From contig MFPR01000036.1 in NCBI GenBank assembly GCA_001784175.1, positions 1 to 42,745 of the forward strand: a stretch of 42,745 bases of DNA, in the 5' to 3' direction. This document shows, in pieces, positions 1 through 42,745 of the stretch (its first letter is position 1; each line of letters begins with the position of its first letter). This DNA comes from Candidatus Lindowbacteria bacterium RIFCSPLOWO2_12_FULL_62_27 (GTDB lineage Bacteria > Lindowbacteria > 2-12-FULL-62-27). The notes under the pieces were generated by a model that was not told the DNA's origin, did not search any database, and was given only the letters and a program-made list of their open reading frames with translations. The translations under genes and the position numbers were made by a program.

Positions 1-691
1 CGGCATATCCGGCGGCCGCAAGGTTGTTGACGGACGCGCGCGGAACCACGGGAGAAAAAACTCCATCAGAGTTGAGCGTGGAAACCAACCCAACCGTTTC
101 GCGAATCAGCGCGTTGACGGTCGACTCCTTCAACCGGCCATCGCGCAGTTCAAACAGGACGGCGTTGCGCTGCATGACCAGCGGGTGTGCCCTGGGATTT
201 TCACCGGCCGGAAGATTACCCGTCGCGGTCAGCGAGAGAAAAACGGCCTTTTCTATCGGGGACAGAAATACTCCCGATTTGACGGAGGAATACCCGTCGA
301 CCAGCTTGGCCAGTTGACGGCCAAGACCCGGATGCCGAAACGCGGTTGCGTAGACGACAAACTTCGAGTGATTGCTTTCTGTCCGCAGAGCCGATTTGCA
401 GTCTTCAATCGCCTTGTCCTTTGAAGGTCCAACCCTTGCCAGGATGACCTTCGTCGCGAGAGCCGGCGGCAGAGCCTCGACCCTGGACCATTCCATCTGG
501 CCGAGTTTGCTCACCTTGTTCTCGGCGAGCTGTTCGATAATCTTGTCGTTCTCGCTGACGGCCGGAGCTTCCGTGCGCTTGATCTTCAAGAAATCTTTCC
601 AAGCGGCCTCAGACGTCCCGGCCATTACAGCGATCAGCAATGCCGGCGCCAACCCGTATGTCAGCTTCCTGAAAAACTGTGACTGAATCAC
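1..691 (-). CDS. Hypothetical secreted protein (3' end outside window)
   Basis: Absent from the ORF track because no stop lies in the window. GTG at 691 with AAAGGAGGT RBS (701-709); frame open to base 1. N-terminus MIQSQFFRKLTYGLAPALLIAVMAGTSEA|AWK looks like a Sec signal peptide. Confidence 0.75.
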   Translation of the reverse strand, partial: MIQSQFFRKLTYGLAPALLIAVMAGTSEAAWKDFLKIKRTEAPAVSENDKIIEQLAENKVSKLGQMEWSRVEALPPALATKVILARVGPSKDKAIEDCKSALRTESNHSKFVVYATAFRHPGLGRQLAKLVDGYSSVKSGVFLSPIEKAVFLSLTATGNLPAGENPRAHPLVMQRNAVLFELRDGRLKESTVNALIRETVGLVSTLNSDGVFSPVVPRASVNNLAAAGYA

Positions 692-824
692 TTGTGATCC
701 ACCTCCTTTGCTTATTGTGACAACACATGTTGTCCGGCCCGAATTGGCCTGTGTAATGGGAAACGAGGGATGGTGGTAAAACCGAACAGAGATTTATCCG
801 CGGCGCCTGATCGAAAAGGCATCC

Positions 825-853
825 TTTACAAAAAACGGGGTCCTGTGTAAGAT
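825..853 (+). promoter_or_regulatory. Putative sigma70 promoter of the yceD-rpmF-fab operon
   Basis: TTTACA (825-830), 17 bp, TAAGAT (848-853). Confidence 0.5.
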
Positions 854-914
854 GCAACGGCCGGGTGAGGAAGAGACGGCGGGGCGTGTCGCCGGAATGG
901 GGGCGCTTTCCCAA

Positions 915-1454
915 ATGGAAATAAATGTAGTCAAGTTGTTAAGGGAGCCGGGCGGCAGTCTGACCCGGCAGTTTACGCCGCGGGCCGCGGAGCTGGCGTT
1001 CGAGGGCATCGAGTTCACCTCCAAGCCGATCCGCGTCAGCGTCGACCTTCAAAACGTCGGCGAGGACATCGTGGGCGATCTTCGGGTGAGCTGCGAGCTT
1101 TCGATCGAGTGCGGCCGCTGCGTGGAGCGCTGTTCGTACGCCGTGGAGGCGGATCGCCAGATCGAGTATCTGACGAACCCGACGGCCGAAGCGATGGAGG
1201 CGGAGATGGACGGCTGGTTTGTGAGCCAGTACGACGGCGAGCGGGTCGTGCTGGACGACGACGTGTGGCAGATGCTGCTCCTCGCGCTGCCCATGCGATT
1301 TTTGTGCCGGGAGGACTGCCGGGGGCTATGTCCGCGGTGCGGTGCGAATCTGAACCGCAGGCCCTGCGGGTGCCCACCGCTCGATACATCGCGCACCCAG
1401 GATCATCCGCTTCGGTCGGCGTTGAACGACATACTGCGAAAGAAAAAGCTGTAA
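915..1454 (+). CDS. yceD: DUF177/YceD family protein
   Basis: CGRC and LALPMRFLCREDCRGLCPRCG motifs; directly upstream of rpmF. Start placed at ATG 915 (897 possible) because 852 overlaps the predicted -10. Confidence 0.9.
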   Translation: MEINVVKLLREPGGSLTRQFTPRAAELAFEGIEFTSKPIRVSVDLQNVGEDIVGDLRVSCELSIECGRCVERCSYAVEADRQIEYLTNPTAEAMEAEMDGWFVSQYDGERVVLDDDVWQMLLLALPMRFLCREDCRGLCPRCGANLNRRPCGCPPLDTSRTQDHPLRSALNDILRKKKL

Positions 1455-1467
1455 GGAGAATCATGCA

Positions 1468-1653
1468 ATGGCAAATCCCAAGAGACGATTTTCAAAGGCA
1501 AGAACCCGGACCCGCCGGTCCCAATGGAAGGTCGCGCCCTCGAACACCGTGCCGTGTCCGAACTGCAAGTCCCCCGTTCTTCCGCACCACGTCTGTCCGA
1601 CCTGCGGCCAGTACCGGGGCCGGCAGGTCATCAAACTCGAATCGACCGACTGA
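1468..1653 (+). CDS. rpmF: 50S ribosomal protein L32 (zinc-ribbon type)
   Basis: MANPKRRFSKARTRTRR, CPNC...PHHVCPTCGQY; AAGGAG RBS. Confidence 0.98.
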   Translation: MANPKRRFSKARTRTRRSQWKVAPSNTVPCPNCKSPVLPHHVCPTCGQYRGRQVIKLESTD

Positions 1654-1668
1654 GATCACCGCCGCCCC

Positions 1669-2703
1669 ATGCCCGGCCTGACGCTCGCGCTCGACGCGAT
1701 GGGCGGCGACCGCGCGCCGTACCCCGCCGTCAAAGGCGCCGTGACGGCGACCGAGGCGCTCGGCGTGAAGGTGATCCTGGTCGGCGCCGAGCCCAAAATC
1801 CGCGAGGAGCTGGACCGCCTCCGCGTGCGCGGGGATTTGTCCGCTCGCGGGCTGGCCATCGAACACACGGACGAAGTGATCGGCATGGAGGACGCGCCGT
1901 CGTCGGTCCTCCGCGGCAAGCGTAACGCGAGCGTGGGTGTGTGTGCGCGGCTGGTGAAGGATCGGCGCGCGTCGGGGTTCGTGTCGGCCGGGAACACGGG
2001 CGCGGCGATGGCCGCGGCCGTCGGCGTCCTCGGCCGTCTCGAAGGCGTCCACCGGCCGGCGATCGCCGCGTATCTGCCGCGCATGGATGGGTCATTTTCC
2101 ATTTTGCTGGACGTCGGCGCCAACGTCGATTGCGCGCCGGAATGGCTGCAGCAGTTCGCGGTGATGGGTGACGAATACGCGAAATTTTTGTTCGGGATCG
2201 AACAGCCGCGCGTGGGGCTGTTGTCGACGGGCGAGGAGAAGGGCAAAGGCAACGAGCAGACGAAGGCCACGTTCGAGCTTCTGGAGAGCCTGCCGATCCC
2301 GTTCGTCGGCAACGTCGAGGGCCGGGACCTGTTCTCGGGCCGCGCGGACGTCATCGTCTGCGACGGATTTGTCGGCAACATCGCCCTGAAAGTAGCGGAG
2401 AGTCTGGCGGAGACGATGATGAAGCTGATCAAAAAAACCCTGACGAAAAATCCTGTCCGGCGCATCGGCGCGCTTTTGTCCCGGGGCGCGTTCCGCGAAA
2501 TGCTCAAGATCGCCGATTACTCCGAATACGGCGGATGCCCGCTCCTCGGCGTCAACGGCGTCGCCATCATCGGGCACGGCCGGTCGAACGCCAAGGCCTT
2601 TCACAACGCGCTGGGCGTGTGCAAGCGGTACGTCGAGCAGAACGTGGTCGGCAAGACGCAGGACCGTATCCTGGCCCTGCAGGCCATGCGGAGCGTTTCA
2701 TAA
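1669..2703 (+). CDS. plsX: Phosphate acyltransferase PlsX
   Basis: ALDAMGGD, SAGNTGA, LDVGAN, DVIVCDGFVGN, LLGVNG, HGRS motifs; synteny. Confidence 0.97.
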   Translation: MPGLTLALDAMGGDRAPYPAVKGAVTATEALGVKVILVGAEPKIREELDRLRVRGDLSARGLAIEHTDEVIGMEDAPSSVLRGKRNASVGVCARLVKDRRASGFVSAGNTGAAMAAAVGVLGRLEGVHRPAIAAYLPRMDGSFSILLDVGANVDCAPEWLQQFAVMGDEYAKFLFGIEQPRVGLLSTGEEKGKGNEQTKATFELLESLPIPFVGNVEGRDLFSGRADVIVCDGFVGNIALKVAESLAETMMKLIKKTLTKNPVRRIGALLSRGAFREMLKIADYSEYGGCPLLGVNGVAIIGHGRSNAKAFHNALGVCKRYVEQNVVGKTQDRILALQAMRSVS

Positions 2704-2708
2704 TAGAT

Positions 2709-3644
2709 ATGATAGGCGTCGGACTTCTGGGCGTGCGGTTCGCCGTGCCGGACCGGATTCTGACGAACCAGGACCTTGAAAAAATGGTCGACACGACCGA
2801 CGAGTGGATCCAGACGCGGACCGGCATCCGCCAGCGGCACATTTTGTCCGAGGGCGAATCGTCGGTCGATCTGGGCGCGCGCGCGGCCGAGAAGCTGCTG
2901 CAGGACCTGAATTTCGACAAGACCCGGATCGACGCCCTCCTCGTCGCCACCGCCACGCCCGAAATGCTGTTCCCTTCCACCGCCTGCATCCTGACGCACC
3001 GGCTGGGCCTGAACGGCATCCCGGCGTTCGATTTTTCGGCCGCCTGCTCCGGATTCGTCTACGGCCTGTCGATCATCAAGAGCTTCATCGAATCGGGCGC
3101 CCACCGCACCGTGCTGCTCGTGTGCGTGGAGGCGCTGTCGAAAATCGTGAACTGGCAGGACCGCAGCACCTGCGTGCTCTTCGGCGACGGCGCCGGCGCG
3201 GCGCTTTTGTCAGCGACCGAAACCGACCGGCGCTTGAAGTCCATTCTGATCGGCGCGGATGGGCAGTACCAAGAATATCTGTATGTCCCGCTGGGCGGAA
3301 CGGTCGCGATGTCGGGCCGGGACGTGTTCCAGGTCGCGTGCAGGAAAATGACGGAGGCCGCGACGGAGGCCCTGAGCAAGGCCCATCTGACGCTGGATGA
3401 CATTGATCTTGTCATCCCGCACCAGGCCAACACGCGGATCATTTCGCAGGTCGCCAAGCTCCTTCGCATTCCCGAGGAAAAATTTTTCGTCAACATCCAG
3501 TCCTACGGCAACACCTCCGCCGCCTCCATCCCGATCGCCTACCGCGAGGCCGAGGAAGCCGGCCGGGTCCGGCCCGGGTCCCATGTGCTCTTCGTCGCGT
3601 TCGGCGGCGGGTTCACGTGGGGCGCGGCGGTGCTCAAGGTCTGA
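2709..3644 (+). CDS. fabH: 3-oxoacyl-ACP synthase III
   Basis: DEWIQTRTGI, AACSGF, FGDGAGA, PHQAN, GNTSAAS, FGGGFTWG; ATG at 2709 just after the plsX stop. Confidence 0.97.
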   Translation: MIGVGLLGVRFAVPDRILTNQDLEKMVDTTDEWIQTRTGIRQRHILSEGESSVDLGARAAEKLLQDLNFDKTRIDALLVATATPEMLFPSTACILTHRLGLNGIPAFDFSAACSGFVYGLSIIKSFIESGAHRTVLLVCVEALSKIVNWQDRSTCVLFGDGAGAALLSATETDRRLKSILIGADGQYQEYLYVPLGGTVAMSGRDVFQVACRKMTEAATEALSKAHLTLDDIDLVIPHQANTRIISQVAKLLRIPEEKFFVNIQSYGNTSAASIPIAYREAEEAGRVRPGSHVLFVAFGGGFTWGAAVLKV

Positions 3645-3651
3645 TCCGGCC

Positions 3652-4593
3652 ATGAAAATCGGTTTCCTCTTCAGCGGCCAGGGGTCGCAGGCGGTCGGCA
3701 TGGGGAAGGCGTTTTACGACGCCATGCCGGCGGTGCGCGAATTGTTCGATGCCGCCGAAACCGCGCTTTCGATGCCGATAAAAAAATTCTTATTTGAAGG
3801 CCCGGAGGAGACGCTGACCCGCACCGACATCACTCAGCCCGCGATCGCGCTGGTGTCTCTGGCGGCCCTGCGCGTGGCAAGAGATCGCGGGATCGAGGCG
3901 CATGCCGCGTGCGGTCACAGTCTCGGCGAGTACGCGGCGCTCGTGTCGGCCGGCGTCATGGAGGAGCTGGATGCGCTCCGGGTCGTCGCGCGCCGTGGGC
4001 AGGCCATGCAGGCCGCCGCGGACGCCGCGCCGGGCATAATGGCGGCGGTGGTCGGATTGAGCCTGGATCAGGTTCAGGCCGCGCTCGAGGGAATCGCGGG
4101 CGTGCAGGTCGCGGCGCAAAACGCGCCGGATCAGATCGTGCTATCGGGCGAGACCGCTGCGGTGGAGGCGGCGGTTGAAAAGATGAAATCAGCGGGCGCG
4201 AAAAACGCCGTGCCTCTCAAGACCAGCGGGGCCTGGCATTCGCACCTCATGGAACCGGCCACGGGGCCGCTCGAAGCGGCGCTGTCGTCGGTCCGACTGC
4301 GGTCGCCTTCCTTTCCGGTCGTCGCCAACGCGACCGCCGAACCGTTTCCCTTTGAAGATGAGGCGTCGGCCAGGGACCTTCTGGCGCGCCAGCTCACGTC
4401 GCCGATCCGGTTTGTCGATTGCCTGTTGACGATGCGGGCGCTCGGCGTCGACGCGTTTGTGGAGCTGGGTCCGGGCAAGGTTCTGCGCGGCCTCGTCAAG
4501 AAACTGGATCGAACGATTCCCGCGTTCAACGTCGAGGACCCCGCGAGCCTCGATGAAACGATCAAGGCCGTGTCGGCCGGGCGGCCGGCATGA
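3652..4593 (+). CDS. fabD: Malonyl-CoA:ACP transacylase
   Basis: FSGQGSQ, TQPAI, GHSLGEY, AWHS, ELGPG; ATG at 3652. Confidence 0.97.
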   Translation: MKIGFLFSGQGSQAVGMGKAFYDAMPAVRELFDAAETALSMPIKKFLFEGPEETLTRTDITQPAIALVSLAALRVARDRGIEAHAACGHSLGEYAALVSAGVMEELDALRVVARRGQAMQAAADAAPGIMAAVVGLSLDQVQAALEGIAGVQVAAQNAPDQIVLSGETAAVEAAVEKMKSAGAKNAVPLKTSGAWHSHLMEPATGPLEAALSSVRLRSPSFPVVANATAEPFPFEDEASARDLLARQLTSPIRFVDCLLTMRALGVDAFVELGPGKVLRGLVKKLDRTIPAFNVEDPASLDETIKAVSAGRPA

Positions 4594-5366
4594 CGGAGAT
4601 GAACGCGCAGGCCGCACAGGCCGCGCCCGCGCAGAAAGTGGCCGTCGTGACCGGCGCCGGCAGCGGAATCGGCGAGGCGTGCGCCCGGCGGCTGGCGGCC
4701 GACGGCTGCCACGTGGCGCTGTTCGGGCGGCGGCTCGACAAGATCGAGGCCGTGGCGCAGTCGATCTGTGGCGCCGGCGGCGTCGACGCCGCCATCGCGG
4801 TGGCCTGCGACGTGTCGAGCGAGTCGTCGGTCGCCGCCGCGCAGAAGCAGGTGTCGGACCGGCTCGGCGTCTGCAACATCCTCGTGAACAACGCCGGGGT
4901 CACGAAGGACGGCTTGTTTATCCGGATGAAGACGGAGGATTTCGAGTCGGTTCTTCGGACGAACCTCGTCGGCGCCTTTATCGTCACCCACGCGTTTGCG
5001 CCGGCCATGATCCGCACCCGCTGGGGCCGGATCGTCAATGTCAGTTCCACCGTCGGGCTCACCGGCAACATCGGCCAGGCAAATTATGCCGCTTCCAAGT
5101 CCGGCTTGTTCGGCCTCACCAAGACCCTCGCGCTCGAATTCGCCCGCCGAAACGTCACCGTCAACGCCGTCGCGCCCGGATTCATCGAAACCGGGATGAC
5201 CCAGGGCCTGACCGAGGAGGTCCGCGCGGAGGTGCTGCGCCGCACCCCCCTCGAGCGGTTTGCGCGGCCGGAGGAGGTCGCGGCGCTCGTCGGGTTTCTG
5301 TGTTCCGACGCGGCCGGATACATCACGGGGGAGACCATCCGTATTGACGGCGGGATGGCAATGTGA
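4590..5366 (+). CDS. fabG: 3-oxoacyl-ACP reductase
   Basis: TGAGSGIG, NNAG, GQANYAASK, VAPGFI; ATGA overlap with fabD. Confidence 0.96.
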   Translation: MTEMNAQAAQAAPAQKVAVVTGAGSGIGEACARRLAADGCHVALFGRRLDKIEAVAQSICGAGGVDAAIAVACDVSSESSVAAAQKQVSDRLGVCNILVNNAGVTKDGLFIRMKTEDFESVLRTNLVGAFIVTHAFAPAMIRTRWGRIVNVSSTVGLTGNIGQANYAASKSGLFGLTKTLALEFARRNVTVNAVAPGFIETGMTQGLTEEVRAEVLRRTPLERFARPEEVAALVGFLCSDAAGYITGETIRIDGGMAM

Positions 5367-5415
5367 TTAATACGCTACAAGATTGAATATCGAAATCAGA
5401 GGGCAGGAGGGTTGA

Positions 5416-5655
5416 ATGGCGAGTATTGAGGAGCGCGTGAAGGAAATCATCATCGACCAGTTGGGCGTGACGGAGGAAGAGGTGAAGGACGCCGCGTCGT
5501 TCATCGACGACCTCGGCGCCGACTCGCTCGACACCGCCGAGCTGGTCATGGCCTTCGAGCAGGAATTCGGCATCAGCATTCCGGACGAAGAAGCCGAAAA
5601 GATCAAGACGGTCGGTCAGGCCGTCGAGCATGTGAAGAAGGCGGTCAAGGAATAG
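5416..5655 (+). CDS. acpP: Acyl carrier protein
   Basis: DLGADSLD phosphopantetheine site; GGAGG RBS. Confidence 0.98.
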
Positions 5656-5700
5656 ACCGCAACGCCGGCGCCTCTCCACACGCGCGCAGGAGCGAAAGGT

Positions 5701-6948
5701 ATGCGATCGGATCGGCGGGTAGTGATCACGGGCGTCGGCGTTGTTTCTCCGAACGGTCTCGGCGCGGATATGCTCTGGAGCGCCGTCATCGAGGGCCGGT
5801 GCGCGGCCCGGCCGGTCGAGGGGTTTGACGCTCGCCGGTTTCCCACCACCTTTGCCTGTGAAGTCACGGGCTACACCCCTGAAGAGCACTTTTCGTCGAA
5901 GGAACTCAAACGGCTGGACCGGTTCGTCCAGCTCGGCCTGATCGCCGCGAAAGAGGCGATCGGGGACAGCGGGATAGACGCGTCCAAGGAGCCGCTGGAC
6001 CGGATCGGCGTGATCATCGGTTCGGGGATCGGCGGGATCGCGACGCTCGAGCAGGAGGCGCGCGCGCTGGACCCGGCGTCGGAGCATCCCAAGGTTTCGG
6101 TGTTTCTGATTCCGAAACTCATCATCAACATGTGCAGCGGCGAAGTCGCCATCCGCTACGGGTTCTGCGGGCCGAACCTGACCCAGGCGACGGCGTGCGC
6201 GACGGGGACGCATTCGATCGGCGACGCGATGAAGATCATCCAGCGGGGCGACGCCGACGTCATGATCGCCGGCGGCACCGAGGCCGCGGTCACGCCGCTG
6301 GGGTTTGGCGGCTTTTGCAGCATGAAGGCCCTCTCGCGCCGCAACGACGATCCGGCGCACGCCTCGCGTCCGTTCGACGCCGACCGCGACGGTTTCGTGA
6401 TGGGCGAGGGCGCGGGCGTCGTTGTGATCGAGGAGCTGGAGCGGGCGAAGAAGCGGGGCGCCAAAATTTACGCCGAGGTCGCCGGCTACGGCCTTTCGGC
6501 CGACGCCTACCACATCACGGAGCCGGAACCGACCGGCAAGGGCGCCCGGCGTGCGATGTCGATGGCGATCACGGACGCCGGCCTGAATCCGACGGACGTC
6601 GATTACGTCAACGCGCACGGCACCTCGACCAAATTCAACGACCGCGCGGAAACGCAGGCCATCAAGGCCGTCTTCGGCGACCACGCCCGCCGCCTTCCGG
6701 TCAGCTCCACCAAATCGACGACCGGACACCTTCTCGGCGCGGCCGGCGCCGTCGAGTCCATCACCTGCGCCTTTGCCTTGCAGCGCGGCGTGATCCCGCC
6801 GACGGCGCATTACCAGACGCCCGACCCCGAGTGCGATCTCGACTATGTGCCGAACACGGCGCGGGAAAAACCGATCCGGGTCGCGCTCAACAACGCCTTC
6901 GGGTTCGGCGGCCACAACGGTTGCCTGATTCTCAAAAAATTTGTCTGA
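5701..6948 (+). CDS. fabF: 3-oxoacyl-ACP synthase II
   Basis: TACATG, NAHGTST, KSTTGHLLGAAG, FGFGGHN. Confidence 0.97.
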   Translation: MRSDRRVVITGVGVVSPNGLGADMLWSAVIEGRCAARPVEGFDARRFPTTFACEVTGYTPEEHFSSKELKRLDRFVQLGLIAAKEAIGDSGIDASKEPLDRIGVIIGSGIGGIATLEQEARALDPASEHPKVSVFLIPKLIINMCSGEVAIRYGFCGPNLTQATACATGTHSIGDAMKIIQRGDADVMIAGGTEAAVTPLGFGGFCSMKALSRRNDDPAHASRPFDADRDGFVMGEGAGVVVIEELERAKKRGAKIYAEVAGYGLSADAYHITEPEPTGKGARRAMSMAITDAGLNPTDVDYVNAHGTSTKFNDRAETQAIKAVFGDHARRLPVSSTKSTTGHLLGAAGAVESITCAFALQRGVIPPTAHYQTPDPECDLDYVPNTAREKPIRVALNNAFGFGGHNGCLILKKFV

Positions 6949-7612
6949 CCTCGCGGCGTTAGAGGATATCCTGGGCCACCGGTTTTCAAAACCGGACCTC
7001 CTGCTGACCGCTCTCACGCACCGCTCGTACCGCTCGGTCGACGCGGCGTGCGGAGACTATGAGCGGCTGGAGTTTCTAGGGGACGCGGTCCTCGGCATGG
7101 TGGTCAGCCAGAAATTGTTCCGCGACCTCGATCTGCCCGCGGGCGATCTCACCAAGCGCACCAGCCAGGTGGTGAGCCGGTCGGCCTGCGAGGGGGTTGC
7201 CCGGCGGATGGGGCTCGACCGGCATGTCCGTGTGGGCCCGGCGGCCACCATCGAGGGCACATCCATTCTGTCCAACGTCATTGAAGCCGTGCTTGGCGCG
7301 GTCTATCTCGACGGGGGCTTGGACGCCGCGACGGAATTTGTGTACCGCCATTTCGGCGACCTCATCGCCTCCGCGATTCTCGAGGGCGTCGAAAATCCCA
7401 AGGCCATGATGAACGAACTTTTCCTGAAGGAGCGCAAAGCCGCCCCGACCTACCGGGTCGTCGAAACCTCCGGCCCGGACCACGCCCCGACCTACGTGGT
7501 CGAGGCGATCTTCGAAGACAAGGTCCTGGGCCGGGGCGCCGGCCGGAACAAGCGCGAGGCCGAAGCCGCCGCGGCGCGCAACGCCATCGAATCGCTGCTC
7601 GCCGGGCGATAA
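6941..7612 (+). CDS. rnc: Ribonuclease III
   Basis: ALTHRS, ERLEFLGDAVL signature and a C-terminal dsRBD (GPDHAP...GRNKREAEAAAA); TTG start overlapping the end of fabF. Confidence 0.96.
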   Translation: MSDLAALEDILGHRFSKPDLLLTALTHRSYRSVDAACGDYERLEFLGDAVLGMVVSQKLFRDLDLPAGDLTKRTSQVVSRSACEGVARRMGLDRHVRVGPAATIEGTSILSNVIEAVLGAVYLDGGLDAATEFVYRHFGDLIASAILEGVENPKAMMNELFLKERKAAPTYRVVETSGPDHAPTYVVEAIFEDKVLGRGAGRNKREAEAAAARNAIESLLAGR

Positions 7613-7829
7613 CGGGCTCTTTGAATTCCATCCGGCAGCGCGCGCCGGGTTACCGGAAATCGCGGCGGAAATAACCGATGGCCATTACTGCAAAACTGCA
7701 TCTCTGACACCGATTACCCACCCTGCGCACACTTGAAATCGTGCCACCCCTGCGGTAAGTTTACACTATAAGTTGCAGTCGGACGTGGTCCATGATCATG
7801 GAAGAACTGCAATTCCAAGGAGGATCAAC

Positions 7830-8057
7830 ATGGCCAGTGTACAAGAAATCATCAGAGACGCTGAATCGCTCCCCGTCGAGGAAAGGGCGATTCTAGTCGA
7901 TTCGTTGCTTAGAACTTTGAATGCTACCGATCCGGAAATCGACAAACTCTGGATTAAGGAAGCCAAACGTCGTCTGGAGGAACTTCGTTCCGGGCACGTG
8001 CGGGGAATTCCGGGCGAGGAAGTCTTCGAGCGTATTCACAAACGTTTTGAAAAATGA
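7830..8057 (+). CDS. Addiction-module antitoxin (TIGR02574-like)
   Basis: LPVEERAILVDSLLRTL...IDKLWIKEAKRRLEEL...GIPGEEVF pattern; AAGGAGG RBS; ATGA overlap with the toxin. Confidence 0.85.
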   Translation: MASVQEIIRDAESLPVEERAILVDSLLRTLNATDPEIDKLWIKEAKRRLEELRSGHVRGIPGEEVFERIHKRFEK

Positions 8058-8365
8058 TTTTTACCTTTCATCCCGCCGCCGAGACGGAATTTATCGAGGC
8101 CGTCGACTATTATGAAAAATGTGGGAAGGGGCTCGGCTATGATTTTTCCATGGAGGTTTACTCGGCAATTCGAAACGTTGTCGATTTTCCAAAAGCATGG
8201 CCGATCGTGGAAGGCGATGCACGCCGCTGCCTGACAAACCGGTTCCCTTTTGGAGTTCTCTACAGCATCGAACCAGACAGAATATTTATCCTGGCCATCA
8301 TGCATTTGCGCCGGCATCCGGACTACTGGAAAGAACGGAAGCCCAACACGACATCCACTCCGTGA
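8054..8365 (+). CDS. RelE/ParE family toxin
   Basis: FHPAAETEFIEAVDYY...RRCLTNRFPFGVLY...ILAIMHLRRHPDYW pattern. Confidence 0.88.
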   Translation: MIFTFHPAAETEFIEAVDYYEKCGKGLGYDFSMEVYSAIRNVVDFPKAWPIVEGDARRCLTNRFPFGVLYSIEPDRIFILAIMHLRRHPDYWKERKPNTTSTP

Positions 8366-8394
8366 TCTCCGTGTTCATTTCCGTGTCCTCTGTG
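8358..8394 (+). repeat. Four YTCYGTG heptamers arranged as two pairs
   Basis: CTCCGTG 8358, CTCCGTG 8367, TTCCGTG 8379, CTCTGTG 8388. Confidence 0.55.
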
Positions 8395-8598
8395 AGAACC
8401 TCCCCTCTATCTGCCTGTTACAGCGCCGCCGAATGTAAAAATGATTTCCGCTCATCTTGAATTGATCATGTGATCCGGCATGGTCAAACTGCGGATGGCG
8501 CATCCCGAACGAACATGTAGCCCGCCGCATATCGCGCCGCATGACCAAACCATCACTCGCTGCTCCTGCGGCGGAGAGGAGGAGATGAGTAGCGCAAA

Positions 8599-8628
8599 TT
8601 GACTACTTTGTCCGACTTTGGATATAGT
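8599..8628 (+). promoter_or_regulatory. Putative sigma70 promoter of the reductase operon
   Basis: TTGACT (8599-8604), 18 bp, TATAGT (8623-8628); GGAAGGAG RBS downstream. Confidence 0.45.
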
Positions 8629-8659
8629 AGGTCTGAGTGAGGGCGGAAGGAGACGACCC

Positions 8660-10942
8660 ATGTATGTAGATCCATCAGCGGGCTTCTGGAAACGGAGCCT
8701 CGCCGGAAAAATCCGGGCGGATTGGGCCAAAGAGATTGACGACTATGAAACCGAAGTCGTCCTGAAGAAGCAGGGGAAGATTGAGGAGAAGGTCTTCGCC
8801 GAGACGCGCCTGCGGCGCGGGGCCTACGGCCAGCGCTATGACAACGGATTCCGGCACGACGGAAAAATGCAGAGGCCCATCGAGTATCCCGGCACGGGCG
8901 TGACCAAGGGTCCGAACACGATGTGGGACGCCCCGGGGATGCAGCGGATCAAGATCCCGTACGGCGGACTTACGCCCGAGCAGATGGAGACGATCGCCGA
9001 CCTTGCGGAGGAGTATTCCGACGCGATCTGCCACGTCACCACCCGCCAGGATTTTCAGCTTCACTATGTCTTCATCGACACCACGCCGTCGATGTTCCGG
9101 CGGCTGGCGGCGGTCGGCATCACGACGCGCGAGGCCTGCGGCAATTCGGTGCGCAACGTCACCGGCTGTCCCTACGCGGGCGTCTGCCCGACCGAGGCGT
9201 TCGACGTCACGCCGTATGCCCGAGCCGCGTTCCAGTACCTGCTGGGCCATCCGGACGTGCAGGATTTCGGCCGGAAATTCAAAATCGCGTTTTCAGGCTG
9301 CAAGGACAAGGCGTGCGCGCTGGTCAGCATGCACGATTTGGGATTCATCGCCGCCGCGCGCTCGCTGAACGGCAAAGTCGAGCGCGGGTTCGAAATGTAC
9401 GTCGGCGGCGGTCTCGGCCCGGAACCCTACCAGGCGAAACTGTTCGATCCGTTTGTTACCGAATCCGAGATGCTGGCGGTCACGCAGGCCGTCTGCCGGA
9501 TTTTTGCGCGGTACGGCGAGAAGAAGAAGCGCGGCCGGGCCCGGATCAAATTCCTGGTCGGCGACTGGGGGATCGAGAAATTCAAGCAGGCCGTGCTGGA
9601 GGAGCGCGCGAAACTGCCGGCCGACCCGCGCTGGACGGAGTACCTCGCGCATCTCGGCGAGACGGACGAGACGCCGCTCCGTCCCGCGTCTTCCTCCGTT
9701 CCCCTTGCCCGCAACGGATACGAATACTGGTATTCGACAAATGTTCTTCCGCAAAAACAGAAAGGCTACGCCATCGTCACGGTGACCCTGCCGCTGGGCG
9801 ACCTCACCGCCAATCAGATGCGGGCCCTCGCGGACCTTGTGCGAAAATATACGAAGGGCACCGCGCGCACCACCGTCGAGCAGAACATCGTGATCCGCTG
9901 GGTGAGCGAATCGGACGTCCCGGCGCTCTACGAGGACCTCAAGCGAATCGGTCTGGCCGAACCCGGCGCCGGCACGATCGTGGACGTCACCGCCTGCCCG
10001 GGGACCGACACGTGCAAGCTGGGCGTGTCGTCCTCCCGGGGACTCGGGGGAGTTCTCAGGGAGCGGCTGGCGGCCAAAGCGCTCGAGATGGACGAGTCGA
10101 TCCGGGGACTGCGGATCAAAGTGAGCGGGTGTTTCAACTCGTGCGGCCAGCATCACATCGCCGACATCGGATTCTACGGCACCAGCCGCAACGTCGGCGG
10201 CTACGTCGTGCCGCATTTTCAGCTTGTCCTGGGCGGCACCATGCGCGAAAACGCCGCGTCCTACGGTCTCGCGATCGGCAACGTGCCGTCGAAATCCATT
10301 CCGGACGTCGTCGACCGGCTGACCGACTTGTACGCAAAAGGCCGGCGGGGTGGAGAGTCGTTCCAGGCGTTTATCGCGCGGCTCGGCAAAGCCGAGCTCA
10401 AAACTGCGCTGGCGGACCTTCTCGCCGTGCCTGCCTACGAGAAGGATCGAAGCTTCTACGTCGACTGGGGCGACGTGCGGGAGTACTCGACGAAAGACAA
10501 GGGCACCGGCGAGTGCGCCGGCGAGGTCGTGAGCCTGACCGAGTTTGGCCTGAAGGCCGCGGACCGCGAGGTGTTCGAGGCGCAGGAGGCGCTGGACGGC
10601 GGCCGGCATCAGCAGGCGGCGGACATGGCCTACACGGCGATGAAGCACGCGGCGCAGGCGCTCGTCAAAAAATACAATCCGGACATCTCCGAGGAACCCG
10701 ACGCGGTATTGAAGGAGTTCACGGAGCGTTTTTGCGACACGCAGATTTTTTACGATCCCTACGCGGGCCCCAAGTTCGCGCACTATTATGCCCGCGCCCA
10801 CGAACACCGGGCCGACCCGGCCGACGCGGAGAAGGCGCGCCACCGCGTGGGCGAGGCCCAGCTTTTCATCGACGCCGCCTACAACTGCAACATCCGGATG
10901 AGCATGGAAAAAACCGCGTCGAACGCTGTCCTCAACGCCTGA
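8660..10942 (+). CDS. Siroheme/4Fe-4S nitrite or sulfite reductase (ferredoxin type) with a C-terminal HEPN-like domain
   Basis: HVTTRQDFQ, ACGNSVRN, RKFKIAFSG, VGGGLG, TVEQNI, CPGTDTC and SGCFNSCG ligands; ATG 8660 with RBS. Substrate not determinable. Confidence 0.9.
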   Translation: MYVDPSAGFWKRSLAGKIRADWAKEIDDYETEVVLKKQGKIEEKVFAETRLRRGAYGQRYDNGFRHDGKMQRPIEYPGTGVTKGPNTMWDAPGMQRIKIPYGGLTPEQMETIADLAEEYSDAICHVTTRQDFQLHYVFIDTTPSMFRRLAAVGITTREACGNSVRNVTGCPYAGVCPTEAFDVTPYARAAFQYLLGHPDVQDFGRKFKIAFSGCKDKACALVSMHDLGFIAAARSLNGKVERGFEMYVGGGLGPEPYQAKLFDPFVTESEMLAVTQAVCRIFARYGEKKKRGRARIKFLVGDWGIEKFKQAVLEERAKLPADPRWTEYLAHLGETDETPLRPASSSVPLARNGYEYWYSTNVLPQKQKGYAIVTVTLPLGDLTANQMRALADLVRKYTKGTARTTVEQNIVIRWVSESDVPALYEDLKRIGLAEPGAGTIVDVTACPGTDTCKLGVSSSRGLGGVLRERLAAKALEMDESIRGLRIKVSGCFNSCGQHHIADIGFYGTSRNVGGYVVPHFQLVLGGTMRENAASYGLAIGNVPSKSIPDVVDRLTDLYAKGRRGGESFQAFIARLGKAELKTALADLLAVPAYEKDRSFYVDWGDVREYSTKDKGTGECAGEVVSLTEFGLKAADREVFEAQEALDGGRHQQAADMAYTAMKHAAQALVKKYNPDISEEPDAVLKEFTERFCDTQIFYDPYAGPKFAHYYARAHEHRADPADAEKARHRVGEAQLFIDAAYNCNIRMSMEKTASNAVLNA

Positions 10943-10951
10943 ACAGTGGAT

Positions 10952-11518
10952 ATGCAGAAAATCAACTGGAAACTATTTGTCGAGCGCCCGGAAACTGCGA
11001 GTCCCGACGTTTTCTTCAAAGTTTTCAACACCTGGATTCCGGGCAGCCCTGAGGTCTTTGTCGACGTGGCCGATTACCAGCACGCGCACGACGGCCCGCG
11101 CACGGCTCTGGTCGGTTATTGCTCGGACTTTTGGCTGGACGATGCCGGGTCCCGCGTCGGGCTCCTCTACAATCGCCGCGCGCCGATGGAGGGAACCGGC
11201 GAGGAGAAGCTCAAGCGAACGCTGGGCGAGTTGTTCCGGTCGTGCCGGCGGCTGGAGCAGGACCCCGAGTTTGGCGGCCGGCTGAAGTTCCGGACGGATG
11301 AACTGGTGTTTCGGATCAATGACCGCGGCCTTGCGCCCAACACGGCGGAGACGTTCGACCGCGTCCGGGCTGTGCTCGCGGGGGTCCTGTCCGGCGTCTA
11401 CGGCGGAACGTCGTTTGTCCTCGATCGCGTGACCGACCCGCGGCAGCGGTTCACGGTCAACATTTCAAGCCTTCCCCATCACCCTCTCGATCATCTGATC
11501 CAGCGGTTGCCCTCCTGA
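10952..11518 (+). CDS. Conserved hypothetical protein accompanying the reductase
   Basis: Starts 9 nt after the reductase stop (GTG 10946 possible); VDVADYxH-GP, GLLYNR and INDR-LAPN blocks. Confidence 0.8.
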   Translation: MQKINWKLFVERPETASPDVFFKVFNTWIPGSPEVFVDVADYQHAHDGPRTALVGYCSDFWLDDAGSRVGLLYNRRAPMEGTGEEKLKRTLGELFRSCRRLEQDPEFGGRLKFRTDELVFRINDRGLAPNTAETFDRVRAVLAGVLSGVYGGTSFVLDRVTDPRQRFTVNISSLPHHPLDHLIQRLPS

Positions 11519-12519
11519 TGCTGCGCGTGTGCCTGCTCGGTACGGGCGATTACGCGTACGTCCATGCCGACTGGTGGGGTCGCGTGCCCGGCGCGCGCCT
11601 GGTCGCGGTGGCGGGCCGGACGCCGGACCGGGTCCAGCGCCTGTGCCGTGGCCGGCCGGGCGTCGAGCCGCTGTCCATGGAGGACGTGCAGAAATCCGGC
11701 CGCCCCTTCGACCTCGTGGACATCGTGACGCCGCATTCGCTCCACGCGGAACAGACGGTCCGCGCCTTGGAGGCCGGGTATCATGTGCTGGTCGAAAAAC
11801 CGATGGCGACAACCGCGGCGGACGCCGGGCGGATGGTCCGCGCGGCGGGGTCGGCCGGCCGGAGGCTCTTTGTCGTATCGCAGTACAGATTCATCCCGGC
11901 GTTTCGCGTGCTCTCCAGGGTTTTGGGCGGCGTGCGAGTGCGGCGCGCGAAATATTCCATGAAGGCGACGCTGTTCAGCGCGGGCATCAATACGGACCGG
12001 GAGACTTGGAAATCCAAACGCGAAACCGCCGGTGGCGGCCTCCTGATCGGCAGCCTCGTCCATCCGCTGGATCTGCTGTTGAAATGGTTCGGCGCGCCGC
12101 AGGATATCGTCGCGAAGACCGGCGCGGAGATTCGAAACATCGAGGTGGAGACGCGCGTCCAAGCGTCATGGCGCGCGGATCATGGCGCGCGGATCGAGCT
12201 GGAAGGCGCCGCGCTGCCCGGCGTCATCCCGGCGGCGGAGCTTGAAATCGAACTTGAAAATGGCCGGAAGGTCCGCGTCCAGAATCGGCGCTTCGACCCG
12301 CGTGGCGTGCCGATCCGGTGGAAACTCATGGAACTCTGGACCGGCTTCTGGGGCCGGGCCGTCCCCTCTCGGCGCGATCCTCTCGCCCGGCAGTTCGCCG
12401 ACATCGTCCAGTCCCTGGCCACCGGCCGGCGCGCTGCGGTTGAGGGCGCCGACGGGTTGTCGGTGATCGGTGCGGTTGAAAAAATCTACGAGGCGGCGCT
12501 CAAAAAATCGGATAATTGA
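11518..12519 (+). CDS. Gfo/Idh/MocA family oxidoreductase
   Basis: LLGTGDYA Rossmann start, TPHSLH, HVLVEKP, GGGLL...HPLD; TGATG coupling to the upstream gene. Confidence 0.88.
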   Translation: MLRVCLLGTGDYAYVHADWWGRVPGARLVAVAGRTPDRVQRLCRGRPGVEPLSMEDVQKSGRPFDLVDIVTPHSLHAEQTVRALEAGYHVLVEKPMATTAADAGRMVRAAGSAGRRLFVVSQYRFIPAFRVLSRVLGGVRVRRAKYSMKATLFSAGINTDRETWKSKRETAGGGLLIGSLVHPLDLLLKWFGAPQDIVAKTGAEIRNIEVETRVQASWRADHGARIELEGAALPGVIPAAELEIELENGRKVRVQNRRFDPRGVPIRWKLMELWTGFWGRAVPSRRDPLARQFADIVQSLATGRRAAVEGADGLSVIGAVEKIYEAALKKSDN

Positions 12520-12691
12520 ACGGCCGCATGCCCAGTTTTTTGATGTAGAGGAAGAGGCCGCCGACGAGGACGAGCAGGATCAAGAGCGGCGTCAGCCACC
12601 ACCAGCGGTAGTCCCAGACCATCTGTTTGAAGGACCGGGGCGGCTCGGGCGCCTCCGGCGCCGGTTCCTTTCGAAGATCTTCTCCGGCCAT
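12500..12691 (-). CDS. 63-aa single-TM microprotein, DUF5989/SxtK-like, with DltX-like C-terminal motif
   Basis: ATG at 12691, 2 nt after the MBOAT stop; ...YRWWWLTPLLILLVLVGGLFLYIKKLGMRPFNYPIF. Hidden as the C-terminus of shadow ORF 12500..13471. Confidence 0.75.
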   Translation of the reverse strand: MAGEDLRKEPAPEAPEPPRSFKQMVWDYRWWWLTPLLILLVLVGGLFLYIKKLGMRPFNYPIF

Positions 12692-12693
12692 GG

Positions 12694-14148
12694 CTAGAAT
12701 TGGAAATAAATAAACTGCTGTTTCGTGAACATTCCGAAGAAGATGATCGCAAAGGCCAAGAGATAAATCCAGACCCACCGGACCCAGATTTTTTGTTGCG
12801 CGAACCGGACGTCCAGGCCCCACCGGTTCTGCAGGAGGTCCCCTCCGATCAGCACTGCGATCATTCCCATGGCGGTCAGAAACGACTGCGCGGACCGGCC
12901 GAGGAGCAGCGCCGGCGCCAGGGCCGACGGGTCGGTCAGCGCCGACCAGCCGGTTGTGAGGCGGCTGAGAACGGTGAGGGCGTCCGACATGGAATTGGCG
13001 CGGAAGAAAATCCAGGCGAAGGCGACCAGGTTGAAGGTGACGAAGACTTGGGCGGCGCGCCGGACCGGATGCGTTTGCGGGCCCGCATTCCCAAAGATCC
13101 GGGTCTGCCACGGTTTCCAGAACACCGACGCGGCCAGATACAGGCCATGCAGCGCGCCCCAGACGATGAAGGTCCATGCGAAGCCGTGCCAGAGCCCGGA
13201 GAAGAGAAACGTGACCATGAGCGCTGCGGCGACCCCGAAATTCCTTCCATCCCGCCACTGAATTTGCAGGGGCTTGAAGATGTAGTCGAGAATCCATCGC
13301 GAAAACGAAATATGCCAGCGCCGCCAGAAGTCCGGCACGGAGGCGGCGAGGTACGGAGAATTGAAATTTTGCGTCAGCCGGATGTTGAACATTTGCGCGA
13401 CGCCGAGGGCCATGTCGGTGTAGCCGGAAAAATCCGCGAAGATCTGGATCGCATAGAGGTAGGTCGCCCACACCAGCGTGACGCCGTCATGGGCGCTGAC
13501 ATCGCCGTAGACTGCGTCGACATAGACCGCCAGTCGATTCGCCACCGCCTCTTTCTTGAAAAGCCCCCAGCCGAACAGAATGAGGCCGCTGTACAGATTG
13601 TCGGTGTTGCGCTCGTAGGGCGTGCGGAGCTGCGGCATCAAATCGCTGGCCCGCTCGATGGGGCCCTGCAGCAGTTTGGGAAAAAATCCGAGGTAGAGCG
13701 CGAACCGCCCGAAATGCGTTTCCGGCTCGGCCGTTTCCATATAGACATCGGTCAAATAGGAAACCGCCTGCAGCGTGTAGTAGGAAACGCCGATCGTGAC
13801 AAATAAATTTCCCCACGCCGTGTCCGCCGCCAGACTTGGATAAAAGGCTTGGGCGAGCGTGTGCAGGTACTTGACGCCGCAGAGGACCCCGACGTTTGCG
13901 GCGATGCCTGCCCATAGAAGCCGCCCTCGGGCGGTCTCGGCCGTTTGACGCGCCATTCGGAGGCCGCACTCATATGACACCCACGTGACGCCCGCCCATG
14001 CCGCGAGGAGGACCGGCGCTTTGAGGGTCGCGTAAAAGAGGACGCTCGCGACGAGCAACACCAGCCACCGGCGGGCGTCGGGCGTGACCTGGTACACGAG
14101 CCAGATCACCGGCACGAAGAGGAAGTAGGCCGGCGAATCGAAGAACAT
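12694..14148 (-). CDS. MBOAT O-acyltransferase (AlgI/DltB-like)
   Basis: IGVSYYTLQAVSY, FFPKLLQGPIER, DFSGYTDMA, FWRRWHISFS, SGLWHG; C-terminal FIYFQF. Confidence 0.95.
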   Translation of the reverse strand: MFFDSPAYFLFVPVIWLVYQVTPDARRWLVLLVASVLFYATLKAPVLLAAWAGVTWVSYECGLRMARQTAETARGRLLWAGIAANVGVLCGVKYLHTLAQAFYPSLAADTAWGNLFVTIGVSYYTLQAVSYLTDVYMETAEPETHFGRFALYLGFFPKLLQGPIERASDLMPQLRTPYERNTDNLYSGLILFGWGLFKKEAVANRLAVYVDAVYGDVSAHDGVTLVWATYLYAIQIFADFSGYTDMALGVAQMFNIRLTQNFNSPYLAASVPDFWRRWHISFSRWILDYIFKPLQIQWRDGRNFGVAAALMVTFLFSGLWHGFAWTFIVWGALHGLYLAASVFWKPWQTRIFGNAGPQTHPVRRAAQVFVTFNLVAFAWIFFRANSMSDALTVLSRLTTGWSALTDPSALAPALLLGRSAQSFLTAMGMIAVLIGGDLLQNRWGLDVRFAQQKIWVRWVWIYLLAFAIIFFGMFTKQQFIYFQF

Positions 14149-14385
14149 TTACGGCCGCCCCAATTTCGCGTCCACCAGGCGCTGCAGATCCCCCACGTTT
14201 TTGAGTTTCAGAATTTCCAGGTTCTTGAACCGGACGGCGAACTTCTGTTCCACGGCGAGGATCACGTTCACGTGGTTCAGCGAATCCCAGCCGGGCACTT
14301 CCGGGGCGGTCGTTTGCTCCGTGAGGTTCCAGTCGTCGAGTTTGAGCGCGCCCAAAATGGTCTGCTTCAATTCGTTCGTAATCAT
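14149..14385 (-). CDS. Dedicated acyl carrier protein
   Basis: GWDSLNH phosphopantetheine motif; 78 aa; abuts the MBOAT and overlaps the ligase stop. Confidence 0.92.
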   Translation of the reverse strand: MITNELKQTILGALKLDDWNLTEQTTAPEVPGWDSLNHVNVILAVEQKFAVRFKNLEILKLKNVGDLQRLVDAKLGRP

Positions 14386-16064
14386 GCGCCCTCCAGAAGT
14401 CTTTCCTTGTTCGCCCTCCGGCTGGGTTTGCCGGCCGAGCTCTTAATCAACCATCGCGGCGGTACCAGGTAAACCTTCGCGATCGTCACGTCGATCGACA
14501 TGCCGGCCCGGACCACGGCGAGCTTGAGCGCCTTCCGGCCCGCGTCGTCTTCGACATTCGTTTCGGCCGCGACCGCCACCTGCTCGCTGCCGATATCCTT
14601 GTTGTCCTCGGCGAAGGCGATCACGCGCCCGGGAATGACGCCGTCGACTTTCCCGACCGCATCCTCGACGTCCTCGGGATAAACGTTGTTTCCGGCGACG
14701 ATGATGACATCCTTTTTTCTTCCGATGACGTAATACTCGCCGTCTCTTCTGAACCCGTAATCTCCGCTGAAATACCAGCCGTCGCGAAGGACATCGGCGG
14801 TTTTTTCCGGATAATTCCGGTAGCCGTCGAAAAGCGAAACCGATGTAATGGCCAACTCGCCGATGGTTCCGTCGGCAACTTCCCGGCGGTTCTCGTCCAC
14901 CACCTTCAGCCGGCAGCCATCGATGGGCCGGCCGGACGAGACGCACAACCGGTCCGGCCTGCCGGTCCGGGCGGGCGCTGCCATGCCCTTGGAAAGTTCG
15001 GCGCGGTCGGCGGCGAACACGGCCGGCTCGGTTTCAGGCGCCGTCTGCGTGACCGCGAACGTGGTCTCCGCCATGGCGTAGCACGACGAGAGCGCGGCCA
15101 AATTCAATCCGCGCGCCCGGAACCGCTCGATGAACTTCTGATGGCTTTCGTGCCGGACCGGTTCGCTGCAATTGACGACGAGCCGCCAGCTTCGAAGGTC
15201 AACGCCGTCGAGGTCTTCGTCCGAGATTTTGTCCGCCATCAGGTTGTACGCGAAGTTCGGCAGCCACGAGATCGTGCCGCGCTCCCGAGAAACCGCCTCC
15301 AGGAGGAGGGACGGCACCTGCACCCATTCAAACGGATCGATCTGTACCGCCGGAATTCCGAACGCGAGCGGCAGATGAAAGGCCGCGATCAGACCCATGT
15401 CGTGATAGAGCGGCAGCCAGCTCACGATCTTGTCCGTGTCGGTCAGCCGAATCGCCTCCCCGTAGAGCCTGACGTGTTCGAGTACGGCGCGGTGCGACAG
15501 GAGGACAGGTTTCTGCAGGCCGGTGGTGCCGGAGGAATGCTGAAGCAAAAACGGGTCGGCCGGCGCCGCCGCGCGGTGGGCTGCCTCCACGCGGTCCCGT
15601 GCCTTGCCGCTCAGGGTCGTGCCCATGTCCCATTCGAGCGGAAAGTGCAGGCCTTTGATGGTGGTGCCCGCGGCGGGCTCGATCAGAGGGGAAGCCACCG
15701 GCTCGAGGTCTCTTTCCGTGAATATCCAGTCCAGTCCGGACCGGCGCGACATGCCGATGATTCCCTCCCGGAATTTGTCCGGATGCAGCCGCGGGTTCGG
15801 GTAGGCCAGGATCGCCGGGATCGCGCCGACACAGCTCACGGCAAGGTAAAGCGGATAGAGATGGCGGTTGTGACGCAGCAGGATCGCGCACACGTCGCCC
15901 TTGGCGATGCCGCGTTCGGTCAGCGACGCGGCAAAACATTCCGCGGCGCGGACCAGCCCCGAAAAGGTCCACCGGTACGGATCTTCCCCCGCGACCCAGT
16001 GGACGATCGCGTCCCGATCGGGGCGCTTCCGCGCGTTTTCAGTCCAGCGGTTCCAAAGAATCAT
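14382..16064 (-). CDS. AMP-dependent ligase, fatty acyl-AMP ligase-like
   Basis: LQHSSGTTG, SWLPLYHDMGL, NCSEP, YAMAE, SGD, GRKKD, KSSAGK; ATG 16064 in an ATGA overlap with the upstream gene. Confidence 0.9.
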   Translation of the reverse strand: MILWNRWTENARKRPDRDAIVHWVAGEDPYRWTFSGLVRAAECFAASLTERGIAKGDVCAILLRHNRHLYPLYLAVSCVGAIPAILAYPNPRLHPDKFREGIIGMSRRSGLDWIFTERDLEPVASPLIEPAAGTTIKGLHFPLEWDMGTTLSGKARDRVEAAHRAAAPADPFLLQHSSGTTGLQKPVLLSHRAVLEHVRLYGEAIRLTDTDKIVSWLPLYHDMGLIAAFHLPLAFGIPAVQIDPFEWVQVPSLLLEAVSRERGTISWLPNFAYNLMADKISDEDLDGVDLRSWRLVVNCSEPVRHESHQKFIERFRARGLNLAALSSCYAMAETTFAVTQTAPETEPAVFAADRAELSKGMAAPARTGRPDRLCVSSGRPIDGCRLKVVDENRREVADGTIGELAITSVSLFDGYRNYPEKTADVLRDGWYFSGDYGFRRDGEYYVIGRKKDVIIVAGNNVYPEDVEDAVGKVDGVIPGRVIAFAEDNKDIGSEQVAVAAETNVEDDAGRKALKLAVVRAGMSIDVTIAKVYLVPPRWLIKSSAGKPSRRANKERLLEGA

Positions 16065-17044
16065 TGGGACATGCGCGCGCTGATTTCGGCCGAAACGAGC
16101 GCGTGCCCGAAATCGCTGTAATGGAGGGAGTCGACGTAGGTTGTGCGAATGTCGTGCGACACGAGGGCCGGCATGAGATCGATCCACGGGATTCCCTGCG
16201 TCTCGCAGAACGCGCGGATCTGCTCGTTTCTCGGAAACGCCGCCGTTCCCTGTTGCGCCGCCCGCACCTGCGATCTCGGCGGCGACAGCACGAGGATGAA
16301 CGAGTCGCCGGACCGATCGGCGCGGATGGCCAGAACGGCCTTCTGCCAGTCGTCCAGCGCCTGCGGATCGGCCGGCCTCGTCACGAGATTCAGAAAATAC
16401 CGGTCGGCCTGTTGCGGATCATCGAGCGCCTGGCTGGACCGCCACGTCAACAGGCGGAACACGCCCTCGCGTTTGGCGAGGCGTTTGATCGGCGACCGCC
16501 GTTCAATCATCGGATTGGTCAGGAGCGTGTTTTCATACCGGCTGCGGCCCTCCGCCACCGTGACGAGATCGTCGGCGCCCACCACCAGGACCAGGTGACG
16601 CGGCTCCAGCGCAAAGAGGTCGGCCCGGTAGCGGTCCCGGAGCTGATAAACCGTATAGCCGTCAAACCCCGCGTTCACGCCATTCAGCCGGCTCGCAAAG
16701 GTCGAGTCGGCCGGCACCTGCTGGCCGAGCGTGATGGACGTGCCGAGGAACAGCCTCGGCACCGGCGCCGCGCGGGGTCCACCGGTGCGCAGTCCGAGGT
16801 CGTCAAAGCACAGGGAGAAATCGCCGTAGCCGAGGACGGACTGATGGCGGCACCCGCGAAATTTCCAGCCGACCACCGGATCCTCCAACGCGATGTACTG
16901 GACGCGCCGCTGGGCCGGAATGAGGGCATAGGCCAGAACCTGGGCGAGCAGCTCGATTCCGGCGAGATTCAAGAGAACGATGGCGACGCCCATCTTGAGG
17001 CTGGGAGTCCCGGACTTATTGTTGTCTGGCTTGACGCCGTTCAT
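16061..17044 (-). CDS. Membrane-anchored SGNH/GDSL-like protein
   Basis: N-terminal TM, LFLGTSITLG (variant block I), NAGFDGY, DSLH (DxxH). Confidence 0.75.
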   Translation of the reverse strand: MNGVKPDNNKSGTPSLKMGVAIVLLNLAGIELLAQVLAYALIPAQRRVQYIALEDPVVGWKFRGCRHQSVLGYGDFSLCFDDLGLRTGGPRAAPVPRLFLGTSITLGQQVPADSTFASRLNGVNAGFDGYTVYQLRDRYRADLFALEPRHLVLVVGADDLVTVAEGRSRYENTLLTNPMIERRSPIKRLAKREGVFRLLTWRSSQALDDPQQADRYFLNLVTRPADPQALDDWQKAVLAIRADRSGDSFILVLSPPRSQVRAAQQGTAAFPRNEQIRAFCETQGIPWIDLMPALVSHDIRTTYVDSLHYSDFGHALVSAEISARMSQ

Positions 17045-17097
17045 CCTTTTCCACCTGATTGCGGGATAGATTGGGTCTGAGTTAACATAGGCGGATC

Positions 17098-18258
17098 ATG
17101 CGGCGCAAGACTCTGATCAAACTGTCGTTCGTCCTTGCCAGCGGCCTTTTGGGCCTGCTGGTTCTCGAAATTGCTGTGCGGATTGTCCATCCGCAATTTT
17201 TGGCGGTCAGCCAGCTCGCCGACCCGGTCCTTCTGTGGCGCCGCCGGCCGAACCTGGACATGCAGGTGCTCAATGCGGACGGCGAATGGTTCCTGTTCCA
17301 AACCAACTCGGACGGCTTCCGCGCGCGCGAGTTCAACGCGCTGCCGGAGGGTCGGCAGGTCCTGTTTTTCGGCGATTCGTTCATCGAGGGCGATTACGTT
17401 TCCGACACGTGTCTCTTCGTGAACCATGTCGAATCCTTCCTGCGCGAGGGAACCGGCGATCCTTACGTCTGCCTGAACCTCGGCACGGCCGGGTATGGTC
17501 TCGACCAGCAGACGCTCCTGTACAACCGCCTCCGGGGCAGGCTGCGGCCCAGCGTGGTCGTGCTCGCGTACGCGGGCGGGGCGGTCGAAAAGGTGGCGAC
17601 GCGCACGCTCTTTTCGCTGGACCCGCGAGGGGCGTTGATTTCCAACGTGAACGAATCCGCGGCGCCGCCGGTCTCGCAGAGGCTCTATTACGGCGCCAAG
17701 AATTTTTTCCTGCACGACCTGCATCTCTTCAGCGCGATCATCTGGCCGCTTTCCACGAACCCCGATTTCATCCGGCTCATGACGCGGCTGGGCCTGTTTC
17801 ACGTGGATCTGGCCGCCATCGGCGAATCCGGGCCGGCCTTCAGCTACCGCCACGAGCAGTACCGCCGGGAAGCGCCGCCGAGAATCAAGACGGCGTGGGA
17901 AAAATATTCAAAGGTTCTCGCCCTGATGGACGACCGGGTCCGCTCGGACGGCGCGCGGCTCATGATATTGTACATTCCGTCCGAGGAGGAAATGTATCCG
18001 GACAAGTGGGCGAAGTTTTCGTCCGAGGCGGCGCCGGGCGAATCGCCGCTGGATTCCGGGTTGGTCGAGCAGACGGTCCGCCGGATCGCCGAGTCGCGGC
18101 AGATTGCCTTTGTGTCCCTTCTGCCTGTTCTGCGCGCGGCGGCGCGTGAGGAGCGCCTCTATTATCCGAAGGACGGCCACTGGACGTGCAAGACCCAGCG
18201 GATGGCCGCCCGGGAATTTTCGGGGATGATGATCCCGCACCTGAGGAGGATGCCGTGA
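17098..18258 (+). CDS. Membrane-anchored SGNH protein (AlgJ/AlgX/DltD-like)
   Basis: N-terminal TM, TNSDGFR, FFGDSF, NLGTAGY, KDGHW. Confidence 0.85.
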   Translation: MRRKTLIKLSFVLASGLLGLLVLEIAVRIVHPQFLAVSQLADPVLLWRRRPNLDMQVLNADGEWFLFQTNSDGFRAREFNALPEGRQVLFFGDSFIEGDYVSDTCLFVNHVESFLREGTGDPYVCLNLGTAGYGLDQQTLLYNRLRGRLRPSVVVLAYAGGAVEKVATRTLFSLDPRGALISNVNESAAPPVSQRLYYGAKNFFLHDLHLFSAIIWPLSTNPDFIRLMTRLGLFHVDLAAIGESGPAFSYRHEQYRREAPPRIKTAWEKYSKVLALMDDRVRSDGARLMILYIPSEEEMYPDKWAKFSSEAAPGESPLDSGLVEQTVRRIAESRQIAFVSLLPVLRAAAREERLYYPKDGHWTCKTQRMAAREFSGMMIPHLRRMP

Positions 18259-19589
18259 AGCGGTTGTTTCTCAATCGATCCATGCTGTTTTTCTGTATCG
18301 CCCTTCTGTACAGGCTCGGCATCTATTTCCTGGGCCCGCAGATCCAGGGCTTCACGCAGGACAGTTTCTACTACGTGCCGGTGGCCCGGGAGATCGCCGC
18401 CGGCCACGGGATTCAGTACGTCTGGAAATGGTCGGAGATCTATTCGTTCGGCTGGGGCGACCAGTGGGGTGGTCAGGACCCGGAGGAAATCCGGCTGGCG
18501 AAGGCCGGCCATCCGGCGTTCAAAATGGTGCCCGAAGGCGTGGCGTGCAAGCTCCTCTTGCAGGACCCCGGATACAGCTTCTTCCTCGCGTTCTGGCACA
18601 TCGTCGGACTCTCGCATCCGACGGCCATCGTTGTGATCCAGTGCCTCCTGGCCGCGCTCCTGGCGCCGGCCATCTACACTTACGTGCTGCGCCGCGCGCC
18701 GCCGTCCTGCGCCGCCGCCGCGGCCCTCCTCTATGCCCTCGACCCGATCGCGTCCTCCACGTGCTTTTTCATGCTGCGCGAGGTGTTCGTCATGCTGGTG
18801 GTGACGACGGCGGTGTTCGCGCTGGACATGACCCATCGCGCGGCGCCGCTCGTGAAGGGGTTTTTGCTGGGCTGGGGGACCGTGTCGTTCGCGCTTCTGG
18901 GACTGTGGTCCAACCTCCTGTGGGTCTGGGACCGATGGCTCTCGCCGCGCCGCAGGGCCGTGACGATCTCGGTCGTCCTCGTGGCGTGGGCGGTCTTCGG
19001 CGCGTGGGCCGCGCGGAACATCCTCCTGTCGGACGGCAACTACGCGTTCCGGCGGCACCAGACGGCGCTGCTCATGTATTTCACGGCGCTCTACGATTTC
19101 CCGGGCCTGCCGAACGTGTACGACGAGGATTTCAAGAAAGTGTGGGTGGAGGCGAGCGCGAAAGCCGAATACGGATTCACCGTCGAGCAGCGCCGGATGG
19201 AGGCGTCGTTCGTCCGGATGACGTGGGAGGTGTTCAAAGCCGACCCGCCGAAGGTCGCGTGGCGGTTCGTGAAATGCAATTTCTGGTTCTGGCACGAAGT
19301 GCCGGGCGCGATGGAGATTTTGAAGAACAAACCGGTGATTCATATCGTCCTTCGAACGTTCCATGACGCGCAGGTGATCTTCTTTCTTCTGGGCATCGCG
19401 ATCCTGATCCGGACCGGCACGGCATCCTCGTTCCGGTTCGTGTGGGGCACCGTCGCCTATGTGGCCATTTTCATTTTTCCGTTCATGCCGATCCCGCGGT
19501 ACTACACGCCGTTTTTGCCTTTGATCGACATCGTGGCCGCCTACGGGGCGGTCCAGGTGTGTCAGAGAGTGTTCAGTGGTAAAAGGTAA
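18255..19589 (+). CDS. Polytopic membrane protein, GT-C (ArnT/PMT-like) glycosyltransferase candidate
   Basis: GTGA overlap with the SGNH stop; DSFYY after TM1, PGYSFFLA, WAARN, PRYYTP; many hydrophobic segments. Confidence 0.65.
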   Translation: MKRLFLNRSMLFFCIALLYRLGIYFLGPQIQGFTQDSFYYVPVAREIAAGHGIQYVWKWSEIYSFGWGDQWGGQDPEEIRLAKAGHPAFKMVPEGVACKLLLQDPGYSFFLAFWHIVGLSHPTAIVVIQCLLAALLAPAIYTYVLRRAPPSCAAAAALLYALDPIASSTCFFMLREVFVMLVVTTAVFALDMTHRAAPLVKGFLLGWGTVSFALLGLWSNLLWVWDRWLSPRRRAVTISVVLVAWAVFGAWAARNILLSDGNYAFRRHQTALLMYFTALYDFPGLPNVYDEDFKKVWVEASAKAEYGFTVEQRRMEASFVRMTWEVFKADPPKVAWRFVKCNFWFWHEVPGAMEILKNKPVIHIVLRTFHDAQVIFFLLGIAILIRTGTASSFRFVWGTVAYVAIFIFPFMPIPRYYTPFLPLIDIVAAYGAVQVCQRVFSGKR

Positions 19590-19631
19590 AGTTAAGCGGC
19601 GGGTTTGAATGCCCTAAAAGTAATGGGTTGT

Positions 19632-19706
19632 GTCAGGGGTCAGGGTGGTCAGGGTAGGTCAGGGTGGTCAGGGTAGGTCAGGGAGGTCAGGGGTCAGGGT
19701 GTCAGG
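19632..19706 (+). repeat. Tandem GTCAGGG array (8 full units plus GTCAGG) with 0-3 nt linkers
   Basis: Units start at 19632, 19639, 19648, 19658, 19667, 19677, 19686, 19693 and 19701. Confidence 0.95.
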
Positions 19707-20756
19707 TTGACACATTTACACATTTGTTCCAGACTTGGTCGGTTGAATCTTGGCTTTGATGGATCGCACATTATTCAAAACCCATTTCAGTTTCAGACGG
19801 TCCGAGCGGATGCGACGAATGGCCATACTGACAACCGTGTGCCTCGAAAGTTTTCGGCGGCGACGGATTCCTTCGTAGGTCATTTGTGACAGTTCCCTGT
19901 AACACCACCAGCGGAAATGTTCCTTGATCCGCTCTCCGTCCCTCCACGTCCTTCCGCCGGCCCACCCGGAAATATTTCCGGCTGCTATCCACCTGTCTAT
20001 ATCGTCGGCGTCATACAGCTCCGGCCGCCAGTCCAATCGCCGCGCCTCCTGCGGAGGTCTTCGTTCCGATTTCCTGCGGTTCACCCGTCTCAATATCTCG
20101 CGCCTGGAGTCGACTCCCATTAGAAATTGACTGCCATCCGCGCACACGGTCGCCCGGTTCCCTTCCACATCCAACCCGTTCAGCCAATCCACAAATCCCG
20201 CGCGGGACCTCCCCAAATCCGGATATTCCGCAAGCAATGTCTTGATATCCAGGAGCGACCTTTTCCGTACTTTGATGCGTGCAGACAGCGAACTCCACTT
20301 GTAGTCATCACACCACTTCACCATACCCGCCCTGACGGGATTCAACAAAACGTAGGCAATCACCGCGTAAAAATAGTCTTCCCCGTCAATCAGTTTCGAC
20401 CGATGGCGTCCCTGAAATAAATGCCCCACCCTATTCAAACGCCGGTTCATTTCCCTGGCAAAATTGGTTGAATACTTCTGAAGAAATGTCGATAGATTCG
20501 CACGACGGGTATGAACAACCGCATGAAAATGATTGGGCATACAACAGAACACCAGAATGCGGACACCCAGCCTGTCCGCAGCATCCGAGAGGTGATGCAG
20601 AAATAATTCGACATCGGCATCGCGCCGGAAAAACTTCTGCCCCCCAACGAACCGGTTCATCACATGATATATCCCGTCGGTTACCTCAATTCGGCGCGGC
20701 CTGACCATGAGATTTCATAATATCAGTATTTGTGTAAATGTGTCAACCTGACACCC
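19697..20756. mobile_element. RAYT/Y1-HUH element bounded by perfect 26-bp inverted repeats
   Basis: GGGTGTCAGGTTGACACATTTACACA at 19697-19722 and its exact reverse complement at 20731-20756 flank the transposase; the interior looks less GC-rich than the flanks. Confidence 0.8.
19716..20708 (-). CDS. REP-associated tyrosine transposase-like (Y1_Tnp) with a C-terminal DnaA-C-like HTH
   Basis: YHVMNR, MPNHFH (HUH), HLFQGR, YVLLNPVRAG (catalytic Tyr), YKWSS. Confidence 0.9.
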   Translation of the reverse strand: MVRPRRIEVTDGIYHVMNRFVGGQKFFRRDADVELFLHHLSDAADRLGVRILVFCCMPNHFHAVVHTRRANLSTFLQKYSTNFAREMNRRLNRVGHLFQGRHRSKLIDGEDYFYAVIAYVLLNPVRAGMVKWCDDYKWSSLSARIKVRKRSLLDIKTLLAEYPDLGRSRAGFVDWLNGLDVEGNRATVCADGSQFLMGVDSRREILRRVNRRKSERRPPQEARRLDWRPELYDADDIDRWIAAGNISGWAGGRTWRDGERIKEHFRWWCYRELSQMTYEGIRRRRKLSRHTVVSMAIRRIRSDRLKLKWVLNNVRSIKAKIQPTKSGTNV

Positions 20757-20893
20757 GGACACCCCGACCGGGATTGGTCTTGCAACCGGAAACCAAGACC
20801 GGCCTTATATGCGCTTTCGGGTCCAAACCTCAACAAGTAAACGGGTCGAGAGCAGTACCGCTTCCGGGTTCGGAAAAAATCGGCGTGGGCCTC

Positions 20894-20931
20894 TTGACAA
20901 TATGCCAGTACTGGCATATAATCACTGGCAT
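20894..20931 (+). promoter_or_regulatory. Consensus sigma70 promoter with an embedded 20-bp palindromic operator
   Basis: TTGACA (20894-20899), 17 bp, TATAAT (20917-20922); perfect palindrome ATATGCCAGTACTGGCATAT (20900-20919); extra half-site ACTGGCAT (20924-20931). Confidence 0.9.
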
Positions 20932-21442
20932 GAAACGAGAGCCGCGCGTTGCCACGAAGCGATTGTCTGTTGCCGATCTGCAGGTTCGTACCGGGCTCCG
21001 GCGGCGCACCATTCGGTTTTACATCGAGCGAGGGCTTGTTCCACACGCCGAAGGATCGGGGCGCGGGGGGTATTACACGGAACAGCATGCGTTGGTCCTG
21101 CGGCGCGCTCAGAAACTTCTCGATGACGGCCTCACCATCGAATTGGCCCGGCAGGTTCTTCAAGGACAGTTGAGCCTCCGCGAAGCGCGCCGGCGGATGC
21201 CGCCGCAGGCCGCGGGGCTTCTACACGAGACCGGCCGGTTCGGCATGCCGCCTCTATTTCGGACTGAGGCCGTCGATGCGTCGGCTGGAACGACCGGAGT
21301 TCAGAGAGTCGATGTGTGGAACCTTGCGCCCGGCATTGCCCTTACGGTCCAGTCCGGCCGGAGTCTCACCGTTGGGGGCCGGAACAAGATATGCGGTGCG
21401 GCGCGCGCGTGTCTCGCACCCTACATTTCAAAAATCCCATGA
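20930..21442 (+). CDS. MerR-type HTH transcriptional regulator
   Basis: LSVADLQVRTGLRRRTIRFYIERGLVP...GRGGYYTEQH; ATG 20930 lies 7 nt after the -10, with no RBS. Confidence 0.85.
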   Translation: MKREPRVATKRLSVADLQVRTGLRRRTIRFYIERGLVPHAEGSGRGGYYTEQHALVLRRAQKLLDDGLTIELARQVLQGQLSLREARRRMPPQAAGLLHETGRFGMPPLFRTEAVDASAGTTGVQRVDVWNLAPGIALTVQSGRSLTVGGRNKICGAARACLAPYISKIP

Positions 21443-21465
21443 GGACAAAAAAAAGGAGTGGACAA

Positions 21466-23952
21466 ATGCCTGCCGCAACCGCCCATGCGCCCGACGCGGG
21501 ACTCATTCTCATCAAGGGGGAGGGTCTCCCCGCCAAACGCAAAAACTCCCCGGTTCCCCTGCTTGGGGTATCGATGGAATCCGAAGTTCTCGAATCCGGA
21601 GTTCGAACGACGGTCCGGCAGCGATACCGCAATGCCGAGACCGTTGCGATCGAAACCATGTACAAGTTCCCTCTGCCGCCGGATGCCGCCGTGTGCGGGT
21701 TCGAGGTGATGCTGGGCGGCAGGATCGTGCGCGGCGAAGTCGAGGAACGCGAGAAGGCCTTCGAGCGCTACGACGACGCGATGGCCGCCGGAGATTTTAC
21801 GGCGCTGGTGGACCAGGAAAGGCCGAATGTCTTCACGGCGTCCGTCGGCAATTTGTTGCCGGGCGAAGAGACCGTGGTGATCCTGCGGTATGTCACGCCG
21901 GTTCGGTGGGAAGATGAGCGAATCCGCGTGCAGATTCCCACCTGCGTCACGCCGCGGTACATTCCGAAGGACGAAGACCGGGACGGCTTCGAGGCCGGCC
22001 GCGTCACGCCGGAGTACGAGGACGAAGTCCCTTTCGGATTGAACCTTAAAATCACCGCCACCCTCGCTTCGAAAATCATCAGCGCCGAGTCGCCGTCCCA
22101 CGAGTTCGACGTGAAGACGCAGGGCTGCTCGCTTACGGCGACACTGCGTCAGGACAAGAATGGCCGCGAGGCCGCGCTCGACCGCGACGTCGTCCTGCTC
22201 ATCGCCGTGGCAAATCCTCACGAACCCGCGGCCTTCGTCGGAGCGACGCCCCGGAAAGACGCGGTTGTCACCGTCCGATTCATGCCCGAGTTCGACCCGA
22301 GCGACTATGAGGGTTCCGACATCCTCTTCGTGCTCGACCGATCCGGATCCATGTCAGGGGACTCGATCCGGCAGGCGCGGAATGCTCTTGAAATCTGCAT
22401 CCGGACTCTTCACGAGAAGGATCGGTTCAACATCCTGCGATTCGACGATGGCTTTTCCGTCCGGCGGGATACGGAAGCGTCTGATGTTCTCTTCCCGGGC
22501 GGCTTGAGGCCCTATGACCAGTCTGCGTTGGATGAAGCCGTACGGTGGATCCGCGCCACTCAATCAAGCGGAGGCACCGAGATCATGCCCCCTCTGAAGT
22601 ACGCGGTGGAGCAGGCGCGCACGGCCGGCACGGGTGGCCGCAAGACGCAGATGGTTCTTCTGACCGACGCCGAAGTCTCGAACGACCGTGAAGTCGTGAA
22701 GTTCCTGGAGGAGAACTCTGATGTGGTCCGCGTTTTCGCATTCGGGATTGGCGCGGCCTGCAACTCGTTTCTGATCGAGGCCGCCGCCAAGGCCACCGAC
22801 GGAATGGCCGAATATATCTACCCGGGCGAAAAAATTGAGCCGAAGGTTCTCCGGCAATTCAGCCGGATCGGAACGCCGGGCATGAAGGACGTTCACATCG
22901 AATGGGGCGCGAAGGCCGCGGACCAGGCGCCCGGCCGGGTTCCACCCGTCTTCGACAGCGATCCGCTTGTGGTGTCGGCCCGCGTTCCGGCCGGCCACCG
23001 GCTTCCCCGGCATGTCACCCTTTCCGCGCGCATAGGTCAAGAAAAAGTCACGTGGACGGTCGCGTTGTCTCAGCCGCAGGATGCCGGCGATCTTCCCGCC
23101 GTCCTCTGGGTCCGCGCGCGGCTGCGGGAACTCGAAGGACATAGCACCCTGGGATCGGCGCAAACCGGACGCGGAGCGAAGACGCGGCACAACCGCCTGG
23201 TCAAACTTTCCAAGGAGTACGGTGTGCTGTGCAGTGCGACGAGCATGGTGGCAGTTGAGGTCCGGCCGGAGGGAGAGAAGGCGGCGGGTCAGGCGGAACT
23301 GAGAAAGGTGCCCGTCGCGATCGCCGCCGGTTGGCATGGCCGCGGTTCGGTGATGAAGCGTGCCGGGATTGTCGCCGCGGCAAGTATGGTCAGCCTCCCC
23401 TCCCCCATGGCACGAATGAATATCGCCGGATATCCATCCTCCCGCGCGCTCCGCGCAAGGGCGTCCGACGTGGACACGGATGACGCATGCCTCGTCATGG
23501 GCAGCGCCGAGTACACAGAGGCGAGCATGCCTGACGCGGACACGGAATCCATCGAGATACCACCCGCCGGAGCCGCCACTGTCCGAGATTTCATGCTGGC
23601 TCTCGCGATGACTCAGCAAGCTGACGGCTCATTCCCGCTCGGGCCAATCCTCGCTGAGGCCCTCGGCGGCGCCGATCTGAATGAACTCGCCGCGCGATCC
23701 AGCGCCCTCACGTTCAAGCCGGGCCGCGAGCACGATGGCGCCGACCTCGCGGCTCTTCTTTCCACGGCCATCGCCGTGCAAGTTCTTCGGGAGGACGCAA
23801 GCGGCACCTGGCGGCGCAATATCGACAAGGCGGAGCGATGGCTGGGCAAGTTCGGCTGGGCCAGCGATCTACTCCTGGACGGCGCTCCCCTTCGCGAAGC
23901 CGCGGTCGGCATCCTGCGAACTATTCGGCGTGCGCCGCACGGTCAGGCGTAG
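21466..23952 (+). CDS. VIT (vault protein inter-alpha-trypsin) plus vWA domain protein
   Basis: VIT: QRYRN...YKFPLP...AVCGF...FTASVGNLLPG. vWA MIDAS: LDRSGSM, GGTEI, LLTDAE, FAFGIG. AAGGAG RBS before ATG 21466 (21439 possible). Confidence 0.88.
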   Translation: MPAATAHAPDAGLILIKGEGLPAKRKNSPVPLLGVSMESEVLESGVRTTVRQRYRNAETVAIETMYKFPLPPDAAVCGFEVMLGGRIVRGEVEEREKAFERYDDAMAAGDFTALVDQERPNVFTASVGNLLPGEETVVILRYVTPVRWEDERIRVQIPTCVTPRYIPKDEDRDGFEAGRVTPEYEDEVPFGLNLKITATLASKIISAESPSHEFDVKTQGCSLTATLRQDKNGREAALDRDVVLLIAVANPHEPAAFVGATPRKDAVVTVRFMPEFDPSDYEGSDILFVLDRSGSMSGDSIRQARNALEICIRTLHEKDRFNILRFDDGFSVRRDTEASDVLFPGGLRPYDQSALDEAVRWIRATQSSGGTEIMPPLKYAVEQARTAGTGGRKTQMVLLTDAEVSNDREVVKFLEENSDVVRVFAFGIGAACNSFLIEAAAKATDGMAEYIYPGEKIEPKVLRQFSRIGTPGMKDVHIEWGAKAADQAPGRVPPVFDSDPLVVSARVPAGHRLPRHVTLSARIGQEKVTWTVALSQPQDAGDLPAVLWVRARLRELEGHSTLGSAQTGRGAKTRHNRLVKLSKEYGVLCSATSMVAVEVRPEGEKAAGQAELRKVPVAIAAGWHGRGSVMKRAGIVAAASMVSLPSPMARMNIAGYPSSRALRARASDVDTDDACLVMGSAEYTEASMPDADTESIEIPPAGAATVRDFMLALAMTQQADGSFPLGPILAEALGGADLNELAARSSALTFKPGREHDGADLAALLSTAIAVQVLREDASGTWRRNIDKAERWLGKFGWASDLLLDGAPLREAAVGILRTIRRAPHGQA

Positions 23953-23985
23953 GTTTGCGGGCGGTCCAGCTGTATCGGAGACTGT

Positions 23986-25476
23986 TTAGTTCGGTAGGGC
24001 GGTCGCCGGAACGGCCGGCGCCGGGCGCAGCGCGTTCGTGACTTTTTGTCGGATGAATTTCCTCGCGTACCGTGCCGCGCGCCTGGGGTCCTTGAGGGCG
24101 CGGCCGATGTTGGCGCGGGAGAAGAAATCCTTGAAGCGCAGCCGCCGGGCGTTTATCTCCGCGCGTTTTTCCTCGTAGATCGCCTGCCGCCGCCGGATTT
24201 CCCGGGCGCAGTCTTCGAAGATTTCGCGGAAGATCCGCCGCGGCACGCGGTCGGTCATGAGGACGTAGCCTTCGTCGTTTTCCGGGAACCAGGAGTCGGT
24301 CCGGAGCGTCAGGTCTTCCCAGCGTTCCATGTGATTGACGACGAGTCCCTTTTTTAGGCCGATTTCCCAGAAGGGCGTCCCGGGCAGCGGCGTGCAAACC
24401 GCGATGCCGCCCTTGTCGTAGTTGGCGGTCTTGATGAAATGCAGCGTCTCCATCATCTGTTGTTCCGTCTCGTCGGGCAGGCCGAGCATGAAGGAGCCGT
24501 GGGCCTGGATGCCGTATTTGTTGCAGAGTTCAATTGCCTTGTAGTTGGTCGCGAGGCCCGTCCATTTGCCTTTCAGCCACTGGATCAGCTCGTTGTTGCC
24601 GGACTCGAATCCGAACGAGATGCCGTCCATGTTCATTTTCTTGAGCGCGCCGCAGATCGGCTCGATGATCATGTTCGCCGTCGAGTCGGCCCAGAACGAC
24701 ACCCGCTGCGGGATGCCGGCGCCGGCCAGCAGGTCGGCGATGACGTTCATCCGCTCCTTTTTGGCGGCGAAGAGGTCGTCGAAAATCAAAATGCTTTTCG
24801 TGGACGGGTCGATCTCGAGGATCGACTGGACCTCCGACAGGACCCGCTCGGGCGTGAAGAACCGGATCGTCTCCCAGAACGCCGCCGACGAGCAGAACTT
24901 GCAGCGGTAGGAACAGCCGCGCGCCGTGAACATGAGCTGCGGCCCCGGCGGAAAGAGGTCGCGGGCCGGAAAGGGGATTTCGTCGAGGTTCTCGATGGAC
25001 GGCCTCGGCGCCGTCACCTTGACGCGCCCCTCGGCGCGATCCCAGTAGCTGATGCCGAGGATCTTCTGGAGACTCGCCGGCTTGAACGCGCCGTCCTCCC
25101 GCCAGGCCTTGACGACCTCGTAAAATCCGAGTTCGCCTTCGCGCAGGACCGCGACGTCCGCGCCGGAGGGCAGATTGTCCGGGATGCAGGAGATGTGCTC
25201 TCCGCCGACCACGATCGGGATCCCCAGCTTCTCTTTGACCTCCTTCGCAATGTTCCGCGCCATGTCGAAATTCTGGGTCACGCTGGTGATGGCCAGCATA
25301 TCCGGCTTGACGGCCAGAACGTCCTTCGCCTCCCACTGGTTGCGCACCACAAACTCGACGTCGGGCATGCGCTGCCGTAGGTACGCGGCGCAATACGCGA
25401 CCCCGAGCGGCGGATACCCGGTTTCGTAGGAGAGATTTTTTGAAGGCTTCACAGCTTGCAGTATGTAGATTTTCAT
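23986..25476 (-). CDS. B12-binding (class B) radical SAM protein
   Basis: PPLGVAY, VVGGEH, REGE, FPARDL, RGCSYRCKFC (CxxxCxxC), GFESG, FMLGLP, PLPGT. Confidence 0.92.
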   Translation of the reverse strand: MKIYILQAVKPSKNLSYETGYPPLGVAYCAAYLRQRMPDVEFVVRNQWEAKDVLAVKPDMLAITSVTQNFDMARNIAKEVKEKLGIPIVVGGEHISCIPDNLPSGADVAVLREGELGFYEVVKAWREDGAFKPASLQKILGISYWDRAEGRVKVTAPRPSIENLDEIPFPARDLFPPGPQLMFTARGCSYRCKFCSSAAFWETIRFFTPERVLSEVQSILEIDPSTKSILIFDDLFAAKKERMNVIADLLAGAGIPQRVSFWADSTANMIIEPICGALKKMNMDGISFGFESGNNELIQWLKGKWTGLATNYKAIELCNKYGIQAHGSFMLGLPDETEQQMMETLHFIKTANYDKGGIAVCTPLPGTPFWEIGLKKGLVVNHMERWEDLTLRTDSWFPENDEGYVLMTDRVPRRIFREIFEDCAREIRRRQAIYEEKRAEINARRLRFKDFFSRANIGRALKDPRRAARYARKFIRQKVTNALRPAPAVPATALPN

Positions 25477-25503
25477 CCCATCCGTCCTTTTGGCTTTGGT
25501 CTA

Positions 25504-25532
25504 ATTATGTCAGCGGGGTGGATCGAAGTCAA
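25504..25532 (-). promoter_or_regulatory. Putative promoter of the radical SAM gene
   Basis: Minus strand TTGACT, 17 bp, CATAAT with an extended -10 TG, in the gap after pelG. Confidence 0.5.
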
Positions 25533-25545
25533 GAAAGCCGCAGGG

Positions 25546-26919
25546 CTATCCTGAAATCGGCTGGTTCATGAAGGTGAGGTATTCGAGCCGGTTGAGATTG
25601 CGGTCGAGGAAGAAATAGGCGACCGGGACGGAGACGAGGCATGCGGTGAAATATCCGTAGCCGTAGTTGGCGAATCCGAGGTTCAGCGACACCAGGGTGA
25701 AGGCGGCATTGGTGCACAGGAAGACCACCGTCGAGATCAGGGCCTCCTTGCGAAAATCAAAATAGAGCAGGACGACGAGCAGGATCAGGAAGATCGTCTG
25801 GAGGTACGCGGCGATGAAGCCGATGCGCATGATGCCGTACTGCTGGTAGCTGAAATGAAGCGCCTCGATCACAAACGGCGTCAGGACCAGCATGCAGAGC
25901 GTGATCGCGCCTTGAACCTTGATGAGCTGCCCGAGTCCCTCCCGGATGCTGCTGACGAGCCTGTCGCGTTCCCGCAGGATCTTCGACCGGTTCGCCTTGT
26001 GGATGATGGTCGCGTAATAGGTCTTGTACTGCTCGTAGAAGTCCGTTTCGATGCGGATCAAAAAGAGCGCGAAGGCCGGGATGGTGGCGAGGTAGGCCAT
26101 GAAAATGGAATTATCGTAGAGCCGGTTGGCGTAGAGCGGGCCGGTGATCTGATATCCCGACTCGCTGAGCCAGAAGATGAACTTGTCGATCCAGACGCCG
26201 AGGTTGTAGAAAAACCCGATCAGCAGGTGCGGCAGGTAGGGCCCGAAGGCCGCGAACATGTCGCGGTCGATGTAGCGGTCGGACGGAAACTCGACCATGA
26301 GGCGAAGGATCAGCCAGAAGAGGATGATGAGCTGCCCGGCCGTGAACCCGCCCAGGACGCCGATGAGACCCTGGGTCGGCGCCAGATACCACGCGCCGAG
26401 GACGCTGAAACCGGTGCCGACCAGAAACGCCGTGACAATCGCCCGGTAGTCCTTGGCCGCGCTCAGAAAAATCATGCATATCCACATGCTGCAGATGCAC
26501 AGATACAGCAGGAAGGCGATCAGGCAGTAGAGAAACGGCAGATCGCAGTGATACAAAAACGCCGCCGCGACCGGCGCCTGCGTGGCGAGCGTCACGACCC
26601 ACGTCGTGTTGAAAATCGGCAGGACCATGTGCGCCTCGTCGCGGTAGAGGCGGTCCGCGAGGTACCGCGTGACGACCATCTGCAAAATGCCGGTCATGAT
26701 GATCGAAAAGGCGTAGACGTAGTTGATGGTGGCGCCCATGATGTCGGCTTCGTGGTCGCTCAAAAAAACGCGGACGGTCCGGCCGATGACCGAGATGGCG
26801 ATGACGGTCATGAGCCACGGCCCGGAACTGATGATGGCCGCGTAGACGTAGGCCTTGATGTGGCTGGTGTAGGTATCCTCGGAGAGGATTTTGCGAAGTT
26901 CAAACCCGATGCCGGCCAT
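25546..26919 (-). CDS. pelG: Pel exopolysaccharide transporter PelG
   Basis: Diagnostic N-terminus MAGIGFELRK, SSGPW, TRYLAD, FLSAAKDY, WIDKF, ETDFY; many TM segments. Confidence 0.93.
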   Translation of the reverse strand: MAGIGFELRKILSEDTYTSHIKAYVYAAIISSGPWLMTVIAISVIGRTVRVFLSDHEADIMGATINYVYAFSIIMTGILQMVVTRYLADRLYRDEAHMVLPIFNTTWVVTLATQAPVAAAFLYHCDLPFLYCLIAFLLYLCICSMWICMIFLSAAKDYRAIVTAFLVGTGFSVLGAWYLAPTQGLIGVLGGFTAGQLIILFWLILRLMVEFPSDRYIDRDMFAAFGPYLPHLLIGFFYNLGVWIDKFIFWLSESGYQITGPLYANRLYDNSIFMAYLATIPAFALFLIRIETDFYEQYKTYYATIIHKANRSKILRERDRLVSSIREGLGQLIKVQGAITLCMLVLTPFVIEALHFSYQQYGIMRIGFIAAYLQTIFLILLVVLLYFDFRKEALISTVVFLCTNAAFTLVSLNLGFANYGYGYFTACLVSVPVAYFFLDRNLNRLEYLTFMNQPISG

Positions 26920-26920
26920 G

Positions 26921-28408
26921 TCAGCGCCCGATGACGACGTTCATGTAGTGGCGGTAGAGGTCGAAGTATTTAAAATTCAAATCGGTCTCATTGTAGAAAA
27001 GTTCCGTCCGTTTTTTTCCGGCCTGGCCCATCTTTCGCGCCATCTCCGGGTTGGAGAGGATCGTGCAGATCGCATCGGCCGTGTCCTGGGGGGAAGCGAG
27101 GTTCGTCACGAGACCGCTTTTGCCGAGGGCCCGGTCCTCGTCGGTGCGGCCGTAGAGCATTTCGGAGCAGGCGCCGACGTCGGTGGCGACGCAGGGCACG
27201 CCCTGCGTGTGCGCCTCGAGAATCACCAGCGGCTGGGCTTCGCTGACGCTCGTGAGGACCACGACGTCGAGGCCGGGATAGTATTCCTTGACGTTGATCG
27301 GCCCCGTGAAGGTGATCACGTCGTCGAGGGAGAGCATGCGGGTCAGGATCCGGCATTCCTGGTGGTAGGCCTCGTCCTCGTCGGTCGGCCCCAGGATGAG
27401 CGCCTTGACGTTCGGGAGCCGGTCTTTCACGATTTTCACCGCCTTGACGAACGTCTTCACATCCTTGATCGGAACGACCCGGCCGACGAATCCGATGTAG
27501 AGCGCGCCGGGCTCTTTCGGAAACGCGCATTTGAATCCGGAAAAGGCCTCGACGGAAATGCCGTTCGGGATGATGGAGAGTTTCGCGGGCGGCGCGCCGT
27601 CCTCGAGTTGAAGGAGCTGGTTGCCGCTGTAGAGCGTGATGATTTCGTCGGAGTACTGGTAGGTGACGCGGCTCATGAATCCGAAGAGATTGATCCACCA
27701 CTGTTTGAAAAACGACGCGCCGCCGCCCCTAACGCCCCGGCCGTAGGATTCCTCGAAGATCCATTCGGAGGAGATGATCTCGATTTTCCGTTCGTTGGTG
27801 TAGATGCCGTGTTCGGTCAGGATGAGCGGCGCGCCGTTCCGGATTTTGGCGAGCGCGCCCAGAAGCCCCGCGTAGCCGGTCGAGATGGTGTGATAGACGC
27901 GCGCCCGAGGGACCTGCGTCGCGAACACGTTGTAGAGGGGCAGATGGGTAAATCGCCAGGTCCAGAAATAGTCGATGAACGAATTTTCCGTCTCGTGTTT
28001 TTTGTAGAGCCGTTCGAGAATGCTCCAGGAACGTTTTGAGAAAAAAAACTCCCGCCAATCGATGCTGCCCTCCGGATCGTTCGCAAACAGCCGCGCGAAT
28101 GCGTCAAAGCTGTCAAGCCGGCCGTCCCAGAGTTCATCGTACAGCCGTTCGATCAGTTCCCAGCGTTGCCTGTGCCGTTTCTTGACCCGGCGCGTTTCGC
28201 GGTATTCGTGAAGGTAAATTTCCTGGATGCCGGTGATGTTGTCGGGAATCGGATATTTATACGTCCGGGCCTCGTCGCGTTCCGCCGAGATCAGAAGCAC
28301 CGAAAACTCAATGTTGGGCAGGGACCGGACGAGGTTGTAGACCCACGACGAGACGCCGCCGCGAACGTACGGAAACGTTCCCTCGAGAACGAGACAGACG
28401 TCGCTCAT
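26921..28408 (-). CDS. pelF: Pel GT4 glycosyltransferase PelF
   Basis: EGTFPYVRGGVSSW, STGYAG, LTEHGIYT, GRVVPIKD, SEAQPL, TDVG; ATG 28408 in an ATGA overlap. Confidence 0.94.
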   Translation of the reverse strand: MSDVCLVLEGTFPYVRGGVSSWVYNLVRSLPNIEFSVLLISAERDEARTYKYPIPDNITGIQEIYLHEYRETRRVKKRHRQRWELIERLYDELWDGRLDSFDAFARLFANDPEGSIDWREFFFSKRSWSILERLYKKHETENSFIDYFWTWRFTHLPLYNVFATQVPRARVYHTISTGYAGLLGALAKIRNGAPLILTEHGIYTNERKIEIISSEWIFEESYGRGVRGGGASFFKQWWINLFGFMSRVTYQYSDEIITLYSGNQLLQLEDGAPPAKLSIIPNGISVEAFSGFKCAFPKEPGALYIGFVGRVVPIKDVKTFVKAVKIVKDRLPNVKALILGPTDEDEAYHQECRILTRMLSLDDVITFTGPINVKEYYPGLDVVVLTSVSEAQPLVILEAHTQGVPCVATDVGACSEMLYGRTDEDRALGKSGLVTNLASPQDTADAICTILSNPEMARKMGQAGKKRTELFYNETDLNFKYFDLYRHYMNVVIGR

Positions 28409-30357
28409 GCCCCCGACACCTTGCGGCGGATGATCTGCCGGACCTGCGCGGCGGTCGGCTCCGGGCAATCCGACTGCAGGACGTCGAAGAGGGTGTCGAT
28501 CTCGTCCTGAAAGGAGGCCTCGGCAAGATATTTCAGCAGGAGCGGCTCCGGCAAAATAGGCCGCTGTTCGAGGAAGACGTCCACGATATAGTCCGGCACC
28601 GGCTCATTCCGCGCCCGGATCACGTCGAACAGAATCTCGAAATAAATCGCAGCCCGCCTGGAGCAGAGGCCGGGCAAAAAGAGCTCATACAGTTCCAATC
28701 CGAACTGGGCGCTCCGCGCGGATACGATGGCGCGGATGCGGTCCATATAAGGAACGAATGCCGGCGTGTCGGCGAGCGTCAACAGGTCTTCCAGCGTCTT
28801 GAGGCCGAGACCGGGATGCTCCTGCAGTTTCATGAGGAGATCCAGGGCCCAGCGCCGGAACTCCTCTGTCCGGATGTCCTGTTTAAGATGTTCGATGAGC
28901 CCGTGGACGGCGTCGGGGCTTCGGCGGATGATCGCGGCCGCGGCGCCCGCGCAGGCTTCGCGTGTGTGCGGGTCGGGATCGGTTTCATCCATGAGGAGAA
29001 GCCTGTCGAGAATGTCCGGGTCCGGGTAATGCTCAAGGAGACCGATGGCGAGGTAGCGGATGTTGAAGTTTTCAGAATAGATCAGCCGGATGATTTCGTC
29101 CCAGAGCGGTTTGTCAAAATCCGTCTTTCGGGCCAGTTCAGACAGGAACTGCAGGATGGTTTGAATCAGGATCGCGTTTTCTTCCTGCGGAAGCGACAAG
29201 TATCGAACCAGGCTGTTAAACTGGTGATGCCGGCTCGCCAATCGGCCGATGGAGAGTACCGCCGAATAGCTGAGAAGCGGATCGCCCGTCAGAAACCGTT
29301 CCAGGACCGGGACGGCTTCGATACATCCGCAGGCCGCCAGCGCCTCGATCGCCGCCTGTTTGAGCAGCGCGTCCTCCTGCCGGTCCAGGATGCGGACGAG
29401 CGTGTTGAAGGCGTCGCGCGTTTCGAGCCGCCCGATGAGTTCGATGAGGCCGGCGCGGACGTCCGGGTCCCGGACGGCTTGAAACCGGGCTTGGTAGCGG
29501 CGGAGCCGAAGCTCCTCCGGCGCCCGATTCAGAAGCCACCGGCTCATGTTCCGGAGCGCCGTGTCAGCGTTCGAGATCACGTGATCGATCAAGAAATCAA
29601 CGGCCGCCGGATGGTGAAACTCGGACAGCCGCTTCATCATCTCCTGCTTGACCTCCACATTCTCCTCCGTCCGCGCCGCCCGCAGGACCGCCCGGACGGT
29701 CCGGCCGCCCCTGCGGCGGGTCACGGCCCAGACGGCCATTCGCCGGATCTGCTCCGACGGATGTTTGAGGAGCGGCAGGAAATGCTTCCAGTACTTTGTT
29801 TCGTTGTAATCGATCAAGGTGACCATGGCTTGCCGGACGACGTCGGTATCCGTGTTCTTGAGGAGCCTGCGAATGGGCCGACCGGCGGTCGTGTCCTTTA
29901 TTTTTTCGAGGACCTTGAGCGCGCGAATGAGGACTTTGGGATCGGGACTGTCAAGCTTTCGAATGACCTGCGGGACGAGGCGGAAGATTTTCTGGTCAGC
30001 GACGATTTCCAGGGCGGTCTCCGATGCCACCGCGCTTTCCGACACGATCATCCGGGAGAGGGTCGGAAGGATGGTACGCTCGGGAAACCGTTTCAGGGCC
30101 GTGAGGGCGGCCTGCTGAACCTCCTTGTCCTCATGAAAACAGTATCGCTCCAGGAGCGGCAGGCCGTTGGAGTTCCTGGACAGCTCAATGTACTTGCAGA
30201 ACAGGATCGCGGAATACTTGTCGGAAACGAGGGCGTGAATCCGGCCCGGCAGGTTGGGCCGGTCCAGGACGACGAGTTTTTCAACCGCCTCTTCGCGGAC
30301 GTCCCATGCCGGATCGGCGAATTCGCGGAGGGCGACTTCGAGGTCGAGGGCTTTCAT
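28405..30357 (-). CDS. HEAT/armadillo-repeat protein (650 aa, no signal peptide)
   Basis: Repeated (D/H)xxxxVRxxAxxxL units, e.g. DPAWDVREEAVEKL, HPSEQIRRMAVWAV, DPDVRAGLIELIG. Confidence 0.85.
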   Translation of the reverse strand: MKALDLEVALREFADPAWDVREEAVEKLVVLDRPNLPGRIHALVSDKYSAILFCKYIELSRNSNGLPLLERYCFHEDKEVQQAALTALKRFPERTILPTLSRMIVSESAVASETALEIVADQKIFRLVPQVIRKLDSPDPKVLIRALKVLEKIKDTTAGRPIRRLLKNTDTDVVRQAMVTLIDYNETKYWKHFLPLLKHPSEQIRRMAVWAVTRRRGGRTVRAVLRAARTEENVEVKQEMMKRLSEFHHPAAVDFLIDHVISNADTALRNMSRWLLNRAPEELRLRRYQARFQAVRDPDVRAGLIELIGRLETRDAFNTLVRILDRQEDALLKQAAIEALAACGCIEAVPVLERFLTGDPLLSYSAVLSIGRLASRHHQFNSLVRYLSLPQEENAILIQTILQFLSELARKTDFDKPLWDEIIRLIYSENFNIRYLAIGLLEHYPDPDILDRLLLMDETDPDPHTREACAGAAAAIIRRSPDAVHGLIEHLKQDIRTEEFRRWALDLLMKLQEHPGLGLKTLEDLLTLADTPAFVPYMDRIRAIVSARSAQFGLELYELFLPGLCSRRAAIYFEILFDVIRARNEPVPDYIVDVFLEQRPILPEPLLLKYLAEASFQDEIDTLFDVLQSDCPEPTAAQVRQIIRRKVSGA

Positions 30358-30360
30358 CCG

Positions 30361-31380
30361 CTACGAAAGGCTCTCCGCCCACCACGGCGCGATGAGCTGA
30401 TGGGTGGTGTTGAGGTCGCCGAAGGCGCGCGTCGCCCGGCAATCCTCGGCCACCCGCAGAAAGTCGCGTCTCCTGAAAAAAATCTCGGCCCGCCAGAAAT
30501 AGGCGTCGACATTTTTGGGATCCATCTCGATGGCCCGGCTCAGATGGCGCTCGGCCTCGTCGATCCGGCCCAATTTGAACATGACGCGTCCCATGCTGAA
30601 ATGGGTTTCACTGTCCTGCTCGTACGAGAGGACCTTCCCGAAGGTTTCCGCGCATTGGTCGAGATGGTAGCGCTCGCCGATGGCGTCGAGGGTCCCGGCC
30701 TGGATGTATTCGAGGTAGGCGTATCCGAGTTCCTTGAGGAGGAGGACATCCGCGGCCCGGGCCGCCGATTCCGCCGCCAGCGTGCGGATCCGCTTGCTGA
30801 GTTTTTCGTCGATCTTCGCCAGCGACGACGACGCGTAAAACCGGACCTCGCGGTCGGAGTCCTTCAGGAGATTCTGAAGCAGTCTGACCGAATCGCGGGT
30901 CTCGAGTTTGCCGAGATACTTTGTCGCGGCCCGCCGGAGCGTCACGTCGCGGCCATGGATGAGGTCGACCAGCGGCTGGATTTCCATCTGCCGGCCGATC
31001 TCCTCCTCGATGTCCATGATCCGGCCGAGCTGGTCCTCCCGCTGCATCTCCGTCTCGATCGCTTTGTGGTAATCCTCCATCACGCCCACTTTCAGCGCGT
31101 CCCGCCGGATGAGCATGACGAGCAGCACGAACGAAAAAGCGGCGCCGCCGATCGGATAGAAGAAGAGCGTGCCCAGAAAGATCGCCAGACGCTGGCCGTC
31201 AAAATCCTTCCGGACGTTTCCGGCGGCGGTCAGGGCCGCGGTGGAAACGAGGTGCAGGCACACGGGCAGGATCCAGTCCCGCAGGACATAGAGGTTCGTC
31301 CTGGTAAAGAGCACCCAGACGGATGCGCCCTCGAACGTCGCGGCGATCGAGACACAGAGGAATACGGCGAATTTGCTCAA
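30361..31380 (-). CDS. pelE: PelE-like protein (TM + HEAT + TPR)
   Basis: N-terminal TMs, LKDSDREVRFYA HEAT unit, C-terminal TPRs; lies between pelD-like and pelF. Confidence 0.72.
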   Translation of the reverse strand: MSKFAVFLCVSIAATFEGASVWVLFTRTNLYVLRDWILPVCLHLVSTAALTAAGNVRKDFDGQRLAIFLGTLFFYPIGGAAFSFVLLVMLIRRDALKVGVMEDYHKAIETEMQREDQLGRIMDIEEEIGRQMEIQPLVDLIHGRDVTLRRAATKYLGKLETRDSVRLLQNLLKDSDREVRFYASSSLAKIDEKLSKRIRTLAAESAARAADVLLLKELGYAYLEYIQAGTLDAIGERYHLDQCAETFGKVLSYEQDSETHFSMGRVMFKLGRIDEAERHLSRAIEMDPKNVDAYFWRAEIFFRRRDFLRVAEDCRATRAFGDLNTTHQLIAPWWAESLS

Positions 31381-32762
31381 GACGGCGCCGAAAATTTCCG
31401 CTCGACGCGCCCCACGAGATCGTCCTGCGTTTCATCGCTCATCTGGTACGAGTCGAATTCGGTCCGAAACCGGAATTCCCGCCCGGGGTCGCGGTAGGGC
31501 CGGAACTCGAACGCGGCGATGTCGGCGCGGATTTTCTCCAGCCGTTCCGCCGCCTCCTCGTCGCCTTTTGCGATCATGAGAATGCAGAGTTGGTCGTCGG
31601 TTTTGTATTTGGACACGATATCGACATCGGTGAGATGCGTTTTCAGTATCCGGTTGATCGACTTCAGCAGCCGGATCAGGGACGGGGCCGGGATCTGATC
31701 GACGTCCTGAAAGCGCATGATGGCCAGGGACAGCGGCATCGCATAGCGCGCCGCGCGGTCCACTTCCTCCTTCAAGCGCCGCTGGAGATACGTGTAATTG
31801 TAGAGATCGAGCGCCTCGTCCAGGATGTTCTTGCTCTTGTGCCACTCGAATTCATCGATCCGCTCGATGGTCTTGGCGATCCATTCGGCGATCATTTCGA
31901 ACATGCGGATGGAATTGGGATTGAATTTCAAAAACGGCACGTCATAGACCTCGATAAATCCGTTCAGGCGGCCGTTGGAATCGAGGAGCGGCCCCGCCAT
32001 GAGAGCCTCTTCGGGCTGCGCGCCCTGCGCCTCCCCCGCCCGGCGGCGGACGGTGTCCCGGACGCTTTTGACGGCCTTGTGCTCGATGGCCATCTGCGCG
32101 AGGCCGCGGGCCTGGCTCAACCGTTCGGGCGGGGCCGTGGTCCAGCGGCCTCCGGCGCGCACAAAGCCCTCCTTGTCCTTCAAGTACAGCGCAAACGCGT
32201 TGAAGGAGAGCTGGTGGGCGAGGATGTCCTCGACGGCGGCCGCGAGTTCCTGCCGGTCGGTCGTATCGAGTTTTTTGGCGGATTCGTAGAGAACCGAGAA
32301 GGTCGAGAAATTTCCGACGACGGCCTTTTCGAGTTCGGCGTTCGTGTAGTTGAGCACCTTGAGATGTTCATCCGCCGCCTTGAATTTTTCCTCGAGCAGG
32401 TCGATCCGTCCCTGGAGTTCAACGGCCTTGCGCTTGAAGCGCTCGCGGATCTCCCCCAGCGTGAACCCCGTGAACGTGAGCACGGCCGGCGGGAAATAGG
32501 CGTCGAACTCGAACATCACCCAGATGGACATGATTTTCTGATTGGCGTAAACGCAGGCGATGTACGCGACCGCGGCGGCCAGCCCGGCAAACCGGCCTTC
32601 CCGGACGCCGTACCAGCTCGCGATGTAGACGACGACGGCCATGAAGGGATGGAGCTTGATCGAAATGAAACCGATGTCCTTGCCGCCGGCGATGAGGCTG
32701 GCGGCGATGATGAGGAGGAGGGCGCCTAGGGATTCAAGATACGGAAGTAGTTTTTTTCTCAT
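31377..32762 (-). CDS. pelD: PelD-like protein (TM + GAF + degenerate GGDEF)
   Basis: N-terminal TMs (IASWYG), coiled coil, GAF (AGPLLD...VPFLKFN), GGDEF-like domain (LDLYNYTY...RYAMPLSLAI...KTDDQL). Confidence 0.75.
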   Translation of the reverse strand: MRKKLLPYLESLGALLLIIAASLIAGGKDIGFISIKLHPFMAVVVYIASWYGVREGRFAGLAAAVAYIACVYANQKIMSIWVMFEFDAYFPPAVLTFTGFTLGEIRERFKRKAVELQGRIDLLEEKFKAADEHLKVLNYTNAELEKAVVGNFSTFSVLYESAKKLDTTDRQELAAAVEDILAHQLSFNAFALYLKDKEGFVRAGGRWTTAPPERLSQARGLAQMAIEHKAVKSVRDTVRRRAGEAQGAQPEEALMAGPLLDSNGRLNGFIEVYDVPFLKFNPNSIRMFEMIAEWIAKTIERIDEFEWHKSKNILDEALDLYNYTYLQRRLKEEVDRAARYAMPLSLAIMRFQDVDQIPAPSLIRLLKSINRILKTHLTDVDIVSKYKTDDQLCILMIAKGDEEAAERLEKIRADIAAFEFRPYRDPGREFRFRTEFDSYQMSDETQDDLVGRVERKFSAPS

Positions 32763-33126
32763 TCACAAGCGTTTTTCGGATGATGTCAATGATTTCCCTG
32801 GGCACGAAGGGTTTTTTGACGTACTGGCACTTGTGGTCGAAAATCTGGCGGCGCTCCGCGTCGTCCAGGACCTTTGCGCTCAACACCAGGATCGGCGTGC
32901 CGCGGTTCAGATCGGTTTCGCGGACCTTCGTGACCAGATCCAGTCCGCTCATCTGGGGCATGACGATGTCGGTCACGATCAGGCCGTAGGGCTCCTTGGT
33001 GATCCGCTCGAGCGCGGTCACCGGATTGTCGAACCGCACGACCTCGAGCTTGTACATCCTCAGCGCGGCCGTCAGGAGCATCGTGATTTCCTTTTCGTCG
33101 TCGACGACCAGGATTTGAGATTGCAT
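32734..33126 (-). CDS. Single-domain response regulator (CheY-like)
   Basis: ILVVDDE, TDIVMP (phospho-Asp), VLSA, KKPF; overlaps the pelD-like start by 29 nt. Confidence 0.93.
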   Translation of the reverse strand: MQSQILVVDDEKEITMLLTAALRMYKLEVVRFDNPVTALERITKEPYGLIVTDIVMPQMSGLDLVTKVRETDLNRGTPILVLSAKVLDDAERRQIFDHKCQYVKKPFVPREIIDIIRKTLVNEKKTTSVS

Positions 33127-33130
33127 GATC

Positions 33131-33613
33131 CTATTTGGAGGCGGACAGCCGGTCCGCCGCCTTCTGACAGATTCGGCGGGTCACTTCGGTCAGCGACTCG
33201 CCGCCGGTGAACGAGGCGGCGCCGCGGTCGGCGCAGGTCGCCGACCAGACGGTTTTTCCGGTCTTCGCGGAAACGGCCCGGATCGTGAACCCGACGACGC
33301 TCTGCTCGGTGAGGCCGTGCCGGTAATGATATTCCGTGATCCGGCCCATGATCAGGTGATCCGCGCCGGCGGTCGCGGCCGCCGCGCCGGCGGCCGTCTC
33401 GGGAATGAGGGGAATCCCGCGCGATTCCAGTTCCACGCGCAAAATGCCCATGACCGCCTGGGACGCGTTGGGCTGATCCGTCAAATTCTCAAACTCCACG
33501 AGGGCCAGCGTGCCAAGCCCCGCCGGCGCCGGCGCTTCCCGAACGGCCTCACGGTTCGAGACACACCCCACCTGCATGAGAAGTCCGGCGGCCAGGATCG
33601 CAATCAACTTCAT
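33131..33613 (-). CDS. pelC: PelC-like lipoprotein
   Basis: Lipobox QVGC; FENLTDQPNA, GRITEYHYRHGL, VGFT...TGKTVWS resemble PelC blocks. Confidence 0.8.
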   Translation of the reverse strand: MKLIAILAAGLLMQVGCVSNREAVREAPAPAGLGTLALVEFENLTDQPNASQAVMGILRVELESRGIPLIPETAAGAAAATAGADHLIMGRITEYHYRHGLTEQSVVGFTIRAVSAKTGKTVWSATCADRGAASFTGGESLTEVTRRICQKAADRLSASK

Positions 33614-33645
33614 ACTCCGGAGATTACTTCAGCCGCCCGATGAAG

Positions 33646-34902
33646 TCAAAAGTAATGGGTGACTTTCGCCTGAAAGAGCCGGGTTTTGCCGGTGCCGGTG
33701 ACGGAGCTTTCCGACGCCATCTCGTAGGCCGACTCGAGCAGCGTCGCCGCGTCGACGTGGGCGAAGAGCTGAACGCGGTAGCCGTAGGACTCGAATGAAA
33801 ACAGGTCGATGTTCCGGGAGTTGTCGTGCGCCGAGAAAACGTCGGCTTCCGCGAAATACCGTTTTGAAAAATGCCGGCCGGCGTTCAGGTGCAGTCCGAT
33901 CTGGTTGATGGTTTTGGCCAGCGCCACCACGCTCACATATTCGTCCTTCGGCGAATTCCGGATTCCATAATACCCGAGATACCCTCCGGCATAGCCTGCG
34001 TGGCCGCTCGGATCGGCCACCGTCCGGAACGCCCGATAGCCGACCGTCATTTCGTAGATGCGCCCAGGGCCGAAACTCCGCGTCTTGTGAATTTTGTACT
34101 CCCTGTATTCGAACGCCGCGGACCAGTTGAGGATCTGGTTGGCGGATTGGGAGATGATCTGCGTCGTCGATCCCCGGTATGCGTCGTAATAGCCGTTCGC
34201 GAGGTACGCTTCGACCGGATCGTCCCAGAGTTTCCCGAGGACGGCGTCCAAACGGTAATCCCGGATTTCATCCGGCCGGTACACCAGCGTCGTGCCGATG
34301 GAGACCCGGCCGTCCGAATCGCTGTAAGCCTCGCCGAGGCCGGCCCATAGTTTGAAATCAAACGGCCAGCCATGCACGCGTCCCCATTCGACCTGCCATG
34401 CGTTTGCGCGCGGGTGGACGCTCTGCTTCAGGAAGGATTCCGCGTGCTTGTACTGCCTGAGTCCGGTCGCCAATCGAATGTACGTCCGGTCCTGCAGCGG
34501 GAGATAGGCCTCCACGTCATGCGCCGCGCGGTCCTGGGCGGCAAATCGGCGGAGCGAGAGGTCGTAGGCCAGCCGCCGTCCATACTGATACTTGAGCTGA
34601 GTGTAGAGTTTTCGGACGTCCTCGTGTTTCGGATCGATCTGGAGGACCTTGCCGTAGAGTTCCAGCGTTCTGTCCCAGTGCCCGAGCCTCTGATAGGCGT
34701 AGGCGAGGTCGATGAGGAGGACTGCGTTGGCCGGGTCTTCCTTCACGGCCCGATCGAGAAGTTCGGCCGCCTCCCGGTACCGTTTGGTGTCGATGTAGAG
34801 CCGGCCGAGCAGAAACGCCTCCTGGCTTTCCTGCTTCGCGCGCGCGGGACCGGCCAGAACGCAGAGTAAAACAAGCGCGATCCAGGGCCGCGTCCGGTTC
34901 AT
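33646..34902 (-). CDS. Secreted TPR plus predicted beta-barrel protein (PelB C-terminal-like)
   Basis: Signal peptide (PARA|K), about 2 TPRs, aromatic alternating beta strands, terminal VTHYF; sits directly before pelC. Confidence 0.65.
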   Translation of the reverse strand: MNRTRPWIALVLLCVLAGPARAKQESQEAFLLGRLYIDTKRYREAAELLDRAVKEDPANAVLLIDLAYAYQRLGHWDRTLELYGKVLQIDPKHEDVRKLYTQLKYQYGRRLAYDLSLRRFAAQDRAAHDVEAYLPLQDRTYIRLATGLRQYKHAESFLKQSVHPRANAWQVEWGRVHGWPFDFKLWAGLGEAYSDSDGRVSIGTTLVYRPDEIRDYRLDAVLGKLWDDPVEAYLANGYYDAYRGSTTQIISQSANQILNWSAAFEYREYKIHKTRSFGPGRIYEMTVGYRAFRTVADPSGHAGYAGGYLGYYGIRNSPKDEYVSVVALAKTINQIGLHLNAGRHFSKRYFAEADVFSAHDNSRNIDLFSFESYGYRVQLFAHVDAATLLESAYEMASESSVTGTGKTRLFQAKVTHYF

Positions 34903-37340
34903 GGCGTTCGGGATTTCAAGACGATTTCGGCCTCGCTGAATTGACGGGTCTGCATGAGCGCCTCCGCGAAATTGAGCCGGATTTCACGATTGTCCGGCGT
35001 TTCCCGGTACAGTTTCCGGTACAGGTCGACGGCTTCGGGCAACCGGACCAGCCGTATGAGCACCGATGCGTACAAGACGCGGACCTCCCGCGTTTTCTTC
35101 TTCTCGTCCGGCAGTTTCGGGTACTGTCGGTAGATCGCCTCATAGAGTCGCCGGGCGTCCGCCGGTTTTCGCCAGTACGTATATATTTCGGCATCCCGGA
35201 ACAGTACTTCAAGATCGTCCGGTTTCAGCGCCATGCACTTTCGGAATGCGGCGTCCGCTTCCTTGTAGCGCTGGTTCCAGTAGAGCACCGTGGCCTTCAT
35301 CTTCTGGACGTCATAGTCCTCCGGATTTTTCTCCAGGATCCTGTCGTAGAATCGGACCGCGAGATCAATCTTCTCGGCCCAGAGAAACTGCTGGGCCAGG
35401 ACGTTGAGGGTCCCGGCGTTCTTGCCGAACCGCGTCTCGATCCGGGCCAGCGCCTTTTCGTATTTTGGGGCGTCGCCGGTCTCGAGATATCCGACGACCA
35501 GCCGCACGTGGTTTTCGACGTCGGCCGGATCGGCCGCCGCAATGCGCTCGCGGATCGTGAGGATTTTATTTGGCGGCGCCCGGGTCTCCTCATAGAGGCG
35601 AACGAGCAGTTTGAGCGGGTAGGGATCGGCCCATCCCCCCGCGTGGCGCTCAAGGATCTCCGCCGCCCGGCCATTCTGATTCTGCGCCGAAAACCATTCG
35701 GCCAGGAGGATCGCCTCATGCGGATCGAGGGCCTGAAGACGGTATTTGATCTCATACGCGGCCGCGATCTGCCCGGCATGCCGGCTGGCTCGGTACTGGT
35801 TCAGAAGCCGCCGGACCCATTGCATCTTTTCCGAATCGGGCGCCCGGGCCATCTCACCTTCGACCTTCCGGATCGCCTGATCGTGGATGCGGTCGCGCTC
35901 GGCCTCAAGTCGAGCGATCCTCCCGGCGTCGCCTGGCGAGGCGACCCTGACTGCGTGCGAATACGCGCCCAGGCGCTGGTATATATCTGCCAGCTCCGAA
36001 TGGCGTTGGGAGTCGAGCAGCCGGGCAAGATCGGGGGTGGAGGGATGCGTGAACAGATAAAAATCTCCAAGCGTCGATCTCAGGCCTGCGACCGACGTGT
36101 GGGCGCCGGCATTCTTGAAAAAATAGGCGATCAGAGGATCGATCGTTTCAGCCCTCCTCCGCCAATCGAGCAGCGCCTGTCGTTCCGGCGTGAGGCCGCC
36201 ATCGATTGGGGCGCCGATTTCCGCGGCGGCGATGAACGTCGCGAAGAGGTCTTCGTGGAGGCGGTCGCGAAGGCCGGTGTCGTTGAGCAAGCGCGCCGGT
36301 TTGAGGATCCCGCGCCCGCCTTTCAGCCGGAGCGCCAGGTAATCGTCGAATTCTTCGGGGCGGAGCGCATGCGAATCCATCAGCCGGGCGTACAGGCCGA
36401 GCGCCTTCTGCACGGCGCCGCTCCAGGAGTGGTAGTGGATGGCGTTTTCAAGATCGTCCCGCAATCCGCCGCGCTCGTACAGCGATTCCGTGAGTCCCGC
36501 GGCCTCGGCGAAATGTCCCGTCTGGGCGTAGAGTTCGGAAATCAGCCGCGTCGCGGCCGTATCGGCGCCGAAACGTTTCTCCATCCTCGCGGCGATTTCG
36601 TAGCCCTTCGGAAGGTCCCGGTTCCAGATGTGGATTTTCGCAAGTTTTTCATAAATCTCCATCCGGCCCGGGTCCGCCTTCAGAATGTCCTCGTACTTGC
36701 CGATCGCGCGCCCGGCGTCTTTTTTCCAAAAGTAGGCTTCGGCCAGTTCCTCCTTCCATTCGGGAACGTCCGGCTGACTGCGCTCCAGCCCCTCGTAGAG
36801 ACGAATCATGTCATCCACGCGCTTCAAGGACGAATAGAGCTGGGCAAGCCGTCGCCGGTGTTCGTGGTCCGACGGGTTCAATTTCACGTAAGCTTCAAGA
36901 TACTTGGCCGCCTTTTCGAGCCGCCCGTACCAGATCAGGTCGTCGACCAGTTTTTTCAAAATGTCCCGGTCCTTGGGATTTTTGACGTGCATGTCCTCAT
37001 AAATGTCCGTGGCTTTCTCGGGATGCTCCGTCCAGGCGTAGAGTTTCGCCAGATTCTGGAGGATGTCCTTGTTGTCGGGAGACGTCTTCAGGAGTTCCTG
37101 ATGGAATGCGATGGCCTTGTTGAGATCACCGACCTCCTCGGTGATGTTGGCATACTCCTTCACCGCGTAAAAAACGTCGCCGCCCTTCTGCAGGATCTTG
37201 TTCAACTCGACGAAGGCCATGTCGATCTGGTAGGAACGGAAATAGATGCGGGCGAGATCCAGTTGCTGGGGATAGATCACGACGGCCGTGCCGATCACCA
37301 GGGCATAAAACAGAAGGAGGCTGCGGAACCTGGCTTTCAC
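34899..37340 (-). CDS. Large membrane-anchored or secreted TPR protein (PelB N-terminal-like)
   Basis: N-terminal hydrophobic segment and many TPRs (LAKLYAW, LAEAYFW, LAQQFLW); 4-nt overlaps at both ends. Confidence 0.75.
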   Translation of the reverse strand: MKARFRSLLLFYALVIGTAVVIYPQQLDLARIYFRSYQIDMAFVELNKILQKGGDVFYAVKEYANITEEVGDLNKAIAFHQELLKTSPDNKDILQNLAKLYAWTEHPEKATDIYEDMHVKNPKDRDILKKLVDDLIWYGRLEKAAKYLEAYVKLNPSDHEHRRRLAQLYSSLKRVDDMIRLYEGLERSQPDVPEWKEELAEAYFWKKDAGRAIGKYEDILKADPGRMEIYEKLAKIHIWNRDLPKGYEIAARMEKRFGADTAATRLISELYAQTGHFAEAAGLTESLYERGGLRDDLENAIHYHSWSGAVQKALGLYARLMDSHALRPEEFDDYLALRLKGGRGILKPARLLNDTGLRDRLHEDLFATFIAAAEIGAPIDGGLTPERQALLDWRRRAETIDPLIAYFFKNAGAHTSVAGLRSTLGDFYLFTHPSTPDLARLLDSQRHSELADIYQRLGAYSHAVRVASPGDAGRIARLEAERDRIHDQAIRKVEGEMARAPDSEKMQWVRRLLNQYRASRHAGQIAAAYEIKYRLQALDPHEAILLAEWFSAQNQNGRAAEILERHAGGWADPYPLKLLVRLYEETRAPPNKILTIRERIAAADPADVENHVRLVVGYLETGDAPKYEKALARIETRFGKNAGTLNVLAQQFLWAEKIDLAVRFYDRILEKNPEDYDVQKMKATVLYWNQRYKEADAAFRKCMALKPDDLEVLFRDAEIYTYWRKPADARRLYEAIYRQYPKLPDEKKKTREVRVLYASVLIRLVRLPEAVDLYRKLYRETPDNREIRLNFAEALMQTRQFSEAEIVLKSRTP

Positions 37341-39505
37341 GGCCGGAAAATCTCCACCGTTACGCGGCCGTAGGGATCATGCTCGAAAGCCAGTACGCCG
37401 TTTTTCGGCTGAACGGCGAACTCCCGCGACCTTCCCTGCCCGGGCGTGATCGACACCCGGCAGGCGCCGCCGTCGCCGGGAACGGCGATCCGGAACCGGC
37501 CGCGGCCCTTGATGTCCGCGTCGAATCGGATCTTGCGCCCGTCGGCGCTCCACCGGGAAATTTCGGCGGACGATTCGACCAGATACGGCCGGTGCGCGCC
37601 GCCTGTCCCGAACACGATTCGATGTTCCGGACTTTCGTCCAGATGCGCGTACAGGAGATCGCCGTCCCGCTTGTAGCCCAGAAGGCCCGCGCTCCGCGCC
37701 AGGTCCGGCGCCTGGCCGGGGGGCAGTCGCTCAAACCGGATCGTCCGGCACCCGCCGTTGTCGCGGATCGAATAGTCCAGAGGCCCCTGGCGGTCGATGC
37801 GGGTCGAAAAGAATCCGTGCATCGTCAGGATGTATTCGCTCGTGAACATCGGATAAATGTCCTGCGCGAGCGCGCCGTCATAGATTTTTTTGAGGGCGTT
37901 CAGGGCGCCGATCCGCTCGGCGGAATAGAAATGGTAATAGACGTTGATCGGCCTCAGGCGGATCGGCTCCCATGTCCTGGCGAAGGTGGTGAGGACGAGC
38001 TGAAATCCGTGGAAGGGCCCGGTCCAGAGATTGGTGTAGACGTTTTCGTTCAGGTTCGACGCGTAATACTGGTGGCGCGTTCCGGCCGGCCCGACCTGCC
38101 GGCGGATCGGGGAGACGTACATGTACGACGGATAAAACGCGTCGAACCGCGCGCCGGCGCCGTTGATGCTCAGAAGGCCGTGCTTCTGAATGACGCCGAG
38201 CGTCGCGTCGTCCGGCAGGCAGTCGCCGGACCAGAAGAGCGTCCGTGTTTTCTTTTCCGGCGGCGCCAGGTGCGCGTTGATGTAATCGACGGAGGCCTTG
38301 ATCTCGTCCTCGTTGTTCATGGCATAGCCGCCCTTGATCCGCCGCACGTGCCGGAGAATGTATGAACTCTGCCTGACATATTTTTCGCCGTACTCGGTGA
38401 TGACTTTCCGTCCGGCCTCCCCGCCGGCGCGGTCGAGCCCGGCCCAGACGAGCGGGTGGGTGAATGTGTGGCTGGCCGGTTCGACGTGCCGCCTCCGGAA
38501 TATTTTCCGCGCAAGTTCGACGTTTTCCGGGCTGCCCAGATACTCGGGCATGATCTCGGCCGTGATGACGGAGACGCTGATGGGGACGAGGTACGAGTCG
38601 AGGATTTCGCCGAGGATGATTTTGGAGCACGGGTCGTGTTTGCCGTGCAGCGCGAGATTGTTGAACCCGTCGCCGTCGATATGCGAATAGAAAATCCGCT
38701 TCCCGTTCCGGACCGCGATGTCGGGCGCGACCACGGGGTCGAGGCGCAGGGCCTCCCGGACGAAGAGGAAGGGGTTGAGCCGCCAAAGGCGCTTGCCGGT
38801 TTCCTCGTCCTCGTAATAGACATATCCCTCCCCCGCCATCCCGCCGCGCGGCGTCGTCACAATGGCGTCCGACACCGCCGCGCCGCCGAAGGGGTTTCGC
38901 CGACTCACGCGCAAAAATGTCTTGTTGGCCGGATCGGTCGACCGGATCCCTTCAAAATGGCCCACCTCGTGGACCAGCGATCGCTCGAATGCGGCCATGG
39001 CGGTGTCGACGATCTCGATCTCGATTTCATGCGCGCCGTATCCGGATTCGAAGGAATGCACAAGACCCATCCGGCCCAGAAGGCCGTTGATGTCCGATTC
39101 GGCGGTTTTCCGGCCGGTCTTGCGGTCCTCGTAGACGCCGAGATTCTCGAGGACCATGAGTTTTTTCCCCTCGTCGAGCCGGTCGGTCAGCCATCGGCAC
39201 AGCGCGCGCGCCGACGGATTGTCGGGCGTGTTGAACCACGTCACGACGGCGCCGCAGGCCGCCATCGTTTTGCTGTCCGGCAGGGGCGCCGCGATGTCGT
39301 AGTAGTCGACGTCGAATCCGTAGTGGTTCAGGACCATTTCGAAGTGGCGGTGAATCCGGGTCTCCCGCGGCGTCGCTTCAAACTCCGAGTTGTACAGCGC
39401 GCATATTTTGCGGTTGAGCGGTTCGGCCGTCGCGCTTGGAGCGCCGAGCGCCGTCGCCAGCAGCGCCGGCAGGACGGCGGCGAATCTGCCCAACCCCCCG
39501 GACAT
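37337..39505 (-). CDS. PelA-like polysaccharide deacetylase (no hydrolase domain)
   Basis: Signal peptide; HIDGDGF, ASHTFTHP, FWSGDC, INGAG, NENVYTN, PINVYYHFYS match the PelA C-terminal region. Confidence 0.85.
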   Translation of the reverse strand: MSGGLGRFAAVLPALLATALGAPSATAEPLNRKICALYNSEFEATPRETRIHRHFEMVLNHYGFDVDYYDIAAPLPDSKTMAACGAVVTWFNTPDNPSARALCRWLTDRLDEGKKLMVLENLGVYEDRKTGRKTAESDINGLLGRMGLVHSFESGYGAHEIEIEIVDTAMAAFERSLVHEVGHFEGIRSTDPANKTFLRVSRRNPFGGAAVSDAIVTTPRGGMAGEGYVYYEDEETGKRLWRLNPFLFVREALRLDPVVAPDIAVRNGKRIFYSHIDGDGFNNLALHGKHDPCSKIILGEILDSYLVPISVSVITAEIMPEYLGSPENVELARKIFRRRHVEPASHTFTHPLVWAGLDRAGGEAGRKVITEYGEKYVRQSSYILRHVRRIKGGYAMNNEDEIKASVDYINAHLAPPEKKTRTLFWSGDCLPDDATLGVIQKHGLLSINGAGARFDAFYPSYMYVSPIRRQVGPAGTRHQYYASNLNENVYTNLWTGPFHGFQLVLTTFARTWEPIRLRPINVYYHFYSAERIGALNALKKIYDGALAQDIYPMFTSEYILTMHGFFSTRIDRQGPLDYSIRDNGGCRTIRFERLPPGQAPDLARSAGLLGYKRDGDLLYAHLDESPEHRIVFGTGGAHRPYLVESSAEISRWSADGRKIRFDADIKGRGRFRIAVPGDGGACRVSITPGQGRSREFAVQPKNGVLAFEHDPYGRVTVEIFRP

Positions 39506-39514
39506 CGCGGTCGA

Positions 39515-40363
39515 TCAGCCGGCGCGGTAGAGCCGGCGCAGATCGATTTCGGCGATATACAGGCGGAAGCGGTGGGCCATGCAGAGTTCCCGGCTGCGGC
39601 GGATCAAGTCCGGCTGTTCCGCGGTCGCATAGTCGATCACGAAGACCGTTTTGCCGGTCCGGCGCTGAAAGGCTGTGAGGCGATCGAGGATCCACTGCGT
39701 CGCCTCCGGATCCTGCGGGCCGTAGGCCCGTGCGGAAAAGTCGTACAGCGTCGCCAGATCCTCGACCAGGACGGCGTCGATGTGGGTATCGATTTTTTCG
39801 AGGATGTCGATGCCGCTGTTGGTGAGGAGGGTGAGTCCCGGATACCTGTCACGAATTTTCCGGATCAGCGCCGCGGCCGCGTCGATTTTTCCCGCCGATC
39901 CCGGCGCGTTCGAAATCTCGCCGTAGACGGCTTCATTCAAGGTATCGAGAAACAGGCCGTTGAACCCGCGGGCTACAATGGAGGCAATGGCGGTGTCGAG
40001 AAGAAGCGCCTGCCACTCCTCGCTTCGAATGTCCACCGCGATGTCGCCGGGCCAGTTCGGATTTTCTTTTCCGACCCAGGGTTTATTCCGGATCAGCGGC
40101 CAGTAGGGCCGATAGGTCCCGCACTCGCCGATGCTGAGGTACCCGATTTTTTTTGCCGGCGCGAGGTTCCGGACATCCGGCCATTCGTCCGGCTCGAGGA
40201 TCGCCAGATCGACCGCTGCAAGTTCGCCCGGCGGAATCGCCGGGCCGAAATAGCAGACCCAGCCGCCGGGATCAAACGGCGGCGGCGTTGTCGCCGGTCC
40301 CGAACAGGCGCAGAGAAGCGCGAGCGCCAGACCGATGAACCGTGCCGAAAACGCGCGCCGCAT
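39515..40363 (-). CDS. Lipoprotein endo-alpha-1,4-polygalactosaminidase-like hydrolase (GH114/GH166, PelA N-terminal-like)
   Basis: ATG 40363, lipobox-like LLCACSG; IGYLSIGE, FNGLFLDTL, AVLVED, VIDY. Confidence 0.82.
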   Translation of the reverse strand: MRRAFSARFIGLALALLCACSGPATTPPPFDPGGWVCYFGPAIPPGELAAVDLAILEPDEWPDVRNLAPAKKIGYLSIGECGTYRPYWPLIRNKPWVGKENPNWPGDIAVDIRSEEWQALLLDTAIASIVARGFNGLFLDTLNEAVYGEISNAPGSAGKIDAAAALIRKIRDRYPGLTLLTNSGIDILEKIDTHIDAVLVEDLATLYDFSARAYGPQDPEATQWILDRLTAFQRRTGKTVFVIDYATAEQPDLIRRSRELCMAHRFRLYIAEIDLRRLYRAG

Positions 40364-40389
40364 GCGATTTCGCGAAGTGGGTGGGCCGA

Positions 40390-40572
40390 TCAGCCGGCCC
40401 TGGCGGTCAACCGGACGGAAGCGACAAGCTCTTTGAGCCCGTCGGCCAGCGAGAACGCGGGCGCGTATCCAAGAATCCGGCGGGCTTTCGAATGGCCGCC
40501 GTTCGAAACAAGCGCCCCGGCGATGTGCGAGCCGATGAATCCGCAGCCGCCGGTGATCGCGTAGACGCTCAT
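40390..40572 (-). pseudogene. Internally deleted NAD-dependent epimerase (pelX-like remnant)
   Basis: N-terminal ITGGCGFIGSH joined in frame to C-terminal SKARRILGYAPAFSLADGL; the catalytic core is missing. Confidence 0.8.
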
Positions 40573-41057
40573 GCGGGATCAGGTCTCCCGGGGCGGCAGT
40601 TTTTTCCGCGGTCGTCCATGCGATCGTTCTCCAACTGCGACAGTTTCTGCAACCGGTGGAACACGGCGTAATCCGCCGCGCTGCGCTCCACTCCCTTCTC
40701 GGACGACGCCGCGACATCGCTGATCGCGGTGAGCCATTCGACGCAAAGGTCACATATCCCGTCCGTCACGGGCTTTGCTCCCTTCAGAAGGGGATACAGC
40801 ACTTCGTCCAGCGCCGCGCCGAGGTCTGCGAGGGTCTGGAACCCGTACATGCTGGCGGCGCCTTTCATCGAATGCGCGGCGCGGAAAATCTCGTTGACGG
40901 GGCTGAGATTGGCCTTGTTTTCCTGCATGTCCGCGACCAGGGACCTGAGTTGTGCAACCTTATCCGGCAGATCGGACGCGTAGATGATCCGGAGCCTCCG
41001 CACTTCATCATCGATGGCCGAATCGAACTGCCCGGGCACCGGCAGGTCGGTGCTCAT
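40569..41057 (-). CDS. Stand-alone Hpt (histidine phosphotransfer) protein
   Basis: IFRAAHSMKGAASMYGF motif; ATGA overlap with the epimerase remnant. Confidence 0.9.
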   Translation of the reverse strand: MSTDLPVPGQFDSAIDDEVRRLRIIYASDLPDKVAQLRSLVADMQENKANLSPVNEIFRAAHSMKGAASMYGFQTLADLGAALDEVLYPLLKGAKPVTDGICDLCVEWLTAISDVAASSEKGVERSAADYAVFHRLQKLSQLENDRMDDRGKNCRPGRPDPA

Positions 41058-41155
41058 GCGACGTGATGGAGCCTCGACAGGGCGGACTCCAAGTTCGCGG
41101 CCATGGACAAATAATGATAGGAAATTTCATTTTCTGCCGCCACCTCCATGATGCG

Positions 41156-41184
41156 AATATAGCGTGAAACGGAGCGGGATGCAA
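41156..41184 (-). promoter_or_regulatory. Putative promoter of the hpt-pel operon
   Basis: Minus strand TTGCAT (41184-41179), 17 bp, TATATT (41161-41156). Confidence 0.4.
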
Positions 41185-41522
41185 CGATTTTGACGATCTG
41201 GCGCGGGATGCGGACGGAATCGGGTTGAACTGGATGTGAAAACGCCGGCGGACCAGGCCGTGCATTCTTAGATTGCCCCCTTTTTTCAGGGACTCCGGGT
41301 CATCCCAACAAAACAATTCCTGTCACGAAACCATCCGGCGCTGAACAGTCCCGCGTCGATGGACCCTTCGGTCCCGCATCATCAGGTTTCTGATATTGAA
41401 CAAAATACGCGCTTTCTTTCGAAGGAGTGCGATTCGGAAAGGGTTTTGCACGAACAACTCGCAAAGAATGCAAACTACTTAAAACAACCAAATCAACGAA
41501 TGTGCGTGAATGGGGGTTGAGG

Positions 41523-42131
41523 GTGACACAAGGGGAAGAACAGGAAAGATCGTTTATCGGAACGAAGGAGGCGGCCAAACTGTTGAGCGTTGCGCCAACG
41601 ACGGTCCAGCGCTGGATCGACTCCGGTATCCTGCGGTCATACCGCACACCCGGCGGCCATCGACGCGTGCGGCGCAACGATATGGCCGAATTTGGCAAGG
41701 AACACAAATATCCTCTCCCGCCCGGACTTGGTGAGTCAAGCGGCGCGCGTGTGCTCGTGGTCGACGACTCCTCGTCCACGCTGAAAATGCTCAAACGAAA
41801 AATTCTTGAGAAATTCCCCGACGTCGCCGTGGAAACCGCCACGAACGGCATCGAAGCCCTTCTCAAAATCGGCCATGCCAAACCGGACGTGATGATCCTC
41901 GACATCATCCTGCCCGAGATGGACGGCGTGGAGGTCATCCGCCGCATCAAAAAGACGCGGTCCTACGACGACATCAAAATCCTCGCCATCACCGCCTACG
42001 GCAAAAAAATCGGAGACCGCGCCATGGCGGCGGGCGCCACCGCGTTTTTCGCAAAAAATGATCTCGCCCGGATGTTCGACGCGCTGGCAACCCTGCTGGC
42101 CGCAGGCGCAAGGGGCGCAAAAACAGAGTGA
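41523..42131 (+). CDS. Response regulator with N-terminal excisionase/MerR-like HTH and C-terminal REC
   Basis: GTKEAAKLLSVAPTTVQRWIDSG...YRTPGGHRR; VLVVDD, ILDIILP, ITA, AK. GTG 41523 chosen as start (uncertain). Confidence 0.88.
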   Translation: MTQGEEQERSFIGTKEAAKLLSVAPTTVQRWIDSGILRSYRTPGGHRRVRRNDMAEFGKEHKYPLPPGLGESSGARVLVVDDSSSTLKMLKRKILEKFPDVAVETATNGIEALLKIGHAKPDVMILDIILPEMDGVEVIRRIKKTRSYDDIKILAITAYGKKIGDRAMAAGATAFFAKNDLARMFDALATLLAAGARGAKTE

Positions 42132-42169
42132 TCCATGGGCCGCGGGCCCACAAAAAGGGAGGTGTTGTC

Positions 42170-42664
42170 ATGTTCAAGCGTTTCCTGATCTGCATGCTGG
42201 GCGTACTCACGATGGGATCGTTTCTGCCGGGCGTATGTTGGGCCGGCCTGACCTACGAAGGCTCGACCACGATCGGCGAGAACATCATGCCGGACGCGGT
42301 CAAGGCCTTCGAGTCCAAGACCGAAATCAAGTTCGACAAGGTCGGCGGGCTGGGTTCCGGCAAGGGCTTCAAGGCCGTCATGGCCGGCGAGGTCGATCTC
42401 GCCGGCGTGTCGCGCCCGCTCGATGCGGACGAGAAGAAACTGAAACCCTACTACCAGACGATCGGCTACGACGCCGTCGCCATTTACGTGAACGAGAAGA
42501 ATGCGGTCAAGGGCCTGACCAAGGAACATCTCAAGGGCATTTTCACGGGGAAAATCAAGAACTGGAAGGAAGTCGGCGGCAAGCCCGCGGAGATCGTGGT
42601 CATCACCGAGATCAAGGCGGGCGGCCGGGCGACGATCAAGGAGTTTAAGGATCATGCCCGCTAA
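42170..42664 (+). pseudogene. PstS-like substrate-binding protein, C-terminally truncated
   Basis: GGGAGG RBS, signal peptide, EGSTT, GSGKG, SRPL, IGYDAVAIYVN, IFTGKIKNWKEVGG; stops at 164 aa where the sequence turns AT-rich. Confidence 0.7.
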
Positions 42665-42745
42665 GATAATTTTTCGCATCTGTTCAAATCCTATGAAATC
42701 GAATAAGATAGGTTCCCAACGAGGGGTAGAGAGCGGTGGGGAGGA

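Follow-up and report, generated by a model that had tools for sequence, protein, structure and literature searches.

The window (the whole stretch of DNA that was analysed, 42,745 nucleotides) contains on its reverse strand a tightly coupled operon, in which starts and stops overlap or abut. This operon codes for an SGNH protein (16061..17044, 327 amino acids, with an N-terminal hydrophobic segment and the motifs GTS103 and D305-x-x-H308), a FAAL-like adenylating ligase (14382..16064, 560 amino acids if the ATG overlapping the stop of the SGNH gene is taken as its start), an acyl carrier protein (ACP, 14149..14385, 78 amino acids, predicted phosphopantetheine Ser35), an AlgI/PatA-type MBOAT (12694..14148, 484 amino acids) and a DUF5989-family microprotein, P0001 (12500..12691, 63 amino acids), which we propose to be a free tyrosine shuttle. 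On the forward strand, a divergent SGNH protein (17098..18258, 386 amino acids, GDS94 and D359-x-H361) precedes a GT-C/PMT_2-like polytopic membrane glycosyltransferase (18255..19589), whose start overlaps the SGNH stop. The sequence-only reading had counted two SGNH proteins at this locus, and both have Ser, Asp and His intact; only one of them belongs to the operon.

The MBOAT ends in TKQQFIYFQF and P0001 in RPFNYPIF (motif P-F-N-Y60-P-I-F). The fused hexapeptide FIYFQF (12697..12714, reverse strand) and the free hexapeptide FNYPIF (12503..12520, reverse strand), the latter on a hidden 63-residue protein, had been pointed out from the sequence alone. Their coordinates are exact, and Tyr is indeed fourth from the end and Phe terminal in both C-termini. 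Only 2 of the 605 stop-terminated six-frame segments of at least 35 amino acids in the whole window end in F-x-Y-x-x-F, and these are P0001 and the MBOAT.

The ATG of P0001 lies 2 nt past the TAG stop of the MBOAT gene; over the 25 nt that precede this ATG, no obvious Shine-Dalgarno sequence is seen by eye. The 3' end of the gene, in the FNYPIF region, overlaps the 3' end of a convergent GFO/IDH/MocA gene by 20 nt. ORF callers overlook P0001, since it forms the end, in the same frame, of an ORF of 323 codons (12500-13471). GC3 and codon usage rule out this longer ORF as a true gene, its upstream part being the MBOAT read off-frame: GC3 is 0.78 in the P0001 ORF versus 0.44 in the upstream part, and the codon-usage scores are +0.406 versus -0.476, when the range is 0.25-0.44 for 13 real genes of the window and -0.58 to +0.08 for the other five frames across P0001.

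The match of the MBOAT to DltB stops near residue 383 of 484. Past this DltB-like core, which carries the catalytic His321, an extension has its last transmembrane helix at residues 454-472 and then the fused F-I-Y481-F-Q-F. H321, Y481 and F484 are invariant in the 120 rows of the MBOAT alignment, and FxYxxF is the C-terminus of 119 of the 120 homologues. The AlphaFold model built with an alignment, which is the one used here (a single sequence gives a pLDDT of 41.5), has a pLDDT of 90.3 and resembles DltB best (6bug, 8jem). Its tail (476-484) is under 50, and a low-confidence tail in an otherwise confident model fits a mobile arm. The MBOAT fold, the catalytic His and the extension with its fused FxYxxF make this protein an MBOAT of the AlgI/PatA type.

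The ACP matches PP-binding (E 0.014) and ACP families (E 2.6e-6), all below cut-offs. The ligase is closest to 3pbk, a fatty acyl-adenylate ligase, in the PDB (E 1.3e-54), and its best family matches, PRK07768 and PRK09192, are below cut-offs. No MBOAT or DUF5989 is annotated or detected near its nearest plasmid relative (Leptolinea). A ligase-ACP pair beside a DUF5989 module of Methylosinus (L024) was rejected as a counterpart: its 79-residue ORF is unlike the ACP of the window, and its ligase unlike that of the window.

P0001 scores 26.0 bits (E 9.5e-6) against PF19451 (DUF5989), just under the Pfam gathering cut-off of 27 bits, over profile positions 15-49 of 49, and PF19451.6 is assigned to it in the precomputed annotation of the collection. 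Among its 22 phmmer matches, 19 are above the DUF5989 cut-off; the others are weak (P0022), lack a Pfam match at E 0.01 (P0004) or are spurious (P0008, 312 amino acids, without DUF5989 match and left out of the counts). Its top Atlas clusters are also DUF5989 (0.79 and 0.75), which we use as a lead only. P0001 has the features of the family: WW-x-x-P, one transmembrane helix (residues 32-50, Kyte-Doolittle) and a C-terminal P-F-x-Y-x-x-F. It keeps all six invariant columns of a 21-row alignment, including W31, W32, P35, P57 and Y60, the latter present in 21/21 rows. The HMM check suggested by the sequence-only reading is thus just under the cut-off, its relatives and motifs support membership, and by sequence P0001 is a divergent DUF5989 protein. 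We found no close relative: the best matches are at 33-48%, a word-indexed search with P0001 alone returned P0001 itself, tblastn of P0001 against plasmids gave no match, and NCBIfam has no match for it. A GTDB scan with the narrower pattern of alignment A2 gave 55 pattern matches, leading to 3 loci. Regarding other members, the canonical P0018 has no match in phages, two matches of P0002, one of the nearest relatives, are N-terminal and due to chance, and P0005, a 131-residue ORF joining a carbamoyltransferase C-terminal fragment to DUF5989, resembles a frameshifted gene call rather than a fusion. No related solved structure was found (best E 0.043).

The tyrosine at -4 is present in 135 of 136 homologues and in 120/120 MBOAT homologues, so that the conservation expected by the sequence-only reading is borne out; the full FxYxxF is found in 131 of the 136. 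Of 7902 segments, 17 are retrieved at E<1e-5 by a DUF5989 profile deprived of its last 8 residues, and each of these carries F at -6 as well as Y at -4. The 25 loci that were fetched comprise 6207 segments; a terminal F-x-Y-x-x-[FWYL] occurs in 21, of which 20 are DUF5989 or MBOAT termini.

The same reading requires the tail to be outside the cytoplasm. This holds for the family, since Lys and Arg are more numerous on the N-side of the helix in 135 of the 136 homologues, a positive-inside count which supports an N-in/C-out topology. It is ambiguous for P0001 itself, which has 3 such residues before and 3 after the helix. After the helix, 130 homologues have none, 5 have one and 1 has two; moreover, Pro at -3, as in P0001, occurs in just 2/136. 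Judged by these residues, the P0001 copy is an atypical outlier of the DUF5989 family.

In the gene neighbourhoods of 16 DUF5989 loci, which are not independent (6 are rhizobial, 13 are plasmid records), the most constant neighbour is an SGNH (14 loci), followed by SxtJ (13) and a carbamoyltransferase (12); an MBOAT is present once. The normal donor module of the family thus appears to be a carbamoyltransferase plus SxtJ, a point that the sequence-only reading had missed, and an origin of the family as an MBOAT partner is unlikely, considering that single MBOAT. Conversely, none of six loci fetched via MBOAT similarity has a DUF5989 within 6 kb, which suggests that MBOATs with a fused tail normally need none. 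The module also occurs in parts: carbamoyltransferase-SxtJ-DUF5989 with no SGNH in planctomycetes (L004 and L009), SxtJ-DUF5989-SGNH without carbamoyltransferase (L006), and SGNH-SGNH-DUF5989-like lacking a donor within 10 kb (L011 and L012, whose DUF5989 relatives have a terminal Arg in place of Phe). No DUF5989 is present in a Ralstonia locus whose carbamoyltransferase and SGNH are accompanied by a short SxtJ-like protein. The carbamoyltransferases are often located among exopolysaccharide genes.

The single MBOAT-containing locus of the 16 is that of Sinorhizobium chiapasense (L008). The divergent pair of SGNH and DUF5989 shows synteny with S. fredii and is adjoined by an MBOAT ending in SEFIYFNF and by an SGNH. 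The sxtJ and carbamoyltransferase genes are missing, and no ortholog from this plasmid is among the 60 best matches, down to 56.5%. The MBOAT has no plasmid relative above 46%. By its gene content, this locus looks like an independent parallel to the window, with an MBOAT bearing its own motif alongside DUF5989; alternatively, a deletion may have left the pair behind, next to an insertion that has nothing to do with it.

The operon SGNH scores 67 bits on a profile of DUF5989-linked SGNHs and -1.9 on a profile of post-MBOAT SGNHs, and the divergent SGNH scores 117 and -2.3 bits, respectively, the two profiles being unequal in depth (19 and 5 rows). Both SGNHs of the window therefore resemble the DUF5989-linked type, as far as profile scores tell. 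The divergent one, which has an AlgX/AlgJ-like C-half and a weak match to the LA_2490 family, is related to the SGNHs of loci L013c (E 1.9e-15) and L006 (E 2.6e-8) and has no match in plasmids; it is the best candidate acceptor for P0001. The adjoining glycosyltransferase (Atlas features of 0.99 with PMT_2 clusters, TM 0.8; no NCBIfam match, and no Pfam match for the 467-residue ORF that contains it) hints at a glycan target.

We propose that DUF5989 proteins are single-pass, N-in/C-out shuttles whose C-terminal F-x-Y-x-x-F tyrosine would pick up an activated group; the group would move on to the catalytic Ser of an SGNH transferase, periplasmic and anchored in the membrane, and from there to a glycan of the envelope. 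For most genomes, it would be a carbamoyl, supplied by a cytoplasmic carbamoyltransferase and the membrane protein SxtJ with no MBOAT. In the window, this donor module would have been replaced by a FAAL-ACP-MBOAT cassette, to which P0001 would have been recruited. The ligase would adenylate a carboxylic acid and load it as a thioester on the phosphopantetheine of ACP Ser35; the acyl group would then go by way of MBOAT His321 to Tyr481 of the MBOAT tail and to the operon SGNH. The free Tyr60 of P0001 would be a second carrier, bringing acyl groups to Ser94 of the divergent SGNH, after being loaded in the MBOAT funnel or by the first carrier or an SGNH. What we infer is that the DUF5989 tyrosine is acylated or carbamoylated, which SGNH it serves, which carrier goes with which SGNH, and the nature of the acyl group and of the target. 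Conservation and gene context make a DltX-like tyrosine shuttle role probable for the family; for the whole statement, a shuttle that feeds an SGNH plus an active MBOAT-linked role for P0001, we estimate a probability of about 0.45.

Two alternatives, both unlikely, keep some weight because P0001 is atypical and no DUF5989 is found in the six MBOAT-first loci. In the first, the genes of a carbamoyltransferase-SxtJ pair lie elsewhere in the genome and this pair loads P0001 in trans, so that one glycan receives acyl groups from the MBOAT tail and carbamoyl groups from P0001. This would account for keeping two carriers and two SGNHs, and split modules do exist, as in L004, L006, L009, L011 and L012. 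However, carbamoyltransferase and SxtJ profiles have no match in the 42.7-kb window, the P0001 gene and the MBOAT stop are coupled, and, in a tree of 48 columns only, the supported (97/88) clade that groups all 13 rows from carbamoyltransferase- or SxtJ-linked loci does not include P0001.

It may be, instead, that P0001 is a drifting relic of an SGNH-DUF5989 module whose donors have been lost or replaced, the fused tail of the MBOAT serving both SGNHs. The basic residues past the helix, the Pro in the motif, the sub-threshold Pfam score and the six loci without DUF5989 would agree with this, and the 20-nt overlap with another gene could itself constrain the end of P0001. On the contrary, the ORF is unbroken and its codon usage resembles that of a gene, none of the six invariant columns has been lost, the gene holds its place two bases past the MBOAT stop, and a second, independent locus, that of S. 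chiapasense, combines MBOAT and DUF5989; we consider a relic doubtful. Last, a role of DUF5989 as regulator or structural adaptor, with a tail that fits into the pocket of the SGNH or links this protein to SxtJ or the MBOAT and a tyrosine that is never loaded, is improbable: access of a cytoplasmic carbamoyltransferase to a periplasmic tyrosine is unexplained in the common module, which has no MBOAT funnel, 12 aligned SxtJ-like proteins show by eye no invariant His or clear catalytic residue, and the L011 and L012 relatives end in Arg, but the tyrosine is kept more strictly than the terminal Phe (135 versus 131 of 136), a periplasmic SGNH presumably needs some carrier for a group activated in the cytoplasm, and Tyr at this exact -4 position is the one acylated in DltX and PatA, whose tyrosine relay is established (PMC12148441).

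In the current model (PMC12148441), a free tyrosine microprotein belongs to the Dlt pathway only, and other MBOAT-SGNH systems have neither microprotein nor carrier protein. The window locus has an ACP and, with it, the motif in both its fused and its free form; the shuttle reading, if true, would make this locus and that of S. chiapasense machines with one fused and one free carrier. The work also offers a testable function for DUF5989, an uncharacterised family of considerable size (of 8000 proteins scored, at least 5494). The presence of DUF5989 beside carbamoyl-transfer enzymes points to an undescribed route of cell-surface decoration, and suggests how cytoplasmic carbamoyltransferases could modify glycans outside the membrane. 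More tentatively still, DUF5989 proteins may be free, donor-interchangeable tyrosine shuttles: the form with carbamoyltransferase and SxtJ would be a third class of machinery for trans-membrane group transfer, without MBOAT or AT3, which O-carbamoylates periplasmic glycans via carbamoyl-Tyr and carbamoyl-Ser(SGNH). The shuttle itself could also be fitted to an MBOAT cassette, an arrangement that the window and S. chiapasense would exemplify.

Like the Dlt pathway (DltA-DltC-DltB-DltX-DltD), the window operon brings together five roles: ligase, carrier protein, MBOAT, FxYxxF microprotein and SGNH. The locus differs from Dlt by its FAAL-like ligase, its DUF5989 microprotein and its two SGNHs, neither of which is annotated as DltD; the window also has a Pel cluster and no sign of teichoic acid genes. 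The Pfam and NCBIfam libraries include a DltX model, and no DltX family is among the Pfam matches of 55 DUF5989 members, at E up to 1; homology of P0001 to DltX is hence not detectable. P0001 shares with DltX a C-terminal FXYXXF on a single-TM microprotein; the DltX-type context is absent, in that the partner MBOAT has its own motif and scores 167 on TIGR04091 (cut-off 375). According to PMC12148441, FXYXXF is the 'acyl shuttle' motif of DltX and PatA, DltB has no fused motif, and the extra helices of AlgI/PatA-type MBOATs carry a DltX-like one. The DltX site is therefore probably filled already. DltX's C-terminal peptide binds the SGNH protein DltD, according to PMC13653941.

With the PatA/PatB and AlgI/AlgJ/AlgX systems, the locus shares an MBOAT with an invariant His and a fused C-terminal FxYxxF, and SGNH partners with AlgJ/AlgX-like C-halves. 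The PatA/PatB- and AlgI-type pathways are described as having neither carrier protein nor DltX-like microprotein (PMC12148441). At the window locus, unlike there, a microprotein occurs together with an ACP and a dedicated ligase.

The carbamoyltransferase-SxtJ-DUF5989-SGNH module has the composition of sxtI-sxtJ-sxtK-sxtL, SxtK being presumably a DUF5989 protein, judging from size and gene order. The sizes of these genes (1839, 405, 165 and 1281 nt, respectively) fit those in the modules seen here, and the function of sxtJ and sxtK is listed as 'Unknown' (PMC2679770). Unlike this module, the window has no carbamoyltransferase or SxtJ; like it, it combines a DUF5989 protein with SGNHs of the same type.

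Both C-terminal motifs lie where the sequence-only reading had placed them: re-reading of the sequence shows that the MBOAT encoded at 12694-14148 (minus strand) ends in FIYFQF and that, after a 2-nt gap, the 63-codon gene of the microprotein P0001 (12500-12691, minus strand) ends in FNYPIF. These are the only two F-x-Y-x-x-F termini among the 605 stop-terminated segments of the window. The P0001 gene is hidden by a 323-codon ORF, which was rejected as spurious, since its upstream part is not gene-like (GC3 of 0.44 and codon-usage score of -0.476, versus gene-like values of 0.78 and +0.406 for P0001). P0001 is real as a gene feature and presumably translated. No clear ribosome-binding site was seen upstream of the gene, so its translation is probably coupled to the MBOAT stop. 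The last codons of P0001 share 20 nt (12500-12519) with the 3' end of a convergent GFO/IDH/MocA oxidoreductase gene (11518-12519, plus strand), and a terminator scan found no strong terminator between the two genes.

P0001 scores 26 bits against Pfam DUF5989 (cut-off 27), and an exhaustive phmmer search from it returned 22 other proteins, of which 19 exceed the DUF5989 cut-off, two are divergent relatives and one, spurious, was left out. The family assignment made in the sequence-only reading stands, as does its argument from the tyrosine: the residue occupies position -4 in 135 of 136 homologues (a set picked with the tail included, 115 being mutually close), and the sole exception retains it in the aligned column, ahead of a C-terminal extension. 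Of 8000 proteins scored, at least 5494 match the DUF5989 profile. A profile stripped of the tail served as a partial control: it picked up 17 segments, and every one carries Phe at -6 and Tyr at -4; only one of their loci (L024, from Methylosinus) had been fetched without a DUF5989 query. By the positive-inside rule the topology is N-in/C-out in 135/136, and P0001, in which three basic residues follow the helix, stands apart. A Pfam search of family members detected no DltX homology, hence the claim is that DUF5989 works like DltX, not that it is a DltX.

On the minus strand, the genes for an SGNH protein (16061-17044), a FAAL-like ligase (14382-16064), an ACP (14149-14385), the MBOAT and P0001 follow one another with ends that overlap or abut. 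A second, divergent SGNH gene (17098-18258, plus strand) is coupled to that of a PMT_2-like GT-C membrane protein (18255-19589, plus strand), which suggests that the target is a lipid-linked or protein-linked glycan. Both SGNH proteins keep Ser, Asp and His; on the profile of DUF5989-linked SGNH proteins the divergent one scores 117 bits and the operon one 67, and neither matches the post-MBOAT profile. The post-MBOAT SGNH of the S. chiapasense locus (L008) scores 63 bits on the DUF5989-linked profile. Outside the tail (476-484), the predicted MBOAT structure (pLDDT 90.3) is confident, and the fold that it matches best is that of DltB; His321, Tyr481 and Phe484 are invariant in an alignment of 120 rows. 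Most likely, this MBOAT would load its own Tyr481 from acyl-ACP.

The core fatty-acid synthesis genes (852-7612, plus strand: YceD, PlsX-like, FabH, FabD, FabG, FabF, with RNase III) are some 5 kb away from the operon for acylation. They are followed on the same strand by an addiction-module antitoxin and a ParE-family toxin in a lower-GC stretch (7773-8365), then by a sulfite/nitrite reductase with a PaREP1-like C-terminal extension and a 190-aa protein without family match (8618-11518). Directly past the GT-C gene come imperfect short tandem repeats and an IS200-like transposase with a DnaA-type HTH at its C-terminus (19590-20708). A Pel-type exopolysaccharide cluster (25546-40753, minus strand), with no demonstrated link to the acylation genes, starts about 6 kb beyond the GT-C gene and is followed by a B12-binding radical SAM gene (23986-25476). 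The cluster includes PelF, PelG, a GH114 protein, TPR and HEAT/TPR proteins, a lipoprotein-like ORF, a response regulator, a GAF-GGDEF protein and a 722-aa protein without Pfam or NCBIfam match.

We compared 16 DUF5989 loci, each taken with 5-10 kb on either side (12 of 47 plasmid records, all three GTDB loci and one reached via carbamoyltransferase). SGNH is nearby in 14/16 (counting the two ORFs of L002, and with the calls in L002, L014, L015 and L016 based solely on the profile built here). Of the same 16, 13 have SxtJ, 12 have a carbamoyltransferase and one has an MBOAT; the loci are not independent, six being rhizobial. Several are set among exopolysaccharide or ABC-transporter genes. DUF5989 was found at none of six MBOAT-fetched loci (6 of 132 records). 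In one S. meliloti record, the split SGNH (L002:7760-9089), unannotated as CDS, is divergent from sxtJ-DUF5989-carbamoyltransferase, and in Leisingera a second, atypical carbamoyltransferase-domain protein lies directly 3' of the SGNH gene (L017:3216-4790).

We give a probability of about 40% to an MBOAT-free carbamoyl relay through DUF5989. The membrane divides a cytoplasmic carbamoyltransferase from a periplasmic SGNH, and a mobile tyrosine tail, guided by SxtJ, would bridge both; the weakest step is how the tail, lacking an MBOAT funnel, would gain access to the enzyme in the cytoplasm. Serine hydrolases can be carbamoylated by aryl carbamates. The SxtJ proteins of L002-L007, L009, L013-L015 and L024 end in a hydrophilic tail that is conserved among them (R-x-x-G-x-D-x-L, [ST]-Y-W, terminal Q-F) and could dock the carbamoyltransferase. 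A Ralstonia locus encodes a short protein resembling SxtJ, together with a carbamoyltransferase and an SGNH without evident N-terminal helix; no DUF5989 was found there, so the trio is possible without the peptide, and it may be a cytoplasmic system.

As for P0001, we favour a role as second carrier for the divergent SGNH, because this SGNH looks more like a usual partner of DUF5989 than the other does, and because SGNH and DUF5989 genes are also arranged divergently in L002, L008 and L015. That P0001 is loaded in trans seems unlikely, and we hold it equally doubtful that it is a relic. A short tree of weak resolution places P0001 outside the clade of rows linked to carbamoyltransferase or SxtJ. 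Two further rows of known context fall outside it, and no others: the planctomycete DUF5989-like proteins (L011:9998-10177 and L012:9980-10168), which end in FQYILR. Their genes come after two or three SGNH genes, and no donor enzyme was found within 10 kb. At L008, the divergent SGNH/DUF5989 pair shows synteny to S. fredii and S. meliloti, but sxtJ and carbamoyltransferase are missing, and the 60 best matches include no ortholog for this plasmid. The pair is adjoined by another SGNH and by an MBOAT that bears a fused motif and has no close plasmid relative. The DUF5989 protein there nests among carbamoyltransferase-linked rhizobial copies, so that, by phylogeny, the donor genes were lost secondarily. 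That DUF5989 is an adaptor that carries no group is the least probable reading.

SxtK is presumably a DUF5989 protein. In PMC2679770 and PMC2684587, sxtJ and sxtK are listed as 'unknown' or hypothetical, between carbamoyltransferase and GDSL genes. No mention of DUF5989 was found in the literature searched, although Schultz et al. (2023), in the original paper on DltX, may already name the family. The parts consulted of the literature on sxtK/sxtJ with SGNH, an FXYXXF shuttle with carbamoyl, exopolysaccharide carbamoyltransferase with SGNH, and DltX with AlgI or a small protein yielded no proposal of this shuttle role. MBOAT-SGNH pathways other than Dlt are described in PMC12148441 as having neither microprotein nor carrier protein, and 'DUF' and 'carbamoyl' do not occur in its text.

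The donor swap is the result of greater interest: a tyrosine-motif microprotein whose usual company is carbamoyltransferase and SxtJ twice adjoins an MBOAT with its own motif, in the window and in L008, whose inventories are alike (two motifs and two SGNH proteins each). For DltX and PatA, the relay through tyrosine is established (PMC12148441, PMC13653941 and PMC13721041); DUF5989 is, we infer, this same device placed in another module.

Follow-up and report, generated by a model that had tools for sequence, protein, structure and literature searches.

A Pel locus with a stand-alone receiver and a HEAT-repeat protein in Candidatus Lindowbacteria, and a possible phosphate relay acting on it

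PelD of P. aeruginosa is a receptor for c-di-GMP. Does the Pel machinery of Candidatus Lindowbacteria bacterium RIFCSPLOWO2_12_FULL_62_27 (genome G000) respond to the same signal, or does it take a phosphate input from two-component proteins encoded within its own operon? The initial annotation of this DNA proposed the latter, as a rewiring from c-di-GMP control to an Hpt/receiver phosphorelay. We analysed the window, a stretch of 42,745 nt that makes up the whole of contig C36, together with loci from a sister genus (G002) and from further genomes (G149, G307 and G240).

Gene content and order of the Pel locus

The gene set for the Pel biofilm sugar polymer appears complete at this locus. All 13 minus-strand ORFs of the initial annotation were recovered in the order it had given, with intergenic spacings of -64 to +32 nt, and the divergent HTH-REC gene was found on the plus strand. 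The genes are listed from the head of the operon to its end, followed by the divergent gene.

40569..41057, minus: stand-alone Hpt phosphotransfer protein, 162 aa, first gene of the operon (Pfam Hpt, E 2.2e-12)
40390..40572, minus: SDR sugar epimerase remnant, 60 aa, its ATG overlapping the Hpt stop
39515..40363, minus: GH114-type glycoside hydrolase lipoprotein, hydrolase half of a split PelA (Pfam Glyco_hydro_114, E 1.2e-17)
37337..39505, minus: PelA C-terminal part, 722 aa (phmmer E 6.4e-76 to solved PelA 9cgy, residues 246-872 of 900)
34899..37340, minus: TPR protein, 813 aa, PelB-like periplasmic scaffold part (many TPR families; weak PgaA and BcsC TPR matches)
33646..34902, minus: 418-aa protein with an N-terminal TPR region and a C-terminal ~300 aa, candidate PelB-like porin part (TPR at residues 30-110 only)
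33131..33613, minus: PelC-like small lipoprotein, 160 aa (N-terminal signal with Cys; phmmer)
32734..33126, minus: stand-alone receiver (REC), 130 aa (Pfam Response_reg, E 6.6e-21)
31377..32762, minus: PelD-like protein with hydrophobic N-terminus, GAF and degenerate GGDEF (Pfam GAF and GGDEF)
30361..31380, minus: PelE-like membrane protein with HEAT and TPR repeats (hydrophobic N-terminus; Pfam HEAT_2, TPR)
28405..30357, minus: soluble HEAT-repeat protein, 650 aa (Pfam HEAT_2, E 1.9e-39)
26921..28468, minus: PelF GT4 glycosyltransferase (NCBIfam NF038011 PelF equivalog, 512 bits against a cut-off of 100)
25546..26919, minus: PelG membrane protein (Pfam PF16933 PelG, E 3e-140, profile positions 1-452 of 452)
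41427..42131, plus: divergent regulator with a MerR/excisionase-type HTH and a receiver (HTH-REC; Pfam HTH_17 and Response_reg)

The locus resembles the pelABCDEFG operon of P. aeruginosa in its PelF, PelG, PelE and PelD (membrane part, GAF and degenerate GGDEF), in its PelA functions, candidate PelB-type TPR protein and candidate PelC-type lipoprotein, and in overall gene order. It departs from that operon in dividing PelA and PelB over two genes each, in the REC gene ahead of pelD, in the gene for a 650-aa HEAT protein that separates pelE from pelF, and in the Hpt gene at its head. Both the hydrolase and the deacetylase part of PelA appear to be present, on two proteins. The GH114 protein begins with a lipoprotein-like signal ending LLCAC, as read from the sequence, and a separate GH114 gene is also found in many related loci. 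The 722-aa protein gave no match in Pfam and NCBIfam scans and was assigned through 9cgy; the corresponding region of P. aeruginosa PelA holds the deacetylase domain, so named in PMC10269871. The C-terminal ~300 aa of the 418-aa TPR protein matched no family, and the position of the gene is conserved in G002 and G149, among others. The PelC-like lipoprotein, with no match in a Pfam scan, was recognised by its position, its lipoprotein-like signal and its phmmer matches (E 4e-13 to 7e-4) to PelC-position genes of other pel loci. The slot of the PelE-like gene between pelD and pelF is conserved, and PelF probably begins at the ATG of residue 21, which would abut the HEAT stop.

One gene of the operon has clearly been reduced. 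Residues 1-34 of the epimerase remnant align to residues 100-131, and residues 28-60 to residues 385-417 (88% identical), of an intact 417-codon epimerase ORF that sits at the same place in G002, which indicates that the remnant was left by an in-frame internal deletion. An epimerase of only 60 codons, together with an insertion sequence (IS) that cuts a binding-protein gene upstream of the chemosensory genes (see below), would be expected if the locus were decaying and the system being lost in G000, with no regulation at work. We consider this highly improbable, since the 11 pel-type ORFs, REC and Hpt are all open and full length, dN/dS against G002 lies between 0.09 and 0.22 for PelF, PelG, PelD, HEAT and REC (PelD 0.12, HEAT 0.17, REC 0.22), and other epimerase genes are present on contigs C20 and C13.

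The receiver and the HEAT protein at related loci

The 3' end of the REC gene overlaps the start of pelD by 29 nt. REC carries D9 and D10 (acidic pocket), D53 (phospho-Asp), S83 (Ser/Thr) and K105 (Lys), and the Hpt protein contains an H-S-M-K-G stretch (read from the sequence), which we take to be its phospho-His motif; the description of both proteins as intact in the initial annotation is thus borne out. Among 20 pelD-adjacent RECs that were aligned, D10, D53, S/T83, K105 and P106 were kept in every one, and position 9 was D in 18 and E in 2. The window REC is 31-35% identical to its G149 and G307 counterparts, compared to 19-29% for other RECs.

HEAT homologues were found at the matching position in G002, G149 and G307, and a search of 93 genomes from the phylum of G307 gave a homologue in 28. 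For 20 of these 28 the locus was fetched, and the match lay between pelE and pelF in 18 (pelE was not called in the other two, L068 and L076). Together, G000, G002, G149, G307 and these 20 loci make up 24 REC+HEAT loci from three distant lineages. REC was located directly before pelD in all 24, including loci without chemosensory genes or a kinase nearby, so the conservation of REC anticipated by the initial annotation extends well beyond the window. No REC was found at the pre-pelD position in pel loci without a separate HEAT gene, and no REC-PelD fusion was seen among 20 longer PelD-family proteins scanned. REC is a fixed part of the HEAT-type Pel design. In G240, HEAT is fused to the N-terminus of PelF, which points to contact between the two proteins. 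Judged by its genes, the Pel locus of the window appears to be a working one of a distinct and recurrent design, with PelA and PelB each in two pieces, REC before pelD and HEAT between pelE and pelF; no description of this REC+HEAT variant was found in the literature searched.

Signalling genes travel with these loci. In G002, the genes for MCP, CheB, CheR, CheA-REC, Hpt-REC, Hpt, REC and epimerase and the pel genes follow one another on one strand, with one plus-strand gene between REC and the epimerase. G307 encodes a hybrid PAS-HisKA-HATPase-REC kinase together with a REC at the head of its operon. In G149, genes for a PAS kinase, REC, REC-kinase, REC-GGDEF, REC and Hpt form a divergent series. 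At the 20 further loci of the G307 phylum, a kinase was present in the fetched stretch in 9, a head REC in 15 and an Hpt in one.

A chemosensory cluster beyond the contig end

Pfam scans of the 37 window ORFs detected no kinase domain, in agreement with the initial annotation; the window being the whole contig, this covers the assembly rather than the chromosome. The contig stops at position 42745 because of an unassembled IS, and its last features are listed here with the kinase that lies beyond them.

42128..42652, plus: PstS-like periplasmic binding protein (PBP), N-terminal 175 codons, cut by the IS (Pfam PBP_like_2 profile positions 17-138)
42653..42745, no strand assigned: left end of the unassembled IS (from 42653, 87 alignable bases match the end of contig C4 without a difference)
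C43:5609-8479, probably joined to the window end across the IS: Hpt-Hpt-CheA-CheW-REC hybrid kinase

The missing end of the PBP gene (PBP_like_2 profile positions 201-266) was located in frame at C43:97-408. The ends of C20 and C42 also carry the 20-nt terminal repeat of the IS, an inverted copy of which lies at C43:60-79, and an 11-bp direct repeat (target duplication) flanks the IS on both C36 and C43. At the sequence level, the IS end, the 11-bp repeat and the split PBP gene suggest that C36 adjoins C43 across the IS. Following the PBP end, C43 encodes MCP, CheB, CheW, CheW, CheR and the hybrid kinase (Pfam, C43:508-8479); the cluster also includes CheX, a multi-REC protein and a further REC. 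A hybrid kinase encoded elsewhere, as the initial annotation predicted, was found just beyond the predicted contig junction, which the IS interrupts. The chemosensory genes of G000 are divergent from pel rather than co-directional with it, and the IS may be polar on them.

MCP, CheW, CheR, CheB and a CheA with a C-terminal receiver are clustered beside polymer genes in both G000 and G002 (contig C45), as in Wsp of Pseudomonas. The Wsp system (WspA-F with WspR) raises c-di-GMP and so Pel output. In contrast, scans of 19 ORFs in C43:1-20000 and of the 14 ORFs on G002 C45 detected neither a WspR-type REC-GGDEF protein nor any GGDEF domain. Here, the Hpt proteins and the stand-alone REC of the pel operon would carry the signal as phosphate instead of c-di-GMP.

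Of the six Hpt matches in G000, the operon Hpt is the only short ORF, and it is the only G000 homologue of the G002 Hpt that is sited between che and pel genes. It shares just 36-37% identity with that counterpart, compared to 72-89% for pel proteins. The initial annotation had set conservation of Hpt beside that of REC: an orthologue lies between the chemosensory kinase cluster and pel in the sister genus, but only 4 of the 24 REC+HEAT loci carry an Hpt gene.

The second receiver near the operon, HTH-REC, has the DD, D and K positions in alignment. Its real start is probably downstream of 41427, as the HTH begins only at residue 45, and the gene appears to open a plus-strand unit continuing across the predicted C36-C43 junction to the chemosensory genes. 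Signalling could act on transcription or the chemosensory pathway only, from Hpt through HTH-REC to the pel promoter, with the small REC serving as a phosphate sink or CheY-like adaptor and having no direct effect on the synthase. Chemosensory clusters often contain several CheY-like sinks, and both the further receivers and CheX of the C43 cluster and the control region common to HTH-REC and the operon fit such a scheme. However, REC occupies the identical place ahead of pelD at all 24 loci of the three lineages, even where chemosensory genes and kinases are lacking nearby, and it overlaps pelD, whereas no HTH-REC orthologue above ~42% identity was found in G002. We regard control through transcription or the chemosensory pathway only as distinctly unlikely.

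The PelD I-site and the input to the synthase

A PelD family profile matched solved PelD (4dmz/4dn0, E 6e-14) over GAF and GGDEF. In the window protein the GG[DE]EF position reads KTDDQ, and the altered site noted in the initial annotation is real: T378-D-V-D381 occupies the position of the RxxD motif found in diguanylate cyclases and in most relatives of PelD. The c-di-GMP-binding residues of P. aeruginosa PelD are Arg367, Asp370 and Arg402, and the Arg of RxxD is required for binding in both P. aeruginosa and B. cereus PelD, as reported in the available part of PMC7112168. The window protein differs from its P. aeruginosa counterpart in that this Arg is replaced, with the Asp of the motif (D381) kept. 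The TDVD motif also occurs in G002, and T or A occupies the Arg column in all four closest homologues. Across the family, R..D was found in the I-site column of 108 of 153 PelD-family proteins, and plain R..D is missing in ~28% of representatives (43/153).

The initial annotation had suggested that the presence of REC, Hpt and HEAT would coincide with loss of RxxD. This did not hold, as RxxD is retained in 20 of the 24 REC+HEAT loci, so that REC did not arise to take the place of c-di-GMP. The proposed rewiring therefore stands only in part: the Arg is indeed replaced in the window, but most REC+HEAT loci keep the motif and over a quarter of the family representatives are without plain R..D anyway. 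Replacement of c-di-GMP by a phosphate input would at best be specific to the lineage of the window. In most relatives, REC looks like an added second input beside c-di-GMP.

The same retention of RxxD would be expected if c-di-GMP were still the main activator, sensed by PelD despite TxxD or by another subunit (HEAT or PelE), with REC only tuning the output or setting a second condition. G000 retains cyclases, GGEEF being present in 4 of its 6 other GGDEF proteins (thus at least four such proteins), the motif Asp is kept, and three kinases beside REC+HEAT loci are fused to GGDEF domains (L067, L069, L076), which, with the REC-GGDEF protein of G149, fits continued c-di-GMP use. Against this reading stand the need for the RxxD Arg in the two characterised PelD proteins (PMC7112168, as above), its replacement in all four closest homologues and the lack of GGDEF genes in the chemosensory stretch (19 ORFs in the first 20 kb of C43). 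On balance, we think it rather unlikely that c-di-GMP remains the main activator in the window.

The proposed loss of the PelD input has a parallel in the pelDEADAFG loci of Gram-positive bacteria, which include a streptococcal PelD without GGDEF, showing that Pel loci can lose c-di-GMP input through PelD (PMC7112168, available part). The two cases differ in extent: streptococcal PelD has lost GGDEF entirely and c-di-GMP enzymes are described as absent from streptococci, whereas the window retains GGDEF with a point change and its genome retains cyclases. The authors of that study propose another post-translational control for streptococcal Pel, possibly protein phosphorylation by a CotH-like kinase (PMC7112168, same part); the extra parts in the window are two-component proteins and not CotH.

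We favour, with confidence a little better than even, a REC+HEAT Pel design in which a chemosensory relay from CheA-REC through Hpt to REC activates the synthase and in which phosphate is the dominant input in the lineage of the window. The inner-membrane synthase set PelD-PelE-PelF-PelG would carry two extra cytoplasmic proteins, the stand-alone REC and the ~650-aa HEAT protein. The Wsp-like array (MCP, two CheW, CheR, CheB and the CheA-REC hybrid kinase), encoded divergently beside the operon, would phosphorylate its own receiver domain, from which the operon Hpt would take the phosphate and hand it to the pelD-adjacent REC. Phosphorylated REC would then act on the PelD/PelE/HEAT/PelF assembly and switch polymerisation on. 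We infer the phosphotransfer steps, the target of REC and any independence from c-di-GMP from what the sequences show, namely which genes are present and in what order, how well they are conserved, that their signalling residues are intact, that the I-site differs and which genes lie nearby. Since the RxxD Arg is lost in PelD of the window type, phosphate input has probably taken over from c-di-GMP in that lineage.

Chemosensory control of exopolysaccharide (EPS) synthesis through a stand-alone receiver has a precedent in Myxococcus xanthus, where the Dif chemosensory system acts through EpsW, a single-domain regulator that contacts an EPS enzyme directly and thereby activates EPS synthesis at the post-translational level (PMC12802240, available part). 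Both systems link a chemosensory kinase to a stand-alone REC; in the window the link is one of gene position, with REC encoded inside the EPS locus. They differ in that Dif/EpsW serves a Wzx/Wzy-dependent pathway and targets the priming phosphoglycosyl transferase EpsZ (PMC12802240, same part), whereas the window encodes a synthase-dependent (Pel) pathway with a proposed Hpt step interposed. Together, the built-in phospho-signalling parts of this locus suggest that a phosphate relay, rather than c-di-GMP alone, turns the Pel machine on.

Gene content of the pel operon

The window is the complete contig C36 (42,745 bp) of a genome of 4.39 Mb in 44 contigs (G000), whose phylum is represented by four species genomes only in the collection searched. 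Between 41057 and 25546 the minus strand carries thirteen ORFs, whose spacing ranges from -64 to +32 nt. Their identities were assigned from searches against Pfam, NCBIfam and PDB sequences.

The pel operon and its divergent neighbour
Gene 1, minus strand: Hpt protein, 162 aa
Gene 2, minus strand: 60-aa epimerase remnant, its ATG overlapping the Hpt stop
Gene 3, minus strand: GH114 lipoprotein
Gene 4, 37337-39505, minus strand: 722-aa PelA C-part, corresponding to residues 246-872 of solved PelA (9cgy; E 6e-76)
Gene 5, minus strand: TPR protein, 813 aa
Gene 6, minus strand: 418-aa protein with TPR at the N-terminus
Gene 7, minus strand: small PelC-like lipoprotein
Gene 8, minus strand: receiver (REC), 130 aa
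Gene 9, minus strand: PelD-like protein with hydrophobic N-terminus, GAF domain and degenerate GGDEF domain
Gene 10, minus strand: PelE-like membrane protein with HEAT and TPR repeats
Gene 11, minus strand: HEAT-repeat protein, 650 aa
Gene 12, minus strand: PelF (NCBIfam equivalog, 512 bits)
Gene 13, minus strand: PelG (E 3e-140)
41427-42131, divergent from the operon: HTH-REC gene; the next gene encodes a PstS-like binding protein

No kinase domain was detected by Pfam among the 37 window ORFs scanned. The initial annotation, made from the sequence alone, had described this 13-ORF order, the divergent HTH-REC gene and a kinase-free window, and was correct in every item that the searches could check. 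It had also called gene 2 an epimerase remnant, and both ends of the product align to an intact epimerase ORF at the matching place in the sister-genus genome, G002. Residues 1-34 align to residues 100-131 of the G002 epimerase and the last 33 residues to residues 385-417 (88% identical), indicating that the remnant is an in-frame deletion of ~258 codons.

The 722-aa PelA C-part had no match to Pfam or NCBIfam models, and domain-based annotation would miss split PelA proteins of this kind. In another genome, G889, the GH114 and PelA C-part regions are joined in a single 959-aa protein (L071:12887-15766), whereas they are two genes in most loci of its phylum; fused and split PelA therefore both occur within one phylum. 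Scans for sigma-70 promoters and terminators, which may not fit this phylum, were empty for the control region 41000-41600, and 3' of pelG they gave no terminator and a single promoter-like site, for the following gene. Beside pelG (21316-25476) lie a minus-strand B12-binding radical SAM gene and a plus-strand gene for an 878-aa VIT-vWA protein, with IS200-like (Y1_Tnp) transposase genes a few kb from pelG at 19716-20708. An IS200-like (Y1_Tnp) transposase gene also directly follows pelG in the unrelated genome G307 (L046:19121-19750).

Recurrence of the receiver and HEAT genes

PelG was present in 20 of 401 genomes sampled across bacteria, and the DNA around PelG genes was fetched for locus comparison. 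A REC gene directly before pelD, together with a HEAT gene of ~650 aa between pelE and pelF, was found in G000, G002 and the unrelated genomes G149 and G307. A HEAT homologue was detected in 28 of 93 genomes of the G307 phylum. We examined 20 of these 28 loci, leaving out two at contig starts, one on two contigs and the five weakest. REC directly preceded pelD in all 20 (16 by ORF labelling and four by tblastn at the expected place), and the receiver is therefore present in 24 of 24 HEAT-type loci examined. Where pel loci lacked a separate HEAT gene, no REC was found before pelD; for one of these loci, L039, the sequence stops too near pelD for a call. In the G149 phylum the HEAT protein is sporadic: only two of 401 genomes, G149 included, gave a match.

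Alignment of 20 pelD-adjacent receivers revealed that D10, D53, S/T83, K105 and P106 are invariant, and that position 9 holds Asp in 18 sequences and Glu in two. The dN/dS values relative to G002 were 0.22 for REC, 0.12 for PelD, 0.17 for HEAT, 0.09 for PelF and 0.10 for PelG. With all five values between 0.09 and 0.22, a pseudogene cluster was rejected. Decay of the locus, to which the truncated epimerase gene might point, is thus very improbable.

Two further genomes differ around these genes. PelF of G240 is 778 aa long and has an N-terminal HEAT-repeat region of ~290 aa (L038:2503-4839), a fusion of what are two separate proteins in the window; this is a hint that the HEAT protein may work on PelF. 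The pelD of this locus has no preceding receiver and keeps RxxD. In G222, a YcgR-like PilZN-PilZ protein fills the slot directly before pelD instead of a receiver (L047:6477-7148), and this slot may accept different regulatory adaptors.

Signalling genes were also found near the related loci. At the operon head of G307 lie genes for a hybrid kinase (PAS-HisKA-HATPase-REC) and for a second REC. Divergent from pel in G149 are genes for a DUF4832 protein, a long PAS kinase, REC, a REC-PAS kinase, REC-GGDEF, REC and Hpt. Among the 20 further loci, a second 'head' REC stood before the GH114 or pelA gene in 15, a HisKA and/or HATPase kinase was present in the fetched stretch in nine (three of them GGDEF-fused), and Hpt was present in one; four had no head REC, kinase or Hpt at the head, and one was cut. 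In this survey, two-component parts are regular companions of the REC+HEAT Pel design, and their make-up varies by lineage. The kinases with a C-terminal GGDEF at REC+HEAT pel heads (L067:15924-17366, L069:2-826 and L076:2881-4791) could emit both phosphate and c-di-GMP from one sensor.

PelD and the c-di-GMP site

According to passages of PMC7112168, c-di-GMP is contacted by Arg367, Asp370 and Arg402 in P. aeruginosa PelD, and in B. cereus, too, c-di-GMP binding and biofilm formation require RxxD. A profile built from 46 members of the family matched solved P. aeruginosa PelD across GAF and GGDEF (E 6e-14), which makes the window protein a true PelD relative. In an alignment to diguanylate cyclases, its GG[DE]EF position reads KTDDQ, and the I-site five residues upstream, the c-di-GMP-binding RxxD of PelD, is T378-D-V-D381. 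The Arg position is T or A in all four closest homologues. The altered RxxD described in the initial annotation was upheld. Across 153 aligned members of the PelD family, R..D was found in 108, other residues in 43 and gaps in two. Judged from these alignments and counts, the motif loss is real in the window, though not rare in the family.

Close relatives of this PelD were few: a word-index search returned four homologues only, a scan of genome contigs one short locus, and a metagenome scan the window's own contig and a G002 contig only. No REC-PelD fusion was found among 20 longer PelD-family proteins scanned. Complex prediction for REC and the cytoplasmic part of PelD (residues 120-461, with alignments) gave 0.01 and 0.00, relative to the tool's mark of 0.32; at such values the tool returns no verdict, and they weigh neither for nor against a contact. 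The G149 PelD has 692 aa (L037:6877-8955), with a C-terminal extension of ~210 aa without Pfam match and GEFV replacing RxxD; a 692-aa family representative, P0024, has the same extension and GEFV.

A co-occurrence of REC and HEAT with loss of RxxD, as the initial annotation envisaged, was not borne out. RxxD was intact in 20 of 24 REC+HEAT loci and lost in G000 and G002 (TDVD), G149 (GEFV) and G880 (QETD), and REC and HEAT were rejected as markers of its loss. Among loci without a separate HEAT gene, seven of nine alignable PelD proteins kept RxxD and two, from one family, did not. By these counts, presence of the receiver is not generally tied to loss of the c-di-GMP site. From sequence comparison, the receiver looks like an added input. 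Of the proposed rewiring from c-di-GMP, the loss of RxxD in the window stands, but rewiring would at most have come later, in a few lineages, the window's included. GGEEF is kept in four of the six other GGDEF proteins of G000: cyclases remain, and the organism has not abandoned c-di-GMP. Continued c-di-GMP dependence with the receiver as a modulator is a rather unlikely reading.

A linked chemosensory cluster and a candidate phosphorelay

The initial annotation had placed a hybrid kinase outside the window, and a candidate was found on contig C43. A repeat runs from 42653 to the end of C36, and its 87 alignable bases are identical to the end of C4. The 20-nt terminal repeat of the C36 end also ends C20 and C42 and is inverted at C43:60-79, and the same 11 bp adjoin the repeat on both C36 and C43. 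The gene for the PstS-like binding protein breaks off after exactly 175 codons. The part in the window matches Pfam PBP_like_2 positions 17-138, and the continuing frame at C43:97-408 matches positions 201-266 (E 7.6e-5, below the family cut-off). The repeat ends, the 11-bp duplication and the cut gene together suggest one insertion-sequence copy with target-site duplication, and thus that C36 and C43 adjoin in the genome. This unassembled element (window 42642-42745; C43:1-90, fetched as L064) interrupts the PstS-like gene and accounts for the assembly break; its left ends also close C4, C20 and C42, and its sole assembled right end is the start of C43.

C43 encodes, by Pfam, an MCP, CheB, two CheW and CheR, then a 956-aa hybrid kinase with the order Hpt-Hpt-CheA-CheW-REC. 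The cluster has an unusual tail (L064:8480-14267), where a three-receiver protein and CheX are followed by a further REC and by a CheX-FapA fusion of 1143 aa. The orthologous cluster of G002 (40-55% identity) shares one strand with pel and has the order MCP, CheB, CheR, CheA-REC, Hpt-REC protein, Hpt, REC. After one plus-strand gene come the epimerase, here intact, then GH114, the PelA C-part and TPR genes; the remaining pel genes are on two further short contigs. The window Hpt is the only G000 homologue of the Hpt between the che and pel genes of G002 (37% identity). The chemosensory kinase cluster is thus physically linked to pel in two genera. Neither cluster yielded a WspR-like output protein with a GGDEF domain. 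No orthologue of the divergent HTH-REC gene was found beside pel in G002, only paralogues of ~42% identity. We regard a purely transcriptional or sink role of the signalling genes as improbable.

On balance, we favour a reading in which the receiver next to pelD serves as a regulatory subunit of the synthase assembly in the inner membrane. In the lineage of the window it would be fed from a Wsp-like array by way of the receiver domain of CheA and the Hpt of the operon. The phosphorylated receiver would then activate polymerisation, and the HEAT protein would be a scaffold on PelF. Beyond the presence, conservation and intactness of the genes, we infer each of these steps. The nearest tested precedent is in Myxococcus, where, according to PMC12802240, the Dif chemosensory system acts through EpsW, a single-domain regulator that contacts the priming enzyme EpsZ directly and thereby stimulates it. 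A further-reaching reading for this lineage, possible but doubtful, is that the chemosensory array addresses the Pel synthase directly: phospho-REC would replace c-di-GMP as allosteric activator of a nucleotide-blind PelD through a relay from CheA-REC to Hpt to REC, with the HEAT protein serving as docking platform on PelF. If true, a synthase-dependent exopolysaccharide machine would be switched by a phosphorelay instead of a second messenger.

Passages of PMC7112168 describe c-di-GMP binding to PelD as the post-translational activation of the pel systems studied so far, and c-di-GMP-independent Pel loci from streptococci, in which the GGDEF domain is absent. In full-text searches we found no paper on a Pel locus with receiver, Hpt, HEAT or chemosensory parts, and the operon survey PMC7112194 does not use the terms 'response regulator', 'receiver', 'HEAT' or 'two-component' in its main text. 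The Hpt, REC and HEAT proteins are small and soluble and therefore suited to biochemistry although the organism is uncultured. What PelD does to the synthase becomes testable, since trapping and mapping are feasible with an activator that is a protein. The window's lineage, with the c-di-GMP site apparently gone and cyclases kept, offers a natural test case of whether phosphate alone is sufficient. A Pel design that is widespread and includes a dedicated phospho-receiver as well as a HEAT subunit would represent a second direct control route for a synthase-dependent polysaccharide machine.
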